Part shown: in pieces, positions 1 to 64,000 of the stretch | Layout of the letters: the number at the start of each line of letters is the position of its first letter | Numbering within the stretch: the first letter of the stretch is position 1 | Virus record (IMG/VR): IMGVR_UViG_3300045988_138996 | Location: 165,775-229,774 of that record | DNA: 64,000 nucleotides | DNA from: a virus | Reading direction: 5' to 3' (one strand) | The notes under the pieces: generated by a model | The model's input: only the letters and a program-made list of their open reading frames with translations | Databases searched by the model: none | What the model was told of the DNA's origin: nothing | Translations under genes and position numbers: made by a program

Positions 1-2858
1 TATTCGATATGAGAATGCTTCGTAAATATAGCGAAGGTGTTATTTGTACGACGGCATGTGTTGCTAATATCGTAGCTAAAACTTTTAATAAGGGCGATCG
101 ACAATTGGCCGAAACTTTATTAAAAGAATATAAAGATATTTTTAAAGATCGATTTTATTTAGAAGTACAACCTAATAATTTTAACGATCAAGTTAATGTT
201 AATAATTTTTATATGGAAATGCATGACAAATATGATATTCCTTTAATAGCTACTAGCGATGTACATTATGTGCTAAAAACAGATAATAAAGATCATGACG
301 TATTAGTATCTATCGGTACTGGTACTGATATATATAATCCTAATCGAATGAAATATGATCATAACTATTGGCTTAAAAGTGAAGAAGAAATGCAAGCTGG
401 TTTTAAAGATATACTTAATAAAACCGAAACCGATCGTGAAACAGCTTTAAAAAAATATGCTTTATATCTTGAAGCTATGAACAATACACAAGTTATTGCT
501 AACATGATTGAAGACGTGACGTTAGGTAGTTCGACTCCGTTAATGCCAAAGCTTCCTAATTCTAATAATACTAAAAAAGAATTGCGTGAACTTGCTTATA
601 AAGGGTTATATGAATTAGCTAAACGTTATAAATATATTGCTGATGATATTGTTAATTATGAAAAACGATTGGCTTATGAATTAAATATTATTAACTATAA
701 AGATTTCGCTGATTATATGTTAATCGTTCGTGAGTATATTAACTGGGCCGATAATAATGGTGTAATGACTGGGCCTGGTCGTGGATCGGCCTGTGGAAGC
801 CTTGTTTTATGGTGTATTGGAATAACAAAAAATATCGACCCTATCAAGTATGATTTATTATTTGGTCGTTTTTTAACTATTGATAGAACGGGACTTCCTG
901 ACGTAGACGCAGATTTTAGCTATTTTGGTCGTGATAAAGTTATTGAACATATTAAAGATTTATACGGCTTTGAGAATGTAGCACATATTGGTACATATAC
1001 ACAACAAGGTGTTAAATCTGGTTTGAAAGATGTTGGACGTGCTTTAAAAATTCCGTTTGAAAAAATGAATTTATTAAGTAAACAAATTGATGATTTTGAA
1101 GATGTCGTACCACCACAACCTAAGTTTAAAGATTACGATTCCTTAAAAGATGGCAACGAAAGTGAAAAATCTTTATATAAAAAATGGCAAAAATTAGAAT
1201 CTGAAAATAAAGAATTATTCAGATTAGCTCGTAATTTTGAAGGTCTTAAACGTAACTTTGGTGTTCATGCTTCTGGTGTACTAGCTATGCCTTGTCGTGT
1301 CGACGATTATTTCCCGACACGTACTGATGAAAATGGTGTTATGATTACATTATTTACCGGCGTTGAATGTGAAGAATTAGGTACGGCGAAACTCGATATT
1401 CTTGGATTAAAAACATTATCGATTATCGAAAAAACACTCGACCATCTTCATAAAGATGTTGATTGGCTATATGATAATTTTGATATTGAAGATAAAAAAT
1501 TATATCAAATGTTAGCTTGTGCTAAATCAGATTGTATATTTCAATTGGAATCTGATATGTTTAAAGATTATCTTCAAGAAATGAAGCCAACATGTTTCGA
1601 TGATATAGCAGCTACAACAGCGTTGCTCCGACCGGGGCCTTTGTCTGCAGGCATGCATCATCAATATGCAAAACGTAAACAAGGTTTAGAAAAAAATGAA
1701 TTACCGTTGCGAGGTATTGAAAATATTTTAGATAAAACATATGGTGTAATTCCTTATCAAGAAAACGTAATGCAAATATCTAAACAGGTTTCTGGATTCG
1801 ATGATAACCAAGCTGATTCAATTGTGCGCAAGACGGTAGCTAAAAAGAAAGTAAGTATGTTCCCAATGATGATTCGTTGTCATATTTATGGCAAGAAAAA
1901 TTGTGAAGGCCCTGAAGGTTGGGAAAATAATAATGAATTACCGTGGTATGATCCTAAAGGTAAATATGGACCTGAAATTAAAGGTGCTATTGCTAATGGA
2001 TATACAGCTAAAGAAATGAATGACTATTTTGATGCCATTATGGGGTTTGTGGCATACGCTTTCAACAAGAGTCATGCCGTAGCTTATTCATTTACTAGCA
2101 TGTTAACAACATGGTTAAAATTATATTATCCGGTAGAATTCTATTCAGCATTCTTATCGATGCAAGCTACCGAAGATTTATTACGTTACATTCCGATGAT
2201 TAGAAAGGAAGGTATCGATGTCAAAGTTCCGGACATCAATATATCTAATCGGGATTTTACTCCTGATGGAAATAATATCCTATTTGGTCTTGGGTCCATC
2301 AAAGGTGTTGGTGAAGCTTCTATCCCAGCTATTGTAGATAATAGACCATATACTTCATTAGAAGATGTATTAGACAAAATAGGTAAAAAAGCTTTTAATA
2401 AACGTGTTGGTGAAGCATTGATTATGTCGGGTGCTTTTAATAATTATAAGACTAACCGTAATGAGCTGTTAAATGAATTTCATGAAATACGTAAAGATAA
2501 AAAAATCGAGATATTAGATGTCGACAATTTTAACGAAGACGTAATTATGGATTATGAAATGCAATCATTAAGTTGCCCGGTAACATGCACTCCAGAATGG
2601 TTTGATTATGAAGACGGTTACGATGTATTTAAAGTACCGATTAAGATTATGAAGATCGATGAACGCAAAGACCGTAAAGGCAATCTTATGGCATTCTGTG
2701 AAGGCGATGTCGGTGGCGGTGTTACGATCGAACTTATTATTTTTAGTTCGATATATACAGCCAACCTCGGAATTATTCGAGCAGGACATACTGCTTTATT
2801 TGATGGCGAGAAACAATCGAACGCTAAATTAAAAGTTAAAAAAGTAAGCTTGTCTTAA
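1..2858 (+). CDS. dnaE: DNA polymerase III alpha-subunit-like replicative polymerase (DnaE family, phage YorL-like); N-terminus cut by the window edge
   Basis: Frame is open from base 3. DnaE core motifs present: GRGSACGSLV, GLPDVDADF, FGVHASGVLA, AKLDILGLKTLS, LLRPGPL, IPYQENVMQ, FNKSHAVAYS. Confidence 0.9.
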   Translation, partial: FDMRMLRKYSEGVICTTACVANIVAKTFNKGDRQLAETLLKEYKDIFKDRFYLEVQPNNFNDQVNVNNFYMEMHDKYDIPLIATSDVHYVLKTDNKDHDVLVSIGTGTDIYNPNRMKYDHNYWLKSEEEMQAGFKDILNKTETDRETALKKYALYLEAMNNTQVIANMIEDVTLGSSTPLMPKLPNSNNTKKELRELAYKGLYELAKRYKYIADDIVNYEKRLAYELNIINYKDFADYMLIVREYINWADNNGVMTGPGRGSACGSLVLWCIGITKNIDPIKYDLLFGRFLTIDRTGLPDVDADFSYFGRDKVIEHIKDLYGFENVAHIGTYTQQGVKSGLKDVGRALKIPFEKMNLLSKQIDDFEDVVPPQPKFKDYDSLKDGNESEKSLYKKWQKLESENKELFRLARNFEGLKRNFGVHASGVLAMPCRVDDYFPTRTDENGVMITLFTGVECEELGTAKLDILGLKTLSIIEKTLDHLHKDVDWLYDNFDIEDKKLYQMLACAKSDCIFQLESDMFKDYLQEMKPTCFDDIAATTALLRPGPLSAGMHHQYAKRKQGLEKNELPLRGIENILDKTYGVIPYQENVMQISKQVSGFDDNQADSIVRKTVAKKKVSMFPMMIRCHIYGKKNCEGPEGWENNNELPWYDPKGKYGPEIKGAIANGYTAKEMNDYFDAIMGFVAYAFNKSHAVAYSFTSMLTTWLKLYYPVEFYSAFLSMQATEDLLRYIPMIRKEGIDVKVPDINISNRDFTPDGNNILFGLGSIKGVGEASIPAIVDNRPYTSLEDVLDKIGKKAFNKRVGEALIMSGAFNNYKTNRNELLNEFHEIRKDKKIEILDVDNFNEDVIMDYEMQSLSCPVTCTPEWFDYEDGYDVFKVPIKIMKIDERKDRKGNLMAFCEGDVGGGVTIELIIFSSIYTANLGIIRAGHTALFDGEKQSNAKLKVKKVSLS

Positions 2859-2877
2859 TGACAAGCTCTTTTTTTTG
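2847..2877 (+). terminator. Rho-independent terminator after the polymerase gene
   Basis: agcttgtc/gacaagct 8-bp stem, 5-nt loop, then a T8 run. Confidence 0.8.
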
Positions 2878-2940
2878 TTTGTAATATAATTTTGTAAATT
2901 AGATATTTTTTTGTAAAATTAACGAAAAGGACATTTAATT

Positions 2941-3684
2941 ATGGCTGATATAAAAGGTAAAGTTCTTGTCGAGAATGGTACTGGCGGTAAGGATTTATTT
3001 AATCCGAGTACGACAGCCGATCAAGTCGTATTTAGCGACGGTGAAACTCTCGAACAGAAATTTAAAAAATGGATCCCAAAGCATGCGATTCTTTCCGATC
3101 GTTCCGGTAATTCTGACCGAAGCGATTTGAGTGAAGATACTCGTAAGTTTATGGGTCATCCTGTCGAAGATTTTTTATTGCGTGATGAATTGTTGACGAC
3201 ATTAACGAAAGCTGCCGATACAAATTGTTGGAAGCAAAGTGTTAATAGTGTTGCCGATTTATTCACGACATATCCTGATGCAGTATTAGGTGATATTGCT
3301 GCAGTTAACGGTGGCGATACAGCCGGTTCTATTTATCGTTTTAATGGTACTGACTGGGAGATTTTAGTTAGAAATGGAAAAAGTATTTTACCTAATGCTG
3401 TTGTTGATAAAATTAATCAAAGCATTGTTCTTCAGAAAATAGAATTTGGCTCTAATAAATGGGTTAAGAATGGTACCGATGATTATCAACTTATATTAGA
3501 ACTGCCAAATGCTGAAGTTGTTAAAGTCGTAATCTACGACGGACAAATTAAAAAAGCTTCGACAATTACTTCTGAAGTTACAGATTCTCAAGTATTGTTA
3601 CGAAGCGTATATCCTGAACGTGGATATGTTTTATATTATAATACTCAAACAAGTAATGTTATTGAACATGGTGATACTGTATGA
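2941..3684 (+). CDS. Fibre-like structural protein
   Basis: aacgaaaagga leader/SD. N-terminal LFNPSTTADQVVFSDGETLEQKF resembles N-termini of Gram-positive phage fibre/receptor-binding proteins. First gene after a terminator. Confidence 0.5.
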   Translation: MADIKGKVLVENGTGGKDLFNPSTTADQVVFSDGETLEQKFKKWIPKHAILSDRSGNSDRSDLSEDTRKFMGHPVEDFLLRDELLTTLTKAADTNCWKQSVNSVADLFTTYPDAVLGDIAAVNGGDTAGSIYRFNGTDWEILVRNGKSILPNAVVDKINQSIVLQKIEFGSNKWVKNGTDDYQLILELPNAEVVKVVIYDGQIKKASTITSEVTDSQVLLRSVYPERGYVLYYNTQTSNVIEHGDTV

Positions 3685-4478
3685 TTCAAAAATTAATTCA
3701 GCAAATTGGCTTACAAAAAATAAATGCCAAGATTAATGAATTCGATGCTGAAATTAATAGACTTAAAGAAGTATTTGCTAATAAACCGACTCGAGAAAAC
3801 ATTGGTAGTTATATTGAAAATGCTATACGAGATATTCGTAATGCTATTAAGAATGCTAAAGATAATTTAGCGGCTGCCATCGAATTAATAAAAAATAAAA
3901 TTAAATTATATTATACGAAAGATGAAAGCGATGCTTTATTCGACCGGATACAAGACTTAAATAATTTTTTATTAAAAGATCAAAATATTACATTACGTAA
4001 AAATTTAAATATCGGTAAATCTATTGAATTAAATAATACCTCTGGTCCAGTTATTACATTTCCAGACGGTTCTTTAGAAATTCGTCCCGGTGTTTTAAAA
4101 GTAACGAATAATGGTAATAACGTATTTGAAATACGTGATAATGTTGTATATAATAATGGACAAGAAGTCGTTACAGGTATTTCTAGAATTAGTCCAGGTA
4201 ACTGGATTGAACTACCTAATAGTCGTAATTTAGGCGTCGGACAATCTGTATATTATGGCGATGCTGTTAATGACGATGCTAATCAATTATTAATTCTTAT
4301 GAAATATACAGATAGAATTGATAATGATCATATGTATATTGATCATGTATTAATAGAATTGTCGTTAGGTGTTCAACGATATGCTCCAGCATATTGTACT
4401 ATTAATTTAGCAAATAATTATATTAAATTAGAATCGGCCAAATGGAACGGTACAATTCATAAAGTATTTTATCGATAA
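3681..4478 (+). CDS. Fibre-like structural protein (coiled-coil paralog set)
   Basis: ATGA overlap with the upstream stop. Heptad-rich N-terminus, YYTKDESDALF fibre motif, ends KVFYR. Confidence 0.6.
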   Translation: MIQKLIQQIGLQKINAKINEFDAEINRLKEVFANKPTRENIGSYIENAIRDIRNAIKNAKDNLAAAIELIKNKIKLYYTKDESDALFDRIQDLNNFLLKDQNITLRKNLNIGKSIELNNTSGPVITFPDGSLEIRPGVLKVTNNGNNVFEIRDNVVYNNGQEVVTGISRISPGNWIELPNSRNLGVGQSVYYGDAVNDDANQLLILMKYTDRIDNDHMYIDHVLIELSLGVQRYAPAYCTINLANNYIKLESAKWNGTIHKVFYR

Positions 4479-4490
4479 GGAGATATATTC

Positions 4491-5357
4491 ATGGAACGAA
4501 TGAAAGAACGATCTACGTCGGTAAAAGCTACACAAGAAATTAATAAAATTATCGACGAATATAACGTATTAGAACAAGAAAATAATACGAATAATATTAC
4601 GCCTAATGAATTTATTGATAAGTTTAATACTATTAATAGAGAATATAATGCGGCTCGTAAAGAAATTAATACATCGTTAGCCGATGAAAAAGCAAGTTGG
4701 CTAAACAGAATAAAGAATTATTTTACGAAATCAGAAGACGATGGTCGATATTTAAATAGCTCTAATAAAGACAATTTTATATCGAAAGCTACCGATTGGA
4801 TTTTAAACCATACGTTAACAATGGATAATGCTGTTATTAATGCTCGTAAGAGCGATAATATTTTAATGACGATTAATGGCGTTAAACTTATTATGGATGG
4901 TGATTGGCTTAAAATGATCAATCCAGATGGTTCAGAATTATTTGCTAAAAATATTAATGACGGAACAGAACGCGTATTAAATCGTGATCTATTTAAATTA
5001 ATAGAGCGTAAATATATTCCGGCAACTTGGAATATTATTGAAAATAGTCATGTTGAAAATGTAGGTGGTACTGTAGCGTTACCATCTGGTTGGAATGATT
5101 TAATTGTTATCGTCGATAATACGACATCTGATTTTACGTATTATGATAAACAAAATGATCATAAAGTGGCTCCATCATACGTATATATGTGTAGTGCAGA
5201 AGTTCCGATTAAATTCTTTACGCCATATGCTACAGCCGGTTTAGAAGTTACTAAGACTTACGTTATGCTAACAGCAAAAACAGGCTGGGTAGGCGAAGAT
5301 TATGATGGTAACAAGAGTCGTGATTTCGGAAAGATTTTGAAGGTGTTATGGCGATGA
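4491..5357 (+). CDS. Fibre-like structural protein (coiled-coil paralog set)
   Basis: aaggaga SD. Heptad N-terminus, NYFTKSEDDGRY motif, ends KVLWR. Confidence 0.6.
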   Translation: MERMKERSTSVKATQEINKIIDEYNVLEQENNTNNITPNEFIDKFNTINREYNAARKEINTSLADEKASWLNRIKNYFTKSEDDGRYLNSSNKDNFISKATDWILNHTLTMDNAVINARKSDNILMTINGVKLIMDGDWLKMINPDGSELFAKNINDGTERVLNRDLFKLIERKYIPATWNIIENSHVENVGGTVALPSGWNDLIVIVDNTTSDFTYYDKQNDHKVAPSYVYMCSAEVPIKFFTPYATAGLEVTKTYVMLTAKTGWVGEDYDGNKSRDFGKILKVLWR

Positions 5358-6241
5358 TCGAACATTTAAAAAACAAAGTAACGACTTTTTTACAAGTTAA
5401 AAAAATAAACGAGATCATCGACTCTTTAACTCGATTTGATAATATTATTTCAGGTAGTGCTATTCAAGATTTAATTAATCAGTATAATTCTCGTCTCGAA
5501 AACATGAAACATTATCTTAACGATAAAGTTACTGAAAGTATCGATGATCTTAAAAATTTAGTTAATTCAACATTAGCTAATTATTATACTAAAGATGAAT
5601 GTAATAATCGATTTGTTAAGTTAAGCGAAGTTGATGATTTTATTCGCTATAATAATCCAGAAACTAATGGTAAATTAGTTATTAATTCTAATAACAGTCC
5701 TTGTATTAATTTTACACAAGGATCGATTAATACTTTATTTAATATCGATGAGTATTCTATCGAAGCATTTCCATTTGCTATTAAACGTGGTAATAAAACA
5801 TTATTAGAATTTAATGCATATGGTTTAGTGACCAATAAAACTATTATTACGACAAATAACTATCGTAATTATGTTAAACTTCCACAATGGCGTAGTAATC
5901 AAGAAATGAATAAAGATAACTATGATAAATGGAATGAAGCTTATGCTTATAAATATAATGGCGATAATTATCAACCAATATTTATTTTAGTGCGTAATGC
6001 ATTCTTACGTGGCTACAAACCATGGAACGATCCTAACGATGGTCCAGAAACAAATATGTCTGTATCATTCTTAAATTATTATGCTTGGGATAAAAACCAT
6101 ACAATTATTCAACGTTTAGAACTTAATCCATATGATTATAAATTCTATACGAATGAAATTTGGCGTCAACGTCGTAAACATCATAGTAGCTATAATCATC
6201 ATTGGGATGCATTAGGAGGTTATAATATACAATGGCGTTAG
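5348..6241 (+). CDS. Fibre-like structural protein (coiled-coil paralog set)
   Basis: ATGGCG start is embedded in the upstream Trp-Arg-stop codons. ANYYTKDECNNRF motif, ends NIQWR. Confidence 0.6.
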   Translation: MAMIEHLKNKVTTFLQVKKINEIIDSLTRFDNIISGSAIQDLINQYNSRLENMKHYLNDKVTESIDDLKNLVNSTLANYYTKDECNNRFVKLSEVDDFIRYNNPETNGKLVINSNNSPCINFTQGSINTLFNIDEYSIEAFPFAIKRGNKTLLEFNAYGLVTNKTIITTNNYRNYVKLPQWRSNQEMNKDNYDKWNEAYAYKYNGDNYQPIFILVRNAFLRGYKPWNDPNDGPETNMSVSFLNYYAWDKNHTIIQRLELNPYDYKFYTNEIWRQRRKHHSSYNHHWDALGGYNIQWR

Positions 6242-6747
6242 ATCTTAATACATTAAAAAATAACCTCAACGACTTAATTAATAGAATTAATAATTTAGAA
6301 TCTTCGGCTATTCATATCGATGGATATTTAACATCACTTGACATTAATCAAACGGCATATTCTATTAACGAGACTATTAAAGATTTAGATGTCGATACGA
6401 TTATTATCGATGGCAATATATATATCGGTGATAATAGTATTAATAATACATCTATTAAAATTGATAAACATGATTTAGTATTTAATGATAGATTAGTATA
6501 TGACAATAAAATATTAAAGTACGACAGTGATATGTTATTGCCTAAGTTTAAAGAATATACTGGCGACTTGGTTAAAGGCGAATATTATATCGTTATTCAA
6601 GGTATTGTTAATAAGCCATATCTTATTAATTATTGCGGCAAAGATTTTATTTGCGATGATTTTAAAATCGAAAACAATAAAATTATATGTGACAAATCGT
6701 ATACAATAAGAAAGCGAGGTAACGCTAATGATTCAAACATTAAATAA
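6232..6747 (+). CDS. Fibre-like structural protein (coiled-coil N-terminus)
   Basis: ATGGCG start is embedded in the upstream Trp-Arg-stop codons. N-terminal LNDLINRINNLE heptads. Confidence 0.55.
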   Translation: MALDLNTLKNNLNDLINRINNLESSAIHIDGYLTSLDINQTAYSINETIKDLDVDTIIIDGNIYIGDNSINNTSIKIDKHDLVFNDRLVYDNKILKYDSDMLLPKFKEYTGDLVKGEYYIVIQGIVNKPYLINYCGKDFICDDFKIENNKIICDKSYTIRKRGNANDSNIK

Positions 6748-7255
6748 AGATAACGTTACCTTAACTGATATTCAAAATAAAATATCTGAAATCCAAGATT
6801 ATCTTACTGAATCTAAAAATACTATTATTAATGAAGTCGTCGATTTTTCATTAATGAATTATAAGTTTCAAGATAATTATTATAAGAAGAATGTATCGTC
6901 TGATTATAACATTGATACAGTATCTGTTAAGAATATTAATGGCAATATGGTTATTGACGATAATAAACTTATGATAGGCGGCAATATTCTTTCTGGCAAT
7001 TCTTATAATAATAAAGAATTAATGATAGCTGGCGGCAATTCTTATCGTTGGAATACATTAATATATAATGATTCGGCTATTAATTTAAATGGCGCTATCG
7101 AATTATTATTAGTATTAAAACAAGGAACGGATATAATTACGTATTTTGTATTAAATGAAGATGGTCGATATTCTGTAAATGGAATCGACTTCGAAATTCT
7201 TGACGATATGCTGTTTATCAATCATTCTAATTTAGTTGCTATCTATTATCGTTAG
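6728..7255 (+). CDS. Fibre-like structural protein (coiled-coil paralog set)
   Basis: Overlaps the upstream gene end. Heptad N-terminus, ends AIYYR. Confidence 0.55.
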   Translation: MIQTLNKDNVTLTDIQNKISEIQDYLTESKNTIINEVVDFSLMNYKFQDNYYKKNVSSDYNIDTVSVKNINGNMVIDDNKLMIGGNILSGNSYNNKELMIAGGNSYRWNTLIYNDSAINLNGAIELLLVLKQGTDIITYFVLNEDGRYSVNGIDFEILDDMLFINHSNLVAIYYR

Positions 7256-7268
7256 AGGTATATAATCT

Positions 7269-7829
7269 GTGGAAAATTTATCATTAGATGCGTTAAACGA
7301 AACGATTATGAATTTGTCTCATGATGTTAATAACATTATGGCGAAATCAGAAGAAAAAGTTTCGGAATATCTAAGAACTAACGGCGTTACGAGTGGTAAT
7401 ATAACATCAGAGTACATCCTTAAAAATAATAAGATCGATACATTAAATGTTAAAAATTTATTTGTAAAAGATTTGCAAATAGGCGGTAAATCTTTTATTC
7501 AAAACAATGTTATTACTTATGGTAATAATACGTTGGAATTAAGTAACATTTTATTATCAAATAATAAGCAGGTGCTGTTTTCTGACGACACCTGCTTTAC
7601 TTCTTGTTACGATGGAATTTACTCTGTATATTTATTGGAAGGTAAGACTGAAATTATCGTATCGGCTATGTATGATAATAAAAATATAGGCGATATTATC
7701 ATACCGGTATCGTTATTAAAAGAAGGCGAAAATGCTTTTAAAGGCATTACTATTATTAAAAATAATGACGAATGCTCTATTACTCCGAACGAAAATAAGC
7801 TTACTTTTACTAATGTTATTATGAGGTAA
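7269..7829 (+). CDS. Fibre-like structural protein (coiled-coil paralog set)
   Basis: GTG start after a gagg SD. Heptad N-terminus, ends NVIMR. Confidence 0.5.
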   Translation: MENLSLDALNETIMNLSHDVNNIMAKSEEKVSEYLRTNGVTSGNITSEYILKNNKIDTLNVKNLFVKDLQIGGKSFIQNNVITYGNNTLELSNILLSNNKQVLFSDDTCFTSCYDGIYSVYLLEGKTEIIVSAMYDNKNIGDIIIPVSLLKEGENAFKGITIIKNNDECSITPNENKLTFTNVIMR

Positions 7830-7834
7830 CGCTA

Positions 7835-8254
7835 ATGAAGCAATTTATCGAACAAGCTTCATTAAACGAAACAAGTATTAAGTATCTTGTTTACAAATTA
7901 AACGAAGTAATTCGTGTCGTTAATAATAAACCCGATATTCATGATTTAGAATATTGGACCGATACGATTAAACAATTTGAACAAGACGGTACGATTAATA
8001 CTTATACCGATCTTCTTGAAGCTTTAAAAAAGAAACCAGATTTTAATCAGGTTAGAGATACGGTACGAGATGAGTTAATTAAATATGTCGATCAAGTTAA
8101 TCAACGTATTTATCAACCGACTCTCGATCAACTGTTACGAGTAATCGGCGATGGTTTGCAAGAATATATCAAACAAAACGTCGACGGTTATTTAAATAAA
8201 GCAACGAACGATTTGCGTAATCGTTTGTCTACCGAAATTATTCATTGGAATTAA
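7835..8254 (+). CDS. Helical structural/assembly protein, function unknown
   Basis: Starts 5 nt after the upstream stop. 139-aa, predicted helical composition. Confidence 0.5.
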   Translation: MKQFIEQASLNETSIKYLVYKLNEVIRVVNNKPDIHDLEYWTDTIKQFEQDGTINTYTDLLEALKKKPDFNQVRDTVRDELIKYVDQVNQRIYQPTLDQLLRVIGDGLQEYIKQNVDGYLNKATNDLRNRLSTEIIHWN

Positions 8255-8266
8255 GGAGATTTTTGA

Positions 8267-11200
8267 ATGTCTAAAAAAATTGTTACTCGTGCATACTTCG
8301 GTCTTTATAATCCAGCTCGCAAAGGTTTGACTATTGATACAGATAATAATAATACTGGTAGTCAACCAGCTGTCTATAATAAAGCTGTCGAAAACGTAAC
8401 AAAACAAGCAGCAGAAAACAAAGCAACATCTGCTGCCAACAAAGCGTTAGCCGAAGCTAACCAAGCTGCTGTAGCTAAAGTAGCTGCCGATCTTGCTGCT
8501 AAACAAGCACAAGACGTTATTACATTCTTGAGCAAAGTCGAAGCTGCTGCTCAATATCAACCTAAAGGTGAATATATCACCGATGCTAAAGTAGCTGAAA
8601 AAATTACTGAAGCTCAAGGTAAAGCCGACGAAGCTGCTGCTGCTAAATTTGCGACTAAAGCAGAACTCGAAACAGCTACAGGTGGCGTATCTGCTCAAGA
8701 TCTTAAAACATTAAAAGACGCGATCGATCTTTTAAAAGATAACCCAGATAGCATTGCTGAAATTGCTAAGAAAGCTGATAAAGATAAAGTATACGATAAA
8801 GATGCTATCGATAAGTTAATTAAAAAACTTAACGATAAAGATACTGATCTTGAAAAAGCTATTGCTAAAGCAGCTACTGCCGATGACGTAGTCAAAGCAG
8901 CTGAACTTACTGAAAAAGTTAAAGCTATTGTCGATTTAACTCCGTTTGCTAAAGCTACTGAAGTTGAAGCTACATATGCTAAAAAATCTGATTTGGCCGA
9001 TAAAGCCGATAAAGCTGTTATCGAAACTGAACTTGCTAAAAAAGCTAATGCTAGCGATTTGACTCCGCTTGCTACAAAAGAAGAAGTGGCGGCGAAAGCC
9101 GATGTTACAGCTCTTGCTACAAAAGCTGATCAAACAGCACTTGATAATCTTAAAGCTGAAGCTGATGCAAATAAAGCTGCTGTTACTGCTGAAGTTGCTG
9201 CTCGTAAATCTGCCGATACACTAAACGATGCTAAAGTACAAGGTATTGCTGACGATGTATCTAAAATTAAAATTGATGCGGCTCAAGCTAAAGTAGAAAA
9301 TGAAAAAGCATTAAGCCGCAAGGCGGATCAAGAAGCAGTTAATACAGCATTAGCAGAAAAAGCGACAAAAGCAGAAGCTGCTGAAGCTAAACAAGCTGCT
9401 GTTGATGCTGCAAAAGAAGCTGCTAAAGCTAATACTGCATTAGAAGGCAAAGCTGATGCAACAGCTCTTGAACCATTGGCAACTAAAGAAGCTTTGAAAG
9501 CTGCTAAAGATGAATTAATTCAAGCTGTCGAAGCTGCTAAGACTGTTGCTGAAGAAGCTAAAGCCGAAGCTAAAACCGGTGAAGCTGTGACTGAAGCTAA
9601 AGAAAAAGCTACTGCTGCCGATGCTAAAGCTAAAGAAGTTGAAGCTGCTCTTGTTAATTATGTAACTAAAGCAGTTGCCGATGAAACATATCAACCTAAA
9701 GGTGAATATGCAACTAAAGCTGAAGTACAAGCTATCGGTTCTTTAGATCCTACTACGTTGCAATCTCTTAAAGATTTAGCTCAACAATTAGCTGGTCAAG
9801 CTGATTTGACTACTGTACTTGATAAGTTAAATAAAGTATTCACTAAAGACGAAGTTAACGAAAAACTTGCGGCAAAAGCCGATGTAACTGCTCTTGAAGA
9901 ATACGCAGAGAAAAACGACGTTATATCTAAACTTAAAGACAAAGCTGATAAAGTACAAGTAGCCGAAGATATCGAAGCTGCTAAAGCTGTTGCCGATGCT
10001 GCTGTTCGTGAAGTAAATACAACTGCTCAACAAGCTAAAGCTAAAGCTACTGAAAATGCTACAGGTCTTGAAGAAGCAAAAACTAAAGTCGAAAAAGCAA
10101 TTGAAGATCTTGGTAAATTAACGACTAAAGTTAATGACCTTGCTCTTAACGGTGGTGCTGGCGGCAGTCTTGACGCACAAGCTGTAGCCGATAAAGTTAA
10201 AGAAGTTGTCGATGCTATCGTAGCTCAAGAAAAATATGTAGGCGAAACTAAGCTTAACGAAAAACTTGCTGACAAAGCTGACGTAAGTGCATTGACCGCA
10301 GTTCAAGTTAAAGCTGATAAAAACGCTTCTGATTTATTAGCTAAAGCCGATGTAAGTGCTCTTGCTGATAAAGCTGATAAAACTGTATTTGAAGCTAAAG
10401 CAACTGAACTCGATACAAAATTAAATACTCTCGAAACAGCTACTGTTCCTAATTTAATCGATACTAAACTTACAGCTAAACTTGCTGGTTATCAAGAAAA
10501 AGGCGAATATGTAACTAAAGAAGCTGCTGATCGTGATTATCAACCAAAAGGTGAATACGCTACAGCTGCTGCTTTAGAAGAAGTTAAAACTAAAGCTAAT
10601 GCTAATGAAGCTTTGATTAACGGCCTCGATAAAGATACTTTGGTGCATACTACCGATCTTGATACATATGCTAAAGCTGCTAAAGTAACAGAAGATATTT
10701 CTGCTGCCGTTGCCGGTCTTGGCGATGTATATGTAGCTAAAGCTGATGCTGATGTGTTTGCCAAGAAAGCTGATGTAACGACTGAAATCGGTGCAAAAGC
10801 TACCGAAATTAAAAAATATGCTGACGACACATTTGCTACTAAACAACAATTAGATAATGCAACTATTGCTGCTGGTGGTTCTGGTTTGACTCAAACTCAA
10901 GTCGAAGGTATTGTCGACAATAAATTAGGCGCTCTTAAAGATGCCGTTCAAACTATCGCTAATATCCAATCTGGTGTTAACGACAATAAATCTTCTGTCG
11001 AATCTATTCTTGCTGAATTGGCTAAGAAAGCTACTAAAGACGAATTAGCTGGTAAAGTTGCAACTACTGATTTCGAAGACGCAAAACAAACTCTTAATAC
11101 AGCAATCACAGCTCAAGAAAATGCATTAGCTGCTGCTAAGACTGCATTAGAAAAAGCTATTAACGATAAGTCTGAAGAAGCTGCTGCTGCTTATCAAACT

Positions 11201-12508
11201 AAAGTCGATTTTGCTGCTTGGACTCGTGATGTATACGGTACTGAAATTGCTCGTATTAAAGACGATATGATGACAGCTCAAGAAACTGATGCTGCTATCG
11301 ATGCTAAATTAGCGACTAATCTTGAAACTCTTAAAGGCATTTTCCAAGTTAAAGGTAATTACTTAACTCGTGAAGATTTAACTAATACTCTTAAAGATGG
11401 TTACATCACTAAGAATGAATCCGATCGTTTATATCAAGGTGTAGGCAACTATGCGACTATTGAATATGTCGACGATCAAATCGGTAAAAATAAAGTTAAA
11501 ATCGACGAAGTTAATACGGCTATTGCTAATAAACTTGATGTAAGTGCTGCGACTAGCCTATATCAAACTAAAGGCGATTACGTATTACATAGCGAACTCG
11601 ATACATTAGCAACTACTCCGACTTTTGCAAATGCTATTAATACAGCTATTGTAGGTAAAGGTTATCTCGATAAAGAAACTGCCGATGGTTACTATGCTCC
11701 TAAAGGTCAATATGTAACGACTGAAAATATCGAAGATGCAATCGCTACGAGTGCTGCCGTTACGGCTAAACAAGATGCTCTTACTTTCGGTAATGGTTTA
11801 TCTTATGATGCCGATACAAAAACTTTGACAGCTACCGGTACTGGTGCTTCTGTTGACTTAACTCCTTATGCTAAGAAAGCTGAATCCGATGCTAAGTATG
11901 GTCCAAAAGATACTTTAACTGAAGATCAAAAAGGTGTAGTAGAATCTATCCTTCGTGATAAGAACTATGCTACAAATGCAGATCTTGGTAGCTATAGTGC
12001 AAGCATGGATACTAACATTGGTCAATTAAGAGCTAGTATCAATACTTTAAAAGATACTACTGTTCCAGCTATCGATACTCGTGTAACTGCATTAGAAGGC
12101 AAAGCTGCTCCTACAGATTTCACTGAAGATCAAAAGACTAAATTAAATGAAATCCTTACTGGCAAACATTATACAACTTCTGATGATATCGACAATGCTA
12201 AAGCTGAACTTAAAAATGAATTAGCTACTCAAGATTCTGTAACTCAACTTGCTAACCAAACTCTTACAACTGCTGAAGGTAAAGTTAATGAAGCTAAAGA
12301 AGCGTTGGAAGGCAAAATCACAGAATTGAAAAATACTGTAGATGAAATCCATGTTCCAGATTTAAGTGCTTACGAAACTCAAGCTCAAGCAGAAGCTAAA
12401 TATTTAAAACTTGAAGATATCGAAACTAAGTTAAAAGAAAAAGGCTTTATTACTCAAGCTGATTTACAACCTATTCTCGATGCAATTAAAGCATTAAAAG
12501 GTGAATAG
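8267..12508 (+). CDS. Giant (1413 aa) Ala/Lys/Glu/Thr-rich fibrous protein, probable long tail fibre or whisker
   Basis: aaggaga SD. Low-complexity coiled-coil composition. Recurrent YQPKGEY / YQTKGDY / YAPKGQY / FQVKGNY motif and KADxxALxxKAD repeats. Confidence 0.7.
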   Translation: MSKKIVTRAYFGLYNPARKGLTIDTDNNNTGSQPAVYNKAVENVTKQAAENKATSAANKALAEANQAAVAKVAADLAAKQAQDVITFLSKVEAAAQYQPKGEYITDAKVAEKITEAQGKADEAAAAKFATKAELETATGGVSAQDLKTLKDAIDLLKDNPDSIAEIAKKADKDKVYDKDAIDKLIKKLNDKDTDLEKAIAKAATADDVVKAAELTEKVKAIVDLTPFAKATEVEATYAKKSDLADKADKAVIETELAKKANASDLTPLATKEEVAAKADVTALATKADQTALDNLKAEADANKAAVTAEVAARKSADTLNDAKVQGIADDVSKIKIDAAQAKVENEKALSRKADQEAVNTALAEKATKAEAAEAKQAAVDAAKEAAKANTALEGKADATALEPLATKEALKAAKDELIQAVEAAKTVAEEAKAEAKTGEAVTEAKEKATAADAKAKEVEAALVNYVTKAVADETYQPKGEYATKAEVQAIGSLDPTTLQSLKDLAQQLAGQADLTTVLDKLNKVFTKDEVNEKLAAKADVTALEEYAEKNDVISKLKDKADKVQVAEDIEAAKAVADAAVREVNTTAQQAKAKATENATGLEEAKTKVEKAIEDLGKLTTKVNDLALNGGAGGSLDAQAVADKVKEVVDAIVAQEKYVGETKLNEKLADKADVSALTAVQVKADKNASDLLAKADVSALADKADKTVFEAKATELDTKLNTLETATVPNLIDTKLTAKLAGYQEKGEYVTKEAADRDYQPKGEYATAAALEEVKTKANANEALINGLDKDTLVHTTDLDTYAKAAKVTEDISAAVAGLGDVYVAKADADVFAKKADVTTEIGAKATEIKKYADDTFATKQQLDNATIAAGGSGLTQTQVEGIVDNKLGALKDAVQTIANIQSGVNDNKSSVESILAELAKKATKDELAGKVATTDFEDAKQTLNTAITAQENALAAAKTALEKAINDKSEEAAAAYQTKVDFAAWTRDVYGTEIARIKDDMMTAQETDAAIDAKLATNLETLKGIFQVKGNYLTREDLTNTLKDGYITKNESDRLYQGVGNYATIEYVDDQIGKNKVKIDEVNTAIANKLDVSAATSLYQTKGDYVLHSELDTLATTPTFANAINTAIVGKGYLDKETADGYYAPKGQYVTTENIEDAIATSAAVTAKQDALTFGNGLSYDADTKTLTATGTGASVDLTPYAKKAESDAKYGPKDTLTEDQKGVVESILRDKNYATNADLGSYSASMDTNIGQLRASINTLKDTTVPAIDTRVTALEGKAAPTDFTEDQKTKLNEILTGKHYTTSDDIDNAKAELKNELATQDSVTQLANQTLTTAEGKVNEAKEALEGKITELKNTVDEIHVPDLSAYETQAQAEAKYLKLEDIETKLKEKGFITQADLQPILDAIKALKGE

Positions 12509-12531
12509 TTTTTATTATATAGGGGAGAACA

Positions 12532-13059
12532 ATGAGATTAATAAATGCATTAGCATTGTTATATAATATTGCTCCTCAAGCAGTCGAAACTTTCTTAACG
12601 ATGTATACGATCATATTTTTTATGCTAATAATCGATACATTGTTAAGATTGTTCGCTCTTACTTTTTCGAAAAAACCTTTATGGCATTATCGAACTATTA
12701 TCGATGTATTTTGGGGAGGCTGGGGACAGCAAAAATCAAGCCGCGTATTTTATCGCGGCTTTCTCTTCAAATTATTCGAATATAGTGTTTTAAGTATTTT
12801 CGCATTTTTATTAGATGCAATTGTAATTCCGTCGACTATCCATATGCTATATTTTCAGGATGTATTCGATATTATTGCATGGATATGTTATGGTTATATA
12901 GTATTGACCGAGTTATTTAGTTTTAAAGAAAACATGAAATTAATTCGTTATAATAACGAAATTATTAATAGTCTTCCGAAAGACGTAATCGATCGCATTA
13001 CCGATGTCGACTTAAATGTTGTAAAGTTTAAATTACATGAGAAAAAAGGTAAGAAATAA
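12532..13059 (+). CDS. Multi-pass membrane protein, holin-like (Phage_holin_4/TcdE-like pattern)
   Basis: ggggaga SD. 3-4 hydrophobic segments. IIDTLLRLFA...SSRVFYRGFLFKLFEYSVLSIFAFLLD resembles the holin_4 pattern. Confidence 0.45.
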   Translation: MRLINALALLYNIAPQAVETFLTMYTIIFFMLIIDTLLRLFALTFSKKPLWHYRTIIDVFWGGWGQQKSSRVFYRGFLFKLFEYSVLSIFAFLLDAIVIPSTIHMLYFQDVFDIIAWICYGYIVLTELFSFKENMKLIRYNNEIINSLPKDVIDRITDVDLNVVKFKLHEKKGKK

Positions 13060-13060
13060 A

Positions 13061-13318
13061 ATGAGTAAAATATTTAAAATGATGCTATTTGAAAACGAAG
13101 GACTTAGTTACACACGCGTCATTTCTTTTACGTTATTATTGTTATTGGTCGGTGTTACGTTATACTTAGTAATTACAGGACATAATTGGCAACACTACGA
13201 TACGTTAGCTAATTTAACTGGTGGCGGTTCTGCTGCGACACAAATTGCTAATAAATTTATAAATAGTAAATATAATAGTGAAATCGGAACATATAAGGAA
13301 AAGAATGATGCCGAGTAA
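13061..13318 (+). CDS. Small single-pass membrane protein
   Basis: ATG lies 1 nt after the upstream stop (the ORF track's 13037 is an alternative start). One hydrophobic helix, ISFTLLLLLVGVTLYLVI. Confidence 0.5.
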   Translation: MSKIFKMMLFENEGLSYTRVISFTLLLLLVGVTLYLVITGHNWQHYDTLANLTGGGSAATQIANKFINSKYNSEIGTYKEKNDAE

Positions 13319-13928
13319 ATATTATATTAAATGGTTAGTACTATGCGGAGCTAATATGCTCTGCATGGTACTATGCTATTTAACAAATTGGTTCGTCGTA
13401 TTATTTGCTGATAAATATGGTAATTTGCCTAAAATATTTAAGCTATGGCAAACCTATGACAATTGTCTTGATATTGCTTGGATGATATATGAAGGCAATG
13501 TACCAAAGTTTGCGCGTTATGATTTTAATAAACATTATTTATATCATTACGAGAATAAAGGCGATGGATATATAATACCTGGATATGTCGATCTTATCGA
13601 CGAGGATTTTACGTTAAAAGAAAAATTCCAACGATATATATGTCGATGTGCTTGGTTATATCGTAATTGCGGATACGGATTTGCTTATTATATTTTCGGT
13701 AAATATGTACGTTATAACAACGTAAAGATAATCGTCGATCAAAAAGATTTTTTCTTTGCGATCGATGTTAAAAATAATATATTCTGTCTTAAAGACGATC
13801 GACAATGGTGTCGATACTTTAAGAAAAGTATATATTTAGGATATAAATTTGCAGGTATAAAAAATCGTAAATATCCGTTGCGATCTATGCTTGCTAATCG
13901 AATTAATCTATTTAGACTTGTTAAGTAA
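13305..13928 (+). CDS. Membrane-anchored protein, function unknown
   Basis: aaggaaaag SD before ATG 13305. N-terminal hydrophobic segment. Confidence 0.5.
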   Translation: MMPSKYYIKWLVLCGANMLCMVLCYLTNWFVVLFADKYGNLPKIFKLWQTYDNCLDIAWMIYEGNVPKFARYDFNKHYLYHYENKGDGYIIPGYVDLIDEDFTLKEKFQRYICRCAWLYRNCGYGFAYYIFGKYVRYNNVKIIVDQKDFFFAIDVKNNIFCLKDDRQWCRYFKKSIYLGYKFAGIKNRKYPLRSMLANRINLFRLVK

Positions 13929-13951
13929 TTAACAAGGGAAGGATTAATCAA

Positions 13952-15139
13952 GTGAATAAATTAAAAGTTGAATCTTTAAAGGTTAACGTATTAAAAGCGT
14001 TACAATTAAAAAAGGCAAAAGCCGATAATAAATATAAAGATGATCAGGTATATATTCAAGAACCTGACGAAATGATTCAGAATTTTGAAGATATTCAAAA
14101 TTTAAAAGAATCGAAACAAGATAAATTAAAAGCTGGTAATTCGATTACGATTAGCAGCGATAACGAAATTAATGCCGATATCGATTTAACTCCATATTAT
14201 ACGAAGACACAAACGGCTAAATTATTTATGGGTCGTGACGAAACGTATACTAAAGAGGAGATCGATGAAAGAACAGGTATTAACGGGCTTCTTGCTGGCA
14301 ATAATATTTCTATATTTGCTGAGGGCGGTCGCACAAAAATCGCTACGACAATTGCGTACAAGCTCAGAGATAAAGCAATGTCTATCGGTAATTCTATTTT
14401 GGGCCGTGGCACTTCCGTTGGCGTTAATGCTTCGGCAACTGGTAGCAACAGTGTTGCATTAGGCGCAGATTCGGTTGCTACGCAAGCCAATCAAGTATCT
14501 GTCGGCAACGATACGACTAAACGTATTATTAGTAATGTCGCAGACGGTATTGAAGCTAATGATGTGGTAACAGTAGGACAGTTAAATAAAAAATTAAGTT
14601 CAGCGCTCGATCAACTTAATCGATTAGCTAGTCAATTATATCCTGTTGGCTCTATTTATATGAACGTTAATAATGTCGATCCGGCAGCTATTTTTGGTGG
14701 CAGTTGGGAACGTATGCCTTCTGGCCGTATGCTAGTTAATAGTGGTAACGGTTTTAATCTTAACGAAGTTGGCGGCGAAAAAGAACATCGCTTAACGGAA
14801 GATGAACTAGCTTCTCATAGTCATAATGTTAATAATATTAATGGTAATACTACAAGTACAGCAAAATTAGTTGGCAAATTTTCTTCATCTATTAGACCAA
14901 ATGGAGACATAACAGATGTTTCATATAGAGATGGTTTTGGAATAGTTTCAAAAGAAAGTGAATATGGAATTCATGCTAAGGATGGTGGAATTTCTTCACC
15001 AGGACGAAATTATGTTATTGATGCTTCTCATAATCATACTATCAATTTAAATATAAATATGTTACCATCCGGTAAAAACCAACCTCATAATAATATGCCC
15101 CCGTATATCGTTGTTAATATGTGGAAACGTATAAGTTAA
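13952..15139 (+). CDS. Tail fibre with YadA-like (Hep_Hag/neck) repeats and a C-terminal phage tail-collar-type domain
   Basis: GTG start after aagggaagga. SIGNSILGRGTSVGVNASATGSNSVALGADSVATQANQVSVGNDTTKRIISNVADGIEANDVVTVGQLN matches adhesin head/neck repeats. LYPVGSIYMNV...FGGSWERMPSGRMLV...GGEKEHRLTEDELASHSHN matches the collar-domain pattern. Confidence 0.7.
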   Translation: MNKLKVESLKVNVLKALQLKKAKADNKYKDDQVYIQEPDEMIQNFEDIQNLKESKQDKLKAGNSITISSDNEINADIDLTPYYTKTQTAKLFMGRDETYTKEEIDERTGINGLLAGNNISIFAEGGRTKIATTIAYKLRDKAMSIGNSILGRGTSVGVNASATGSNSVALGADSVATQANQVSVGNDTTKRIISNVADGIEANDVVTVGQLNKKLSSALDQLNRLASQLYPVGSIYMNVNNVDPAAIFGGSWERMPSGRMLVNSGNGFNLNEVGGEKEHRLTEDELASHSHNVNNINGNTTSTAKLVGKFSSSIRPNGDITDVSYRDGFGIVSKESEYGIHAKDGGISSPGRNYVIDASHNHTINLNINMLPSGKNQPHNNMPPYIVVNMWKRIS

Positions 15140-15149
15140 GGAGATATAC

Positions 15150-16274
15150 ATGCCTGATCAAATACAAAATATTTCGAATGAAATTTTAGAATATAAAGAT
15201 AAAATTTTCTTTAAGATGTTTAGCGATATCTTAAAAGAAAAGAAAGCGCCTTTTCCTGAAAATATTGCGCATTATCTAAATTTGTTGATTTCGACTGTAG
15301 GAATAAGACCTGAAAGAATTATATTAGAATCTGTTAAAAAAGAAAATAATCAATATATCGTATCATTAAGAGGTCCATTCGATAGCTATATCGAAATTAA
15401 CGGTATTCCGACTCATTTTGATAATGAAGGTAATATAACTGATTTTAGCGTACCGATTTTGATTAAAGCAGACGATATTCTTAATTTCTATATTTCGGTC
15501 GTTAATTTTCCTTATAAAAAAGAAAAACCTGCTAGCTACACTAACAATAAAACAGTTCAAGATATGATTAATACTATCGAAATTTCCGATTTATTAGAAA
15601 CATATAATAAAATCGAAGAACCTGCTATCGGCGTATTAAAATATCTTAACAATATTGAAGCTACTTACGATGTAATACCTCATTGGATAAGTAAATTAGA
15701 CGCTCAAAATACTACAGGTAAGGGATTTATTAATTTTACAAATGGTTCAAATGTACCAATAAAAATAGTATTTAACAATCAGGAACATATTCTTTTAGAA
15801 AATAATTCTATCGATGTTCCATTTGATTTAGATGAATTTTTAGAAGTTTATAAAAATCCTGAATATAATCAAGTTCATATAAATAACTCAGAAGGAACAA
15901 ACGTATCGAATGTTCAAATCATGGATCTTTTAACTCAAGAAGAGTTAAATAATGTTCGATTAACTGTAAATACTGCTATCAATAGAACTAACGATCAAGA
16001 GTTCCCGGCAAGAATTAAACCAATTCTTGCTAATACTAAGTTTTTCGGCGAAGCCGGATACTATGTTAATTTCATGGGCTCCGTTATAAAAGTACCGTCT
16101 CAAACTGAAGCCAACGGTGGTATTCCAGTATCCAAGGCTGAAGTTTTAGCTATGGATGAAAATAATAAAAAACTATTTATTTGTGATAAAGATGGGAATA
16201 TGATTGGTAAATCAATTACTCCGACAACCTTTGTTACTAATAATGTAAAAACAATAAAAGCATTGATTAAATAA
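15150..16274 (+). CDS. Receptor-binding/fibre paralog 1 of 3 (conserved N-terminus, unique C-terminus)
   Basis: aaggaga SD. N-terminal ~90 aa shared with the 16288 and 17903 products (MPDxIQxIxNEI, APFPExI, Y(L/I)EING). Confidence 0.55.
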   Translation: MPDQIQNISNEILEYKDKIFFKMFSDILKEKKAPFPENIAHYLNLLISTVGIRPERIILESVKKENNQYIVSLRGPFDSYIEINGIPTHFDNEGNITDFSVPILIKADDILNFYISVVNFPYKKEKPASYTNNKTVQDMINTIEISDLLETYNKIEEPAIGVLKYLNNIEATYDVIPHWISKLDAQNTTGKGFINFTNGSNVPIKIVFNNQEHILLENNSIDVPFDLDEFLEVYKNPEYNQVHINNSEGTNVSNVQIMDLLTQEELNNVRLTVNTAINRTNDQEFPARIKPILANTKFFGEAGYYVNFMGSVIKVPSQTEANGGIPVSKAEVLAMDENNKKLFICDKDGNMIGKSITPTTFVTNNVKTIKALIK

Positions 16275-16287
16275 ATAAGGAGTATAC

Positions 16288-17868
16288 ATGCCTGATAATA
16301 AAATACAAGATATAGCTAACGAGATTACGGCTTACAAGCCGTATACATTATTTTCTTTGATGGAAAAATCTTTAAAAGAAAATAACGCTCCATTTCCAGA
16401 AGAAATTGAATATTATTTAAAGAAAATGATTAAATCAATTGGTATTGGCATCAACAGTCTTTTTATTAGCAATGTCGTTAAAAATGATAATAAATATACG
16501 TTTACTATTAGTACTCAACCATTTAGTTATTTAGAAATAAACGACGTTTCTCAAAATATTAAAGAAAATACTAGTATTACTGTTGAAGCCAACATCGACG
16601 AAGAAAATCCATTTCCGTATGTTAAATTTTTATGGGCTCCTAAGAATAAAAAATTACCTGAAGGATATCAAAAACCTGAAGATAGTGAATACTTAAAAAA
16701 TTGTACTAATAATTTTTCTTTAAATAAAGACGATGTTCATATTAACGACGTTGAAGTTGGTTATTTGTTATCTAGAAGTATATTCTCTACTTTTTTCCCG
16801 ACAAATAAACCATATGTATCTATTCCTAATGAAGATATAAGTAAAATAAAAATTAATAATCTTGCTCCGAATAAAAAATATAACATAAAAGGATTTAAAT
16901 TTACAGCCGATGAAAATGGCGAAGCAGTAATTAATGAAGCAACAAGCGTTGCCGAGAAGTTTAATGAACTTGTGACAAACGTTCCTGTTTCTTTTGACTA
17001 TGACGGTAAATTTAAAGATTATATCGATATTGCAACATATGCCGATATACCTATTACAATGGACCATTCAAAAGATAGTCTTCCATCGGTCTTTTATCGA
17101 GATTTCTTTCTTTATAATGGACTATTTGGCGATAGTGACAATTATTTACATCATATTGTAAATAATTATCATGAGCCATTAGAAATAGAATATCTAGGGG
17201 AAACAAAAATTATTCCTGTCGGACAAAATTCTGAAGAATTTAGTTCTAAAATTACTGCCGATCTTTTGTCAAAAATAAAACCAGATACAACTGAAATAAA
17301 GTTAAAAATTAAAAATAATTTTAATTATCCTTGGACAAAAGAAATTGAGCATCCTAATCAATATAATATTTTAGGCCAAAATTGTATTCGTAACCTTACT
17401 AGTCAATCTTATTTTTATTATGATTATTCTTTTGAAGAACTTAAAGCATTCAATTTTAATGGTAAATCTTGTAGTTTAGCAAAAAACGAATATGGATATC
17501 GCACAGATCTTGAAAGACAATTCTATACTGTCGATAATGTGTATAAAACTATTTCTGATACAGAAGCATCTGGAGCTGTCGATCTTCTTCCACCAGGGAA
17601 CTTACCAAGTCACACAGATAATTTAACTTTTGTTTTATGTGGAGATAAAACTTCTAGAACATCTAGAACATTTAATTTCTCCCAAGGGATAAAAACTATT
17701 AACTCGATTAAAGCTTATAAAAAAGATGGGAATTGTCATATTCTTTTAAATTATAATACGAATACACAAAATAATATAGAAGAAGATTTAGGTTTAGAGC
17801 GATTTTTGTTTACAGAATCTGAAGCGCTTCAAGCATCTGGTATTTTAATTGCGACAGAAGAATTTTGA
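16288..17868 (+). CDS. Receptor-binding/fibre paralog 2 of 3
   Basis: aaggag SD. Shared N-terminal module, unrelated 430-aa C-terminal part. Confidence 0.55.
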   Translation: MPDNKIQDIANEITAYKPYTLFSLMEKSLKENNAPFPEEIEYYLKKMIKSIGIGINSLFISNVVKNDNKYTFTISTQPFSYLEINDVSQNIKENTSITVEANIDEENPFPYVKFLWAPKNKKLPEGYQKPEDSEYLKNCTNNFSLNKDDVHINDVEVGYLLSRSIFSTFFPTNKPYVSIPNEDISKIKINNLAPNKKYNIKGFKFTADENGEAVINEATSVAEKFNELVTNVPVSFDYDGKFKDYIDIATYADIPITMDHSKDSLPSVFYRDFFLYNGLFGDSDNYLHHIVNNYHEPLEIEYLGETKIIPVGQNSEEFSSKITADLLSKIKPDTTEIKLKIKNNFNYPWTKEIEHPNQYNILGQNCIRNLTSQSYFYYDYSFEELKAFNFNGKSCSLAKNEYGYRTDLERQFYTVDNVYKTISDTEASGAVDLLPPGNLPSHTDNLTFVLCGDKTSRTSRTFNFSQGIKTINSIKAYKKDGNCHILLNYNTNTQNNIEEDLGLERFLFTESEALQASGILIATEEF

Positions 17869-17902
17869 CCATTTATAATATAAAATAAAAGGATAATTTA
17901 AT

Positions 17903-18994
17903 ATGTCTGAAAACAATCAAATTCAAGAAATTTCTAAATTAATAGCTTCATTATTTTCTCAAGGTTTTAAGCCAGAATTCGAGAAATTTTTAGCCGACAA
18001 AAACATTCCGTTTGCAAACCAAACAGATTTATATATACAACGATTATTTAATAGCGTATTAAATATCCCGAACGTTGAAATTATTTCTTACGACTTTAAT
18101 GGCTCTGATATTACAGTAAAATTATCTGGGCCTTTTAAATCTTATGCTAATATCAATGGTAAAGATGTTAATTTTGATAATAATGGAATTGCGACTACTG
18201 TTGTTAAAAATGCAAAAGTTTCCTCTCAAAATGAAATCTTTTTAAATTTATTAATTCAGTCTGCACCATTTAGAACAGAAAAAGATTCTTCTTTTGTTAT
18301 TGATTCTTTTTCTGCAGAAGAAGATATTGAGAGCAAAACTTTTGATCTTGCTTATGAAGAAGAAGATAGATTATATAAATTTTTAATTTCTAAAAAAATA
18401 TATAACGATAGTTTATCAAATATTCTTAGAGCCGAATTTTTAAATAATAAAATTATTGTTAAAAATACAGCGCCATTCGATATTTATGTTAACAATCAAA
18501 AGATTAAGAAAAATTCTAAAATAGAAATTCCACTTACTATTAAAAATTTATTAGATAGTAATAATACTTATTCTGGAACTATTTATGATTGGAACAATAA
18601 ACAGCTAATGGGCGATTACGGATCAATTATCTCGACACAAGCTTTTAGCGCAGATATAGAGCAAAAATTTAATGAATTATTTGACCGAACAAAAGATTAT
18701 AATCAAGATGGATTATATTTTGACAAAGATTCTGCTCTTAGAGATTATAATAGTTCTAAAATTAATTTTAAAAAGACTATTGAATTCAAAAATAATAATC
18801 CTATAAAATATCATATAATCGATCATTATGGAATAAAATCTGGTCAAGTAACTCCAGCAGATCTTAAAGATATTGTTGCTTATCAATGTCCATCTTCATT
18901 AGAAACATATTTTTATGATTCTACCGGTAAACAGAAATATATTGGAAATTTTGGCATCAATGATGGCTTTATTATTTTTGATGTAGGTGAATAA
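17903..18994 (+). CDS. Receptor-binding/fibre paralog 3 of 3
   Basis: aaagga SD. More diverged copy of the shared N-terminal module (NQIQEISKLI, IPFANQ, SYANINGK). Confidence 0.5.
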   Translation: MSENNQIQEISKLIASLFSQGFKPEFEKFLADKNIPFANQTDLYIQRLFNSVLNIPNVEIISYDFNGSDITVKLSGPFKSYANINGKDVNFDNNGIATTVVKNAKVSSQNEIFLNLLIQSAPFRTEKDSSFVIDSFSAEEDIESKTFDLAYEEEDRLYKFLISKKIYNDSLSNILRAEFLNNKIIVKNTAPFDIYVNNQKIKKNSKIEIPLTIKNLLDSNNTYSGTIYDWNNKQLMGDYGSIISTQAFSADIEQKFNELFDRTKDYNQDGLYFDKDSALRDYNSSKINFKKTIEFKNNNPIKYHIIDHYGIKSGQVTPADLKDIVAYQCPSSLETYFYDSTGKQKYIGNFGINDGFIIFDVGE

Positions 18995-18999
18995 TTTAT

Positions 19000-19593
19000 A
19001 TGACATACGAAGAACAATTAAAACAAGTTCGTGATAACGTTATTAAAAACGTATATCCGACTATTCAACAACAAGGTTCTTCGAACACCATGATTACTTT
19101 GCATTGGACAGCTGGTCATTACGACCAGTTGTTCGATGATTATCATATGTGTATCGATGGATCTGGTAATGTACATATAATGCAAGATTTAGATAATCGT
19201 GCTAGTCACTGTTATCGTGAAAACACAAATAACTTTGGTATTTCGGCGTGCTCTAATTATGGTTCCGAATTAAATGGCGACGGCTTTACAGGTTATTCCA
19301 CATACATACCAGGTTCTGAGCCTGTTAATGCATTACAACTCGAAGCAATGGCGACTGTTATATATTTATGTTGCGTATCTTGGTGTTTACCGTTAAGCCA
19401 AGTATTCACTCACGGTGAACGCTGTTTGGCACGTCAAGACTTATACGATTATCCGGCAGAACGTTGGGATCTTGATATACTCGTTCCAGAATGTCATACT
19501 CGTACTGAAGACGGTTTACATACTGCAGGCGGTAATTGGATTCGTAACCGTGCTCGTGAAATCGCTAAGATGAACGGAATTAATTATTTATAA
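19000..19593 (+). CDS. Probable N-acetylmuramoyl-L-alanine amidase (Amidase_2/PGRP-like)
   Basis: MITLHWTAGHYDQ, NNFGISAC and a VFTHGE-type His consistent with the Amidase_2 zinc ligand pattern. Lies next to fibre genes. Confidence 0.5.
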   Translation: MTYEEQLKQVRDNVIKNVYPTIQQQGSSNTMITLHWTAGHYDQLFDDYHMCIDGSGNVHIMQDLDNRASHCYRENTNNFGISACSNYGSELNGDGFTGYSTYIPGSEPVNALQLEAMATVIYLCCVSWCLPLSQVFTHGERCLARQDLYDYPAERWDLDILVPECHTRTEDGLHTAGGNWIRNRAREIAKMNGINYL

Positions 19594-19605
19594 TAAGGAG
19601 ACACT

Positions 19606-22600
19606 ATGTCTATTATTTCTGAAATTGCACAAGGTTTAAGTTCGATTCTAAGAAAGAATCAAAAGCCTGTAATGCAGTATGCTGAAAATATCGCTTTAGT
19701 TGCCGAAGTTCCTTTCGACAAAGAAAAGGTAAATCAATGCCAAGGCTTTACATATAATCCTCAAACAGAAAAATTTATCGTAGCTTGTATTAATGCTGAT
19801 AGCTCTACACAAATCTTATATGAGTTAAATAAAGATTTTACTGTCGCGCGAAGTGTAGAAAATACTGGCGCCGATAAACTTGGTCACTGTAATACTTTAT
19901 TTTTCGACGATAAGCTACGAGCTACTAATGGTGCTGCTAACGGTAATCGTATTTACGCGATCGATGATAATTTAAATGCAGGTGAATATAAAGACTATAC
20001 CGATCGTTTCTATAACGTAGGTTATAATCCTGTTACGGGCCAATATGCTAGCGTATTGCCTGGCGAAGATAATAGCACTCGTAAAATTAAAATCTACGCT
20101 AATAGCGATTTGACCGACGGTAAAGAATATATCGTTACCGTGAATGAGAAAAATAACGATTCTAACGGTGCTTTGTTCGTCGGTAATAAAGTTATATTCA
20201 GTTTAATGAGACGCATCGTCGAAGTCGAAATTAGCGATAATACGGCTACTATCATTCGTGAACTTGAGTTCGAACCAAAGGCCGAAATCGAAGACTTCGC
20301 ATTAGTCGATGGTGCTATTTATATGGCAGCTAATAGCCACGACTATATTCGTATCTACAAATATGATTTTGCTAGAAGCTATTTTAATAATATCAATAAC
20401 GACTTTTTAAATAATGGTATCGTAGTCGGTAATCAAGTCGGCTATCACGGTCAATCTGTCGACAAAGCTACTAATTATGTTATGGCTAAAATTAATGCTA
20501 ATAACAATTTAGAAGTCGGTGACAAACGTAATTTAACGACAATCTTGGGTAAAGAATTAAAACATTATAACGGTACTAATTCTTATACGGTACTTACGAC
20601 ATATCATTACGATAAAGCGATTTACAATAAAACTAAGACTGATGAGCTCTTTGTTAAAAAAGCCGATGTTCAAAGTTTAGTCGGTGGTAAAAAATCTCTT
20701 AATGTCGTTGCAGAAGGTGTCGATAATACTGGCGCTATCGACGTAACTGAAAAGTTAAACGAAATCTTTGTTAAAGCTAATGCCGAAAAATACGAAGAAG
20801 TAATTTTCCCTGACGGTATTTATAAGATCGAAAATGTCGTAAAGATTTTCTGCCCAGAAAAGATGAGTCGTTCTTTAATCGTTAGATCCGAGAATACTTA
20901 TGGCGCCACTATTCTATGCGATCATACCGATGCATCTCAAGGTGATATCGGATTTGTATTGACTCGTAATGCCTTAGAAGATCAAGATGAGACAGTAGCA
21001 AAAGCTTATAATACCACGATTGACGGTTTTATTTTTAAAGTTAAAGATCAAGATGCCGAAGGCAGTAGCTTTAAATTTATTGGTACTGCTAGTGACTTTA
21101 ATGATTTATTATTTATTAATCTAAAATTATTAAATCTTCGGATGACTAATACTAAAGATTGTGCTGGTAATAATATCGATTTAGCTGCTAGATGTAATAA
21201 TTCAACGATCGATAACATCAAAACTAATTATGGTATGTATGCTATATATTTAGAGCATGATGGCAGTGTAAATAATAGCATAAGTAATATTGTTTCTAAT
21301 AACTGTACTTTCTGTATATCTTCGTATACATACGCTGATTATGAAACTGTTACTTTCCATTTTGACGATACTGTCGATTTAAATAATGGTAATATGGCTA
21401 ATTTCTACGCTAATAAAATATCAAACTTTAAATTGACTGGTAGATGGGCTCTTAATCAAAATCCATTGTATATTAACGTTGGACCAAGAGCGGAGATTAG
21501 TAATGTTACGTTAGATATTACTCTTGATGAAAATGCCGACCATGTACTTGTAGAAGAAAAACCTTCGGCATTTATTTATTTAACATCACCAGAAAGTGCC
21601 AAACTTGAAGTTAAAGTAAATGATCTTAAATTCGATAAATTCCAAGAAAACTTCGACTACTGGATACAAAAAGGTACTAAATTCTCTTGGATCAATTCTC
21701 CAGAATTATCTATCTCTCCGAATGGCGTTACTGAGTATCCTGCATTAACTTTATTTAACAATTTAGGTTCTGTCGATGAATATAGTTCTAGAGGTTTCCT
21801 TAATAGAAAATATGAAATCAAAGCGGAAGATTCAGCTAAAACAAGAATCTATTTAGGTTATGATAGAACTATTCATGAAGCAAAAATTGATAGTAAAGAT
21901 GAATTAGCTGACGGTGAAGGTTCTGCTATCTTCTTCGGTGCTAATGGCGTTCCTTATAAAGACGCTAAAGATCATGATTATAGTAATTATGCTGCCGGTG
22001 TTGCTGGCGATGTGTATTTAGAATCTAAGCCAAATAACTCCGGTCATTTTGGTTATGTATCGACTTATCGTTATACGACACGAACTGAATATTTACCGAC
22101 AGCTGATAAGCCTACTTCTGTTACTAACCATGGTGATAGAACAATGACTTTTGGCTTCGATAAATTCCCAGTATGGACTAACGGCACATTAAAAGACACT
22201 CCGATTACTGTCGGTAGTGGAATGAATGTATTGGGTAAAGGTCTCTTTAAGGTTATCGAAACTGATGTCGAAGCTAAAACTATGAAGTGTGAGATACCTG
22301 AGACTTATAAATCCGATGTTATTACTTCATTAGCTGACTTAACTATGGAAATCTATTTCACACCGGCTAAACCTGTTAATACTATGGGTATGATGACATA
22401 TGAAACAATTCCGATTATTCATTCTGGTCCTACAGAAAAAAGACCGACTGAGCACTTAGTTGTCGGCCAACAGTATTTCGATACAACACTCGATATGCCG
22501 GTATTCTGGAACGGTACTAAATGGATCGTTAATGCTGCCGATGTTAGCGACAGATTAAAAGATTATGTTCGCATCGACAAACTTATGGCAACCGATATGA

Positions 22601-22722
22601 CACAAGCACCAGCGTTTGCTGGACAAATGATAATAGATAATAATACACTTTATATCGCAGAGTCTACTGAAGGCCCTGGATCTTGGCGTATAGTTTATTT
22701 ACAACCTAACGATCATTTATAA
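19606..22722 (+). CDS. Tailspike/depolymerase with a pectate-lyase-like beta-helix
   Basis: aaggaga SD. LNVVAEGVDNTGAIDVTEKLNEIF...VIFPDGIYKI matches the tailspike beta-helix N-cap pattern. Long Asn-rich repeats follow. Confidence 0.65.
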   Translation: MSIISEIAQGLSSILRKNQKPVMQYAENIALVAEVPFDKEKVNQCQGFTYNPQTEKFIVACINADSSTQILYELNKDFTVARSVENTGADKLGHCNTLFFDDKLRATNGAANGNRIYAIDDNLNAGEYKDYTDRFYNVGYNPVTGQYASVLPGEDNSTRKIKIYANSDLTDGKEYIVTVNEKNNDSNGALFVGNKVIFSLMRRIVEVEISDNTATIIRELEFEPKAEIEDFALVDGAIYMAANSHDYIRIYKYDFARSYFNNINNDFLNNGIVVGNQVGYHGQSVDKATNYVMAKINANNNLEVGDKRNLTTILGKELKHYNGTNSYTVLTTYHYDKAIYNKTKTDELFVKKADVQSLVGGKKSLNVVAEGVDNTGAIDVTEKLNEIFVKANAEKYEEVIFPDGIYKIENVVKIFCPEKMSRSLIVRSENTYGATILCDHTDASQGDIGFVLTRNALEDQDETVAKAYNTTIDGFIFKVKDQDAEGSSFKFIGTASDFNDLLFINLKLLNLRMTNTKDCAGNNIDLAARCNNSTIDNIKTNYGMYAIYLEHDGSVNNSISNIVSNNCTFCISSYTYADYETVTFHFDDTVDLNNGNMANFYANKISNFKLTGRWALNQNPLYINVGPRAEISNVTLDITLDENADHVLVEEKPSAFIYLTSPESAKLEVKVNDLKFDKFQENFDYWIQKGTKFSWINSPELSISPNGVTEYPALTLFNNLGSVDEYSSRGFLNRKYEIKAEDSAKTRIYLGYDRTIHEAKIDSKDELADGEGSAIFFGANGVPYKDAKDHDYSNYAAGVAGDVYLESKPNNSGHFGYVSTYRYTTRTEYLPTADKPTSVTNHGDRTMTFGFDKFPVWTNGTLKDTPITVGSGMNVLGKGLFKVIETDVEAKTMKCEIPETYKSDVITSLADLTMEIYFTPAKPVNTMGMMTYETIPIIHSGPTEKRPTEHLVVGQQYFDTTLDMPVFWNGTKWIVNAADVSDRLKDYVRIDKLMATDMTQAPAFAGQMIIDNNTLYIAESTEGPGSWRIVYLQPNDHL

Positions 22723-22731
22723 TAAAGATAT

Positions 22732-22760
22732 ATCCCCGTACTTAGTGCGGGGATTTTTTC
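22732..22760 (+). terminator. Rho-independent terminator
   Basis: atccccgt/gcggggat stem with one G-U pair, then a T6 run. Confidence 0.8.
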
Positions 22761-22807
22761 TGTAATATAGTAGTATATATTTTAAATCTACGAAAGGACA
22801 TATTCAT

Positions 22808-23998
22808 ATGCCAGAAACTAATATATACGATTATGAGTTCACCGTTAATGAAAGTGAACCTAAGAGGGCCGAGATGCTCAATCGGTTGAAAGACCGTGTG
22901 CAGCACGTTGATAAAAAAGAAGTTATCTCGTCTGACGAATACATCGACGGCGAATCTAACTTTAACGAAGATAAAGCATTAAGTGCTTTTTTGTTAAATA
23001 AATTGTTTCCGTCTAAAGCTAAACTATTAAAAGATCATTATACAAAAGATCAAGTCGACGGTTTGTTGGGCAATCTTATCGCTAAATATTATTTAAAAGA
23101 TCAGATCGATTCGCTACTCGCCAACTTAAAGAATGAATTAAAATCCTCTTTAGATGCGAACGGTAGCGAAGCTGTTAAAAAGCTTAACGATCTCAAAACA
23201 GAATTATCTAAACATCGTACGCTTGAGGAGTTAAATCATCCTGATGCTAGTGTTACGACAAGAAAGTTACGTGATCATTCTGTCACAAAAGAAAAGCTTT
23301 CAGACGGTTTAACTACAGAATTAAATAATAAGTTAAATAAAAATGGCGACACTATCACTGGTCCTCTTAAATTTGCTTATAGTAATCCGATTCTTATGGA
23401 AACAGGCCCTGGTACTGGCAAATATCATCGTATCGGTTCTGGCTCTACGTTGGAAGAAATCGCGCAAGGCAAAGCTCATCTAGACTTAGGTGATTACGAC
23501 GGTAACACTTACGAAACTAATCTATGCTGTGTTAGCCGTCCAGGTTGGTATAATTCTACGACAAAAGAAGTTAAACAATTTGCCCTTCAGGAAGAAATCG
23601 AAGCATTAAATAATAAAGTAAACAATATTCCTAAAGGTGGTGGCGGTAGCTCTACCTTCGCTAAGATTTCAGCTAATAAAATTTGGAGCGGTCGTGTTAC
23701 TGTTAGGAATAATAGAGGATCCAGATCTAAGCCAAAATTTAAAGTTTGCGATCTTCCGTCAGATTGGCAACAAATTATCATTTATTCCTCTATTGAGCAA
23801 CGAGCATCTGATAATGATAGCGGTTGGTATAACTATATGACAGGTTGTTTCGCGATTCTAGTAAAAGGCATAGCAACTGACGTTATTGCTGGTTATCAAG
23901 GTGAACAAGAAGTAAAATCTTTCTTTGTCGAAGGTAATACTTTATATATGCGTGGTCTTACTCCGAACGGTGACGACGTAAGCGTATTTAACCTTTAA
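22808..23998 (+). CDS. Tail fibre protein
   Basis: acgaaagga leader/SD. Fibre motifs HYTKDQVDGLL, HPDASVTTRKLRDHSVTKEKLSDG, KNGDTITGPLKF. Confidence 0.7.
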   Translation: MPETNIYDYEFTVNESEPKRAEMLNRLKDRVQHVDKKEVISSDEYIDGESNFNEDKALSAFLLNKLFPSKAKLLKDHYTKDQVDGLLGNLIAKYYLKDQIDSLLANLKNELKSSLDANGSEAVKKLNDLKTELSKHRTLEELNHPDASVTTRKLRDHSVTKEKLSDGLTTELNNKLNKNGDTITGPLKFAYSNPILMETGPGTGKYHRIGSGSTLEEIAQGKAHLDLGDYDGNTYETNLCCVSRPGWYNSTTKEVKQFALQEEIEALNNKVNNIPKGGGGSSTFAKISANKIWSGRVTVRNNRGSRSKPKFKVCDLPSDWQQIIIYSSIEQRASDNDSGWYNYMTGCFAILVKGIATDVIAGYQGEQEVKSFFVEGNTLYMRGLTPNGDDVSVFNL

Positions 23999-24002
23999 TT
24001 TT

Positions 24003-24052
24003 AATCCTTCATATAATATAATAATATTATATTATATGAAGGATTTTTTTAT
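24003..24052 (+). terminator. Perfect 43-nt palindrome plus T7 (strong terminator)
   Basis: Positions 24003-24045 are perfectly self-complementary about 24024; T-run at 24044-24050. Confidence 0.8.
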
Positions 24053-24067
24053 TATGGAGGAAATAGT

Positions 24068-24445
24068 ATGAAATATCCACGAGCCGCTATGGTTCATAAA
24101 TTTTTATTTATGATGCTAGTTGAACTAGCTCCTTATACTCGAGGCTCTCTCGATTTTTTACATGTATCGAACGAAGCTTTTCGTCTATTAATGAATATCG
24201 TAAGAGACGAACATAATATATCGTTGTATAACGAAATGCGATCGTACTCTTTAGATTATCAAGGTCTTATCGATAGAGAACATAATAATTATAATATCTT
24301 AGGCGAGCGAATTAAAGTTCTTATTATGATGATTGTTAATTCGTTCTATATGTTTAATAAATGTGATGAACGATATTTTAATCTTTATAAAGATAAAATA
24401 AGAGGAGTACGAAATGTTAAATTCTTTAGATATACGCAATATTGA
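24068..24445 (+). CDS. Hypothetical protein, tandem paralog family A (1 of 7)
   Basis: ggagg SD. Helical, Tyr/Asn-rich. Similar size and motifs to the next six ORFs. Confidence 0.6.
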   Translation: MKYPRAAMVHKFLFMMLVELAPYTRGSLDFLHVSNEAFRLLMNIVRDEHNISLYNEMRSYSLDYQGLIDREHNNYNILGERIKVLIMMIVNSFYMFNKCDERYFNLYKDKIRGVRNVKFFRYTQY

Positions 24446-24788
24446 GAATTTTAAGCTCGATATCATTCATTATATTGCCACTATTGTGGATAAAACCTGG
24501 TGGACCTCTAAACATTTTAATCAAAGATATTATGAAGTGGCCGATATCTATAATATATCGGTTCTTGCGCTTGCTGATTTTAAGGGTGGCGATTATTTAA
24601 AACTTGGATTCATTAGTTATACTTCTATTTATTATTATATTATAGATTGTAGTAATAAAAAGATGCTCACCGAGTGCGAGAAGAAATATATCGAACTTAG
24701 TATTTTATATTATAATAAATATCGACAAGATAAAGATTTAACAGGTATAATAATTAAACAAATGAGGTTAGATAATGGACTATTATGA
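24414..24788 (+). CDS. Hypothetical protein, family A (2 of 7)
   Basis: aggag SD. IIHYIATIVDKTWWTSKHFNQRYYEVADIYNI and a LYYNKY-type helix. Confidence 0.6.
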   Translation: MLNSLDIRNIENFKLDIIHYIATIVDKTWWTSKHFNQRYYEVADIYNISVLALADFKGGDYLKLGFISYTSIYYYIIDCSNKKMLTECEKKYIELSILYYNKYRQDKDLTGIIIKQMRLDNGLL

Positions 24789-25146
24789 AACTAGAGTATC
24801 TCTAATATTTTATTTATACGAAATGGTCGATAAGGATTCTTGGCGGCTTAATAATAGTTTAAATAAATTTAGAGTTGTATCTGATTTATATAGAATATTA
24901 TTGGATGTGTTATCCGAGTTCGTTAATGTGCGTTATGGTAATCTTAGCGATGCAAATGAAGAAGACGTAAGAGAAGTTATTACCGACAGCGCCTACTGCT
25001 CCTTGTCAAAATTCAAAGACGAAAAAGCACTTCGTTATATAAAAATTACGTATCTATTATATAATAATATTCGCGATCTGCCATGGAACTTATCCGATAA
25101 AATTTGTAAAACTATACGAGAAGGAAAATATGAATGCCAAAAATAG
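24775..25146 (+). CDS. Hypothetical protein, family A (3 of 7)
   Basis: LIFYLYEMVDKDSWRLNNSLNKFRVVSDLYRI and LLYNNIRD, parallel to members 2 and 6. Confidence 0.6.
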   Translation: MDYYETRVSLIFYLYEMVDKDSWRLNNSLNKFRVVSDLYRILLDVLSEFVNVRYGNLSDANEEDVREVITDSAYCSLSKFKDEKALRYIKITYLLYNNIRDLPWNLSDKICKTIREGKYECQK

Positions 25147-25471
25147 AACGATAGCCGTACTTAAATATATTAATTCTATAGAATCAGCTAAATCTCGGTA
25201 TATAAATAATGCTTCTGAAAATATAGTCTGTACTATTTATTATATTTATAAAGATATAATAAGAGAATTATCGCCGGGTCATCACGTATTAAAAAACGTT
25301 AGTTCTATTAGAGCTCATGTTTTAATACAACAAGATACAAGCTACGCTTTACCGGAAAAATATCGTAAGTTAATTACGTTAATTTCTTTTTATTATCGTC
25401 CAGGGTCATTTTTTCCTCTTGTCGAAATGATAATAGAACGAAGTAAAAATTTGTTTGGAGGAAAGTTATAG
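25130..25471 (+). CDS. Hypothetical protein, family A (4 of 7)
   Basis: gaaggaaaa SD. Same length class and motif order. Confidence 0.55.
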   Translation: MNAKNRTIAVLKYINSIESAKSRYINNASENIVCTIYYIYKDIIRELSPGHHVLKNVSSIRAHVLIQQDTSYALPEKYRKLITLISFYYRPGSFFPLVEMIIERSKNLFGGKL

Positions 25472-25822
25472 ATGGATAGACAAAAGGAACTTGTCGAATA
25501 TATATATAAACTTATTAATTCTAATTTTCGATATAGAAAATATAAGATACACGATAAGACTTTCGTCGTTCATTTTGTTTATAATTTATTCTATGCTATA
25601 TTTAAAGCATCTTATCCGAGAGATAGAATACAACCAATTGCGTCGAAATTTCATTTTAATCTCGTTATGTCTCATAAAGCAAAAAATGCATATTATCCGT
25701 CTAAAAAAGAAAAGAAGATAATAAACGTTGCATTATTTAATTATAACGCAACTGAATATAATAATTCTAAGTTAAAAGATCTTGTCGATCTGGCTCAGCA
25801 TTATATGGAGAAATTTAAATAA
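25472..25822 (+). CDS. Hypothetical protein, family A (5 of 7)
   Basis: ggagg SD. YIYKLINSNFRYRKYKIHDKTFVVHFVYNLFY parallels member 7. Confidence 0.6.
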   Translation: MDRQKELVEYIYKLINSNFRYRKYKIHDKTFVVHFVYNLFYAIFKASYPRDRIQPIASKFHFNLVMSHKAKNAYYPSKKEKKIINVALFNYNATEYNNSKLKDLVDLAQHYMEKFK

Positions 25823-26244
25823 TGAGTATTACTAAATATTTTAACGAAGAAGAATATGTTACACATTGTGCTAAGCTAAAAGAAGATATGATACTTTATA
25901 TAAATCAGTTTCTTCACTCAAATCATTGGAGGATGAATTATCCATCAGATCATTACGTTATGATATCTGATATATATAATATAGCACATCCTTTATTATA
26001 CGATTTTAAAGATAATTGGCACGATCATTTATCTGATACTAACTTTGTCGAAGTTAGTGAATATGCTAAATATTTTAAAAGTCGGATACCGTTAGCCGAC
26101 GATGTTAAAGTTTTCATTCAGATCGTTATATTATATTATTTTAAACATTTCGAAAATTCTAATTTTATGATTATATATAATAAGATACTCGATGACATGT
26201 GTGAATTTTATGATACGTCAGTAGTATTGAGTAAAAGGATTTAA
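25822..26244 (+). CDS. Hypothetical protein, family A (6 of 7)
   Basis: TAATG overlap. ILYINQFLHSNHWRMNYPSDHYVMISDIYNI parallels members 2 and 3. Confidence 0.6.
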   Translation: MSITKYFNEEEYVTHCAKLKEDMILYINQFLHSNHWRMNYPSDHYVMISDIYNIAHPLLYDFKDNWHDHLSDTNFVEVSEYAKYFKSRIPLADDVKVFIQIVILYYFKHFENSNFMIIYNKILDDMCEFYDTSVVLSKRI

Positions 26245-26247
26245 ATA

Positions 26248-26607
26248 ATGACTGTAATGAACGGCGCTCGAGAAATCAAGATAGTACTCTTTATACGCAA
26301 ATTAATTAAGGAGCACAAAAAATACATTAATTATCGCATCAGCGACGAAGGATTTATTGTTTTCATGGTGTTTAATTATTATTATGAGGTCATGAAACGG
26401 ATTCATCCTAAAGCACAAGTATGGCAGCTAAAAAATACATTCGATGTATGTACCGTTATGCGACATAAGAAAATAAAATATAAACTAAGTAAAGAAGATA
26501 AACGATGTATTCTTATAGCATTTCATCTGTTTAATCGCATAGAATATAATAAAACATTAGTCGATAATGTTATTGCTAATTTATTTAAGCTAAGAGAATA
26601 TCATTAA
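26248..26607 (+). CDS. Hypothetical protein, family A (7 of 7)
   Basis: LFIRKLIKEHKKYINYRISDEGFIVFMVFNYYY parallels member 5. Confidence 0.6.
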   Translation: MTVMNGAREIKIVLFIRKLIKEHKKYINYRISDEGFIVFMVFNYYYEVMKRIHPKAQVWQLKNTFDVCTVMRHKKIKYKLSKEDKRCILIAFHLFNRIEYNKTLVDNVIANLFKLREYH

Positions 26608-26636
26608 CCCGTAGCAACCTGTAGCTGCGGGTTTTC
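26608..26636 (+). terminator. Rho-independent terminator closing the family A array
   Basis: cccgtagc/gctgcggg stem with one G-U pair, followed by tttt. Confidence 0.7.
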
Positions 26637-27033
26637 TTATATCTTATTATATCGTACATATATTCGCTATATAAGGGAAATTTTTGTGGTGTATATTTTT
26701 ATAATGACGCGTTTTGTGTGATGTGTTTTTTATTTTTGTCTTTCTCTTTTTTTTGTTTTGTGTGAGGAAGGTTAGATTGTTAGGCAGTGGTTGTATTATC
26801 AATTATGCTTTGTAAATGAGAATGCTTATATAGGGCCAAATTTTGGTTTTGGATCAAAGGGGTAAGTGTTTTATATATAGGTGGCCTCGGAGCTAAAGTT
26901 CGCCCCCCCTGCTTTGATTCAGGGTGTTATTTGATGGAGAGCTTGGCCTCGAGACCGTACAGACATACATAATGATGTCTGCCATTTAATTATTAGTCTT
27001 GGGAAGACGTTAAAAGCAACCAGGAGGATTATT

Positions 27034-27312
27034 ATGAAAAAGACAGTAGCAACAGTAATGGTAGCAACAGTAGTAGGAATGACAATGTGGTTTGCAACAC
27101 CAGTTGCACCAGATCACTACGAAATGCATGTTGTTAAAGGAGGTGAAACTATTACAAGCATCATAGAAGATGCTAATCGTAACACGGATGTCAACTATGA
27201 CATTCGCGAAGCTGTTGCAACATCTGTTGCTAAATCAGCTAAGATGGAAGGAGGAGTGACAAGCAGATCAATCCATCCAGGAGAAAAGATTGCTGTTCCT
27301 ATCTACAAGTAA
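27034..27312 (+). CDS. Small membrane-anchored LysM-like protein (YneA-like architecture)
   Basis: aggagg SD. N-terminal TM helix, then VVKGGETITSII...IHPGEKIAVPIYK resembling a LysM fold with an insertion. Confidence 0.45.
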   Translation: MKKTVATVMVATVVGMTMWFATPVAPDHYEMHVVKGGETITSIIEDANRNTDVNYDIREAVATSVAKSAKMEGGVTSRSIHPGEKIAVPIYK

Positions 27313-27398
27313 TTAGATAGGCTCAGTAACATAGTCCAGCTGTATGACTATAAACTATAGTAATGTATATCATTGTATGTCATAAGGAGGAAAAGATC

Positions 27399-27833
27399 AT
27401 GACAACAACAACTTATTTAAATTTAGAAACATTGGCAATCGAAACAAAGAATAGTGCAAGAGATTATATGGATCTCTTAGACTCTGCTCAAAAGTATTAT
27501 GCCAAGAAAGGCATAAGAACTATGAAAGGAAGAATAGGAGATGTATGTTTCTTGCAAGAAAGGGAATGTAGGAATGTTCTTATGCTTGCAACAATGGATG
27601 GTCATACAAAATGTGACCTTAAAACAGTAACAGACAAGATTATGTCACTGCCTTACTATGCTGTAGCACGAGGCTATATGCCGGGTGTATTCCGCACATG
27701 GTCTCAGTGCAAAGATTCTACAGACGGTTTTACCGGCAGAAAGTACAAAAAATTTGCCGGTAGAGAAGCTGCCATCCAGTTTATGATAGATAACAATGCT
27801 CCATTAGTGAGCTATGATTATCTAACAAAATAA
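27399..27833 (+). CDS. Protein with a C-terminal RNase H1 N-terminal-type hybrid-binding (HBD/viroplasmin-like) domain
   Basis: aaggagg SD before ATG 27399. YYAVARGYMPGVFRTWSQCKDSTDGFTGRKYKKFAGREAAIQFM fits the fYaV.rGr.pGiy..W.ec...v.g..ga.yKkF pattern. Confidence 0.6.
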   Translation: MTTTTYLNLETLAIETKNSARDYMDLLDSAQKYYAKKGIRTMKGRIGDVCFLQERECRNVLMLATMDGHTKCDLKTVTDKIMSLPYYAVARGYMPGVFRTWSQCKDSTDGFTGRKYKKFAGREAAIQFMIDNNAPLVSYDYLTK

Positions 27834-27857
27834 TTGTTTTTAGAGGAGGAATTCAAA

Positions 27858-28898
27858 ATGAAAAGTATGTTAGAATTAAAGAAAGCATTTGCAGCAACAA
27901 AAAAAGTTAATAATAGTGGTGATTGGTTGCAACATAAAGCAACTCTTCAAGAATTAAAAACAGCTAATATTAGATGTCTAATTATTAGCGAAGAATCTTG
28001 CATTCTCGATGTAGTTGGCGCAAATGTAACTGGTGCCATTACAATGGAAGATGTTAAAGAATCCGCTGTTGTAGTTAAGGGCAAAGGCGTTAATTTCGAT
28101 GGAGACTATCGATTGACAGAAAAGTCGATGGCCAACGTCGAAAACATTATTGATGATCTTTTGCTTATTGTAGGGAACTTCAAAGAGAAAGAAGATGCAT
28201 GTAATTCTTTTACATTTGAAGGAGATGTATATGTACCAATCTCTTTATCGGCAAGTGCGTTAAGACAAGGAAAACGCTTTGCTGTTAAAGAAGAATTGTT
28301 AGATAAATGGTTAACCAAATTGAAAAAAGTTAACCATGGTATTGGTAGCTTTGAAGGAGAAAAGACTCTTAAGGTCGGAAAGGCGACTAAACTTTCTACA
28401 TATGGCAACTTATGGTCTGCCAACGGTAAAGAATTCGTTGTCGACCTTAACGAATATTGCTTCATGATATTTGATAACATGGCAATATTCGGTACAGAAG
28501 ATAACATGGATGGTCAATCATATCATTCGCATTATGATTTTTGCGAGTTATATGGCTGTCCAAAAGATAAACCATTATATCTACAGGCTCGTGTTTCCGG
28601 ATGTACTAAAACTGGTAGTTTGCCAGTTAAAAATATGTCCGGATTTTGGGCATTGGCAGCAGAGTGCAAACAATACTCTGTAATGTCTCTGTCTGAAGTA
28701 GACAGAGACTATTCTGGTGAAGAACCAGCTGTATGGATTGTCGGTAATCCATGCGGCAAATTATTATATGTAACCGATTTTAACGGCTTTAAAGCCGTCC
28801 CAGGTTACATAGATCCGAAGGAGAACACATTTAAAGTTCTTCAGATTATTGAATCGACGCAAGCAAAAGTGTCGAGTCAATTGATTCAACACATTTAA
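27858..28898 (+). CDS. Putative first-barrel subunit of a split YonO/RdRP-like RNA polymerase
   Basis: agaggagg SD. NMDGQSYHS followed by LQARVSGCTKTG resembles the SDGxGxIS and QIRxGGxKG signatures of cellular-type RdRPs. Confidence 0.5.
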   Translation: MKSMLELKKAFAATKKVNNSGDWLQHKATLQELKTANIRCLIISEESCILDVVGANVTGAITMEDVKESAVVVKGKGVNFDGDYRLTEKSMANVENIIDDLLLIVGNFKEKEDACNSFTFEGDVYVPISLSASALRQGKRFAVKEELLDKWLTKLKKVNHGIGSFEGEKTLKVGKATKLSTYGNLWSANGKEFVVDLNEYCFMIFDNMAIFGTEDNMDGQSYHSHYDFCELYGCPKDKPLYLQARVSGCTKTGSLPVKNMSGFWALAAECKQYSVMSLSEVDRDYSGEEPAVWIVGNPCGKLLYVTDFNGFKAVPGYIDPKENTFKVLQIIESTQAKVSSQLIQHI

Positions 28899-28923
28899 TT
28901 TAAATAATAAGAGGAGAATAATC

Positions 28924-30093
28924 ATGAAAAAACAATATCTAGTAGAAAAATTAACAAAAGAAACTGTTAAACAATTTGAGTCCTACACTGAGGGCTCATT
29001 TGGAGGCACTGGTATAGATGCCGCCATTCTTGCTGATGGTAGAGTTGCATATGATAAATATGTATTCTCTGCTAAAGCAAATAGCTTAGCAAAGAACATG
29101 AGCAAAGTAATTAAGTCTTTAAAGATGTCTGGAGATTCTGACTCCAGATATCTTAGAGGTGCAGGTGATACTGTATGGATGTTTTCTCAAGGCATTCTTG
29201 CAGATGATGAAGTATTGGTAACAAATAAACGTTTGTTGCAACATGGCGAAGCATATGTTGTACGTTTCCCTCATAGCGCAAGAAGTGAATTTGCACACGT
29301 TCGTATGCTCGGCAAAGCTGAGTATATCGAACGTATTGAAGAAAGCGACTTAAAGCCCGCATTTAAGATGTTGGCAATTGAAGTTGCTAAAAGCTTACCA
29401 GAAACAACTTTCTTATGTTCTGGTAGTTCTGTATTTAAAGGTTTAACTGGTGGATCTGATTTCGATACAGATGGCTTTATGTTCCTAGTTGGCGAGGATG
29501 CTCAAATCTTCGCTGACTGGAAACAAAGATCTGTCGATATTCCAGACGATATCGGTGAAGCTTCTTCTGTTACTTTTAATAATTTCTCTGAGCTAATGGA
29601 AGGCGTATTTAACGCTAACATTAGTACAGGTAACACAGACGTTGGTGAGTTTTGTGTCGCGACAAGCACAGCAATCACAGTATTGCAAAACTTGGACAAT
29701 GCAGAACTTATTAAAAAATTGCAAGAAAACATTGCTAAAGAATTTGGTAATGAATTCGATGGCAACGTAGAATATTCTCGTTATTATGTTGGTGATGAAG
29801 ATATTGCAATGGAGGACGTGCGTAATGCTAAAATTGAAAGCATTACAATGTCTTTCGTTGCGTCTGATCGCAGTGCAGAATCTATTAAAGCATATTTAGA
29901 AGATGTGCTAGAAGCTGCACCTGCAGTAATTGGCATGATTATAGATAGTGCTAAAACAGGCTTAAAGGTGTGGGATCCATTAAGCTTCTTGTTCGACGGC
30001 ATCAAACAAGCACGTCGATCTGCTCCTCCTAAAATTAAGTGGAACGAAGAAGAATCTAAATTCTTCGTAGAGGAGGATAGCAGAGTTAAATAA
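28924..30093 (+). CDS. Putative catalytic (second-barrel, DxDxD) subunit of a split YonO/RdRP-like RNA polymerase
   Basis: agaggaga SD. GEAYVVRFPHSARSEF, TGGSDFDTDGFMFLVGED and IIDSAKTGLKV occur in the same order as the RNPxxHPGD, sGsDLDGDxyxvxWD and AVDFPKTG motifs. Confidence 0.7.
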   Translation: MKKQYLVEKLTKETVKQFESYTEGSFGGTGIDAAILADGRVAYDKYVFSAKANSLAKNMSKVIKSLKMSGDSDSRYLRGAGDTVWMFSQGILADDEVLVTNKRLLQHGEAYVVRFPHSARSEFAHVRMLGKAEYIERIEESDLKPAFKMLAIEVAKSLPETTFLCSGSSVFKGLTGGSDFDTDGFMFLVGEDAQIFADWKQRSVDIPDDIGEASSVTFNNFSELMEGVFNANISTGNTDVGEFCVATSTAITVLQNLDNAELIKKLQENIAKEFGNEFDGNVEYSRYYVGDEDIAMEDVRNAKIESITMSFVASDRSAESIKAYLEDVLEAAPAVIGMIIDSAKTGLKVWDPLSFLFDGIKQARRSAPPKIKWNEEESKFFVEEDSRVK

Positions 30094-30139
30094 TTAATTC
30101 ATTGTGCGACCGACACGTTAATCCGGCAAGGAGTTCAAA

Positions 30140-31099
30140 ATGAAAAAACAACAAGAGGTTATTTATTTAAAAGATACAATGTACGAATTACAGTTAGAGG
30201 CTGCAGTTCGTGCAGTAGAGGAAATTAATGTTGTACTAGAAGCTAATGGTATCGCAGGTAATATTGAAAAGTTGCCAGCTAAAGGCTTCTTTGATACATA
30301 CAACAAAATCTGCGCAGATTTGAGCAAGTCCGAATCTATCGATATCAAAGGCTTAGATATCGAAGGTAACTTTAGCAAAGCTAAAGAATACATTGCGAAC
30401 ACTATTCGCATGTATTTAGGCGATGCGGAAGACAAATATGAAGCCGCTAAAAACAGTGGCTTCAATTTTGCCAGCTCTGTATTAGAGTACGAGCTTGTAA
30501 TGAACAGTATCACAAGTGGTGCTATCTGGCGCAGAAAAAATGGGGAACAAGATTTAGCAAGTTCTCCATTAATGAAAGACATCGATGTGTTCTGCATCGA
30601 TCCTTCCAACAACAACATTCTTGACGGCGATCAAGTGGTGTTTGAAAACGGTCGTTCTTTAGATGGCCGTTTCTTCACATCTACTTCTGTTACTGGTGTG
30701 CAACCAGTGTTTAGAAGAGAAGATGGTGGTCTGTTCATCGTTGTTCATATTCTCGAAACATTAGAGGCGCCTACAGAAGAACCTATCTTCGCTGTTCGTA
30801 GTAGCGATAGTGAAAATGTATCCAAAAATATTTTCTTGGCGCAAGAAAAGGGTTATAAATTCTTCTTGCTTCCTAATAGTAAAGGGAAGCAAGGAGACGG
30901 TTTGTATGTAGAATCTATGAAAGAAGGCTCTGCAGGTAAACTTATTAAGATCATCTCCTGTGAAATTGTAGGAGATAAAACTTTTATTTCTCACTTCTGT
31001 GGCGAAGTAAAAGTTGACGATGTGTTATTCAACGTAATTAAGAAAGATGGTTACGGTGAAGATATTAAGTCTGCCACATTGTTGTTACGTAAAGCATAG
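30140..31099 (+). CDS. Hypothetical protein (319 aa), possible polymerase accessory factor
   Basis: aaggag SD. Same operon and composition as the polymerase ORFs. No motif recognised. Confidence 0.6.
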   Translation: MKKQQEVIYLKDTMYELQLEAAVRAVEEINVVLEANGIAGNIEKLPAKGFFDTYNKICADLSKSESIDIKGLDIEGNFSKAKEYIANTIRMYLGDAEDKYEAAKNSGFNFASSVLEYELVMNSITSGAIWRRKNGEQDLASSPLMKDIDVFCIDPSNNNILDGDQVVFENGRSLDGRFFTSTSVTGVQPVFRREDGGLFIVVHILETLEAPTEEPIFAVRSSDSENVSKNIFLAQEKGYKFFLLPNSKGKQGDGLYVESMKEGSAGKLIKIISCEIVGDKTFISHFCGEVKVDDVLFNVIKKDGYGEDIKSATLLLRKA

Positions 31100-31230
31100 T
31101 AGCAGATCCCCCTTCGGGGCCCGCTAGGGATTAAGGCAAAGAATAATAAACATCTCTCTTCAATCCTTAACGGTTGTCCCGTCTTTTTTATTTTTTTATA
31201 GGGCGTGAACTCTGCTATCTAAGGATAGTA

Positions 31231-31248
31231 GGGCTCCGCTCCGAAATC
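31231..31248 (+). promoter_or_regulatory. Class A hairpin-GAAATC motif, copy a (candidate promoter/5' leader)
   Basis: gggc-TCC-gctc (one G-T pair) then c-GAAATC. Followed by a GAGGG..CCCTC hairpin. 80 nt before ATG 31328. Confidence 0.7.
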
Positions 31249-31327
31249 TTTTACGAGGGTATTTGGCCCTCAGTATTTTATATTCATGGCGACCGTTCCA
31301 TGTAAAAATACCGGCAGAGGAGATATC

Positions 31328-31648
31328 ATGAAATTAGTATCTAATGTTAATTACAAAAAAAATGACGTATTCAACTTATTCGTTCTTTTAAATAAAATGG
31401 ACGGATTTTTCGTCGGCGAGCCAATTGAAGGCATTCAAGCCGACGTAACTCAAATTTCCTTTGAAGATAACGATAATTTGTTTATCGTTATCGAAACATA
31501 TTTCAACGGTAAAAAGTTGAGAACATTTTATTTCGATTTCAGTGGCAAAGAAATTTCCACCGAAGTACGTACAGAGGACGTGACTATAGCGTCCAAAGTA
31601 TTATCTCAATTAGAAGAAGACTTCGCAGATTACTGCGAAGAATTATAG
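31328..31648 (+). CDS. Hypothetical protein
   Basis: agaggaga SD before ATG 31328 (the track's 31286 start runs through the leader motif). Confidence 0.6.
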   Translation: MKLVSNVNYKKNDVFNLFVLLNKMDGFFVGEPIEGIQADVTQISFEDNDNLFIVIETYFNGKKLRTFYFDFSGKEISTEVRTEDVTIASKVLSQLEEDFADYCEEL

Positions 31649-31660
31649 GAGGAATTTACC

Positions 31661-32032
31661 ATGAAATATAAATACGATGGTAAAAAATACTGTGTTTCTA
31701 ATTTTCTGGATAATGATAATTTATTGTCTCGTCAAGTTTGGCACTCTTTGAGTGCTAAGCCTGGCGAAGGCAAAAATTTAACAGTTCAAAAAGTAAAGGA
31801 GCATACAGTTGTGTGCTCTTATTTCACTTATGACAGAGGTGCTCAAGACTTTGTTGAAGTCATGGAAGAATACCCAATGGAAGATGTTGCTCTCACTGGA
31901 GATGCGGCAGTATCGTTAGAGTTTAATAAGATATTAAGCTCTTTAAATACTGAAACAGCAGAATTATTAGAAGACTTAGTGTCTTATAAAGAACATTCTG
32001 CTGCTATAGCAGGATATAATGGCTGTATTTAA
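31661..32032 (+). CDS. Hypothetical protein
   Basis: aggagg SD. Confidence 0.65.
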   Translation: MKYKYDGKKYCVSNFLDNDNLLSRQVWHSLSAKPGEGKNLTVQKVKEHTVVCSYFTYDRGAQDFVEVMEEYPMEDVALTGDAAVSLEFNKILSSLNTETAELLEDLVSYKEHSAAIAGYNGCI

Positions 32033-32038
32033 TATATT

Positions 32039-32090
32039 AAGCTTTAGTTATGGATTATATTATATCTGTAGCTAAAGCTTTATTTTTTTA
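32039..32090 (+). terminator. Rho-independent terminator
   Basis: aagctttag/ctaaagctt 9-10 bp stem, then tattttttt. Confidence 0.7.
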
Positions 32091-32102
32091 TAAATATTGT
32101 TC

Positions 32103-32266
32103 GGTGACAGGTGTCCGCCCTATTATATATTTATTAGTATAGTGTTGGATAATACTATAATACTAATAAGAGAGGGCGGCACCGTATTCGACTTCCGACG
32201 CTTGCAACGTTTCGCTATCGCTTAGGCGTTGCTGCGTCTCTGGTCGTCGAATACTCACCTGTCACC
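32103..32266. other. Y-shaped (three-way junction) structured element, about 164 nt
   Basis: Perfect 11-bp closing stem ggtgacaggtg/cacctgtcacc. Arm 1 ccgccct..agggcgg (32115-32179). Arm 2 gtattcgac..gtcgaatac (32184-32254), containing a nested gacgc..gcgtc helix. Confidence 0.6.
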
Positions 32267-32373
32267 TTTGTCTTAATTTCGGCAGTGTCCCTTCGGGTCT
32301 TTACTGCGGAATATATTCTTTCTTGTGTTATTTAGCCGATCCGGCGGTAGTAGTTTACTAGTGTGTTCTGTAT

Positions 32374-32392
32374 GACGCTCCGCGTCGAAATT
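32374..32392 (+). promoter_or_regulatory. Class A hairpin-GAAATT motif, copy b
   Basis: gacgc-TCC-gcgtc then GAAATT. Followed by a TGAGGG..CCCTCA hairpin. 58 nt before ATG 32450. Confidence 0.7.
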
Positions 32393-32449
32393 ATTTATGA
32401 GGGTATTTTCCCTCATTTTTCTTTTATTATTCATAGGAGGAGAAAAACT

Positions 32450-32854
32450 ATGAAAACCGTTAAAGTTATTAAAGTTGATATGCCTTGTCAAAAAAGAAGA
32501 AATCCTATTCTTGATGTTATTAAGGTTGAAGTTAAAAAGGTTGAAGAGCCTGTTAAGGACAAGTTCTTGAGCCATCCGTTATTTAAAGATTATTTTGTTC
32601 GTGAAGCTGGAGTATTTGCTCCAGAAACCGAATGCTGGAGATTTTCTGTTCCTGGTCATGATGATATGGAAGTTTCTGTAATCAGAAGTTCTATGACTTA
32701 TGGAGGCAGTAAGGGACTGTTTGAACTAGCCATGTTGCGTAACGACAAGTGTTGTTATGACACACCTATTACTAATGATGTACGTGGCTGGTTAGAAGTT
32801 GAAGATGTGTTGGACATTCTAGAAGATGTTCAACGCATTTACGAGGAGGCGTAG
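32450..32854 (+). CDS. Hypothetical protein
   Basis: aggagg SD before ATG 32450 (the track's 32363 start runs through the leader motif). Confidence 0.65.
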   Translation: MKTVKVIKVDMPCQKRRNPILDVIKVEVKKVEEPVKDKFLSHPLFKDYFVREAGVFAPETECWRFSVPGHDDMEVSVIRSSMTYGGSKGLFELAMLRNDKCCYDTPITNDVRGWLEVEDVLDILEDVQRIYEEA

Positions 32855-32855
32855 C

Positions 32856-33143
32856 ATGAAATTCATACTTTTCGGTGAGGCTATGCCGAAAACCGAATTT
32901 AATGCTGTGGACTGCTACCACGCGTTAGAATACGCTTTGGGCACCTTCTTCAAGGATTGTGTCGTTGCAGAAAATGTGACATCACTTGAAGAAGGCGTCG
33001 TAGCGGTCTGTATTCGTTCATGGGCAAATATCGGTTCTGAAGAAGAGCCGGTGTCATATGAACGGCATCCGGTGTATTTGCTAGAAGAGGCAAGATATAA
33101 CAAATTATCGCCTCATACTCTAGCAATCATAACTGGAGAATAG
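32856..33143 (+). CDS. Hypothetical protein
   Basis: gaggagg SD. ATG lies 1 nt after the upstream TAG. Confidence 0.6.
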   Translation: MKFILFGEAMPKTEFNAVDCYHALEYALGTFFKDCVVAENVTSLEEGVVAVCIRSWANIGSEEEPVSYERHPVYLLEEARYNKLSPHTLAIITGE

Positions 33144-33221
33144 CCCCCCGCCGGGGCTAAACCTTCTACGGGGTACTATGTCGACATTTACGGCATGGTA
33201 CTCCTGTTGAAGTTTTTGTTT

Positions 33222-33240
33222 GCGACTCCGTCGCGAAATT
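33222..33240 (+). promoter_or_regulatory. Class A hairpin-GAAATT motif, copy c
   Basis: gcgac-TCC-gtcgc then GAAATT. Followed by a GAGGC..GCCTC hairpin. 56 nt before ATG 33296. Confidence 0.7.
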
Positions 33241-33295
33241 TTTCACGAGGCAATTTCGCCTCACATTCGTTATTCTACATGGAAGGAGAAAAGTT

Positions 33296-33457
33296 ATGCC
33301 AGTAGAAACAGTTTATAATTATCATTTAATAGATGTTGATAGAGAAATGTTCTCCGTTACAACATCTGATACTACTTCCGAAGTACTCAGAGAGTACCAA
33401 GGTTATGTATTAGTCGAAAGAGAAGTAATAGGCTATAGAGCAATCTTAGCCGACTAA
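33296..33457 (+). CDS. Small protein (53 aa), below the ORF-track cutoff
   Basis: ggaaggaga SD. ATG 33296 to TAA 33455-33457, read by hand: MPVETVYNYHLIDVDREMFSVTTSDTTSEVLREYQGYVLVEREVIGYRAILAD. Confidence 0.55.
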   Translation: MPVETVYNYHLIDVDREMFSVTTSDTTSEVLREYQGYVLVEREVIGYRAILAD

Positions 33458-33462
33458 TAATG

Positions 33463-33500
33463 AGGTGCTGGTAAGAAATTGCCGGCACCTTGCTTTAATT
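33463..33500 (+). terminator. Hairpin, weak terminator
   Basis: aggtgctgg/ccggcacct stem with one G-U pair; the T-tract is poor. Confidence 0.4.
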
Positions 33501-33542
33501 TAGTATTTAATATTTCATTATAAACATGAGGAGGATATTATC

Positions 33543-33689
33543 ATGTTAAAGAAACAATTCGTACAATGGCTTAATTCTTTTTACGCGGAATACCCTGTAA
33601 CATTCCGCGTGTTCTGGTTCCTAGTGGGCTGGACTGTAGGCAGTGCAGTAAAGATGGCAGTGTTGCAACATCGCCTTAACAAACGCTAG
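33543..33689 (+). CDS. Small hydrophobic protein (48 aa), below the ORF-track cutoff
   Basis: gaggagga SD. MLKKQFVQWLNSFYAEYPVTFRVFWFLVGWTVGSAVKMAVLQHRLNKR, one TM-like segment. Confidence 0.55.
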   Translation: MLKKQFVQWLNSFYAEYPVTFRVFWFLVGWTVGSAVKMAVLQHRLNKR

Positions 33690-33729
33690 GCGATAGAAGG
33701 TTTCGCTGGAGGGTTAACTTCTGAAGTTT

Positions 33730-33747
33730 CCCCTCCGGGGCGAAATC
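33730..33747 (+). promoter_or_regulatory. Class A hairpin-GAAATC motif, copy d
   Basis: cccc-TCC-gggg then c-GAAATC. Followed by a tgaccct..agggtca hairpin and a T-rich run. Its left arm can alternatively pair with upstream ggaggg. Confidence 0.6.
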
Positions 33748-33920
33748 TCCTGTGACCCTCTATTAATAGCTAGGGTCATATTTATTTTTATTATAAAGCT
33801 TTATATAAGCTACCGTAGGTGCTATGTACTCATAATACCTCCCTTTAATAAGATACACAACAACCTAATGTGCATCTACGGTAGTTGATATAAGGTTTTA
33901 TATACCTTACGAGATTGAGA

Positions 33921-33938
33921 GGGCTCCGCCCCGAAATC
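33921..33938 (+). promoter_or_regulatory. Class A hairpin-GAAATC motif, copy e
   Basis: gggc-TCC-gccc then c-GAAATC. Followed by about 200 nt of stacked hairpins before ATG 34143. Confidence 0.7.
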
Positions 33939-34142
33939 TTTCATGGGGCCTTCTGTGTGGAGGTCCCTTTCATACTTTTCTCCTCTTCTCCAGTAGTTAG
34001 GTCTGCTGGAGATATGAGGGCTAGATGAGCATTGACTTATCTAGCCTTGATATCTCTTGCAAGTGTGTGTTGATGCAAGAGGAGATTTTATTTTCACTAT
34101 GGCACGTGAAGCCATAGTACTTTTAAGAAGGAGGACATTACA

Positions 34143-34859
34143 ATGTCTAAGAAAACAGCTTTCGCAACAATTACTGCATTTTTATTCGGTTCCAATGCTA
34201 ACGGCTGGAGCCAAATGCTATCAGCAGTAGTAGCTGGTAAAAATGGTGTGCGTGACACCAAACCAACTCACGTAACAGTAGCAGGTCAAAGCTACGTAGG
34301 TCAAGGTATTGACGCATTAGCACAGTTGTTGGAACTGTTCGCCAACAAATCTGTGAATTATGCACGTTTTACAGCAGAGGTTATTACATCCGATGCTGTA
34401 GCAATTCGTGCATACAGCATTATGAAAGGCTTGAAAGATGGTTTAACACCTGCAAAGGTTGCTGACCATGTAATGAAACAAGCCGACTCTGCGGAAGACC
34501 GCGAGTGCTTTAAACGTTTCGCAATGGCGTTGAAAGATTGCCAACAACAAAACGTGATGCTTCGTATCTCCCGCTTGTCTCAAGAGCACAGCTATGCTCT
34601 TGAAATCCCCGAAGGCGTAGAAGTAAACGCCGGGGATATTATCAAGTTCGACCGTGGCGTGTCTGAAGATGGCGTGAAGTTGGCATATGGAGTGCAATCC
34701 AGCTACGCTTATGAATTAGCTAAGGTCAATGATGAGCTTAAAGCTCTCAGACCTAAAAACACTCCAAACAGCAAGCATCGTATGGCTTGCATTAATGGTA
34801 CTCTTAATCTCATTCGTGAGATTAAGGCTGAAGAAGTGTCTGCAGAAGACCTTATCTAA
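34143..34859 (+). CDS. Hypothetical protein (238 aa), probably highly expressed
   Basis: aaggagg SD at optimal spacing. Own leader and own terminator. Confidence 0.7.
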   Translation: MSKKTAFATITAFLFGSNANGWSQMLSAVVAGKNGVRDTKPTHVTVAGQSYVGQGIDALAQLLELFANKSVNYARFTAEVITSDAVAIRAYSIMKGLKDGLTPAKVADHVMKQADSAEDRECFKRFAMALKDCQQQNVMLRISRLSQEHSYALEIPEGVEVNAGDIIKFDRGVSEDGVKLAYGVQSSYAYELAKVNDELKALRPKNTPNSKHRMACINGTLNLIREIKAEEVSAEDLI

Positions 34860-34863
34860 CATT

Positions 34864-34888
34864 GGGGGCATTAGCCCCCTTTATTTTT
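34864..34888 (+). terminator. Rho-independent terminator
   Basis: gggggc-atta-gccccc followed by tttattttt. Confidence 0.8.
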
Positions 34889-34910
34889 ATTAATAAAGAG
34901 GAGGCCCACA

Positions 34911-35408
34911 ATGGCAACTTTTAATCTTAAACACGCAAATCCTGAAGTTATTAGTTATATGGCTGAAAAAATTCAGGTAGAATATCAAGGTACCGTTGAA
35001 GAAATCGACGGCGGTATTAAAGTAGAATGTTCTGACGAACATTTAAAAGACATTACGGACGCTTTTTCTAGAGTGAAACGTAATACTACAGTTTCAGGCT
35101 GGACTAAAACAGCCACTAAGTTTATTGGTCGTCAGACCAATACTATTAAAGACGCTGGCATCGGTGCCGTAGGCCTAGGTGCTAAAGGTTTGTTCGGAGG
35201 CTTGAAAAAGGTATCCGAATTGGCTATGGGTGCGACTAGTGTTATTATCAATGAAGGTAAAGAAGCTTGGAAAGAAGCTAGCGTTAGCGATGAGCTTCGT
35301 AACTTGAAGAAGAGCTTCGGCAGTACTGGTAGCGATGAAGAAGGCATTGAAATCATTAAAGATAATGCTGAAACTACTGTAAATAAAACTGCCGGTGCAG
35401 AAGGCTAA
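34911..35408 (+). CDS. Hypothetical protein with a Gly-rich central segment
   Basis: agaggagg SD. GIGAVGLGAKGLFGGLKK segment. Confidence 0.65.
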   Translation: MATFNLKHANPEVISYMAEKIQVEYQGTVEEIDGGIKVECSDEHLKDITDAFSRVKRNTTVSGWTKTATKFIGRQTNTIKDAGIGAVGLGAKGLFGGLKKVSELAMGATSVIINEGKEAWKEASVSDELRNLKKSFGSTGSDEEGIEIIKDNAETTVNKTAGAEG

Positions 35409-35606
35409 TAATTTCTGCGGACGATTGCTATTAACCGTCGGTAAATATTAATAGCATATAGCCCTAGTTGTCGAGAGCGAGTGGGACGACAACCTTATTC
35501 CGACCCTTAAAAGATGTTCTTGGTCGGGCTAATAAGATATGAACATCTAAGGTTTATAAGCGGGTGATGTCTGACGCTTATAATCTAAAATGCAGACATC
35601 ATAATA

Positions 35607-35660
35607 GGGTTTAGTCTAGAGGGGCAGGATTTGCTCTCCTAGGCTAAACCTTTATTTTTT
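35607..35660 (+). terminator. Long imperfect hairpin plus T-run closing the G+C-rich island
   Basis: ggtttag..ctaaacc outer stem with inner G-U pairs that work only on the + strand, then tttatttttt. Confidence 0.7.
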
Positions 35661-35887
35661 CTTATGTTGAATATACATTTAGGTGATACTGTCGTTACAG
35701 CGTTAGCTAAATGTATATTTTTTTATAATTCGCGAAAAGCATATCGCCTCAGTACGTATGGCGTAATTCGGGTGTTAGCTTTAGCGAAAGTCCATTTTTT
35801 TGGACACTTTTGGCAGTGGGCTAATTTTTTTAGTGACTGCTTTTTTTATCGGAACGATTACGTTTCCGATCGCCAAGAATTATTAAG

Positions 35888-36444
35888 GAGCGAGCGTCAG
35901 CGAGCGACTGTATATTATTTTATATATAGTAAGCCCGAGCGAAGCGAGGGCGTATATATCAAGTTCTCTGTGTACTCTCTTCTAAAGAGAGTAGTTTTGT
36001 ATTTATTTAGTATAGTCTAAGGCGAGCGAAGCGAGCCGTATATTCTTTGTTTACTTTCTTTTTAAGAAAGTAATTATGTTTATTATTTATTATTAGTAGT
36101 TCTCTGCTGTCTCTCTTGTAAAGAGAGTAGTTATATTATTAGTATTTTATATGTATAGATTCTCTGTTATCTCTCTTATCAAGAGAGTAATTAGTTATTT
36201 TATATATATGTATCATAATAGTATTAACGCAGCGAGCGAAGCGAGCGGAGTATGTATTATGTAGTATGTAGTTATTCCCGAAGAACGAGGAACGCTAGTG
36301 ACGAGTGAATTGTAGTGTCCTAGCGTAAGCGACGATCATAAGAGTATATATTGTATATTATATATAGGGCGAGCGAGGGGAGCGTCAGCGACCGGAGCGA
36401 GCATAGTATTATTATATAATATATTATAGGGAGCATAGCGACCG
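35888..36444 (+). repeat. Cluster of GCGA-rich boxes each followed by (G)GTATAT
   Basis: GAGCGAAGCGAG is exact at 35936-35947, 36023-36034 and 36233-36244. Related agcgagcgtcagcgagcgac (35888-35907), gcgagcgaggggagcgtcagcgaccggagcgagc (36367-36400) and gagcatagcgaccgg (36430-36444). All are followed by GTATAT, AGTATG or AGTATT. Confidence 0.7.
35961..36190 (+). repeat. Three copies of a ~45-nt hairpin repeat plus one unrelated 10-bp hairpin
   Basis: TTCTCTG-N-CTCTCTT-loop-AAGAGAGTA at about 35961-35995, 36098-36130 and 36158-36190. ttactttctt/aagaaagtaa hairpin at 36050-36072. Confidence 0.7.
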
Positions 36445-37709
36445 GAGTATATATATAGTCTTATAGGAGCTAGATAGGCCAATAAGGATTGGTGAATATT
36501 TAGTATATCGTGATATAGTATATCGTATTATACTATAGTAGTATATAGTAAATATGTGAGATCCTTATTTACAGTAAAAAGAAAAATTCGGCCTTGAAAA
36601 TTTACAGGTCGTAGACCGGAAAATTTTAAGTATTTTCCGCCCGGGGATATCTATATCATATATATAGTATAAGAAGGAACGTAGTGACTGGTAGATATAT
36701 ATTATGTTAATAATATAGTATATTTTCTGCCGTCGGTATTTTGTTAAAAGAGAGACTACTATATATAATAATTTCCGCCTAGGATATTATGGTTTATATA
36801 TAATATGTTTTTAGTTAATGTTTTTCCTGTATGCATACGCATACAGATATTAAAAACTTTTAGGGTGGGATATCTTATAATAATATTGAACGTCAGTGAA
36901 ATGTTATTATAGATTTAAATCTATATTAGATATAATTTTAATGAGAGCTATTAATGTGAAGAATAGGGAGCGCCGCGAATCTATTCAGCTATTAAAATTC
37001 TTAGTCGACACGATAGTATAGTATGGTAGAGATCGTGTCGATAGGTTACGAGTGCTAACGAGTTATATGTAGAATTCGTTGAGATGAAGGATGTTATCGA
37101 TGAGCCCGCGAAGAGAAACATCGTTCTTTAGAATTCGTAACAATATATCTAATGCGTTTGTGTATTATCAATATATATCAAGAAAATATATACTGATGTG
37201 TTTGAGTGAAGCTTGCGAAAAGAAAAACGCAATCAATTTTTATATATCGTAACGAAGCCCGTAAGGGTTCGTATTAGTATTATATATAGCTTATGAATAT
37301 AAGCGTATGTATATAACTATTAATACGAATTATACCAAAGTATTAGAAGTTAGTAAGCGTCTAATAAGTAGGTGGTTTTTGTTTGGGATCCGCCGTTATC
37401 TTAGTATTTCATTTACTAGCTAAGGTATTTAAAAGTCCCTTGCGTTTATTTTAGTCGAGTTATTTTATATATAATATTATATATAATAATAACGAAGAGC
37501 CATTACTGTTAAGAATGGATAGTAGACGAAATTGGGAACGGGCCCCAATAATAGTTATTATATTCTCTTAGAGAATATATAACGTCAATGGTTCGTCGTG
37601 TACGATCCTTTTCGAGTTTCGCAGAAAATTACGTAAGTAAGAGTTTGTAGCATTTGTAAAATGGGACAACATTTTGTTAGTATTCTCGCTATGTTACACA
37701 TAGCGACAC

Positions 37710-37739
37710 AAAAAAAGACCCCGAATTAATTTCGAGGTC
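37710..37739 (-). terminator. Minus-strand rho-independent terminator
   Basis: On the - strand: gacctcgaa-atta-ttcggggtc with a T-G wobble (a C-A mismatch on +), then T7. Confidence 0.6.
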
Positions 37740-37762
37740 GTTATATATTGTTTACTAAAAGC

Positions 37763-37791
37763 GATGAACTACGTTCATCGGTATATTACTC
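37763..37791. promoter_or_regulatory. Class B element 1: 7-bp hairpin plus GGTATATTACTC
   Basis: gatgaac-tac-gttcatc followed by GGTATATTACTC (37780-37791). Confidence 0.65.
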
Positions 37792-37839
37792 ATGTTTAAG
37801 TATAAGTTATTAATAATTTAAAAAAATAATTCAGAAAAT

Positions 37840-37859
37840 AAAAAAGACCCCGAAGGGCC
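37840..37859 (-). terminator. Minus-strand terminator with a UUCG loop
   Basis: On the - strand: ggccc-ttcg-gggtc with a G-T wobble (an A-C mismatch on +), then T6. Confidence 0.6.
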
Positions 37860-37935
37860 ATTTTTATATAAGTATTTTTTTAATATTCAAAGCGGTGCGA
37901 AGCGAAGCGTAGCAAACCGTGGAGCGTAGCGGAAC

Positions 37936-37964
37936 GGTGAACTGCGTTCACCGGTATATTACTC
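37936..37964. promoter_or_regulatory. Class B element 2: 7-bp hairpin plus GGTATATTACTC
   Basis: ggtgaac-tgc-gttcacc followed by GGTATATTACTC (37953-37964). Confidence 0.65.
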
Positions 37965-38097
37965 TGTTTAGATACGTCGTTAATCAAAAATAAAAAAATA
38001 TTTTTTATTTAATTCTATTATATATATAACAAGCAATAAAAAAAACAGCCTCAGATTTTTATGACCTGGACTGTTTTGTGTGTGTAAAAACGGAAGC

Positions 38098-38128
38098 GGT
38101 GTAACGTAGTTACACCGGTATATTACTC
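38098..38128. promoter_or_regulatory. Class B element 3: 8-bp hairpin plus GGTATATTACTC
   Basis: ggtgtaac-gta-gttacacc followed by GGTATATTACTC (38117-38128). Confidence 0.65.
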
Positions 38129-38234
38129 AAGTTAGGTATATCATTAATCAATTTTGTAAAAATAATTAAATATTCATTATTAATGCATAAAGTAAGACAG
38201 GGGTATTTTTAAGTTAAAAAAATAGAAAAAATTA

Positions 38235-38259
38235 AAGTCAGATAATATCTGGCTTTTTT
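38235..38259 (+). terminator. Plus-strand rho-independent terminator in the ORF-free region
   Basis: gtcagat-aat-atctggc with a T-G wobble that works only on +, then T7. Confidence 0.55.
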
Positions 38260-38695
38260 TAATTTTAATGTCTGGTTTAGTATATATAGGAAACAATAAA
38301 ACATAATATACAGAATATGTATATTTATGAATACGAGCTTTTTTCAAAAGCGTTCGCCTACCATAGCTTACTCCGAAAAGTTTAAATGAAACGTCGTAAG
38401 CGTACTAGTGACGCGGGTTTTTAATAATTTTATATTTTAAAATTATGTAGGGTTAGGAACGAGGTATATAAAAATTGCTCCCTTAATAGTTCTTATTTAT
38501 CTCTTATATATACTATATATATAATATAAAAGGATTATTTTTTTATATAGTCCGCCGTCTCCTCACGAGCGCCAACCTGAGTTATATTTAGCTATATATA
38601 TAGGTATTGCTATAGCTTTATTTAGCTCTGTATATACGGCTAGACCTATTTAAAACATCTTACCTGTATAGGTAGCTCCCTTGGGGGGTGGGGGG

Positions 38696-38984
38696 AGTCC
38701 GCAACACTCTCAAGTTTGTTATTTTTAAGTAAAAACTAGTAAAAATTGTTTATGGCTATTAAAACGATTAAGAGTTGGTAACACTCTGTATTTGCTGTTA
38801 ATTAACTAAAAATGGCTGTTTTTATATATACAGCTATTAAAATCATTTTAAGTCCGCAACACTCATAATGTCTCCCTTTTTACACAAAAACAGCTTATTT
38901 TGCAATAACTAAGTTTCGTATTTTTGCAGTATTTTATAATATTTTAGTTTATGACTATTAATATCTATTAAGTCCACAACATTC
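38696..38984 (+). repeat. Four iteron-like 14-mers (AGTCCGCAACACTC family)
   Basis: 38696-38709 agtccgcaacactc; 38773-38786 agttggtaacactc; 38851-38864 agtccgcaacactc; 38971-38984 agtccacaacattc. The last three are preceded by a CTATTAA-N-ATT-AAG context. Confidence 0.65.
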
Positions 38985-39029
38985 ATAAAAACGTCTTAAA
39001 TAGTTAAAAACAATATATTTTCATATTAA

Positions 39030-39057
39030 ATGTATTTGGTCATATGTATTTGGTCAT
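39030..39057 (+). repeat. Perfect tandem duplication of a 14-mer
   Basis: atgtatttggtcat x2 (39030-39043 and 39044-39057), bordering an extremely AT-rich tract (39058 to about 39340). Confidence 0.8.
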
Positions 39058-39490
39058 ATAATATATTTAATTAATATAGTGTATTGCTATATATATCATT
39101 AATCTGTTATAGCAACTTTATTAGTATTTAATAGCTATATATAGTCATATATATAGTTTATTGTTATATTATATATATGGTTTAATATATATTGTCATAT
39201 ATATGTATATAGTTAACGTATTATATTATAGTTTATCATTAGTATAGTATTAACAGTTATATTAGTATTTAGTATTATGTTATTAGTAGTATTAGTGTTA
39301 TTATATATATAGTAAGAGTAATAATAAAGAGAAACTATTAAATGAAAAGATGCGGGCGATTTTGTATATTGTTTTTTATATCAATCTAATGAATTGCCGC
39401 ATTTGATTTTTATATGTATGATATATTTATCAGCATATGATTAATAACTGTATATGGTTTTATATATATAAGGCTAATGTCATTAAGTAC

Positions 39491-39508
39491 GTGCTCCGCA
39501 CCGAAATC
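39491..39508 (+). promoter_or_regulatory. Class A hairpin-GAAATC motif, copy f
   Basis: gtgc-TCC-gcac then c-GAAATC. 46 nt before ATG 39554, at the head of the small-gene array. Confidence 0.7.
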
Positions 39509-39553
39509 TCCCGTAGTCCTTTTTTATTATATAGGAATTAATGAGCGTAGAGA

Positions 39554-39754
39554 ATGAATCAATATTTAGTCGATGCTATTGTCGATCATGATGATTGGAT
39601 ACGGTATATTAGACCAAGGAAGATGTGTTATTCTGACGATATAAGCGAGAAATATAACCTAGATAATATAATCGTAGCATATAGCAGGAATTATTATAAA
39701 TATAGTGCCGAATTATATTTACAGTATTTAATGTATTTAATGGTAATAGAATGA
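39554..39754 (+). CDS. Small protein, Tyr-rich C-terminal helix family B
   Basis: First ORF after class A motif f. Ends YSAELYLQYLMYLMVIE. Confidence 0.6.
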   Translation: MNQYLVDAIVDHDDWIRYIRPRKMCYSDDISEKYNLDNIIVAYSRNYYKYSAELYLQYLMYLMVIE

Positions 39755-39755
39755 T

Positions 39756-39968
39756 ATGAATAAATTAAAGCTTTTTGAAAAAATAATGTATAGCTTTTTT
39801 AATATAATTAATAAAGACAATAAATATGAAAAATATTATAGCATTAATAATAATAATGGTTATGATATTCTTAAAAAACATTTTATTTATGTCTATGAAA
39901 ATGAAAAATATAATGCCAACGTATACTATTATTACTATATATGGTTAATTATATTGGTAAAAATATGA
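39756..39968 (+). CDS. Small protein, family B
   Basis: Ends YNANVYYYYYIWLIILVKI. Confidence 0.65.
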   Translation: MNKLKLFEKIMYSFFNIINKDNKYEKYYSINNNNGYDILKKHFIYVYENEKYNANVYYYYYIWLIILVKI

Positions 39969-40165
39969 ATAAGAATGAATTAATCGATAATATTATCGAC
40001 GCAGCCTGGATAATAAAAACAAAATATCCAAAATATATGCCGTCTAGAAATTTTCATATAGTCGACGTTGTTACAAGAATTACTGTATATAGTAATGGTA
40101 GTCAAGAAATTAACGGCATGATATATTATAGTTATTGGTTAGTGTTAGGGTGTTTATATGAATAG
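39965..40165 (+). CDS. Small protein, family B
   Basis: ATGA overlap with the upstream stop. Ends INGMIYYSYWLVLGCLYE. Confidence 0.65.
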   Translation: MNKNELIDNIIDAAWIIKTKYPKYMPSRNFHIVDVVTRITVYSNGSQEINGMIYYSYWLVLGCLYE

Positions 40166-40367
40166 TGATGTACCATTTATTATTACTGTTAAAGCATCTA
40201 ATATATATGATGATAATGATAGATATAGTCTTATTAATAATCTTAAAGATAAAGAGCTAATAAATTATATAACAAAGCCAATAGTATTTATAAATAGTCT
40301 TGGCGGCGCATATACTGCTAGGTTATATTATAATTACTATATATATCTATGTGTATTTAGGATATAA
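40158..40367 (+). CDS. Small protein, family B
   Basis: Ends YTARLYYNYYIYLCVFRI. Confidence 0.65.
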   Translation: MNSDVPFIITVKASNIYDDNDRYSLINNLKDKELINYITKPIVFINSLGGAYTARLYYNYYIYLCVFRI

Positions 40368-40369
40368 AT

Positions 40370-40537
40370 ATGAATCAAGAATTGTATCACGCAATAGAAA
40401 GATATATACATAATATAGAATGGTATAGTGTTTTCGATATATATTTAATACATTTAAATCTTAATATCGATATATATCGTTATGGAACGAATGTACTTTT
40501 ATATAAATATTATTTGTATATAATGATCGAGATCTAA
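40370..40537 (+). CDS. Small protein (55 aa), family B, below the ORF-track cutoff
   Basis: Read by hand: MNQELYHAIERYIHNIEWYSVFDIYLIHLNLNIDIYRYGTNVLLYKYYLYIMIEI; stop at 40535-40537. Confidence 0.55.
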   Translation: MNQELYHAIERYIHNIEWYSVFDIYLIHLNLNIDIYRYGTNVLLYKYYLYIMIEI

Positions 40538-40549
40538 TAAGGATAATAT

Positions 40550-40744
40550 ATGGGTATAAAATTGATCTTAGAAGATATTCAAGATAATATGTCGTGCGGT
40601 TATTGTTATCCTAGAAAAATTATAAGTCATTATTATATTCATAATAATCTTATGATTACCGTAGGCGATAATATATTTTATTATGCCGGCGATTATAAAT
40701 ATTATTATTTTTATATATGGTTAATGACATATGGGGTCTTATAA
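40550..40744 (+). CDS. Small protein, family B
   Basis: aagga SD. Ends GDYKYYYFYIWLMTYGVL. Confidence 0.65.
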   Translation: MGIKLILEDIQDNMSCGYCYPRKIISHYYIHNNLMITVGDNIFYYAGDYKYYYFYIWLMTYGVL

Positions 40745-40956
40745 TGAAACATAAAATAACATTTTCTAAATTTAAAGGATTTAATCGCATCGTCGAACTA
40801 GAAAACTTACAAGATGCTATCAATGACTTTATTAGACAAAATAAAGGTCTTAAAGTATGTAATGTTTGTTATAAAGACGATGCATTAATCGGACATATTA
40901 AAGATTTAGACGATTTTGACTACGGTATGATCATTATTAAAGAAGTAGTATCATGA
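40744..40956 (+). CDS. Small hypothetical protein
   Basis: TAATG overlap. MKHKITFSKF...; lacks the Tyr-rich tail. Confidence 0.55.
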   Translation: MKHKITFSKFKGFNRIVELENLQDAINDFIRQNKGLKVCNVCYKDDALIGHIKDLDDFDYGMIIIKEVVS

Positions 40957-41138
40957 TTAAAATAACAAATGAAAAATTATCTGACGCTATTTTTAAATAT
41001 GATTATTATGATCCTGATGATCTTATTCAATATTTAACGTGTGAAAATTTCGAAGAAAAATATCATACATATATGTATACTAAAGGCGAATGTTATTACT
41101 ATTATTATCTATCATTAGGATTAATTTGTAATCTATAA
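40953..41138 (+). CDS. Small protein, family B
   Basis: ATGA overlap. Ends KGECYYYYYLSLGLICNL. Confidence 0.65.
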   Translation: MIKITNEKLSDAIFKYDYYDPDDLIQYLTCENFEEKYHTYMYTKGECYYYYYLSLGLICNL

Positions 41139-41197
41139 AAGCGAACATATATCCGCTTTTAAGAATTTATGCATTTTAATAATAATAATGGAATTTT

Positions 41198-41226
41198 TTG
41201 TAAAAAAAAGTATTTTATGGTATAAT
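41198..41226 (+). promoter_or_regulatory. Sigma-A/sigma-70-type promoter with an extended -10
   Basis: TTGTAA (41198-41203), 17-nt spacer ending in TGG, TATAAT (41221-41226). 14 nt upstream of ATG 41240. Confidence 0.6.
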
Positions 41227-41239
41227 AAAAGGTTATAAT

Positions 41240-41557
41240 ATGTTATATATACAATTGAATAAAGACGGAGCTGTCTTAGATATACTTAGGCAATTAAAAA
41301 GAAATTATGGAAAAATTTGTTTAAGCGGTGCTATTATCGATCACGTCGGTAATATCCCAGATCATTATAATAATTTTAATGTCGTTAAAATAATGCTTAC
41401 TTGTAGTTTATTAAAAGTATTAGGTAAAAAATATAGTGAATATCAAATGGTATTATATGAATATACTTTTAATATTAAAGATAATCGTATCAGTTATGAT
41501 AACGATACAGCCGGGAGTATTATTAAAGCATTAGTCGATATGATGATCGACGACTAA
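41240..41557 (+). CDS. Hypothetical protein
   Basis: aaaagg SD. First ORF after the sigma-A-like promoter. Confidence 0.6.
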   Translation: MLYIQLNKDGAVLDILRQLKRNYGKICLSGAIIDHVGNIPDHYNNFNVVKIMLTCSLLKVLGKKYSEYQMVLYEYTFNIKDNRISYDNDTAGSIIKALVDMMIDD

Positions 41558-41570
41558 TAAGGAGAATAAT

Positions 41571-41801
41571 ATGACTGAAAAAGAAGCAATTATTATCGAA
41601 GAAATTTACTTAATAGAAAATTCATTAAAAGAAAAAACATTAAATTATTTTCTAGACAAATATTATAATGGTAAAGCCTTAGAAAAATTACAACCATTCC
41701 AACGAGAAAAAATTTTAAAATGGATGCAATCGCGTGTTGAGGACGAAGAAATGAATGATGATCGTATTAGCAGCTGGGCTTTAGAACATGGATACTTCTA
41801 A
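41571..41801 (+). CDS. Hypothetical protein
   Basis: aaggaga SD. Confidence 0.65.
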   Translation: MTEKEAIIIEEIYLIENSLKEKTLNYFLDKYYNGKALEKLQPFQREKILKWMQSRVEDEEMNDDRISSWALEHGYF

Positions 41802-42036
41802 TCGCAACAAAAAGCTATTAGCAACTATATTAAATAAAACTTTAGATTTATATAGTATTCGTAAAAACCACAAATATTTTACTCAATCAAATTTTATTAT
41901 TGAAGATGTTCTTAGTAAGCATATAATATTTTTTGACGGCACAAATAAGTACAGTGGTCTTATATATTATCATTATTATATTTGTTTAAGTATAATGCCA
42001 GATTTAACAGAAGTTCCTGACTTGTTAGAAGAATAA
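41788..42036 (+). CDS. Small protein, family B with an acidic extension
   Basis: YSGLIYYHYYICLSIMPDLTEVPDLLEE. Confidence 0.6.
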   Translation: MDTSNRNKKLLATILNKTLDLYSIRKNHKYFTQSNFIIEDVLSKHIIFFDGTNKYSGLIYYHYYICLSIMPDLTEVPDLLEE

Positions 42037-42037
42037 T

Positions 42038-42256
42038 ATGGTAACTAATAAATTATTAGATAAAGTATTTCTCCCGTTACAAATAAGGATTAGCATCGAC
42101 ATATTTAATGAAGATCTTGAGCGTTTTTTGATGGAAGAAAATGCTAAAAAATTATTTCGTGTATATACTTTGACTAATAAGAATCAAAAATATGATGATT
42201 ATTATGGATATTATCTATATTTAATACTTTGTTCTGAAATAGAAAGAATATATTAA
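42038..42256 (+). CDS. Small protein, family B
   Basis: Ends DDYYGYYLYLILCSEIERIY. Confidence 0.6.
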   Translation: MVTNKLLDKVFLPLQIRISIDIFNEDLERFLMEENAKKLFRVYTLTNKNQKYDDYYGYYLYLILCSEIERIY

Positions 42257-42465
42257 TGAATAATAATTATTTAGATAGACTTATCGAATATATGACAATT
42301 CAAGCTCAAAGACGTTTTAATGTTAGAAATGTTAACTATGGATCATTATATAATTTAACGAATCCAAAAGTTGTGTTTGCATATAAAGTCTATCAAAATA
42401 AAGAAGGAGTGTCATATAGTGCCAACATATATTATTGGTATTATCTATGTTTAACAGTATTATGA
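42256..42465 (+). CDS. Small protein, family B
   Basis: TAATG overlap. Ends YSANIYYWYYLCLTVL. Confidence 0.65.
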   Translation: MNNNYLDRLIEYMTIQAQRRFNVRNVNYGSLYNLTNPKVVFAYKVYQNKEGVSYSANIYYWYYLCLTVL

Positions 42466-42746
42466 GTAAGAATTATGCTATCATATATTATATATACGAA
42501 GAAGAATTTAGATATGGTGTTATTCTTATCGATGATAATTATAACAATGCACTATATCGAGCATATTATGAACTATTAAATTCTTTTAAATCATACTATA
42601 TATCAGTAATAGAATCCAACGATCTAAATTATTTAGAAAATATGGAAATTGCATATGACGATCCTAGTTATTATGCTGGTGAGACTCAAAAAGCTATTGA
42701 AGAATGTAATATTACACAAATAATTAAGGATCTGAAATATGAGTAA
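42462..42746 (+). CDS. Hypothetical protein with an internal Tyr-rich helix (family B-related, long form)
   Basis: ATGA overlap. NALYRAYYELLNSF is followed by an acidic C-terminal domain. Confidence 0.55.
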   Translation: MSKNYAIIYYIYEEEFRYGVILIDDNYNNALYRAYYELLNSFKSYYISVIESNDLNYLENMEIAYDDPSYYAGETQKAIEECNITQIIKDLKYE

Positions 42747-42939
42747 CAGTTTATTACAATATAAGCTTATAGTATTTAATAAAATTAAAATAAGAGGTAA
42801 TTCTACATATATATATTTAGATCCTACTATTAATATTTCAAGAATATATAGTTTTTATATGAAAAATAGTCAGTATTATAAATTACATTATATATATTTA
42901 TATTGGATTAATTTAAATTTGGTTGATAAATATGACTGA
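42739..42939 (+). CDS. Small protein, family B
   Basis: Ends YYKLHYIYLYWINLNLVDKYD. Confidence 0.6.
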   Translation: MSNSLLQYKLIVFNKIKIRGNSTYIYLDPTINISRIYSFYMKNSQYYKLHYIYLYWINLNLVDKYD

Positions 42940-43117
42940 TAAAATAACAAAAGAATTAAATAAATTTGTTGATTCCGTATGCCAGAATAGATATAAAATT
43001 GAATATTTATATTTTAAATTGTCATCTATTCCATCATTTATGTTGCATAACCGAGGCAAGTATAAATATATATATTGGTATTACGTATATAAGTTAATGT
43101 TAATAACTAAGATATAA
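42932..43117 (+). CDS. Small protein, family B
   Basis: Start overlaps the upstream stop. Ends KYKYIYWYYVYKLMLITKI. Confidence 0.6.
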   Translation: MTDKITKELNKFVDSVCQNRYKIEYLYFKLSSIPSFMLHNRGKYKYIYWYYVYKLMLITKI

Positions 43118-43119
43118 TT

Positions 43120-43332
43120 ATGATAAATAAAAAAGTAGAAAAAATTTTACATATTTTTACAGAAGATATGTGTCATCGCGACGAAATAGAACCACACAGC
43201 GAACCATATTTAATGTTATATAATACAGACGTTATATTTGATTCACCTGATTGTCCACATTCACATTATTATTACTATAGTTATTATATTTATGTGTTAA
43301 TGGTTAAAGAAAGAGTGTTATATGAAATATAA
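43120..43332 (+). CDS. Small protein, family B
   Basis: Ends HSHYYYYSYYIYVLMVKERVLYEI. Confidence 0.65.
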   Translation: MINKKVEKILHIFTEDMCHRDEIEPHSEPYLMLYNTDVIFDSPDCPHSHYYYYSYYIYVLMVKERVLYEI

Positions 43333-43365
43333 AATACTATCATTAAAAATTTGTGGAAAAATAAA

Positions 43366-43701
43366 ATGATCGATCAACGAATAGTAAAAGAATATTTTAA
43401 TAGTAACGACTATGTCGTCGTAGAATATCATTTCGAAGGAGATAGGATACGTTGTAATATTGAAAAACGTTCTGGCGACACATATCTCAACAAACTATAT
43501 TGGGCTTATTATAATTTATTATCGTTAAGCCATATCAATCGTTATCGTTATTCTATTAATAGTATAGCTAATCTTAGATATTTACAAGTACGATTAAAAT
43601 ATGATGATGATACAACCGACGCTAAAGAAGAACTTAAAGAAGAAATTGTAGGCGAAGATATTATTAACGTACTACGTGAAGTACGTCGTGGTGAATTATG
43701 A
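43366..43701 (+). CDS. Hypothetical protein, family B-related long form
   Basis: ATG 43366 (the track start 43351 is TTG). NKLYWAYYNLLSLSH followed by an acidic tail. Confidence 0.55.
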   Translation: MIDQRIVKEYFNSNDYVVVEYHFEGDRIRCNIEKRSGDTYLNKLYWAYYNLLSLSHINRYRYSINSIANLRYLQVRLKYDDDTTDAKEELKEEIVGEDIINVLREVRRGEL

Positions 43702-43919
43702 TTAGTAAACAAAAAAGAGCTGTGTCGATAACAGATCGAGGCTCTCGTATATATGATCGCTTTGCAAAATATGATATTATATATAATCTTAAAATAATTA
43801 CTAGATTATCAGCAAAGTGCGCATATAAAGACGATGAATATAAGTTTAGTGCTTGTATATATTATAGTTATTATGTAATTTTGCACTTGCTTGATGAAAG
43901 ATATAAGAGGAGAGGATAA
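43698..43919 (+). CDS. Small protein, family B
   Basis: ATGA overlap. Ends FSACIYYSYYVILHLLDERYKRRG. Confidence 0.65.
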   Translation: MISKQKRAVSITDRGSRIYDRFAKYDIIYNLKIITRLSAKCAYKDDEYKFSACIYYSYYVILHLLDERYKRRG

Positions 43920-44179
43920 TGGCTTTTAATATTATTAAATATAATAAAACCAGAGATGACGTATATGTATATATACAAAAGATGCCGGGCATCTATAATA
44001 AAAAATTAAGTTTGTATTTTGCATATATGTATAGTATCTTCGACTTTAGATTTCGATATAGTATTTTTAGAAGTATCGATGTTCAGGATTATACTAATTT
44101 TAGAGCATTAGACAAAGATGCTAATCCTAAAGATACTGATATTTTAAATATATTAAAAAGTAAAAATTATGAAATATAA
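43919..44179 (+). CDS. Hypothetical protein, family B-related long form
   Basis: TAATG overlap. KKLSLYFAYMYSIFDF internal helix. Confidence 0.55.
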   Translation: MAFNIIKYNKTRDDVYVYIQKMPGIYNKKLSLYFAYMYSIFDFRFRYSIFRSIDVQDYTNFRALDKDANPKDTDILNILKSKNYEI

Positions 44180-44441
44180 AATCTTATTAAGAGAAACGCC
44201 AGTCGAAGAATATGCTCATGAATTATTCTACGATACTTTTAATAGTAATTTTAATAGCTCTTTATATGTAACATATTGGCTATTTATTTTATATCCAAAA
44301 AGTAGTGTATACTTAATTAGCATTCCTAAAATAAAATGGTTAACAGAACAAACGTTACCACATTATATATTCATGGAAGAGCTAGAAAAACATAATGTAT
44401 TAAGTATTATAGAAAGGAATAAAGATGAATCTGTTAAGTGA
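44169..44441 (+). CDS. Hypothetical protein, family B-related long form
   Basis: SSLYVTYWLFILYP internal helix. Confidence 0.55.
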   Translation: MKYKILLRETPVEEYAHELFYDTFNSNFNSSLYVTYWLFILYPKSSVYLISIPKIKWLTEQTLPHYIFMEELEKHNVLSIIERNKDESVK

Positions 44442-44796
44442 AACAGAACAAAAGCTTAAAGAACTTAATCTGACATTAGATGATATTCAGTTTGTTATGT
44501 GTACCGAATCTGAATACGGCAGCGATTATATATTTATGAACAAAGATACATTTGTTAAAAATGCTCGATCTGTTATCTATGACAATGGATACGGCTCTCA
44601 AGAAATCAAAAATAATCTTACAGTTTATACAAGAGATTATATTATTTACCGATTTGAATATGACGGCGCAGAATGCTGGAAATATGTTCCGACAATTACT
44701 GGTTTAGATCCATTTTTACAAGACGAAAAACGTTGGAAAGAATTTAAATTTGAATCGAAGGATTATTATAATAATGAAGAACAAATTCCGTTTTAA
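44425..44796 (+). CDS. Hypothetical protein
   Basis: aaagga SD. Confidence 0.6.
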   Translation: MNLLSETEQKLKELNLTLDDIQFVMCTESEYGSDYIFMNKDTFVKNARSVIYDNGYGSQEIKNNLTVYTRDYIIYRFEYDGAECWKYVPTITGLDPFLQDEKRWKEFKFESKDYYNNEEQIPF

Positions 44797-44941
44797 AATT
44801 AATAAATGGGTCAAACTTTCGATTCCGCCAGTATTAATTCCATATTATAAATGGGCAGTATTTGAAAAGCAGAACAAAATTGGTAAAAAGAATTTTAGAT
44901 TATACCACATTTATTTCTTTTCCTTAGAAAAATATTTATAA
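44774..44941 (+). CDS. Small basic protein, uncertain
   Basis: Fills an otherwise ~190-nt gap. No clear SD; the track's alternative start is 44750. Confidence 0.35.
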   Translation: MKNKFRFKINKWVKLSIPPVLIPYYKWAVFEKQNKIGKKNFRLYHIYFFSLEKYL

Positions 44942-44988
44942 TTATAATTAAGAGAAGAAATAATTGTGGATTTTTTTGTAGGAAAAAT

Positions 44989-45291
44989 ATGAGTGGTACG
45001 TATTTTATTACATCGTATGTAGTAAATAATCGAGGTAAGCTATCTCAATTTAAGACATATGAAATAAACAAAATGTTTTCTCATGCATTTTATTTAGCCT
45101 ATTATGGTTATATTAATTACATTTGTGAAAGATATAATATTTGTATGTATCCAGAAAAAGTAATAGGTCAACGTTATGATCTAACGTTTGAACAGATAGC
45201 TTCGATGTACGATGTTGTTCATTGTATTAAAAATAAAGAATATAGTAAAAAAATGAATTCTAAAAAACATAAGTGGTTGAAAATATTTTAG
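44989..45291 (+). CDS. Hypothetical protein, family B-related long form
   Basis: aggaaaaa SD. FSHAFYLAYYGYINYI internal helix. Confidence 0.55.
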   Translation: MSGTYFITSYVVNNRGKLSQFKTYEINKMFSHAFYLAYYGYINYICERYNICMYPEKVIGQRYDLTFEQIASMYDVVHCIKNKEYSKKMNSKKHKWLKIF

Positions 45292-45301
45292 GAGGTATAT
45301 T

Positions 45302-45604
45302 ATGGGTCATACATTAAAACACAACATCGAAGAAACTGGCCGCATCATTAACAGTATCGATATTAATCAATTTAATATTGATCGTCGTAACTATTATATC
45401 GAACAAGTAGAATTTACTGATCAAGGTATATTTCCGATGATTCATTTTGTTATTAGAAATGGTAAAACTAACGCAGTTGATCATCGGTGTGGTACTTTAC
45501 GAAAGATACCAAATGCCAATAAATATGAATATCATGACGGTACTGTTAAAATGTATGATGGATTAATCTGGGAATTTTTAGAAAAAGCAGGAATTATCAT
45601 ATGA
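45302..45604 (+). CDS. Hypothetical protein
   Basis: aggagg SD. Confidence 0.65.
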   Translation: MGHTLKHNIEETGRIINSIDINQFNIDRRNYYIEQVEFTDQGIFPMIHFVIRNGKTNAVDHRCGTLRKIPNANKYEYHDGTVKMYDGLIWEFLEKAGIII

Positions 45605-45819
45605 ATTATGAAGAATACTATAATATTTGTAATTTTGCTCAAAAATTTTATGAAAACGATCCTGAGTTTTTACCGACAAATAATATTCTTGACATATGGA
45701 GAGCTCAGATAAAAAGACATAATGTTATCAGCGATGATTTTAATGCTTTATTCTATTATGAGTATATAATGTATTTAACAGGAATTCGTTCAGAATGTTT
45801 CAAACACAAAAAGAATTAA
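45601..45819 (+). CDS. Small protein, family B
   Basis: ATGA overlap. Ends FNALFYYEYIMYLTGIRSECFKHKKN. Confidence 0.6.
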   Translation: MNYEEYYNICNFAQKFYENDPEFLPTNNILDIWRAQIKRHNVISDDFNALFYYEYIMYLTGIRSECFKHKKN

Positions 45820-46244
45820 TTGCTAATTTATACTATAAAGGTTATAACCCCAATGTAGTGCTTTGTAATTTAAAACAAGATCGTATTATCCGATGTTGTT
45901 CTCGAAACGATCAAATTGCAAGTCCTAAAAATGGTATATATGTAATTAATTTTACGCTAGAAGATCGTCGTATACTTACTAAAAGAAAATATAGCATATT
46001 TAATTCTAAACAAATGGTTGTCAAATTCATTATTGATTGTAAAAATAAGAAAATTAATGAAATAGAATTCCGATATCGAACAGTAAATAATTCTGGTTAT
46101 ATGAAGAATTTTTCAAGTATCGATAATATAAATTATTTATTAGATCAGAATATATTAGTATATCGTAATTATATTATTGGTTTTTTGTTTACGAACTATA
46201 TCAAACAATCAATCGAAGACTTTAGTAAAAGATTTGAGGTGTAA
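45795..46244 (+). CDS. Hypothetical protein
   Basis: Long ORF overlapping the upstream end. Confidence 0.55.
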   Translation: MFQTQKELIANLYYKGYNPNVVLCNLKQDRIIRCCSRNDQIASPKNGIYVINFTLEDRRILTKRKYSIFNSKQMVVKFIIDCKNKKINEIEFRYRTVNNSGYMKNFSSIDNINYLLDQNILVYRNYIIGFLFTNYIKQSIEDFSKRFEV

Positions 46245-46310
46245 TTATGTTTAAAAAATTTGTCGATGAATTGCGTTGGTATATCGAACAATTATTAAAG
46301 GAAATTTAAT

Positions 46311-46529
46311 ATGAAGTATAAATTAATATTCAATAAGTTGAAGTTAGAATATATATGCGACTGTAATGATTTAACAAAAACTATCGATAGTATAATTATG
46401 AATCATCATGGAACTGTTAAGAATTGTCATATGCTTAATTATCAAATATATGGCAATGGCCATGGTAGTAATATCGAAGTATATTTTAATGGGACGTTAC
46501 TCGAAATTATCGAGGTATCGAAAGTATGA
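46311..46529 (+). CDS. Hypothetical protein
   Basis: aaaggaaa SD. Confidence 0.6.
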   Translation: MKYKLIFNKLKLEYICDCNDLTKTIDSIIMNHHGTVKNCHMLNYQIYGNGHGSNIEVYFNGTLLEIIEVSKV

Positions 46530-46921
46530 TCAATTGGTTTAATTGGTTGTATTCGATTCAACATTATAGTCCAATGGTTCGTCAAAAATCAGTCGTTAAA
46601 GATTATTCGACAATCTATTCTTTATTAAAAATAGAAGATACACCATTATTGATTACATTCTTTAGAGACTCTAATAGCGTTGATTTACAAATTATATTTT
46701 TTACATATGATCTTAATAGAAGAATTCGTGATTATTCTATTACATTATCAGCTTTTCCAAAAAGCAATAAATTATATTTAGTATATGCTATCGATAATCA
46801 TTTATTACATAATATATTTAATAAAATTATGTGTGAGCATTTAATCTATTATATGTACTTAGAGACAGATAAAGCGCGACAGTTAATTAACGAAGTACTA
46901 GAGGACTATAGAGATGAGTAA
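46526..46921 (+). CDS. Hypothetical protein
   Basis: ATGA overlap. Confidence 0.6.
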   Translation: MINWFNWLYSIQHYSPMVRQKSVVKDYSTIYSLLKIEDTPLLITFFRDSNSVDLQIIFFTYDLNRRIRDYSITLSAFPKSNKLYLVYAIDNHLLHNIFNKIMCEHLIYYMYLETDKARQLINEVLEDYRDE

Positions 46922-47150
46922 TTACGATAAAAGACCTTCGGCATTTTTTATGTATGCTAAAGATCATGATTTTCGTGAAATATTATCGAAATATATTTTA
47001 TATGATAATGATATCGAAAATAAAAATCCGACTGATCTTGTTATGGATTTGTATAACATGAGAGAGGAGCTAGATGTTTTAGAAGATGAACGAATAATTC
47101 GTGAATATCTAAAATTAGCAAAACTATTAAGGAAACTAGGACAATTATGA
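46914..47150 (+). CDS. Hypothetical protein
   Basis: Start overlaps the upstream end. Confidence 0.6.
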   Translation: MSNYDKRPSAFFMYAKDHDFREILSKYILYDNDIENKNPTDLVMDLYNMREELDVLEDERIIREYLKLAKLLRKLGQL

Positions 47151-47533
47151 ATTGGAGTACATTTGTCGAAGATTATAATGAATTAACTGCTTTGTCATTT
47201 GATCATTTATATCATTTTGGTAAAGAAGATGAAGATTTAGAAATATTTTTATTTCAGCATCCATATAGAATAAATTGGATTAAATATTATTATACATACG
47301 ATATAGATCATAATTACATTAATTTTCAGATCGATATAAAAACATCTGGGAAATATATTCGTTCTATTAATGTATATTTGTCAGAAGATGATAAATTAGA
47401 GTATTTATTAAGAGAAGATGATTTTTTTAATCGTAAAACATTATCTAATATAAATATTCATAAGACTATATTTTTATGGATATATTTTTTAATGCTTATA
47501 AATGGTTTTAATCATAAATTTGTGAGGTTATAA
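47147..47533 (+). CDS. Hypothetical protein
   Basis: ATGA overlap. Confidence 0.6.
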   Translation: MNWSTFVEDYNELTALSFDHLYHFGKEDEDLEIFLFQHPYRINWIKYYYTYDIDHNYINFQIDIKTSGKYIRSINVYLSEDDKLEYLLREDDFFNRKTLSNINIHKTIFLWIYFLMLINGFNHKFVRL

Positions 47534-47904
47534 TGAATTTATTTGATAAATCAAATAGTATTGCTTCTATTTTAGAACGCCATAAAGCTATTAATATTTT
47601 AGATGATATTACTGATATGGAAGTATATAATCATGATTTTAAAATTTATTTTTTAGTTGCTAAAACTATGTTATTGTTAAATAATACATTACCTGAAGTA
47701 TTATGTTTTAGCATTGAAGATGGTGACGATGTTATATATTTTGATCTATTCGTCGAAAAAGATGACGACGAAGATTATGATCCGGTATTTATTACGACTG
47801 AAACCGAAGATAATATTATGAATTATAATGATTCTTTAGAAATATTGTTCCCAGCTTTAATAGAATTAGCTTATTATAAACTAAAGGAACGAATGTTTAA
47901 CTAA
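47533..47904 (+). CDS. Hypothetical acidic protein
   Basis: TAATG overlap, gaggt SD. Confidence 0.6.
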   Translation: MNLFDKSNSIASILERHKAINILDDITDMEVYNHDFKIYFLVAKTMLLLNNTLPEVLCFSIEDGDDVIYFDLFVEKDDDEDYDPVFITTETEDNIMNYNDSLEILFPALIELAYYKLKERMFN

Positions 47905-47953
47905 TAAGTTAAATTAGGGTTGTCATTAATTTACCACCATTTACTTCACGGTC

Positions 47954-47971
47954 GGGCTCCGCCCCGAAATC
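47954..47971 (+). promoter_or_regulatory. Class A hairpin-GAAATC motif, copy g
   Basis: gggc-TCC-gccc then c-GAAATC. Followed by a ccaca..tgtgg hairpin and an AACGAAAGGA leader. 50 nt before ATG 48021. Confidence 0.7.
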
Positions 47972-48020
47972 TTCTCCACACTTTTCTAATGTGGTTTAGT
48001 CAAACGAAAGGAATATAATC

Positions 48021-48377
48021 ATGCAACAAGTAACATTCGAATCTAAAGAACAAGCTAAAGAATTTTTTAGTACATTAGGTGAAAATCTTAAAGCTAGCCA
48101 AAATAAGATTTTTGAATTTAGCGGTCAACAATGGAATTTTAATAGCACTCCAGAAGTGACACCTAAATTAATTAATGCTGTATTAGTATCTGAAAATAAT
48201 GTATTATATGTAACAGCTAATCTAAGTAACGATACAGTATATGCTGATATTGATTTAGAAGATAATATTTCTGGTTTTGGTTATAGCGAATTAGAAAAAT
48301 CTGTATTATTATCTAATTTAGTATATCGTATATTAGAAGATTATACTAAATTTATGTTCTGTAAAAATGAACGATAA
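48021..48377 (+). CDS. Hypothetical protein
   Basis: AACGAAAGGA leader/SD. Confidence 0.65.
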   Translation: MQQVTFESKEQAKEFFSTLGENLKASQNKIFEFSGQQWNFNSTPEVTPKLINAVLVSENNVLYVTANLSNDTVYADIDLEDNISGFGYSELEKSVLLSNLVYRILEDYTKFMFCKNER

Positions 48378-48750
48378 AACTAGCTTTGGTTTACTTAGTA
48401 CGATGTTTTTTAATATAAACTTTTTTCAGGCAAATATACCAAAACTATTAATTGGTGGACGATCTTTTGTATTCGATTTTGGTTATGATAATGAATCAAA
48501 TCTTATTATTAAAACTTGCGACGACTATATAAATAAACAAGTCATATATTTTAATATTAACGTGATGCGCGTCGATTCAATGACTCAGTATTCAGAAAAA
48601 GAATCGGATATATGTCTTTCAAATTTTATGTATCGTACAGTAATTCCGAGAAAAGTCCGTTCTGATTTTGATACATGCAAAATGTTTAATCAATTTAATT
48701 TATATGTACATTATATTATGTTTTCATTTAATTATATGTATTGGAGGTGA
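48367..48750 (+). CDS. Hypothetical protein
   Basis: Overlaps the upstream end. Confidence 0.55.
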   Translation: MNDKTSFGLLSTMFFNINFFQANIPKLLIGGRSFVFDFGYDNESNLIIKTCDDYINKQVIYFNINVMRVDSMTQYSEKESDICLSNFMYRTVIPRKVRSDFDTCKMFNQFNLYVHYIMFSFNYMYWR

Positions 48751-48754
48751 ATGT

Positions 48755-49039
48755 ATGATTAAACTAGGATTTGGATCTGATAAAGAGACACAAAACGTAT
48801 ATAATAGTTTAAAAAAATTTGCTGAAAAGGATATGTTTTCAGAATATTCTATTACAGACTTTGAAGAGAATAAGGCTCGTAATTCTTTTAGATTTACGAT
48901 TGTGTATGATGAAGATTATGTATATTCATATATGGTTTGGTACGAAGCTGGTATTTTAAATATCGAACCAGAAAAAGAAGATTACGTAGCAGAGGATATA
49001 GCATTTGTTCTATATCCGATTGCCGAAATGTTATTATAG
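48755..49039 (+). CDS. Hypothetical protein
   Basis: ggaggtga SD before ATG 48755 (the track's 48668 start overlaps the upstream gene). Confidence 0.6.
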   Translation: MIKLGFGSDKETQNVYNSLKKFAEKDMFSEYSITDFEENKARNSFRFTIVYDEDYVYSYMVWYEAGILNIEPEKEDYVAEDIAFVLYPIAEMLL

Positions 49040-49053
49040 AAAGGATAGTACAT

Positions 49054-49146
49054 ATGTTAGCTATATTATTTGTAATTTTTATGATGATTTATTTAGCTCT
49101 AGCCATTGGTGGTACATTAGCTGGCTGGGACAAGAAAGATAAATAA
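49054..49146 (+). CDS. 30-aa hydrophobic peptide
   Basis: aaagga SD. MLAILFVIFMMIYLALAIGGTLAGWDKKDK. Confidence 0.45.
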   Translation: MLAILFVIFMMIYLALAIGGTLAGWDKKDK

Positions 49147-49147
49147 T

Positions 49148-49381
49148 ATGGATCAGTTTTACTTAGATAGCATAGCTTTAATCGGATTCATGATAATATG
49201 GTTTATATTTGCAATAATTGTATATCTTTTACATACTGTATATAGAATATATAAAACAAAAAAAATATCAGATTCATTCGAATATGTATTTAAAATGCAT
49301 GCACGAATGTTTTGTAAATTTTATATCACAACAATGTTATTTTTTATATTTTGTGCTTTTCTTAAAAGTATAGTCGAATAG
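49148..49381 (+). CDS. Small two-pass membrane protein
   Basis: Two hydrophobic segments. Confidence 0.55.
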   Translation: MDQFYLDSIALIGFMIIWFIFAIIVYLLHTVYRIYKTKKISDSFEYVFKMHARMFCKFYITTMLFFIFCAFLKSIVE

Positions 49382-49382
49382 T

Positions 49383-49715
49383 ATGACATTACAAGATCTA
49401 TTAAAAAATATAAGGAATTATACGCTGCTAGAAAAAGAAGCTTATTGCTTATTTAAATGTCAAGATTTCTATATACATATGTTTCGTTTTGTTACTGATA
49501 ACAACTTAAGATTTTTAATAACTAAAAAAGACGATTTAGCTATAAATACACTAGAAATAATAGCAAAAAATAACGGTAATTTTTTTCATTGGCAAGGCGA
49601 AACAAGTTGGCTATACTATTATTATGAGCAATTACCTAACGTATGTACGTATCTAGCATATTTGTATTTATTTAGTTGTATAATAAAAATAAATGAAAGT
49701 AAAAATAGAAGATAA
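49383..49715 (+). CDS. Hypothetical protein with a Tyr-rich C-terminal region
   Basis: WLYYYYEQL...YLAYLYLFSCII. Confidence 0.55.
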   Translation: MTLQDLLKNIRNYTLLEKEAYCLFKCQDFYIHMFRFVTDNNLRFLITKKDDLAINTLEIIAKNNGNFFHWQGETSWLYYYYEQLPNVCTYLAYLYLFSCIIKINESKNRR

Positions 49716-50337
49716 AACATTTCTTAAACGATTCGAGGTTTTTCGAGAAGCTAATAATAATCGATTTACTATGAAGCGAAAAAAGTATCGAATCCGTCAA
49801 TATTACACTGACGAAGGATCTAGATACGAAGTATTTAGTCGAGGTAAACAGTATTTCGGATCTTTTAGAATTACTGAAAGTAGTCAGTATATGCATTCTA
49901 ACGATATTAGCGAAGAAAATATGCTGCTAATTATTAAAGGAATAAGCGATACAATATGCTCGTATCGCGTTCCTTTAAAATACGATGGTTATTCTTGTGC
50001 ATCGTATGTCGAAAAAGCGATGGACCGATTGCGTTTTAGCGATACTAATATTCATATCGGATATCATGATGTGCAATTTGAAGTTACTAGACTTAATAAT
50101 GTTGTCGGATATATTAAAACCGAAGCTAGAACAAATGCTATCGATGTATATAATATGCAGATGACATTACAGTATCAGTATTATGATGATGGTATGTATA
50201 TTTTCTATCATCAGTTATTAGAAAAAGGCAAAGATCATGCCATAAAAATATATTATAAATTTTTAATAGCAATATGTAATTTAATTGAATATCAATATAT
50301 TATTTGTTTAACAAGCGTAGAAAGAATACCGTTTTAA
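49693..50337 (+). CDS. Hypothetical protein
   Basis: 214-aa ORF. C-terminal IYYKFLIAICNLIEYQYIICL. Confidence 0.6.
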   Translation: MKVKIEDKTFLKRFEVFREANNNRFTMKRKKYRIRQYYTDEGSRYEVFSRGKQYFGSFRITESSQYMHSNDISEENMLLIIKGISDTICSYRVPLKYDGYSCASYVEKAMDRLRFSDTNIHIGYHDVQFEVTRLNNVVGYIKTEARTNAIDVYNMQMTLQYQYYDDGMYIFYHQLLEKGKDHAIKIYYKFLIAICNLIEYQYIICLTSVERIPF

Positions 50338-50346
50338 GAGGTGACT

Positions 50347-50646
50347 ATGGAAGAATATATTAGAATTACAGATTGGATGTTATGCCAACATTTTGAGATG
50401 TTGATTAATACGCATCGAATAACTGGTAAATTTAATATTTTAGATTTAGATAATGTAACGTGTGAAATTACATATGATAATGCATATCGTAGACTAAACC
50501 TATTAATTGACGAAGATAATTATTTTGTCAATGCTATTTACGATACCAATGTAAAAACATTGTACTGGTGTATCGGAAATAATATTTCGTTTAACGACTT
50601 TGAAAAAGTATTACAAGAGGCTAAATATGTTCGACCTGTCGTTTGA
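50347..50646 (+). CDS. Hypothetical protein
   Basis: aagagg SD. ATG 50347 (track GTG 50341 is an alternative). Confidence 0.6.
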   Translation: MEEYIRITDWMLCQHFEMLINTHRITGKFNILDLDNVTCEITYDNAYRRLNLLIDEDNYFVNAIYDTNVKTLYWCIGNNISFNDFEKVLQEAKYVRPVV

Positions 50647-50848
50647 GACTCTTGAGTTTTTAAAAATTATTCTTGATATTATTTTAGGATGCATATTAGG
50701 ATTTTTAATACATACCGTATTAACTAAATTTGTCGATAAAGTATTTGATGTATATAATAAAGACGGCGAAATTCATTTATTGTTTATGATATTGCCGTCT
50801 TGTTTTATTGTATTATTACTGTGGGGTATCGTTACATGGATGAGATGA
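50627..50848 (+). CDS. Small two-pass membrane protein
   Basis: agagg SD before ATG 50627. Confidence 0.5.
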   Translation: MFDLSFETLEFLKIILDIILGCILGFLIHTVLTKFVDKVFDVYNKDGEIHLLFMILPSCFIVLLLWGIVTWMR

Positions 50849-51102
50849 AACTTCAATTAGAAGTACTATATAAAATCTTAATGCTAGATTTTCATAAATT
50901 CTATCGTCGAGAAAAAGGATCGTATAACCTAACTATTAAAAAAGTAGGCGATGCCGTTATGGTTACTGTCGATTGGAACGAAAATAAAAACTTCGTAAAA
51001 TTTCAAATATATTGGGATTCTGAAGAGAAACATACAAGCTTTAGCTTTAATTTTGATACCGATAAAATTGACGCATTGTATATCGTAAAGGATTTATTAT
51101 AA
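50836..51102 (+). CDS. Hypothetical protein
   Basis: Start at 50836, or at 50845 with an ATGA overlap. Confidence 0.5.
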   Translation: MDEMKLQLEVLYKILMLDFHKFYRREKGSYNLTIKKVGDAVMVTVDWNENKNFVKFQIYWDSEEKHTSFSFNFDTDKIDALYIVKDLL

Positions 51103-51118
51103 GAAGGGAGATTTTTAT

Positions 51119-51403
51119 ATGGGAATGGTAAATGAAATCACAAATAAGTTAATTGGCATTAAAGGCCGTATCGCTTTTGAACATAAAGACTGTATTATCT
51201 ATATCGACAATTCTCGTAAAAAAGAAGTCGATAGCGGCGATATTCAGATCTTCAAGGATCGTAAACAAGTATATGACTTTTCTATTGCATATCCTTCTAA
51301 GGAATGCAAATCTAAGGGTATTTACAATAATACAAAAGATAAATTTATTAATAATATCGATTTAGAAAAATTACATGAGATTATTATGACGACAGACCTA
51401 TGA
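51119..51403 (+). CDS. Hypothetical protein
   Basis: aagggaga SD. Confidence 0.65.
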   Translation: MGMVNEITNKLIGIKGRIAFEHKDCIIYIDNSRKKEVDSGDIQIFKDRKQVYDFSIAYPSKECKSKGIYNNTKDKFINNIDLEKLHEIIMTTDL

Positions 51404-52047
51404 TTTTCTTAAAAGATAAATATCGAATTGTCTTAGATAAAAGAAACGTTACAACAATTCTTATTACAATATTAACAATAGCATTCTTTTTATTTTGTGA
51501 TATGAATTATGCTACTGATAATGGAAAACTGGCATTATATCAAACGCCAATATTAATTATCGTCGTAAGTATAATCACGATCGACATATTACCTAATAAG
51601 GTTAATCCGTTTCATATCGATTGTCTAATGACAGCTAAAGTTGACGAAAAACAAACTGAAGTAGTATTTAATATCTTTAAAAATATAATAAATCTTGTTC
51701 TTTGTGAAATTTTACATTATCCTAATATTCTTGAATTACGAATTAAAGATATTAATATCGGTCAATTAAAAAACGTAACATTAATGATCAGAGCTATTGG
51801 TTCTGTTGAATTCGGTAAAAGATCTGTCGACTTATTAATTTCAGTATATAATAATGATGTGGCTATTCCATTAGTATCATTTTCAATAATAATAACATCT
51901 GATATTCAGGATATATTAGATAGTATAACAGTAACGAAAAATTTAAATCAATGGAAAGATATTATCGTATTAGCTAAGACAGTAGAATATTATTTGATAA
52001 ATCATCAATATAAAGGGGCTATTAAAAATGAAGAAAGAGGATTTTAA
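51400..52047 (+). CDS. Membrane-anchored hypothetical protein
   Basis: ATGA overlap. Two N-terminal hydrophobic segments. Confidence 0.6.
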   Translation: MIFLKDKYRIVLDKRNVTTILITILTIAFFLFCDMNYATDNGKLALYQTPILIIVVSIITIDILPNKVNPFHIDCLMTAKVDEKQTEVVFNIFKNIINLVLCEILHYPNILELRIKDINIGQLKNVTLMIRAIGSVEFGKRSVDLLISVYNNDVAIPLVSFSIIITSDIQDILDSITVTKNLNQWKDIIVLAKTVEYYLINHQYKGAIKNEERGF

Positions 52048-52432
52048 ACAGCTATGCTGGTTATTTCGATTATTTTTAATAGCTATTAATACTGAATGTT
52101 ATCAGTCAAATGATTTTAAAATTGGCGAATTTAAATATGCTGTTAGATTAATAGCTGTTGAACATATCCTTCATGTCGAATTGTTAAAGAAAAATAATCC
52201 GGTCGTTGCTTCAATATCTGGTGTCGAATATTTACCACAGGAATCATTAAGTTATAACTTTAGAACAAACGATATATTAAACGATTATTTTGAATTATTC
52301 TTTAACGGCAGTAAGATTATTGAAGAAAATCTTAATATACTGTATAATATATCATATAATATATGTAATCCTGTAGAAATCATGAAAGGACTAGTTAATA
52401 ACAATGGTCGGAAGAATAAAATTTACTGGTAA
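52028..52432 (+). CDS. Hypothetical protein
   Basis: aaagggg SD region. Confidence 0.55.
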   Translation: MKKEDFKQLCWLFRLFLIAINTECYQSNDFKIGEFKYAVRLIAVEHILHVELLKKNNPVVASISGVEYLPQESLSYNFRTNDILNDYFELFFNGSKIIEENLNILYNISYNICNPVEIMKGLVNNNGRKNKIYW

Positions 52433-52727
52433 GCTAAGTACTATTAATAGAATTAATAATGAATTATTTTATACTGATATGTTCGCGGGCAATTGTATCG
52501 TCAAAGAAAAAATTCGTTGTGACAATATTTTAATGTTAACAATCGAAACTAATTACGATATTAATTCAGCATATTTAGTTTCCTTAAGCGACAAATACCA
52601 TGTTAATATCGAATATAGTATTAGCGATCATAAAAATCATATTAAACATAATGGTATTGTCGTATTTGAAAATAATAAAGCCGAAATAATCGAAGAGAAA
52701 AAATTTAACTATGAATCAAAAGCTTAG
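52404..52727 (+). CDS. Hypothetical protein
   Basis: Overlaps the upstream end. Confidence 0.5.
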   Translation: MVGRIKFTGKLSTINRINNELFYTDMFAGNCIVKEKIRCDNILMLTIETNYDINSAYLVSLSDKYHVNIEYSISDHKNHIKHNGIVVFENNKAEIIEEKKFNYESKA

Positions 52728-53175
52728 TCGACGTGTCTTTGCAGCAGTAAAAGATAATGTCTTAATAACATCTGAATGCCGATATTATGAATTTAATAGA
52801 CTCGATATTTCGGCAGCTAAAACAAATGTTAGGCTTACGTCTAAAGATACCGAAGAATCTAAAATGTTTAATAGTATAAAAACATTAATAGCACTTGTTA
52901 ATAAATACGATGAATTTAAACAAGCCGGTATGATTATATGGTTATTAGGATACTATAGTTTTATCTTAAATAAAGATTTAGACATAAAAAAACATTTTAA
53001 ATTATTTAAAGAAATTCAGACTATATATGCTCAACAACTTAATTTTGGTCCTAATGAAGTTCAGACTCAACGACTTAGAGAATCGTTAGAACAGGTAGCT
53101 AGTCGACTTAATGAACAAATTAATTTCTGGACCGATATTTATAGAAATCTTAACGAGAGGAATGGTGATCGATGA
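52711..53175 (+). CDS. Hypothetical protein
   Basis: Overlaps the upstream end. Confidence 0.55.
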   Translation: MNQKLSRRVFAAVKDNVLITSECRYYEFNRLDISAAKTNVRLTSKDTEESKMFNSIKTLIALVNKYDEFKQAGMIIWLLGYYSFILNKDLDIKKHFKLFKEIQTIYAQQLNFGPNEVQTQRLRESLEQVASRLNEQINFWTDIYRNLNERNGDR

Positions 53176-53849
53176 ACGGAAGTTTACGTAACTTATTTAA
53201 ACGTCATCGCCATAGTTTTAATCCAGAAAGCTTACTGCGTGACTTAAAAAAGAATAAAGAAAAAAAGAATTTATTTGACAAAGTTAAAGAAATGGAGGAG
53301 GCTAGAAAAGCAGAAGTGTTGGAACCAGAGCGTAACAACTATCCACAGTGTAAAGTTGATTTAGTCGCACAAATACAGCAAGAAATCGAAGAAGAAAATA
53401 CTCCGAATGAACCGGCGGACGATATTCAAGAAGTTTCTGTACACGCTGATTGTCCTACAATCGAAATTGATGATTGGACGACAGAAGATTTAGTACGTAC
53501 TATTCAGAAAAGTAAAGAAGCTATTAAACATATAATGCAAAATTACGAGTTCTGGAATAGCATGGTGAAGGAATGCGATCAAGCACTTGGCGATCTTCGA
53601 CATTTCGCTGAATTTTACGACGACGCTACACAAGAAGAAATTAATAAAGTTTATGAATTAATGACTGAATATAGTCGTAAGCGTCGTGTGTATAAAGATC
53701 GCGTCGAAATTTTTAAAGATTTGTTCGCCGGCAAGGCTAAGATGGAAAACACTTACGCTCCAATTAATCAAATGTTTAATAAATTTAACAAGATGAATAT
53801 CGAGCGTCAATATTCTCCACGCGTCCTTAAGGACTTGTTCGAGCGTTAG
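53172..53849 (+). CDS. Hypothetical acidic protein (225 aa)
   Basis: ATGA overlap, gagagga SD. Confidence 0.65.
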   Translation: MNGSLRNLFKRHRHSFNPESLLRDLKKNKEKKNLFDKVKEMEEARKAEVLEPERNNYPQCKVDLVAQIQQEIEEENTPNEPADDIQEVSVHADCPTIEIDDWTTEDLVRTIQKSKEAIKHIMQNYEFWNSMVKECDQALGDLRHFAEFYDDATQEEINKVYELMTEYSRKRRVYKDRVEIFKDLFAGKAKMENTYAPINQMFNKFNKMNIERQYSPRVLKDLFER

Positions 53850-53870
53850 TCACATTCTACATTATCTTTC

Positions 53871-53890
53871 GGGGACTTCGTCCCCGTTCT
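53871..53890 (+). terminator. Short GC hairpin, probable operon terminator
   Basis: ggggac-ttc-gtcccc; poor T-tract. Confidence 0.45.
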
Positions 53891-53895
53891 CATTC

Positions 53896-53913
53896 GGGCT
53901 CCGCCCCGAAATC
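53896..53913 (+). promoter_or_regulatory. Class A hairpin-GAAATC motif, copy h
   Basis: gggc-TCC-gccc then c-GAAATC. Followed by an agaagctat..atagcttct hairpin plus T9. 53 nt before ATG 53966. Confidence 0.7.
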
Positions 53914-53965
53914 ACTTCTGTGTCCTTTATAAGAAGCTATTATTAGATAGCTTCTTTTTTTTATT

Positions 53966-54292
53966 ATGAAAAATAATTATACAAATATTATAAGAAGAAT
54001 CTGTAGGGATGGTTTGCCTGAAAATTTTTATCATAATGCTCATGATAAAACTAGAATAAGATTATTTATGCGTGAATGGAGAATACATAAAGTATTTGCA
54101 AATACATTCGTAATATCTAACTTTAGTGTATATAATAACATGAACGATTATATAGAATTCGATTTTAAAAAATTTCAAATTTATAGACATTCAAAACTTT
54201 TTGATACGAGAAAAAATATCACTGATGATAATTCTTATCAGGCAGAATTATTACTTTTATGGTTAGTATATTTTTATTACGGGAGGTATTAA
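53966..54292 (+). CDS. Hypothetical protein with a Tyr-rich C-terminus
   Basis: Ends AELLLLWLVYFYYGRY. Confidence 0.55.
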   Translation: MKNNYTNIIRRICRDGLPENFYHNAHDKTRIRLFMREWRIHKVFANTFVISNFSVYNNMNDYIEFDFKKFQIYRHSKLFDTRKNITDDNSYQAELLLLWLVYFYYGRY

Positions 54293-54294
54293 AA

Positions 54295-54663
54295 ATGAAA
54301 TATTATCTTGAAATCGAGAGTGATATACATCACCCGACAGCAAAAGAAATTGCCGAGATTATCGGTATATATAATATAAGTAATCAGCCTCACGCTATGT
54401 TTGTACGAGCATACTTAGGACGTAGTACATTACAGTACTTAGGACGTAACGGTATGGTTCAAGTATTTAATAATTATTCAGCCATGCTGGCTCTAGCTAA
54501 CGATATGTATGAATATTGTAAGCGTGAAGGTATTAACGAAGTATATTATAGTTTAGATGACGGACGTGGATATAATTTAAAATTATTCAAAGGCCGTATT
54601 CGTACAGCTATTAATCGATTAGAAAATATGTGCAAAGGAATGATAGAAAATGAAACAAAATAA
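54295..54663 (+). CDS. Hypothetical protein
   Basis: gggagg SD before ATG 54295. Confidence 0.65.
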   Translation: MKYYLEIESDIHHPTAKEIAEIIGIYNISNQPHAMFVRAYLGRSTLQYLGRNGMVQVFNNYSAMLALANDMYEYCKREGINEVYYSLDDGRGYNLKLFKGRIRTAINRLENMCKGMIENETK

Positions 54664-54928
54664 TCAAGCAGAAATTTGTCGTAAAATTGGGATTATTATT
54701 GGTAGTTTATTAAATATCTGTGTAACATTAGTATTAGCATTGGTTAAAGCTGTATCTTCTGAAGCTAAAAACGTATCGAAGGGTTTCGACGAAGCAGAAG
54801 ACGTTAAATCTGTCGAAGAAATTAAGCCTGTCGAAGAAATTAAAGAAAACGACGAAGTCGATATCGATGCTGAAATCGAACGTCTTATGGCTTTAAAACA
54901 AGCTAAAAAAACTAATAAAGAAGACTAA
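54650..54928 (+). CDS. Membrane-anchored acidic repeat protein
   Basis: One TM helix, then the VKSVEEIKPVEEIKENDEV repeat. Confidence 0.55.
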   Translation: MKQNNQAEICRKIGIIIGSLLNICVTLVLALVKAVSSEAKNVSKGFDEAEDVKSVEEIKPVEEIKENDEVDIDAEIERLMALKQAKKTNKED

Positions 54929-54930
54929 TT

Positions 54931-55644
54931 ATGGGCTCGATATTACTTGCCGAAGAAGAAACAATTGTCCTTTCGACAATATATGATTATGTTGCACAAA
55001 ACCCAACATTAAAATATAACAATATTTATTATCCTGATTCTAAGTATTCCAATATTCAAGTTAATAGAATTTATACATTAGATAATTCTATTATTGTTAA
55101 TATAGAATATACAATTATAAATAATAAAAAAATAAGAGCATTCAGATTAGATCAGGATACTAATACTATTAATTTTGATGATAATATCGATCCTAAATTT
55201 ATTAAAGATATTATGTTTTTACCAGGTGTCGTAAATTTTAAATTTATCGAAACATATAAAAGTAAAATTATATCAGAATTCGCTTTTCTAGTGCGAGATT
55301 GTTATCTTTTTAGAATAAATAGTGGCTATGATTTTTACTATAAATTTTTGTATATATATGCTGATAAATTTAGCGATATAAATAACGGTCCGATGTTTGG
55401 CAGTGATGTTATGTATTCGTCAGAAGAATTAGCTATTCGATTTTTAAAAAACGGATCGATATGTATTGTAGAAAATAGTAATAATTGTAAATATAATGAA
55501 AATGTAGGATTAGTACCATTATATATAATGGAGTATTTAATGCAAGGGTATTATTTAGATGTATTACAAATTCAAAGCGATGTCAAAGAATTTAGACGAC
55601 AATCAGAAGAAAACGCTAATAATTGGATCGCTGTTAATAGATAA
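54931..55644 (+). CDS. Hypothetical protein
   Basis: 237-aa ORF. Confidence 0.6.
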   Translation: MGSILLAEEETIVLSTIYDYVAQNPTLKYNNIYYPDSKYSNIQVNRIYTLDNSIIVNIEYTIINNKKIRAFRLDQDTNTINFDDNIDPKFIKDIMFLPGVVNFKFIETYKSKIISEFAFLVRDCYLFRINSGYDFYYKFLYIYADKFSDINNGPMFGSDVMYSSEELAIRFLKNGSICIVENSNNCKYNENVGLVPLYIMEYLMQGYYLDVLQIQSDVKEFRRQSEENANNWIAVNR

Positions 55645-55945
55645 TAATGAATATTTCATTAATAGTATTCCTGTCGATAAAAAGACTATAGGTCAATCAA
55701 CTGGATTAAAAGATAAACATGGTCAAGAAATATTTATTAACGATATTATTCATTTTAAAGCAAATTATGGTGATTTTATATTAGAATTAGCTACAGCTAC
55801 TGTCGGATTCGATGAATTAAATGGACGCCTTGCTGTTAAGATGAATGACAACATATTGGCATTATGCGACATGAATTATAGTAATGTCGAATACGAAGTA
55901 TTGGGAAATATATGGGAAGGAAAGATACATGAACAGAAACTTTAA
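55559..55945 (+). CDS. yopX: YopX-family protein
   Basis: YKFKAM N-terminus, TIGQSTGLKDKHGQEIFINDII and YEVLGNIWEG fit the YopX pattern (GQyTGlkDknGkeIyeGDi ... eViGNi). Confidence 0.65.
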   Translation: MYYKFKAMSKNLDDNQKKTLIIGSLLIDNNEYFINSIPVDKKTIGQSTGLKDKHGQEIFINDIIHFKANYGDFILELATATVGFDELNGRLAVKMNDNILALCDMNYSNVEYEVLGNIWEGKIHEQKL

Positions 55946-56312
55946 AGCCCGTTGTTTAAAAGATAGATCTTGGAAAACTGGTTTTTATTTGATTAAAAAG
56001 AAAGAACCATGTATTAAAGATATTAAAAATGTATGGCCGGTACATGAACAAACGATTTGTCAAAGTACTGGTTATATCGATTGTAATAAAAAAGAAATTT
56101 TTTTAGACGATTTAATTAATTTTGAAGCAACAATTAATGGCATTGAATTTAAATTAGAAAATTTGCAAGTATTATTCGATATTCCCAAAGGTAAATTAGT
56201 CTTATTCTCTGGAGACAAAACAATTGATTTTGTAAGTCCAGATTATGAAAATCCACATTACGAAGTTGTCGGAAATATCTGGGATAACATTGCGTTACCA
56301 AAAAAGAAGTAA
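55929..56312 (+). CDS. yopX: YopX-family protein (second paralog)
   Basis: ggaaggaaag SD. NFKARCL, TICQSTGYIDCNKKEIFLDDLI, YEVVGNIWDN. Confidence 0.65.
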   Translation: MNRNFKARCLKDRSWKTGFYLIKKKEPCIKDIKNVWPVHEQTICQSTGYIDCNKKEIFLDDLINFEATINGIEFKLENLQVLFDIPKGKLVLFSGDKTIDFVSPDYENPHYEVVGNIWDNIALPKKK

Positions 56313-56359
56313 TATAATAGGTATATAAGCTTATAATTTTTTAATAAGAAGGTATACCT

Positions 56360-56710
56360 ATGAATTACAAAAAACTTTTAGAAGACTGTGATTTTATTAA
56401 AGTAAAGCAAACAGTCGAAATTCGTCCTCACGACGGAAACGAAGGCTTTTTTGAATATGTAAACCATATTTTTAAAAGCGTAAATAACGGTCATCGTTAT
56501 GGCCCAGCAGTTAAAACTAACGTGTTAACTATGTATAATCGCGGCAACTATATTGCTTGCGAAATGGGCGATCAACGTATCGACATCCGTCGAAACAAAA
56601 TCGTTATTTATGTTCCTGGTTTAAAAGCTAGTAACGAAGAAACATATAGAAAATATGCTGTATGTAATATCGGTGTATTAAACTATATATATAATTGTAA
56701 AAAGTACTAG
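56360..56710 (+). CDS. Hypothetical protein
   Basis: aagaagg SD. Confidence 0.6.
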   Translation: MNYKKLLEDCDFIKVKQTVEIRPHDGNEGFFEYVNHIFKSVNNGHRYGPAVKTNVLTMYNRGNYIACEMGDQRIDIRRNKIVIYVPGLKASNEETYRKYAVCNIGVLNYIYNCKKY

Positions 56711-56831
56711 CTTTTAAATAAAGAATCCTAATATAATATATTAGGCCTAAGACGTAGGATGCAAGGTGTGAGATAACCTAGACATAGCGTTGATCTTAGG
56801 AGAGCCGTCAGCGAAATGTTGCCGGACATTA

Positions 56832-56870
56832 AGAGCGGTCATCAGTAGCTAAGATGGTCGCTCTTTTTTA
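56832..56870 (+). terminator. Rho-independent terminator
   Basis: agagcggtcat/atggtcgctct stem with two G-U pairs that work only on +, then T6. Confidence 0.7.
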
Positions 56871-56890
56871 TTTTAACGAAAGGAAATTTC

Positions 56891-57169
56891 ATGCGTAATA
56901 AAATTATAGTATTTACATTTTTACAATTACTAGCTTTATTTACAATTTCACATGCTTGCGCATGGGATAATCCTAATAAACCAGAAATTAATACAGGTGT
57001 ATATGCATTAAAAACAGCTATGATTGGTGCATATATGAATGGGTTTAATGATGGTAAGAATGGTTTAAGTAAAGATGAAGAATATACTAACGGTGATTAT
57101 AAAGACTTTTTAAATTTTTATGATGAAGGCTATTACAAAGGCCGAGTATTCGAATATCAACACAGATAA
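56891..57169 (+). CDS. Small secreted protein (paralog of 57741-57968)
   Basis: AACGAAAGGA leader. Signal-peptide-like N-terminus. GFNDGKNG and YDEGYYKG motifs. Confidence 0.6.
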   Translation: MRNKIIVFTFLQLLALFTISHACAWDNPNKPEINTGVYALKTAMIGAYMNGFNDGKNGLSKDEEYTNGDYKDFLNFYDEGYYKGRVFEYQHR

Positions 57170-57171
57170 TT

Positions 57172-57744
57172 ATGTCTAATACTATTAAATGGTTAATGAT
57201 TGTTAGCCAGGCTATTTCTAATCTTATATTTGGGTTTACGACACCAGTCGTCCATGTTTATTTTATGAGTTTGGTCGGTCCGAATATATATAGCTTAGCT
57301 AATTTTATCGAAGCAGGATTGGCTGCTATCGTAAATAGTTTGTTAAGCAATCAAAAGTATCGTCATTACTTTAAACAATTTGCTTTATATTTTTTAGCTT
57401 TAGATAGCATATTATATATAATTATAATATTTTTAGGTATAGAGTATATTAATGTTCGATTTATCGGACTAGCAATTATTAATAGCTTGTTAAATAATAT
57501 TTGGTTTATTATGTTAAGCGATGTATTAAATAAGAATATTAGTGGCGATGAATTAACAAATTTTAAAGTTCTTCAACGAAGCTGGATGCTTTGGGGTAGT
57601 TTAATAGGATCTGGAATCGGTGTTTGGATTAATAATTCTATATCGATAGAATTTGCTTTGGTTTTGCAAGCTTTATCGACAGTAATGATTGCTATTTGTG
57701 ATGGCTATTCATTTAAAAAGTTAGAAAGGTCGGTTGATAAATGA
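57172..57744 (+). CDS. Multi-pass membrane protein
   Basis: 5-6 hydrophobic segments. Confidence 0.6.
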   Translation: MSNTIKWLMIVSQAISNLIFGFTTPVVHVYFMSLVGPNIYSLANFIEAGLAAIVNSLLSNQKYRHYFKQFALYFLALDSILYIIIIFLGIEYINVRFIGLAIINSLLNNIWFIMLSDVLNKNISGDELTNFKVLQRSWMLWGSLIGSGIGVWINNSISIEFALVLQALSTVMIAICDGYSFKKLERSVDK

Positions 57745-57968
57745 GGCTATTAATTTTAATTACTTGTTTTGTTTCGTTATTTAGTATGTGCGAAGCACGA
57801 AGTATTACTAGCTATAATTGTACATATGAAGAACAACAAGAAGCATTGGCCGAATATCATAGTTTTGTAAGTGGCTTTGACGATGGCTTATATAATTATA
57901 CTAATATTTATTATTCTGACGATAACTATAAAATGGGTTATCGGTTAGGAAGTGCTCATCGGAGGTGA
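57741..57968 (+). CDS. Small secreted protein (paralog of 56891-57169)
   Basis: ATGA overlap. Signal-like N-terminus. GFDDGLYNY and YKMGYRLG motifs. Confidence 0.6.
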   Translation: MRLLILITCFVSLFSMCEARSITSYNCTYEEQQEALAEYHSFVSGFDDGLYNYTNIYYSDDNYKMGYRLGSAHRR

Positions 57969-57972
57969 TTAA

Positions 57973-58176
57973 ATGAGTTATGAAGTTTTAGTTACTATCG
58001 GTGTTATTGCTGTTGCATTTTTTGCGACAATATGTTTTGTCGTGCATCAAGTATTCGAAACACGACGTATGCGTATCCAATATGAAGGTGGATATACAGA
58101 AGCTGAAATTAAAGAAATTTTACATGCAGAAATTGATCCGTTGTTAGAAACTGCAAATAAGAAAGGTTCTAAATGA
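57973..58176 (+). CDS. Small single-pass membrane protein
   Basis: ggaggtga SD. One TM helix. Confidence 0.6.
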   Translation: MSYEVLVTIGVIAVAFFATICFVVHQVFETRRMRIQYEGGYTEAEIKEILHAEIDPLLETANKKGSK

Positions 58177-58535
58177 AATATTGTATCGAAGACGATTATA
58201 ATGATTTATTAAATTTATTATTTCAAATGCAAAAACAACAAGCTTCTGGTACAGTATATGTTTTAGTTGTTAATGAATTACATATTGTCGATACTGAATT
58301 AATTGCTTGTAATAATAATATTCAGGTTAAATTTAAGGTATCTGAAGAACCGAAAAAGAAAGCTGAAAAATTCAAAGAATATCAATGTTTTTTGTTTAAA
58401 TCAGATTTTGATGAAGGTGTATTTAAAATCTTTGTTGAAGATAAACTTAATACAAGTGTCGAATTAGAAATTATCGAATTGCTAACAGAAAAATTATATA
58501 GTTATAATACGATTAGAGATATGAAAGGAAATTAA
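58173..58535 (+). CDS. Hypothetical protein
   Basis: ATGA overlap. Confidence 0.6.
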   Translation: MKYCIEDDYNDLLNLLFQMQKQQASGTVYVLVVNELHIVDTELIACNNNIQVKFKVSEEPKKKAEKFKEYQCFLFKSDFDEGVFKIFVEDKLNTSVELEIIELLTEKLYSYNTIRDMKGN

Positions 58536-58536
58536 C

Positions 58537-58929
58537 ATGGAAGTTAAACTTAACGATAACTTTAAATGGTTTTTAGAAAGTTTATTAAACGAAGGTTTCG
58601 ATCAATTCTTTATTGATGATATGTACGGTGCTGTATTTACTAAAAATGGTAAAGTTAGACCTATTGATTGTGCTAATTTTATTACGAGCAACTTATATAG
58701 TGCTTGCCCTGATTTAAAAGAAAATACTGAATATAATATTAAAGATTTTATTGAAGGTAAACTTATTAATAATAATTTTGAATTCGGCGATAAAATTATT
58801 GTAAAATTTAATGGTCAAGAATATGAAGGTATCTTCGTTAGAAAAAGAGGCGAAGCCAATATTGTTGTTATTAAAGAATTTAATAATCAATTGGCTGTTA
58901 CCAATAAAGCTATTAAAAAAGCTGAATAA
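58537..58929 (+). CDS. Hypothetical protein
   Basis: aaaggaaa SD. Confidence 0.6.
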   Translation: MEVKLNDNFKWFLESLLNEGFDQFFIDDMYGAVFTKNGKVRPIDCANFITSNLYSACPDLKENTEYNIKDFIEGKLINNNFEFGDKIIVKFNGQEYEGIFVRKRGEANIVVIKEFNNQLAVTNKAIKKAE

Positions 58930-58951
58930 TTAATTAATAAAGGTGAAAAAA

Positions 58952-59164
58952 ATGAAGGAATTTATTTTAGATAAACTTAAAGAAGCTATCGATCCTAAAG
59001 ATCCTAAGAAAGCTTTAAAATATTTAGGCGAAACGATTACTCGTGAGCAAATGTATACGTATATCGTTAATAAAATTATTGATCAAAAAGATAACGAATG
59101 TGTATATATGCCAATGCCAACTATTTACAATCTATTTATGAGTTTTATTAAGATGCTAAAATAA
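58952..59164 (+). CDS. Small ORF ending 3 nt before the IStron left-end hairpin; possible exon 1 of an interrupted gene
   Basis: aaggtga SD. The TAA stop at 59162-59164 lies at the element boundary. Confidence 0.5.
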   Translation: MKEFILDKLKEAIDPKDPKKALKYLGETITREQMYTYIVNKIIDQKDNECVYMPMPTIYNLFMSFIKMLK

Positions 59165-59166
59165 TA

Positions 59167-59186
59167 TTCATGATTTTTATCATGAA
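59167..59186 (+). repeat. Left-end subterminal hairpin
   Basis: ttcatga-ttttta-tcatgaa. Confidence 0.6.
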
Positions 59187-59189
59187 ATA

Positions 59190-59625
59190 TATTTTAACAA
59201 AATAGTAAGCCTATTGGGAAACTAGTAGGTAGTGACGTTCTTACGCGTCCAACAAAGACACTGAATTGCTGGAAACCCCTAAAGCTCAGAGTACTTATAT
59301 ATATGTTTAATATATAATGAGTTACGAAAGTAGAAATAAATCTTTGAGATAAAATATGGTTAAATCCTAAGTTTTGTTAAGCAATGGGCAATCAGCAGCG
59401 AAGCCGGTGGCGACTTGTCGCCGGAACGTTCAACGACTAGACCTCGTGAGGGTCGTACACTACAAGTCTATAATGGTAGTGGAAGTGGTGTCGCCTAAGT
59501 CGTATCTATTACGATATGGATAAGATATAGTCTGTGCTCATGTGAAAGCATGAGATGCGCGTAATGGCGCTGGCTAGGAAGTGACGATCCTAGCTGAACG
59601 AGACCTCGAATTGATTTTAGAAATA
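59190..59625 (+). ncRNA. Group I intron catalytic core
   Basis: P element AATTGCTGGAAA (59264-59275), Q AATCAGCAGC (59390-59399), R GTTCAACGACTAGA (59428-59441), S AAGATATAGTCT (59522-59533). GACTA/TAGTC can form P7. GC-rich P6/P8/P9-like hairpins. Confidence 0.85.
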
Positions 59626-59729
59626 TGATTCTAAAATGTCCTGGAAAAGTTTTACTGAAAATTTGTTTTTCTGGCAAAAATATGTTATAATTATCTCGTA
59701 ATATAATATTAGAAAGCGAGGTGATTATA

Positions 59730-60983
59730 ATGTATCTAACAATAAAACAACAAGTAAAACATTTAACTAAAGAAGAATATAATATTTTAAGAGAATTGTC
59801 TAGAATAGCTAAGAATTTAACTAATCAAGCAATATATAATGTTCGACAACATTATTTTCAAGAAAAACAATATTTAAGATATGAAGCAAATTATCATGAA
59901 ATGAAATATCTTGAAAATTATAAATTATTAAATGCTAATATAGCTCAACAAACACTTAAAGATGTTGATATAATGTTTAAATCATTTTTTGCTTTAATAA
60001 AATTAGCAAAACAAGGTAAATATGACTTTAAACATATTAAATTACCTAGCTATTTACCTAAAAATAGTTATTCAAATATAGCTATTAGTCAAATTAGAAT
60101 TAAAAATAGTATTTTAACAATTCCATATTCTAATACTTTTAAAAGAAAAAAAGAAGTTAATAAAATTCAAATTAAGATTCCTAAAGTATTAGAAGATAAA
60201 AAAATAAAACAAATTCAAATTATTCCTAAATTTAATGCTAGGTTCTTCGAAATTCAATATACATATGAAATCGAAGAAGAAAATTTAAAATTAAATACTA
60301 ACAATGCACTAGCTATTGATTTAGGTGTAAATAATTTATGTACTTGTGTTACAAATACAGGCAAATCTTTTATTATTGATGGAAGAAAGTTAAAATCTAT
60401 TAATCAATTCTTTAATAAACAAAATGCAAACTTACAATCTATCAAAGACAAACAAAATATTAAACGACAAACAAAACAACAATATTTAATTTCTCGCAAG
60501 AGAAAAAATAGAATTGATGATTATATTAATAAAACCTGTCGATATGTTATTAATTATTGTTTATCTTACGATGTTGGTACTTTAGTTATTGGATATAATC
60601 AATCATTTCAAAATAAAACTAACTTAGGCAAAAGAAATAATCAAATTTTTACACAGTTACCATTTGGTAAGATTCGTGAAAAATTAGAATATTTATGTAA
60701 ACGATATAATATTAATTATATCTTACAAGAAGAATCTTATACTTCTAAAGCTAGTTTCTTTGATAATGATGAGTTGCCTATATATAATGCTGATAATCCA
60801 CAAACCTATGAATTTAGTGGCAAGCGTATTAAAAGAGGTTTATATCAAACTAAAGATAAATATCGTTTTAATGCAGATTGTAACGGAGCATTAAATATTC
60901 TTCGCAAAAGTAAAGCTGTAGACTTAACTGTCTTATGCAATAGAGGCGAACTGGACACGCCTAAAAGAATAAGGATCTCTTAG
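59730..60983 (+). CDS. tnpB: TnpB (IS605 OrfB-type RNA-guided nuclease family), variant lacking the zinc finger
   Basis: gaggtga SD. RuvC motifs ALAIDLGVNN (D), LQEESYTSKAS (E), FNADCNGALNILRK (D). No CxxC pairs between E and D. Confidence 0.85.
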   Translation: MYLTIKQQVKHLTKEEYNILRELSRIAKNLTNQAIYNVRQHYFQEKQYLRYEANYHEMKYLENYKLLNANIAQQTLKDVDIMFKSFFALIKLAKQGKYDFKHIKLPSYLPKNSYSNIAISQIRIKNSILTIPYSNTFKRKKEVNKIQIKIPKVLEDKKIKQIQIIPKFNARFFEIQYTYEIEEENLKLNTNNALAIDLGVNNLCTCVTNTGKSFIIDGRKLKSINQFFNKQNANLQSIKDKQNIKRQTKQQYLISRKRKNRIDDYINKTCRYVINYCLSYDVGTLVIGYNQSFQNKTNLGKRNNQIFTQLPFGKIREKLEYLCKRYNINYILQEESYTSKASFFDNDELPIYNADNPQTYEFSGKRIKRGLYQTKDKYRFNADCNGALNILRKSKAVDLTVLCNRGELDTPKRIRIS

Positions 60984-61012
60984 AAGATCAAACTTCTTAA
61001 TAAAATAACTTT

Positions 61013-61438
61013 ATGTTATTTTTAGAATCATATGACTTTAATCATATGAGGTTCAGTCAAGATATGTGTGATGAACCATATAAACTATTAAGCGATATTA
61101 TTCAAGAAAAACCAAATCTTGAAATTAAAAAGCTTAAAGAACTTGAAACTAAGGAAGTTGAAACTGTCGGCCCGGTTGCAAAATATTTGCTCAACAAATT
61201 TAATCTTGAAGATTATGATGACTTCAGAAAAAAATATATTGATACAGATTTTGAATATCGTTGGTATCCATTGTTCGTAAAATATATTTTAGAAAAGAAT
61301 AATGGTACAGCTAAAAAGTTCGAATTATTAAGCCCGTTCTACGCTCCTAAAAATAGTACGAGCGATTACGACCTTTTTGCTCCTGAAGATTTCGAAGTTA
61401 TCGACGATTATCAATTCGCCGACGAAAGGGACAAATAA
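61013..61438 (+). CDS. ORF continuing out of the IStron right end; possible exon 2 of the interrupted gene
   Basis: The first ~12 codons are encoded by the right-end hairpin. Same frame (mod 3) as 58952-59164. Confidence 0.5.
   Translation: MLFLESYDFNHMRFSQDMCDEPYKLLSDIIQEKPNLEIKKLKELETKEVETVGPVAKYLLNKFNLEDYDDFRKKYIDTDFEYRWYPLFVKYILEKNNGTAKKFELLSPFYAPKNSTSDYDLFAPEDFEVIDDYQFADERDK
61028..61049 (+). repeat. Right-end subterminal hairpin
   Basis: tcatatga-ctttaa-tcatatga. Confidence 0.6.
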
Positions 61439-61446
61439 AATTTATA

Positions 61447-61620
61447 ATGCGTTTAGTTTATAATAATAGAGTCTATCACATGGTCTATCTAACAGATGCC
61501 GTATTAAAAGACGGTATTTATGTTAGTGAAGGCTTATGTGAAGACGGTAAATCTTATATTATTAATTGGGAGGATAAAGATTTTGACATAGAATATCCTA
61601 GTTCAATTTCTTTAGCATAA
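61447..61620 (+). CDS. Small protein (57 aa), below the ORF-track cutoff, uncertain
   Basis: Read by hand: MRLVYNNRVYHMVYLTDAVLKDGIYVSEGLCEDGKSYIINWEDKDFDIEYPSSISLA. Weak SD. Confidence 0.35.
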   Translation: MRLVYNNRVYHMVYLTDAVLKDGIYVSEGLCEDGKSYIINWEDKDFDIEYPSSISLA

Positions 61621-61699
61621 ACTGAGTAATATATGATTGCCAGTACTGTTAAAATATACATAAGTGTGCTGGTTTTTTAGTATAACGAAAGGAAACAGC

Positions 61700-61969
61700 A
61701 TGAGCGCATCCTTTGTAATATCGATTATCCAGTTACTCATGCTTATGGGGACTTTCATACTTTGTATAGCCTCTATTTTGATAGTGGCTGGAATATTCGA
61801 TCTTCTTTGTTCTAAAGAAGAAATACGTAAAAAAGAAATTGGGACACAGTTAACATGGAGTATTGTCGCATTTATTGCAACATTATTTTTCATCTACATA
61901 TTATTCGATATACAAAATTTAATCGAAATTAATATGGTGCCTCAACCTCCATATGGACCGTATCGGTAA
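61700..61969 (+). CDS. Small two-pass membrane protein
   Basis: AACGAAAGGA leader before ATG 61700. Confidence 0.6.
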   Translation: MSASFVISIIQLLMLMGTFILCIASILIVAGIFDLLCSKEEIRKKEIGTQLTWSIVAFIATLFFIYILFDIQNLIEINMVPQPPYGPYR

Positions 61970-62108
61970 AACTATCGATTGTATTTTTGAATTAGTGTTT
62001 TTTAGCCTTGGAGATGGTTGAAATCGCTGATTTTCATGTCGCCCTACGATTTGTTGTTAATTTTAACAGCAATAGGAAGACGAAACAGAAAGTTAGAGGA
62101 TCAAACAT

Positions 62109-62426
62109 ATGAAGATTTTAAAAACTGTATTTTTTGCTTTTACGTTAATGCTAGGTATGCTTTGCATGCCTAACGCTAATGCTACTGAATTAACTGCGTA
62201 TACGCATACAGGTAGCGTTATGGCTAACGGTGAATGGCCATATGAGGGCGCAGTTGCTAGTAACGATTATGCTCTCGGTACAATTTTAAATATTAATGGC
62301 TACAATTACGTAGTTGCTGACCGAATGGCGCCAGGCATTCATGGAGTTATTGATATCTTCATGAATGACTATGATCGTGCAATTCAATTCGGTCGTCAAT
62401 ACGGCGAAGTATACGTCGTAAGTTAA
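62109..62426 (+). CDS. Secreted 3D-domain (MltA/RlpA-like barrel) cell-wall-binding protein
   Basis: agagga SD. Signal peptide. TAYTHTGSVMANGEWPYEGAVASNDYALGTILNINGYNYVVADRMAPGIHGVIDIFM fits the 3D-domain pattern. Confidence 0.6.
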   Translation: MKILKTVFFAFTLMLGMLCMPNANATELTAYTHTGSVMANGEWPYEGAVASNDYALGTILNINGYNYVVADRMAPGIHGVIDIFMNDYDRAIQFGRQYGEVYVVS

Positions 62427-62570
62427 TATAATCGATCCATTTTACGTATTATTACTCTCCCGTTAGTACTGGATACTAATCCAGCACATGTATATTTTTA
62501 ATTTTAAATATTTTTAATTGCTGGTTCTCGTCACAGCAACTGTCAATAAATAAGGATAGGCGTATTTCTT

Positions 62571-63086
62571 ATGAATAATTTACTAAAAGATTTGTCGGCA
62601 TTTGGATATGCCAAAGCTCTCGGCCTTCGGACGAGATTTTTAAGTCGTGAATTTTGGACATCGTTTGCATTTACTGTTATTTTTTTAGCTAATATGATTG
62701 CTTTTGATCAATGCAACAATATGATAATGTTTCATTTAACAGTATTGTCTTTACCATATTTAATTGTGTTATTTGTATTAAATGCAATTTATCATAATAC
62801 GGTTATGTATCTACTTAGCAAAGTAAAACGTGTCGACGAAGAAAATGAACTATATTTAGCTAGTATTGCTGGCTATGCTATTTTAAATAATATCATGAAT
62901 GCTGTTGGCATTCTATTTAGTATGACCGGATTATTTTATTATTCCGGTTTCGACCAAGGGATTTTAATGAATCCTATTTTATTTGTGTTCATTGTATTCC
63001 TTGTTATTTTTAATACCTATATTTGTTTAGCTAATATGGTAAACGGATTTAAAGTATATTTAATTATAAGAAATCAAGAGGAGTAA
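62571..63086 (+). CDS. Multi-pass membrane protein
   Basis: aaggatagg SD. 4-5 hydrophobic segments. Confidence 0.6.
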   Translation: MNNLLKDLSAFGYAKALGLRTRFLSREFWTSFAFTVIFLANMIAFDQCNNMIMFHLTVLSLPYLIVLFVLNAIYHNTVMYLLSKVKRVDEENELYLASIAGYAILNNIMNAVGILFSMTGLFYYSGFDQGILMNPILFVFIVFLVIFNTYICLANMVNGFKVYLIIRNQEE

Positions 63087-63088
63087 TT

Positions 63089-63499
63089 ATGCCTATTCTA
63101 TGGAAAACTACGAGATCTAATAAGACGGCATCGTATAAAGGATATGTACCGATACCGTCGACTATCGACGAACCATCATTTGCTGAAAAATGGAAACGAT
63201 GGCGTACTGGAGATCCTGCTAAATTTTTAACATATAAAGATTTACAAGAATTAGTTTTATATTCTTACAATAAGAATCTTAGCGTAACGACGACAGAATT
63301 AGAATTAGTTTTCCATGATAAACATATTTACGATAAAGAAACGGCTATTAAATATATTAATGAACATATGAATGAGTTCGGCTATATCGATGAATATAGT
63401 GGACGAGTTATTAATCCTAGTCAAGGAGGTAGCAATACAGGAGCTAATAATAATAGCAACGGTAGTTGCAGTTGCTGTTGTTGCTGTAAAAAACCATAA
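63089..63499 (+). CDS. Hypothetical protein with a poly-Cys C-terminal tail
   Basis: gaggag SD. Ends NGSCSCCCCCKKP. Confidence 0.6.
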   Translation: MPILWKTTRSNKTASYKGYVPIPSTIDEPSFAEKWKRWRTGDPAKFLTYKDLQELVLYSYNKNLSVTTTELELVFHDKHIYDKETAIKYINEHMNEFGYIDEYSGRVINPSQGGSNTGANNNSNGSCSCCCCCKKP

Positions 63500-63870
63500 T
63501 GGACATACATAAAATATATACCGATATTTTAACTAGTTATAATATTTTGACTGTATTTAAAGGCGATGTTAATAAAGAAGACTTAAAAATCATTATTAGT
63601 TTATTTTTATTAAGCTATACAAATTTAAGTATTATTAATCGAGATCGTAGTCTTAAAAAAGACGAAAAAGTCGAGAATTTCTTTAACGCTATCGATAAGA
63701 TTATCGATAAACGATTTGTTAAAGATGTCTTAGACAAAGAAACATTAGAATCTATTGTATTAGATTTTAATAAACGTATTAAATATATGAAAGAACATGG
63801 ACTCGATATCGAAGTCTATGAAGAAATGAAGACGCCTGGCGTCGATTCGATTAAATATATTATCGAATAA
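63499..63870 (+). CDS. Hypothetical protein
   Basis: TAATG overlap. Confidence 0.6.
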   Translation: MDIHKIYTDILTSYNILTVFKGDVNKEDLKIIISLFLLSYTNLSIINRDRSLKKDEKVENFFNAIDKIIDKRFVKDVLDKETLESIVLDFNKRIKYMKEHGLDIEVYEEMKTPGVDSIKYIIE

Positions 63871-63872
63871 TT

Positions 63873-63912
63873 TGAGCTCCCCACGATAAATTTATCGTCG
63901 CGGGGGCTTTTT
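63873..63912 (+). terminator. Rho-independent terminator
   Basis: gctcccc..cgat / atcg..cgggggc interrupted stem, then T6. Confidence 0.6.
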
Positions 63913-63928
63913 TAGTTAGGGGGTCTAA

Positions 63929-64000
63929 ATGCGAAATATAGATTTGATTCGCAATTATAATAAAATTCAAGATATTGTTGCTATTTTTAATAGCATTAAA
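63929..64000 (+). CDS. 5' end of an ORF running off the window
   Basis: aggggg SD. ATG 63929, open to the window end. Confidence 0.45.
   Translation, partial: MRNIDLIRNYNKIQDIVAIFNSIK

What the first reader, a model, noticed from the sequence alone, without database searches (positions are those of the whole stretch)
27858..30093. Split two-gene form of a YonO / cellular-RdRP-type double-psi-barrel RNA polymerase
ORF 27858-28898 contains NMDGQSYHS (about nt 28506-28520) followed by LQARVSGCTKTG (about nt 28584-28616). These line up with the SDGxGxIS and FQIRxGGxKG signatures of the first barrel of eukaryotic-type RdRPs. ORF 28924-30093 then carries three motifs in canonical order and with plausible spacing. 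They are GEAYVVRFPHSARSEF (the RNPxxHPGD equivalent), TGGSDFDTDGFMFLVGED (DFDTD at nt 29458-29472, equivalent to the metal-binding DbDGD loop) and IIDSAKTGLKV (nt 29941 onward, equivalent to AVDFPKTG). The break between the two barrels coincides with a stop codon, a 25-nt spacer and a fresh AGAGGAGA ribosome-binding site, which gives a beta/beta-prime-like two-subunit layout. To my knowledge the phage members of this polymerase class (SPbeta YonO, the crAss-like virion RNAP) are single polypeptides, so a naturally split minimal version would be new. The flanking HBD-domain ORF (27399-27833) and the 319-aa ORF (30140-31099) could be accessory subunits.
Basis: partly seen in the sequence, partly recalled or inferred. 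Interest (0 to 1): 0.88.

Follow-up and report, generated by a model that had tools for sequence, protein, structure and literature searches.

The report
Three-gene split phage RNA polymerase
A jumbo phage encodes a minimal "two-barrel" RNA polymerase of the YonO / eukaryotic-RdRP type as three separate adjacent genes, whereas almost all of the ~100 relatives found, including the version at the same locus in sister phages, are one long chain, which gives a natural split-versus-fused comparison for how the subunits of RNA polymerases arise.

Summary
ORF1 (27858-28898) carries the beta-like barrel (D218, R245, K251). ORF2 (28924-30093) carries the beta-prime-like barrel (R114, P116, D179xD181xD183). 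Neither Pfam, PHROGs nor PDB sequences hit the proteins directly. A profile search, however, finds about 100 single-chain relatives (645-1,923 aa), some above Pfam's RdRP threshold, and all three parts lie in them in the same order. Concatenated ORF1+2+3 aligns to the single-chain protein P0158 as one HSP (E=3.4e-69) that crosses both gene borders. AlphaFold models (pLDDT 83 and 88) match only QDE-1/RDR2 at the top of a PDB fold search. The split is real: it occurs in four diverged lineages at one syntenic locus of ~215-237 kb phages, each gene has its own ribosome-binding site, and dN/dS is 0.04-0.09. A fifth lineage has one fused gene of ~1,490 aa at that locus. The polymerase module is only 24-29% identical between lineages, whereas most neighbouring genes are 60-94% identical. 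Activity, subunit assembly and template are inferred, not shown.

The parts
27399..27833 (+). Upstream gene (144 aa) with an RNase H1 N-terminal hybrid-binding domain at residues 85-128. It is a variable neighbour of the polymerase operon and a possible accessory, not a core part.
   Evidence: PF01693, E=8.9e-16. An HBD-bearing gene of 168-216 aa lies upstream of the polymerase in types D and E, and one of ~144 aa (40% identical over the full length) in L014. It is absent in L001 and L015. It is only 46% identical within type A.
27858..28898 (+). ORF1 (346 aa): N-terminal beta-rich region plus the first (beta-like) double-psi beta-barrel.
   Evidence: AF2 pLDDT 83.3, pTM 0.75. The top 21 Foldseek PDB hits are all RDR2/QDE-1, E down to 2.7e-5. 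Its profile matches P0158 residues 161-475, directly upstream of the ORF2-like part. dN/dS 0.048.
28509..28610 (+). First-barrel catalytic signature: D218-G219 (28509-28514), Q243-x-R245 (28584-28592), K251 (28608-28610).
   Evidence: The spacing D-27-R-6-K compares with QDE-1 D709-29-R738-5-K743 (PMC2919709). The residues are invariant in A2, kept in 95-96 of 98 distant relatives, and kept in all five locus types.
28896..28923 (+). Junction 1: TAA stop, 25-nt spacer, Shine-Dalgarno AGAGGAGA (28910-28917). ORF2 is in a different reading frame from ORF1.
   Evidence: Sequence. The equivalent junctions in L011, L001, L015 and L016 all have a stop plus a Shine-Dalgarno site, but differ in spacer length (about 12-88 nt) and sequence.
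28924..30093 (+). ORF2 (389 aa): N-terminal helices, the second (beta-prime-like) double-psi beta-barrel with the metal-binding loop, and a helical region ending in the IIDSAKTG motif.
   Evidence: AF2 pLDDT 88.3, pTM 0.80. The top 15 Foldseek PDB hits are QDE-1/RDR2, followed by beta-prime/Rpb1 chains, crAss-like gp66 and phiKZ nvRNAP. The best BFVD hit is a 1,048-aa phage 'RNA dependent RNA polymerase', E=3.4e-5. dN/dS 0.088.
29263..29472 (+). Second-barrel catalytic signature: R114-x-P116 (29263-29271), E122, and D179-F-D181-T-D183 (29458-29472).
   Evidence: Invariant in A1. The three Asp are kept in 106/106 distant relatives and in all locus types. The family profile aligns GGsDfDgDg with GGDYDGD of QDE-1.
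29938..29961 (+).
   Evidence: D341 is kept in 103/103 and K344 in 97/103 distant relatives. The motif is invariant in A1.
30091..30139 (+). Junction 2: TAA stop, 46-nt spacer, Shine-Dalgarno AAGGAG (30128-30133). ORF3 is in a third reading frame.
   Evidence: Sequence. In other lineages this junction has a 1-nt gap (L001), a 26-nt spacer (L011), a 26-nt overlap (L015), a 4-nt overlap (L023) or a 92-nt spacer (L016).
30140..31099 (+). ORF3 (319 aa): C-terminal module of the polymerase, encoded as a third gene. Its biochemical role is unknown.
   Evidence: It is homologous to the segment just after the ORF2-like part in single-chain relatives (P0158 917-1251, P0162 818-1129, P0169 811-1052). 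81/81 relatives have it downstream of the ORF2-like part. It is conserved next to ORF2 in all split types. dN/dS 0.038. It has no Pfam, PDB or YonO counterpart.

Best explanation
ORF1, ORF2 and ORF3 are consecutive pieces of one polymerase. [quoted passage not shown]

Shown here: each piece is homologous to, and in the same order as, the matching segment of ~1,100-1,500-aa single-chain relatives. The full catalytic signature is present. The three-gene layout is conserved and under purifying selection.

Inferred:
- The three products are made from one operon and assemble into a heterotrimer.
- The active site forms at the ORF1/ORF2 interface. ORF2 supplies the DxDxD loop that holds the catalytic Mg2+, plus R114 and P116. 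ORF1 supplies D218 (second metal) and the basic pair R245/K251, which contact the incoming NTP and the RNA 3' end, as in beta/beta-prime.
- ORF3 supplies a lineage-specific C-terminal module, possibly for nucleic-acid or promoter handling.
- The most likely job, by analogy with YonO, gp64 and gp66, is DNA-dependent transcription of a class of phage genes independently of the host RNAP.

Evolution: nearly all relatives outside this phage group are single chains, so the split is derived. Inside the group, four of five versions are split, and the fused version (type D) nests among them in an NJ tree. That suggests a three-way fission at the base of the group followed by a secondary re-fusion in type D.
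For: Remote homology.
- The ORF2 profile finds 114 proteins. P0165, P0163 and P0158 exceed Pfam RdRP PF05183's gathering score of 23.8 bits, at 45, 26.6 and 25.8 bits.
- The family profile's best PDB sequence hits are QDE-1 (E=1.7e-4), with both barrel motifs aligned.
- hhalign of the broad profile against SPbeta YonO gives 84% probability, E=7.6e-6, over 366 columns spanning both barrels.

Collinearity.
- The ORF1-like part lies upstream of the ORF2-like part in 98/98 relatives, and the ORF3-like part lies downstream in 81/81.
- Concatenated ORF1+2+3 gives one BLASTP HSP to P0158 residues 154-1249, E=3.4e-69, crossing both borders.

Structure.
- AF2 pLDDT is 88.3 for ORF2 and 83.3 for ORF1.
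- Foldseek top hits are exclusively QDE-1/RDR2.
- The best viral match is a single-chain phage 'RdRP'.

Catalytic residues. The eight universal two-barrel invariants (PMC2919709) are all present and conserved.

The split is genuine.
- The same three-gene layout occurs in types A, B, C and E on many independent contigs of ~215-237 kb.
- Each junction has its own Shine-Dalgarno site, with variable spacers.
- pN is 0.13-0.17 against pS of 0.71-0.75.

Same locus, fused gene. L006, L008 and L010 are syntenic with the window and carry one gene of 1,488-1,495 aa there.

Tree. NJ bootstraps out of 300: A+B 299, C+D 260, C+D+E 293, all five types 300.
Against: - No biochemical data exist. Polymerase activity, template (DNA or RNA), product and subunit assembly are all inferred.
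- No co-fold could be run, so the ORF1/ORF2/ORF3 interfaces are untested.
- The window's own proteins give no Pfam, PHROG or PDB sequence hit. Narrow profiles do not reach YonO, so assignment rests on transitive profiles and predicted folds.
- Foldseek TM-scores are low (0.3-0.45 normalised to the query) because the targets are 2-3 times longer and multi-domain.
- ORF3 has no known fold or function.
- No recurrent phage-specific promoter motif was found in the window.
- The fission/re-fusion order rests on NJ at 24-29% identity. The gene borders are offset by 5-15 residues between types, so independent fissions are not excluded.
Confidence: 0.8

Rival explanations
1. The stops are artefacts (sequencing or assembly error, or a recent pseudogenising frameshift), and the real gene is an ordinary single-chain enzyme.
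For: Most relatives are single chains. A fused gene sits at the same locus in sister phages.
Against: - ORF1-sized (345-353 aa) and ORF2-sized (388-412 aa) proteins are recovered as separate clusters with hundreds of member sequences from many samples and assemblers.
- The three-gene layout recurs in types A, B, C and E, which are only 24-52% identical.
- Every junction keeps a stop and a Shine-Dalgarno site, while spacer length varies from a 26-nt overlap to 92 nt.
- All three genes have dN/dS of 0.04-0.09.
- The three ORFs lie in three different reading frames.
Confidence: 0.01
2. One polypeptide is still made, through programmed frameshifting or read-through, or by splicing of a small intervening element across the junctions.
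For: Phage genes are sometimes interrupted by introns, inteins or recoding; RNAP ORFs of zeta crAss-like phages are an example (PMC7886860). In L016 both spacers carry a ~70-nt structured repeat.
Against: - Spacers are 12-46 nt in types A and B, too short for an intron, and are not conserved in sequence or length between lineages.
- Each downstream gene has a canonical Shine-Dalgarno site and ATG.
- Two frame changes, together with bypass of the stop at each junction, would be needed.
- Rfam finds no intron in the region.
Confidence: 0.03
3. The complex is a genuine two-barrel polymerase, but it is not the phage's transcriptase. It could act as an RNA-dependent RNA polymerase, a primase-like primer synthase for the DnaE-type replicase, or a maker of RNA used in counter-defence.
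For: The closest solved structures are RNA-dependent enzymes (QDE-1, RDR2), and QDE-1 has both DNA- and RNA-dependent activities (PMC9508822). An RNA/DNA-hybrid-binding-domain gene is often adjacent. No promoter motif was found. The phage has a DnaE-type polymerase at 9-2858.
Against: All characterised phage members of this clade (YonO, P23-45 gp64 and gp96, crAss-like gp66) are DNA-dependent transcriptases (PMC5467207, PMC10770324 and 10.1101/2020.03.07.982082). No other RNAP or sigma factor is seen in the 64-kb window. The HBD gene is dispensable in some lineages.
Confidence: 0.15
4. ORF3 (and/or the HBD protein) is an unrelated neighbour, and the enzyme is the two-subunit ORF1+ORF2 pair.
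For: ORF3 has no Pfam, PDB or YonO counterpart. YonO (839 aa) works without such a module (PMC5467207).
Against: ORF3 matches the segment directly after the ORF2-like part in single-chain relatives (E=3.8e-10 for P0158 in the 113-protein set, with 83 sequences recruited on iteration). The three-ORF concatenation aligns as a single HSP through the ORF2/ORF3 border. ORF3 is adjacent, and often translationally coupled, in all four split types.
Confidence: 0.05

Closest known systems
Single-chain phage relatives of cellular RdRPs (Pfam PF05183-positive proteins such as P0165, P0163 and P0158; BFVD A0A8S5SZT9 'RNA dependent RNA polymerase', Podoviridae sp.)
   Same: Same domain order (beta-like barrel, beta-prime-like barrel, helical region with the ID..KTG motif, C-terminal module). 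Same 15 signature residues. Significant profile homology over the whole length. P0158 sits at the same syntenic locus of sister jumbo phages.
   Different: Those proteins are one polypeptide of ~900-1,900 aa; here the same enzyme is three polypeptides of 346, 389 and 319 aa. Identity is only 19-29%. Type D has an extra C-terminal YpsA/SLOG domain that the window lacks.
QDE-1 (Neurospora) and RDR2 (plants), the eukaryotic RNAi RdRPs (PDB 2j7n, 7y7t, 7w88, 7eu1)
   Same: They are the best structural matches for both ORF1 and ORF2 models and the best PDB sequence hits of the family profile. The invariant D / R..K / R.P / DxDxD set is the same, with near-identical spacing in the first barrel.
   Different: They are single chains of ~1,000-1,400 aa, eukaryotic, with RNA-templated dsRNA synthesis. 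Identity is about 10-15%. No counterpart of ORF3 was detected by sequence.
YonO of Bacillus prophage SPbeta (single-peptide DNA-dependent RNAP; PMC5467207)
   Same: A phage-encoded minimal two-barrel RNAP. The broad family profile aligns to YonO residues 137-558 across both barrels (84% probability, E=7.6e-6). It is the best functional analogy: phage gene transcription independent of the host RNAP.
   Different: YonO is one 839-aa chain with no ORF3-like module. The narrow split-family profiles do not detect YonO, so the relationship is at clade level, not family level.
Multisubunit RNAPs, including the fragmented beta/beta-prime sets of phiKZ- and AR9-like jumbo phages (PDB 8que; PMC7824862)
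   Same: One barrel per polypeptide, with the active site expected at a subunit interface. The gene order (beta-like, then beta-prime-like) matches rpoB-rpoC. The setting is also a jumbo phage. Beta-prime/Rpb1 chains appear as weaker fold hits for ORF2.
   Different: Those enzymes belong to the other major clade of two-barrel RNAPs (PMC10770324). Their beta barrel has the SBHM/flap insert and they carry clamp, bridge-helix/trigger-loop and other large domains (PMC7824862). ORF1's fold hits contain no beta/Rpb2 chains at all.
crAss-like phage virion RNAP gp66 (PDB 6vr4) and P23-45 gp64/gp96
   Same: Phage two-barrel RNAPs of the same major clade. 6vr4 and crAss-like proteins appear as weak fold hits.
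   Different: Both barrels are in one polypeptide (PMC7886860). In crAss-like phages, the fusion or separation that varies involves neighbouring virion proteins, not the barrels. The similarity here is much weaker than to QDE-1/RDR2.

Membership tests
Two-barrel (double-psi beta-barrel) RNA polymerase superfamily | Eight invariant residues: one Asp plus a basic pair (R/K...K) in the beta-like barrel, and R-x-P plus DxDxD in the beta-prime-like barrel (PMC2919709) | tested here: met
   ORF1 D218, R245 and K251; ORF2 R114, P116, D179, D181 and D183. They are invariant in A1 and A2, near-invariant in ~100 relatives, and kept in all five locus types.
Two-barrel (double-psi beta-barrel) RNA polymerase superfamily | Two DPBB folds whose loops form one active site | tested here: inconclusive
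   Each model separately matches the corresponding half of QDE-1/RDR2 with probability ~1.0. The secondary structure is barrel-like around the motifs. Packing of the two barrels against each other could not be modelled, because no multimer prediction was available.
RdRP / phage single-subunit clade (Pfam PF05183 RdRP and relatives) | Significant match to the PF05183 profile | tested here: not met
   ORF1 and ORF2 give no PF05183 hit even at E<=1. The link is transitive only: homologues P0165 (45 bits), P0163 (26.6) and P0158 (25.8) exceed the gathering score of 23.8.
RdRP / phage single-subunit clade (Pfam PF05183 RdRP and relatives) | Beta-like barrel without the SBHM/flap insertion, with short D-to-R/K spacing (PMC7824862) | tested here: met
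   D218 to R245 is 27 residues, against 29 in QDE-1 and ~140 in Rpb2 (D837 to K979). ORF1's fold hits are only RdRPs, with no beta/Rpb2 chains.
RdRP / phage single-subunit clade (Pfam PF05183 RdRP and relatives) | Both barrels in a single polypeptide (how the clade is described in PMC10770324, PMC7281927 and PMC7824862) | tested here: not met
   The barrels are on ORF1 and ORF2, separated by a stop, a 25-nt spacer and a Shine-Dalgarno site. This is conserved in four lineages. It is the feature that makes this a new variant.
YonO family proper (SPbeta YonO and close homologues) | Detectable family-level sequence similarity to YonO | tested here: not met
   tblastn of ORF2 and of P0165 against 50,697 phage records finds nothing. 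hhalign of A1 and A2 against YonO gives probability below 1%. Only the broad profile A4 reaches 84%.
YonO family proper (SPbeta YonO and close homologues) | Processive DNA-dependent RNA synthesis that transcribes phage late genes (PMC5467207) | not testable with these tools
   This needs purified proteins and infection transcriptomics.
Multisubunit (beta/beta-prime) RNAP, including phiKZ-type jumbo-phage RNAPs | Beta barrel with SBHM/flap insert; beta-prime with clamp, bridge helix and trigger loop; similarity to RpoB/RpoC profiles | tested here: not met
   There are no RpoB/RpoC Pfam or PHROG hits. Beta-prime chains are only weak fold hits (E>0.1) ranked below all the RdRPs. No beta chains appear among ORF1's hits.
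Family D DNA polymerase (PolD DP2) | Structural or sequence similarity to the DP2 two-barrel core | tested here: not met
   No PolD entry appears among the top 50 PDB fold hits of either model or among the profile hits.

The most novel reading that the evidence does not exclude
A lineage of human-associated jumbo phages has turned a 'single-subunit' two-barrel RNAP into a heterotrimer by breaking it at two inter-domain linkers, one of them exactly between the two catalytic barrels. This is an independent re-enactment of the beta/beta-prime division of cellular RNAPs. One sub-lineage (type D) later re-fused all three genes. The whole polymerase cassette behaves as a hyper-divergent, exchangeable module (24-29% identity between types, with neighbouring genes mostly at 60-94%). 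That pattern suggests an arms race with host factors that target the phage polymerase. Split and fused enzymes at one locus would then be a ready-made system for testing how subunit architecture of two-barrel polymerases evolves.
Probability: 0.4. Interest if true: 0.8.

Novelty: new variant of a known kind. Interest (0 to 1): 0.68.

Why it matters
Reviews and primary papers define the YonO / QDE-1 clade as having both catalytic barrels in one chain. [quoted passage not shown] Whether that ancestor was one chain or two subunits is unresolved.

This locus shows that a minimal enzyme of the clade tolerates a break exactly between the barrels, and a second break further on. It is maintained that way under purifying selection in at least four deeply diverged phage lineages, while a single-chain version occupies the same locus in sister phages.

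That makes fission and fusion of the catalytic core directly testable: co-expression versus fusion, interface mapping and subunit swapping. It also adds an unannotated RNAP to a widespread group of human oral/gut jumbo phages; every homologue found is labelled 'hypothetical' and has no Pfam domain. Finally, it points to the polymerase module as a diversification hot spot.

Tried and rejected
- Direct searches. ORF1, ORF2 and ORF3 against Pfam and PHROGs, and ORF1 and ORF2 against PDB sequences, gave nothing meaningful. blastn and tblastn against 50,697 deposited phages found no match.
With A1 it found only one contig, binned as a Saccharibacteria MAG, so the host remains unresolved. One NCBI record labels a homologue as from a Segatella salivae MAG.
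- P0156, P0189 and P0218 have no IMG/VR relatives. P0189, P0218, P0199 and P0264 could therefore not be checked, and may be further split forms or fragments.
- Promoter hunt. The sigma-70-like scan is at the chance level (15 found against 16 expected). The only recurrent intergenic 9-mer (AGTATTTTA) is not enriched when one mismatch is allowed (41 against 33 +/- 5) and has no extended shared context.
- The first phylogeny attempts failed: one hit the L-INS-i time-out, and one was invalidated by NaNs from an uncapped Kimura distance. It was redone with a capped distance.
- ORF3 family profile against PDB, Pfam and YonO: no hit.
- Narrow ORF1 and ORF2 family profiles against YonO: no hit.
- The HBD and 92-aa upstream ORFs have no counterpart inside the single-chain enzymes.
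- Literature searches found no description of a split member of this clade or of this phage group. Absence from that library is not proof of absence.


Full report
**1. Observation**

- ORF1 is 27858-28898 (346 aa) and ORF2 is 28924-30093 (389 aa).
- Between them lie a TAA stop, a 25-nt spacer and AGAGGAGA six nt before the ATG.
- DFDTD is at 29458-29472. NMDGQSYHS, LQARVSGCTKTG, VVRFPHSARSEF and IIDSAKTG are all present.
- The upstream ORF (27399-27833) has an RNase H1 N-terminal hybrid-binding domain (PF01693, E=8.9e-16).
- The three ORFs lie in three different reading frames.

**2. Direct searches are silent**

ORF1, ORF2 and the 319-aa ORF3 (30140-31099) give no Pfam or PHROG hit. ORF1 and ORF2 give no credible PDB sequence hit, and no deposited phage genome matches. 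Homologues in the 5.8-billion-protein collection are all unnamed and carry no Pfam domain. They sit on Caudoviricetes contigs of ~220-240 kb, so the window comes from a jumbo phage (31% GC, DnaE-type replicase at 9-2858).

**3. Remote homology**

- A profile of 15 ORF2 homologues (A1), scored against 1.84 billion representatives, found 114 proteins. Most are 900-1,900 aa, with the match at about residues 450-900.
- Three of nine tested exceed Pfam's own RdRP (PF05183) threshold of 23.8 bits: 45, 26.6 and 25.8 bits.
- ORF1's profile hits the same proteins immediately upstream. An example is P0158 residues 161-475, against 487-884 for the ORF2-like part, with E=1.7e-25 even when scaled to the whole library.
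- After local iteration, 98 of 98 long relatives have the ORF1-like part upstream of the ORF2-like part.
- The family profile's best PDB sequence matches are QDE-1 (E=1.7e-4), with DG...Q.R...KG and GGDxDGD aligned in order.
- hhalign of the broad profile against SPbeta YonO gives 84% probability over both barrels. The narrow profiles do not reach YonO.

**4. Catalytic signature**

PMC2919709 lists eight residues invariant in all two-barrel RNAPs. In QDE-1 they are D709, R738, K743, R962, P964, D1007, D1009 and D1011. The counterparts here are ORF1 D218, R245 and K251 (spacing 27 and 6, against 29 and 5 in QDE-1) and ORF2 R114, P116, D179, D181 and D183. They are invariant in the family, near-invariant in ~100 distant relatives, and kept in every version of the locus. 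The short D-to-R spacing means there is no SBHM/flap insertion, which is the RdRP/YonO-type condition (PMC7824862).

**5. Structure**

With 68-69-sequence alignments, AlphaFold2 gave confident models: ORF2 pLDDT 88.3 and pTM 0.80; ORF1 pLDDT 83.3 and pTM 0.75.
- Foldseek against the PDB returned QDE-1/RDR2 as the top 15 hits for ORF2. Weaker hits followed: beta-prime/Rpb1 chains, crAss-like gp66 and phiKZ nvRNAP.
- For ORF1 it returned QDE-1/RDR2 as the top 21 hits (E down to 2.7e-5), with only noise below them.
- Against predicted viral structures, the best match for ORF2 is a 1,048-aa single-chain 'RNA dependent RNA polymerase' of an uncultured podovirus.

**6. A third piece**

- 81 of 81 relatives with an ORF3-like part have it downstream of the ORF2-like part.
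- The concatenation ORF1+ORF2+ORF3 (1,054 aa) aligns to P0158 as one continuous HSP (query 29-1051, subject 154-1249, E=3.4e-69) that runs through both gene borders.
- ORF3 has no counterpart in YonO, Pfam or PDB sequences, so its role is unknown.
- The HBD and 92-aa upstream genes have no counterpart inside the single-chain enzymes.

**7. The split is real and old**

The three-gene layout recurs in four diverged versions at one syntenic locus:

| Type | Loci | Gene sizes (aa) | Source calls |
|---|---|---|---|
| A | window, L011 | 346+389+319 (window); 346+388+318 (L011) | 1, 60 |
| B | L001, L014 | 353+402+324 | 26, 71 |
| C | L015, L016 | 400+446+356; 404+437+354 | 68-71 |
| E | L019, L023, L045 (37 IMG/VR loci) | 368-369 + 466-477 + 350-353 | 93, 96 |

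- Each junction keeps a stop and a Shine-Dalgarno site. Spacers range from overlaps to 92 nt.
- Within type A, pN is 0.13-0.17 against pS of 0.71-0.75, giving dN/dS of 0.04-0.09 with dS saturated, for all three genes.
- This excludes assembly error or a recent pseudogene, and makes recoding into one chain very unlikely.

**8. A fused version at the same locus**

P0158 is encoded on IMG/VR contigs, including one of 229,888 bp. Those loci (L006, L008, L010) are syntenic with the window. Flanking genes are mostly 60-88% identical, but one gene of 1,488-1,495 aa replaces ORF1-3, and it is only 26-33% identical to them. It carries an extra C-terminal YpsA/SLOG domain.

The five types are 24-29% identical to each other (A-B 51-52%). 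Outgroups are at ~19.5%. Genes a few kb away are up to 94% identical between the same contigs. The polymerase module is therefore a divergence hot spot. Cassette exchange and episodic fast evolution cannot be told apart here.

**9. Direction of change**

NJ trees give ((A,B),(E,(C,D))). Bootstraps out of 300 are: A+B 299, C+D 260, C+D+E 293 and all five types 300. 'All split forms together' scores 1.

Taken at face value, the group's ancestor was already split and type D re-fused. The gene borders lie in the same two poorly conserved linkers, but are offset by 5-15 residues between types. At 24-29% identity with a distance method, this is suggestive only.

**10. Mechanism (inferred)**

The three products should assemble so that ORF2's DxDxD loop and R114/P116 face ORF1's D218 and R245/K251, as beta-prime and beta do. 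ORF3 adds a lineage-specific module.

By analogy with YonO (late genes of SPbeta; PMC5467207), P23-45 gp64/gp96 (PMC10770324) and crAss-like gp66, the likeliest role is DNA-dependent transcription of phage genes. No other RNAP or sigma factor is seen in the window. No phage-specific promoter motif could be found either. An RNA-templated or priming role is not excluded; QDE-1 has both DNA- and RNA-dependent activities (PMC9508822).

**11. Comparison and novelty**

The papers I could search describe this clade as single-subunit, with both barrels in one polypeptide (PMC10770324; PMC7281927; PMC7824862; PMC7886860). The nearest precedents are two:
- Disrupted RNAP ORFs in zeta crAss-like phages.
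- Fusion or separation of neighbouring virion proteins in crAss-like phages.

Neither is a conserved split between the barrels. I found no description of this phage group or its polymerase, but the library is incomplete.

I therefore rate it a new variant of a known kind. The membership tests fail on exactly one defining feature (single polypeptide) and on direct PF05183 and YonO family-level similarity. The superfamily-level features are met.

**12. Verdict**

My confidence that the three genes encode the pieces of such a polymerase is about 0.9. My confidence in the full statement, including heterotrimer assembly and a transcriptase role, is about 0.8.

Noticed in passing
window 27399-31099 compared with L001, L006, L008, L010, L015, L019, L023 and L045: The polymerase module is a divergence hot spot. 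Five versions are only 24-29% identical to each other (A-B 51-52%), while genes a few kb away are mostly 60-94% identical between the same contigs. All signature residues are retained. Cassette exchange and fast evolution cannot be told apart.
   Followed up: partly
window 24068-26607: A tandem array of seven paralogous genes of ~113-140 aa with no family assignment lies just upstream of the polymerase region. It is 74-91% conserved in L001, partly present in L014 and L023, and absent from the type D loci L006 and L010.
   Followed up: partly
L016 1794-1881 and 3196-3287: In one type C locus, both intergenic spacers of the polymerase operon carry a copy of a ~70-nt element with inverted ends (GTCAGCC...GGCTGAC and GTCGGCC...GGCCGAC) immediately before the Shine-Dalgarno site. 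It is not seen in L015 or in the window. It could be a small mobile or regulatory hairpin element.
   Followed up: no
window 37519-37684 (+): A match to Rfam OTKONC RNA (RF03053): 160 bits against a gathering score of 141, E=2.9e-26. It lies inside a 2.3-kb stretch (37253-39553) without long ORFs.
   Followed up: no
window 59721-60983 (+): A TnpB-like gene (OrfB_IS605, E=4.9e-31, plus a Cas12f1-like TNB domain). This is an IS200/IS605-type element or RNA-guided nuclease inside the phage genome.
   Followed up: no
P0158 residues 1311-1473 (L006 6001-10470): The fused type D polymerase ends in a YpsA/SLOG domain (PF06908, E=3.5e-15) that the split versions lack. SPbeta, the YonO phage, also encodes a YpsA-like protein (yoqJ).
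   Followed up: no
window 8267-12508 (+): A 1,413-aa ORF in the structural region has no PHROG or Pfam assignment, only a weak sub-threshold DUF4795 match. Other large ORFs at 15150-18994 are also unassigned.
   Followed up: no
L014 (CALHKE010000018.1, 125,926 bp): The only hit in the species-representative genome set is a 126-kb contig binned into a Candidatus Saccharibacteria MAG. Another homologue is labelled as from a Segatella salivae MAG. These are probably mis-binned phage contigs, and the host of this phage group remains unknown.
   Followed up: partly
window 27034-27312 (+): A 92-aa gene with an N-terminal hydrophobic segment is conserved (39-70% identity) just upstream of the polymerase region in all five locus types. 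It has no counterpart inside the single-chain polymerases.
   Followed up: partly

What the first reader, a model, noticed from the sequence alone, without database searches (positions are those of the whole stretch)
31231..53913. Eight copies of a covarying hairpin (TCC loop) plus C-GAAAT(C/T), most 46-80 nt upstream of operon-first start codons
The copies are at 31231, 32374, 33222, 33730, 33921, 39491, 47954 and 53896, all on the + strand. The loop TCC, the closing C-G pair, the C after the stem and GAAAT(C/T) are invariant, while the stem sequence changes with full compensation. The stems are gggc/gccc, (g)acgc/gcgt(c), (g)cgac/gtcg(c), cccc/gggg and gtgc/gcac, plus gggc/gctc with a G-T pair that is tolerated only in the + sense. 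Five different compensated stems argue that the hairpin itself is recognised, as ssDNA or as RNA. Most copies are followed within about 10 nt by a second covarying hairpin (GAGGG..CCCTC, GAGGC..GCCTC, tgaccct..agggtca, ccaca..tgtgg) and a T-rich stretch. Six copies sit 46-80 nt upstream of the first start codon of a gene block and typically follow a terminator; copy e sits 205 nt upstream of ATG 34143 and copy d has no adjacent downstream gene. The motif is absent from the structural module (1-26.6 kb). Hairpin-dependent promoters are known for phage N4 virion RNAP, so by analogy this could be the promoter or initiation signal of the phage-encoded RdRP-like polymerase in the same window. Alternatives are an RNA processing or stability signal, or an antitermination signal.
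Basis: seen in the sequence. Interest (0 to 1): 0.87.

Follow-up and report, generated by a model that had tools for sequence, protein, structure and literature searches.

The report
Conserved hairpin promoter signal, jumbo phage
A tiny covarying DNA hairpin with a fixed tail sits in front of blocks of small genes in a family of oral jumbo phages. It is most likely the promoter read by the phage's own split RdRP/YonO-type RNA polymerase, an enzyme class whose promoters are still unknown.

Summary
There are eight perfect + strand copies of NNNC-TCC-GNNN-CGAAAT(C/T) and no near-misses. A covariance model scores them 31-42 bits; the next best hit scores 9 bits. In related oral jumbo-phage contigs I found 285 distinct copies with 37 stem/loop combinations. 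The two inner variable pairs are 94-98% Watson-Crick.

Conservation starts abruptly at the first stem base. It runs about 30 nt downstream (CGAAAT-YTYYTnTGAGG, then a second hairpin). About half the copies lie 62-79 nt upstream of an ATG.

The "RdRP-like split polymerase" is confirmed. Three adjacent ORFs align in order, end to end, along unsplit 1100-1500 aa proteins that match Pfam RdRP. The motif core stays invariant while these proteins diverge to 25-30% identity.

On the template strand the hairpin reads C-GGA-G, usually GCGGAGC. That is the same GNA mini-hairpin as in the phage N4 virion-RNAP promoter P2.

Best reading: a phage-specific, hairpin-type promoter, probability about 0.55. The main rival is an RNA leader element. 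No transcript 5' ends are available, so the mechanism is inferred.

The parts
31231..31248 (+). Copy a: GGGC-TCC-GCTC-CGAAATC (one G-T pair). It is the first element after the RNAP gene set, 55 nt before ATG 31286.
   Evidence: (41 bits). Orthologous copies in L004, L020, L046 and L073 have stems GGCC/GGCC or GGGC/GCCC.
31255..31271 (+). Second hairpin of copy a (GAGGG..CCCTC), followed by a T-rich stretch.
32375..32392 (+). Copy b: ACGC-TCC-GCGT-CGAAATT, 75 nt before ATG 32450 (SD AGGAGGAG).
   Evidence: 42 bits. The orthologous site in relatives has TGAC/GTCA, GGAC/GTCC or GCAC/GTGC.
32397..32416 (+). Second hairpin of copy b (ATGAGGG..CCCTCAT), followed by a T run.
33146..33162 (+). Degenerate ninth copy: CCCC-GCC-GGGG-CTAAAC. 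It overlaps the stop codon of ORF 32826-33143. A long hairpin and T run follow it and end directly at copy c.
   Evidence: 6.9 bits; intact CGAAAT versions in L057, L062 and L016
33223..33240 (+). Copy c: CGAC-TCC-GTCG-CGAAATT, 73 nt before ATG 33296 (54-aa ORF). The unit ends at terminator 33461-33492.
   Evidence: 40.2 bits
33247..33262 (+). Second hairpin of copy c (GAGGC..GCCTC).
33730..33747 (+). Copy d: CCCC-TCC-GGGG-CGAAATC. No downstream ORF, so it may drive a short non-coding transcript.
   Evidence: 40.6 bits. Conserved in L001, L008 and L009.
33753..33778 (+). Second hairpin of copy d (TGACCCT..AGGGTCA), followed by a T-rich run.
33921..33938 (+). Copy e: GGGC-TCC-GCCC-CGAAATC, 222 nt before ATG 34143, with a highly structured leader in between.
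   Evidence: 38.9 bits
33945..33967 (+). Second hairpin of copy e (GGGGCCTTC..GGAGGTCCC, two G-T pairs in + sense).
39491..39508 (+). Copy f: GTGC-TCC-GCAC-CGAAATC, 63 nt before ATG 39554. It opens an 8.3-kb array of about 35 small ORFs that follows the 3.5-kb non-coding region.
   Evidence: 31.3 bits
47954..47971 (+). Copy g: GGGC-TCC-GCCC-CGAAATC, 50 nt after stop 47904 and 67 nt before ATG 48021.
   Evidence: 32.5 bits
47976..47994 (+). Second hairpin of copy g (CCACA..TGTGG).
53896..53913 (+). Copy h: GGGC-TCC-GCCC-CGAAATC, 47 nt after stop 53849 and 70 nt before ATG 53966.
   Evidence: 37.2 bits
53931..53956 (+). Second hairpin of copy h (AAGAAGCTA..TAGCTTCTT), then a T run directly before the ATG.
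27834..28898 (+). N-terminal piece of the split RdRP/YonO-like two-barrel RNA polymerase.
   Evidence: Aligns to residues 154-473 of unsplit P0122 (E 2e-26). Orthologues occur in all clades.
28924..30093 (+). Catalytic piece of the split polymerase (invariant GGxDxDTDG).
   Evidence: Its profile hits 118 proteins, mostly 1100-1500 aa. Seven of these were scanned: four pass the Pfam PF05183 RdRP cut-off and two more match weakly. It aligns to P0122 residues 487-882 (E 1e-36).
30140..31099 (+). C-terminal piece of the split polymerase.
   Evidence: Aligns to P0122 residues 916-1249 (E 2e-7). Orthologues.

Best explanation
The motif is a phage-specific promoter, that is, a transcription-initiation signal for one temporal class of genes. 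These are blocks of small, early-type ORFs and a few short non-coding units.

The proposed signal is a very short G+C-rich inverted repeat with a fixed 3-nt spacer, immediately followed by an A+T-rich single-strand-prone tail (CGAAAT-YTYYT).

Proposed mechanism (inferred):
1. In negatively supercoiled phage DNA the repeat extrudes as a hairpin.
2. On the template (-) strand it forms 5'-nnnC-GGA-Gnnn-3'. This is a GNA mini-hairpin with a C:G closing pair, the same structure that N4 virion RNAP binds.
3. Extrusion, together with the easily melted tail, offers a single-stranded template.
4. A phage-encoded RNA polymerase reads the loop, the closing pair and the tail, and starts a fixed distance downstream. 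The most likely enzyme is the split RdRP/YonO/crAss-gp66-like enzyme encoded at 27834-31099. Its relatives prefer single-stranded templates and have no sigma factor.
5. The start site is either inside GAAAT (N4 geometry: about 11 nt from the loop centre) or at the conserved purine 13 nt after the stem (TG of TGAGG). In the second case the mRNA would begin with the second hairpin, which would act as a 5' stabiliser.

The polymerase genes carry no such signal themselves and follow the virion and lysis genes. So the enzyme may be made late and delivered with the DNA, which would make these early promoters.

Shown: the motif, its covariation, its conservation, its positions, and the identity of the polymerase. 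Inferred: initiation at the motif, hairpin extrusion, which enzyme reads it, and packaging of the enzyme.

My sub-probabilities: promoter of some phage-directed kind 0.55-0.6; recognised as an extruded hairpin 0.4; read by the split RdRP-like enzyme 0.4-0.45.
For: 1. Structure is selected, not sequence. In 52 non-redundant copies 97.6% of cells are paired, with 65 double-change cells and 0/500 shuffles as high. There are 37 stem/loop combinations in 285 distinct copies. The same orthologous site carries ACG/CGT, TGA/TCA, GGA/TCC or GCA/TGC. This rules out a duplex palindrome bound by a dimeric protein.

2. The stem has almost no wobble and no strand bias. There are 11 G-T and 9 A-C pairs among 855, as expected if both DNA strands must pair.

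3. The template-strand loop and closing pair are C-GGA-G in 245 of 285 copies. GCGGAGC is present in 6 of 8 window copies. This is the N4 P2 mini-hairpin and a GNA triloop with Tm about 73 C as a heptamer (PMC13037366; PMC4496689). Twelve apparently intact copies keep only the two inner pairs, GC-TCC-GC. That is too weak for an RNA stem but is exactly the minimal DNA mini-hairpin.

4. Conservation has a sharp 5' edge at the first stem base. No position from -60 to -1 exceeds 0.42 bits. Conservation extends about 30 nt downstream with fixed spacing: T23 80%, G24 83%. N4 promoters likewise consist of the hairpin plus a short tail up to +1.

5. Position. All copies are on the coding strand and intergenic (2 of 127 lie inside an ORF of 100 aa or more). 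In 60 of 125 cases an ATG follows 62-79 nt downstream, whereas the distance to the upstream stop codon is scattered.

6. Unit structure is motif, then gene(s), then a canonical terminator: 32039-32080, 33461-33492 and 34864-34879. At copy c a terminator-like hairpin and T run end 1-2 nt before the stem, leaving no room for another promoter.

7. No host-type promoter signal stands out. The Bacteroidota pattern TTTG-N17-23-TAnnTTTG occurs 4 times against 3.8 expected, and none of those sites is upstream of a gene block.

8. The window encodes a split RdRP-like RNAP. The three-gene set is followed by motif copies in every clade, including those with only 25-33% protein identity, and the motif core stays invariant.

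9. Relatives of this enzyme class transcribe single-stranded or denatured DNA, and their promoters are undefined (bioRxiv 10.1101/2020.03.07.982082; PMC5467207).
Against: - No transcript 5' ends or expression data exist for this uncultured phage. Initiation at the motif is inferred from anatomy only.
- 40 of 285 copies have loop GCC, which is GGC on the template strand and not a GNA loop. All but two of these have the all-G:C stem CCCC/GGGG. So the N4-type loop is not obligatory.
- The stem is only 4 bp (2-5), against 5-7 bp in N4.
- ViennaRNA DNA parameters give identical energies for the two strands (-2.4 kcal/mol). The template-strand stability argument therefore rests on published measurements, not on anything computed here.
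- A few copies (GTGC-TCC-GTAT) pair better in + sense.
- The second hairpin with its T run looks like an intrinsic terminator placed right after the putative start, which is odd for a promoter.
- Only 64 kb of a roughly 230-kb genome was seen. Another polymerase (T7/N4-like, or a second set) or a specificity factor could be encoded elsewhere.
- The AlphaFold model of the catalytic piece was poor (pLDDT 48). The polymerase assignment therefore rests on sequence profiles.
Confidence: 0.55

Rival explanations
1. RNA leader element. Transcription starts further upstream and both hairpins lie in the mRNA. A phage protein would bind the first hairpin with its CGAAAU tail. Its role could be processive antitermination past the second hairpin and U run, endonucleolytic processing that leaves a hairpin-protected 5' end, or control of translation or stability of the downstream gene.
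For: - The motif is strictly on the coding strand and at a fixed distance from start codons.
- It is followed by a terminator-like hairpin and T run. That arrangement is what an attenuator or antitermination site looks like.
- The sharp 5' edge of conservation would also fit a cleavage site.
- The second hairpin shows more + sense wobbles than A-C pairs (25 against 8). So at least that part may act in + sense.
- Copies g and h lie only 47-50 nt after the preceding stop codon, with a weak terminator or none in between. Read-through transcripts would therefore contain the motif.
Against: - The first stem has about 1% wobble pairs in either sense, which is unusual for an RNA helix sampled 855 times.
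- A 2-4 bp stem with a UCC triloop is marginal as free RNA, and twelve copies keep only 2 pairs.
- No conserved promoter is found upstream of any copy.
- At copy c a hairpin and T run abut the stem.
- No Rfam family matches.
- Once composition is controlled, the + and - strands of the second-hairpin region are equally structured (z -2.77 against -2.67, p 0.69).
Confidence: 0.25
2. It is a promoter, but not for the split RdRP-like enzyme. It would be read by a different polymerase encoded in the unseen roughly 170 kb (for example a T7/N4-like virion RNAP), or by host RNAP redirected by a phage specificity factor.
For: - The core hairpin (3-nt loop, C-GGA-G on the template strand) is the one used by the T7-like N4 vRNAP (PMC4496689, PMC13037366).
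- Only 64 kb of a genome of about 220-240 kb is in the window.
- Co-occurrence of motif and RdRP-like genes is within one phage lineage only, so it is not independent evidence.
Against: - None of the 12 window ORFs of 300 aa or more matches a T7-like RNAP in PHROGs or Pfam.
- None of the 11 clusters of large proteins in the first 75 related loci stood out as a second polymerase. I read eight representative sequences by eye and compared all 81 proteins with the window's three RNAP pieces by BLASTP; I did not scan them against a family library.
- The tail (CGAAAT) and spacing differ from N4 (TTTT then G).
- The motif always begins directly after the RdRP-like gene set.
Confidence: 0.12
3. It is a termination or insulation module. 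Hairpin 1, the tail, hairpin 2 and the T run together would form the 3' end signal of the upstream operon for a polymerase that needs a sequence-specific terminator.
For: The module lies between operons. Hairpin 2 with its T run is terminator-like in at least five of the eight copies.
Against: - The distance to the downstream ATG is tightly constrained, while the distance to the upstream stop is not.
- Canonical terminators without the motif end several units.
- Copy f follows 3.5 kb without any ORF.
- Tandem copies 76-96 nt apart occur in relatives.
Confidence: 0.05
4. It is a single-strand initiation signal for a primase (like G4 ori or ssiA), used for lagging-strand or second-strand DNA synthesis.
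For: GNA-type mini-hairpins occur at primase-dependent origins (PMC13037366).
Against: - Placement is strictly intergenic, on one strand, and at a fixed distance from start codons.
- The motif is absent from 31 kb of the window.
- It is linked to a conserved downstream leader.
Confidence: 0.03

Closest known systems
Early promoters of coliphage N4 virion RNA polymerase (P1-P3)
   Same: Both have an inverted repeat with a 3-nt loop. The template-strand loop is GGA with a 5'C:G3' closing pair, and GCGGAGC is present in most copies. The outer stem is variable and compensated. A short conserved single-stranded tail lies between stem and start. Nothing is conserved upstream of the hairpin. Both serve small early-type genes.
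   Different: Here the stem is 4 bp (2-5) rather than 5-7. The tail is CGAAAT-YTYYT rather than TTTT-G. There is no invariant -8G equivalent: position 8 is C, T or G. At least eight copies are spread over 23 kb, instead of three at one genome end. A loop variant GCC exists. The polymerase encoded next to the motif is a two-barrel RdRP/YonO-like enzyme, not a T7-like one. No SSB or gyrase dependence is known here.
GNA DNA mini-hairpins (d(GCGNAGC), Hirao/Yoshizawa)
   Same: The template strand carries C-GGA-G, mostly as GCGGAGC. Copies with only two base pairs still keep this heptamer.
   Different: The stability here is taken from the literature, not measured. 14% of copies have GGC instead of GGA on the template strand.
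YonO (SPbeta), crAss-like phage gp66 and QDE-1: single-chain two-barrel 'RdRP-like' RNA polymerases
   Same: The window's three ORFs are a split member of this superfamily (Pfam PF05183 through unsplit homologues). gp66 and QDE-1 prefer single-stranded DNA templates. gp66 is virion-delivered and transcribes early genes.
   Different: No promoter is defined for any of them. phi14:2 early transcripts showed no common motif, and the YonO promoter is undetermined. Here the enzyme is split into three polypeptides and a crisp candidate signal exists.
Lambda nut (boxA/boxB) and HK022 put antitermination RNAs
   Same: Each is a hairpin-containing element just upstream of terminators, in + sense, at the start of operons.
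   Different: boxB has a 5-nt GNRA-like loop and a conserved stem, and put is two larger stem-loops. Both occur once per early operon, downstream of a recognisable promoter. Here the loop is 3 nt, the stem is 4 bp, there is no upstream promoter, and the stem is Watson-Crick only.
Poxvirus early UCE / yeast linear-plasmid UCS (ATNTGA) promoters of other non-canonical two-barrel RNAPs
   Same: Each is a short element at a fixed distance upstream of every gene or operon, read without a sigma factor. The conserved TnTGA downstream of the hairpin resembles NTGA.
   Different: UCE and UCS are A+T-rich duplex elements bound by a helicase-type factor, and they have no hairpin (PMC6211774). The resemblance is 4-5 bases and may be chance.

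Membership tests
N4-type hairpin promoter (vRNAP early promoter) | Inverted repeat forming a hairpin with a 3-nt loop and a 5-7 bp stem; non-conserved stem bases only need to pair | tested here: inconclusive
   The 3-nt loop and compensated variable stem are met. Stem length is 4 bp, sometimes 2-5, which is shorter than in N4 (PMC4496689).
N4-type hairpin promoter (vRNAP early promoter) | Template-strand loop 5'-G(G/A)A-3' with a 5'C:G3' closing pair (mini-hairpin GCGGAGC/GCGAAGC) | tested here: met
   The coding strand reads C-TCC-G, so the template reads C-GGA-G, in 8 of 8 window copies and 245 of 285 copies in relatives. GCGGAGC is present in 6 of 8 window copies. The exception is 40 of 285 copies with GGC on the template strand.
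N4-type hairpin promoter (vRNAP early promoter) | Conserved -8G, a four-A spacer on the template strand and +1C; start 11 nt from the loop centre | tested here: not met
   The tail is CGAAAT, not TTTT-G, on the coding strand. The position equivalent to -8 varies (C 60%, T 18%, G 22% on the + strand). The start site itself is not testable here.
N4-type hairpin promoter (vRNAP early promoter) | Read by a T7-like single-subunit virion RNAP, with gyrase and SSB dependence | not testable with these tools
   No T7-like RNAP was found among window ORFs of 300 aa or more. About 170 kb of the genome was not seen, and there is no biochemistry.
RdRP/YonO/crAss-gp66-like two-barrel RNA polymerase (for ORFs 27834-31099) | Homology to Pfam PF05183 / QDE-1-type catalytic double-psi beta-barrel with a DxDxD metal site | tested here: met
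   GGxDxDTDG is invariant in 20 homologues. The profile hits unsplit proteins (E 1e-44 to 1e-13). Of seven scanned, four pass the PF05183 cut-off (25.4-36.4 bits against 23.8) and two more match weakly. The three ORFs map collinearly on P0122. No direct Pfam or PDB hit for the window proteins themselves.
RdRP/YonO/crAss-gp66-like two-barrel RNA polymerase (for ORFs 27834-31099) | Two-barrel fold | tested here: inconclusive
   The AlphaFold2 model of the catalytic piece has mean pLDDT 48. It is too poor for a fold search.
Rfam RNA families | Match to a curated covariance model at the motif sites | tested here: not met
   The only hit above gathering score in the window is OTKONC at 37519-37684. 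Nothing with E<=1 overlaps any copy in 31100-39700.
Intrinsic (rho-independent) terminator | G+C-rich hairpin immediately followed by a T run | tested here: not met
   Hairpin 1 is followed by CGAAAT, not a T run. Hairpin 2 does meet the pattern in several copies, but it sits 15-25 nt before the start codon.
Host (Bacteroidota sigma-A) promoter | TTTG at -33 and TAnnTTTG at -7, upstream of the transcribed element | tested here: not met
   The pattern occurs 4 times against 3.8 expected, and none is near a copy. There is no positional conservation from -60 to -1. The consensus is from my own knowledge of Bacteroides promoters.
Lambda-type nut / boxB antitermination site | boxA plus a 15-nt boxB hairpin with a GNRA-like pentaloop, downstream of an early promoter | tested here: not met
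   The loop is 3 nt, no boxA-like element is conserved, and no upstream promoter is present. The defining features are from established knowledge.

The most novel reading that the evidence does not exclude
A three-piece RdRP/YonO/crAss-gp66-type RNA polymerase recognises its promoters as extruded template-strand DNA mini-hairpins (C-GGA-G plus an ATTTCG tail). This would be the first defined promoter for this whole class of sigma-less two-barrel polymerases. It would also be a case of convergence with the unrelated T7-like N4 virion polymerase on the same hairpin.
Probability: 0.35. Interest if true: 0.88.

Novelty: new variant of a known kind. Interest (0 to 1): 0.78.

Why it matters
How YonO-, crAss-gp66- and QDE-1-type polymerases find their start sites is an open question. 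The YonO paper leaves the promoter undetermined, and the phi14:2 study found no common motif at early genes.

This phage family provides a short, invariant, many-copy candidate signal with natural compensatory mutants, encoded next to the enzyme's genes. That makes the question testable directly with three recombinant proteins and oligonucleotide or supercoiled templates.

If confirmed, the result would:
- show that hairpin promoters are not a peculiarity of N4-like phages;
- give a way to mark the early regulon of abundant, uncultured oral jumbo phages;
- supply a compact orthogonal promoter-polymerase pair for Bacteroidota.

If instead the hairpin acts in RNA, it would define a new phage leader or antitermination element. 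That would still be a new family.

Tried and rejected
1. Wobbles are 11 in + sense against 9 in - sense out of 855 pairs, so there is no asymmetry. The argument is dropped.

2. Strand test on hairpin 2. Raw energies favour the + strand (37 of 52 copies, p 4e-5). With shuffles that control for composition, the two strands are equal. A symmetric helix count gives 25 G-T against 8 A-C. This is only modest evidence for + sense.

3. ViennaRNA DNA parameters do not distinguish the two strands of hairpin 1. They carry no GNA bonus, so the test is uninformative.

4. The structure prediction of the catalytic piece gave pLDDT 48, so I did not run a fold search. PDB sequence and profile searches were empty.

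5. Megablast of 30-40 kb against GenBank phages found no match. The DNA polymerase only finds DnaE-type polymerases of distant phages, at 35% identity or less.

6. The genome-contig scan for the extended motif gave 120+ single hits in unrelated bacterial genomes, many of them G+C-rich taxa. About 280 are expected by chance for 16 fixed bases in 596 Gb, by my estimate. It says nothing about the host. Sixteen G+C-rich IMG/VR loci were likewise chance hits and were excluded.

7. Search for a second promoter class: TTTTnTGTAAW occurs 6 times against 2.5 expected, and the Bacteroidota -33/-7 pattern occurs at chance level. Neither is convincing.

8. Distant unsplit homologues. Three of four contigs were too short. 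L269 shows a different repeated inverted-repeat element that ends in TGAGG. This is suggestive only.

9. Ideas considered and rejected:
   - A palindromic protein-binding site: the stems vary freely.
   - A REP/MITE-like repeat: the motif is strand- and gene-linked.
   - An anti-SD sequestering element: several copies lack an SD or a gene.
   - A ToxI-like or CRISPR-like repeat: the copies are not tandem.

10. The literature search for a defined promoter of two-barrel phage RNAPs found none. The library is incomplete.

Full report
**What the window is.** All predicted genes lie on the + strand. The layout, in order:
- A DnaE-type DNA polymerase at 9-2858.
- A virion, tail and lysis module up to about 26.6 kb (Gp10_C fibre domain; Amidase_2 and the same layout in relatives).
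- An operon at 27034-31099.
- Short units at 31.2-36 kb.
- A 3.5-kb stretch with no ORF of 60 aa or more, at 36021-39553. It holds the Rfam OTKONC RNA.
- Long arrays of small ORFs.

Homologues of ORF 28924-30093 sit on contigs of 215-240 kb from human-associated metagenomes. One was binned with Segatella salivae. So this is part of an uncultured jumbo phage of about 230 kb from oral Prevotella-type bacteria. No GenBank phage is close at the DNA level.

- A scan that requires pairing finds 8 copies with a perfect 11-base core and none with one mismatch on either strand.
- A covariance model built from 52 non-redundant copies scores the eight at 31-42 bits. The next hit scores 9 bits.
- Nothing is found in 1-31 kb or on the - strand.
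- A ninth, decayed copy at 33146-33162 has loop GCC and tail CTAAAC. It is intact in relatives.

**Conservation and covariation.**
- Contigs encoding the neighbouring protein at 88%, 77% and 52% identity carry the motif at syntenic sites, all on the coding strand.
- Two IMG/VR scans brought 130 usable A+T-rich loci. Sixteen G+C-rich loci were chance hits and were excluded.
- These loci hold 285 distinct copies with 37 stem/loop combinations.
- The pair next to the closing pair is Watson-Crick in 279 of 285 copies, the next in 269 of 285, and the outermost in 240 of 285.
- On 52 non-redundant copies 97.6% of cells pair, against 62% in shuffles and at most 50% when the partner is slid. There are 65 double-change cells, and 0 of 500 shuffles reach the observed values.
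- RNAalifold predicts the same four pairs unaided.
- Orthologous sites differ by compensated changes. Copy b's site, for example, carries ACG/CGT, TGA/TCA, GGA/TCC or GCA/TGC.
- So base-pairing itself is under selection. The invariant parts are C-TCC-G and CGAAAT.

- A position-by-position profile shows nothing conserved from -60 to -1 (at most 0.42 bits).
- Conservation begins abruptly at the first stem base.
- It continues downstream at fixed spacing: CGAAAT, Y, T, Y, Y, T, n, T (80%), G (83%), A, G, G, then a T-rich loop.
- The TGAGG is the 5' arm of the second hairpin. That hairpin is present in nearly all copies with varied, compensated arms and is usually followed by a T-rich run.
- An ATG of an ORF of 45 aa or more follows 62-79 nt after the motif start in 60 of 125 cases (median 74). 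Distances to the preceding stop codon are scattered. Only 2 of 127 copies lie inside a long ORF.
- In the window each copy opens a unit that ends in a canonical terminator: 32039-32080, 33461-33492 and 34864-34879. Terminator-like sites are five-fold enriched in 26-41 kb (36 against 7.5 expected).
- At copy c a long hairpin and T run end one or two bases before the stem.

In the large set there are 11 G-T/T-G pairs and 9 A-C/C-A pairs among 855. That is almost no wobble and no asymmetry, and it fits a duplex inverted repeat in which both strands must pair.

Read on the template (-) strand the element is 5'-RATTTCG-nnnC-GGA-Gnnn-3'. A GNA triloop closed by 5'C:G3' is the exceptionally stable DNA mini-hairpin. 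d(GCGGAGC) melts at about 73 C. N4 mini-vRNAP binds exactly a GCGGAGC hairpin with a GGA or GAA loop in its single-stranded promoter (PMC13037366). The N4 review gives these requirements: a 3-nt loop, the loop's 5'G and 3'A, the 3'G:C5' closing pair, variable stem bases that only need to pair, and conservation from -17 to +1 (PMC4496689).

Six of the eight window copies contain GCGGAGC on the template strand. Twelve otherwise intact copies in relatives keep only GC-TCC-GC, two pairs. That would be nearly worthless as an RNA stem but is the minimal DNA mini-hairpin.

Against this reading:
- 40 of 285 copies have loop GCC (GGC on the template strand). All but two of them have CCCC/GGGG stems.
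- A few GTGC-TCC-GTAT copies pair better in + sense.
- The folding software cannot tell the strands apart.

For the second hairpin, raw energies favour the + strand, but z-scores do not. A symmetric count gives 25 G-T against 8 A-C. This is a modest hint that it acts in the transcript.

**The polymerase.**
- ORF 28924-30093 has an invariant GGxDxDTDG.
- Its profile finds 118 proteins, most of them 1100-1500 aa, matching their central 300-400 residues.
- Six of seven that I scanned match Pfam PF05183 (eukaryote-type RdRP, the QDE-1 family). Four of them pass the curated cut-off.
- The three adjacent window ORFs map in order onto residues 154-473, 487-882 and 916-1249 of the unsplit P0122.
- Direct Pfam, PHROG and PDB searches and an AlphaFold model gave nothing usable.
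- The three-gene set exists in clades at 77-99%, about 50% and 25-33% identity. In another clade the C-terminal piece is fused to a SLOG domain. In every clade the set is followed at once by motif copies whose core is unchanged.
- The polymerase operon has no copy upstream, in the window or within 10 kb in relatives. It follows the virion and lysis genes.
- A gene with an RNase H1-type hybrid-binding domain directly precedes the set and abuts it without a gap.

**Interpretation.** Several features fit a promoter better than the alternatives: the sharp upstream edge, the fixed distance to start codons, the motif-genes-terminator units, the lack of any other promoter-like signal, and the restriction to blocks of small genes.

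Three features point to recognition as an extruded template-strand hairpin: a selected but sequence-free stem, a Watson-Crick-only stem, and the N4-identical loop and closing pair.

Relatives of the encoded enzyme transcribe single-stranded or denatured DNA and have no defined promoter. [quoted passage not shown] A comparative survey places YonO-like enzymes in jumbo phages that have a Pol III-type replicase, as this one does (PMC7824862).

I therefore propose a hairpin-type promoter read by the split enzyme. The start would be either in GAAAT (N4 geometry) or at the conserved TG 13 nt after the stem. In the latter case the mRNA would begin with the second hairpin. All of this is inference; no 5' ends are available.

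**Rivals.**
- An RNA leader (antitermination, processing or stability) remains plausible at about 0.25. The grounds are the terminator-like second hairpin and the short distance to upstream genes at copies g and h.
- A promoter for another, unseen polymerase or factor: about 0.12.
- A terminator module or a primase signal is unlikely, given the positional statistics.
- Duplex palindrome, mobile repeat and anti-SD ideas were rejected.

**Comparison and novelty.** The element works like an N4 early promoter, but I do not file it as a member of that family. The tail, spacing and stem length differ, and the associated polymerase belongs to a different superfamily. No Rfam family matches. My literature searches found no described promoter for two-barrel single-chain phage polymerases. 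I rate it a new variant of a known kind (hairpin promoters). It is of high interest because it offers a concrete, testable promoter for a polymerase class that lacks one.

Noticed in passing
window 37762-37791, 37935-37964, 38097-38128 (+): A second hairpin-plus-tail family: CG(A/G)TG(T)AAC-NNN-GTT(A)CA(T/C)CG-GTATATTACTC. Three copies lie about 165-175 nt apart in the 3.5-kb non-coding region. Each is followed 70-110 nt later by a terminator-like hairpin. The triplet is conserved, with small compensated stem changes, in 16 related loci (up to three copies each). They may be three small-RNA genes or another promoter class.
   Followed up: partly
window 37519-37684 (+): Rfam OTKONC RNA (RF03053), 160 bits against a gathering score of 141. 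It lies inside a 3.5-kb stretch (36021-39553) with no ORF of 60 aa or more that is full of A+T-rich repeats and bidirectional terminator-like hairpins. No paper in the library mentions OTKONC.
   Followed up: partly
window 33146-33162: Decayed ninth copy of the motif (loop GCC, tail CTAAAC) overlapping the stop codon of ORF 32826-33143. With its long hairpin and T run it abuts copy c. Relatives have two intact copies in tandem 76-96 nt apart at this and other sites.
   Followed up: yes
relatives, e.g. L001 14165, L004 12949, L048 12410: Loop variant GCC (40 of 285 copies). All but two of these copies have the all-G:C stem CCCC/GGGG. This may be a trade-off between loop and stem stability.
   Followed up: partly
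window 27363-27833: A 156-aa ORF directly upstream of the first polymerase piece, abutting it with no gap. Its orthologues carry a Cauli_VI / RNase H1-type RNA-DNA hybrid-binding domain. It may be an accessory subunit of the split polymerase.
   Followed up: no
L269 7276, 7410, 7764, 10485 (contig with an unsplit 1295-aa RdRP-like protein): A different repeated intergenic element: CCTGTRGG, about 33 nt with an internal hairpin, CCCWCAGG, 4 nt, then KGTGAGG. It has partly compensated arms (TGTGG/CCACA against TGAGG/CCTCA). Like the window motif it is an inverted repeat followed closely by TGAGG.
   Followed up: partly
window 32033-32449: A 417-nt gene-free gap between terminator 32039-32080 and copy b. 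It contains a long inverted repeat (ggtgacaggtg ... cacctgtcacc) around G+C-rich segments and may be a structured RNA. No Rfam match.
   Followed up: no
window 33921-34142: The 222-nt leader between copy e and ATG 34143 contains at least five consecutive strong hairpins, an unusually structured 5' region.
   Followed up: no
window 59721-60983 and 59165-59720: A 420-aa ORF matching the PHROG family annotated as transposase (phrog_506, E 2e-41), preceded by a 556-nt non-coding stretch. Related loci (L023, L042) carry similar ORFs.
   Followed up: no
window, upstream of ATGs 2941, 22808, 48021, 56891: Recurrent ribosome-binding context (A)ACGAAAGGA(a/c)at 8-12 nt before start codons of genes that head operons. 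It differs from the AGGAGG-type sites seen after copies b and c.
   Followed up: no
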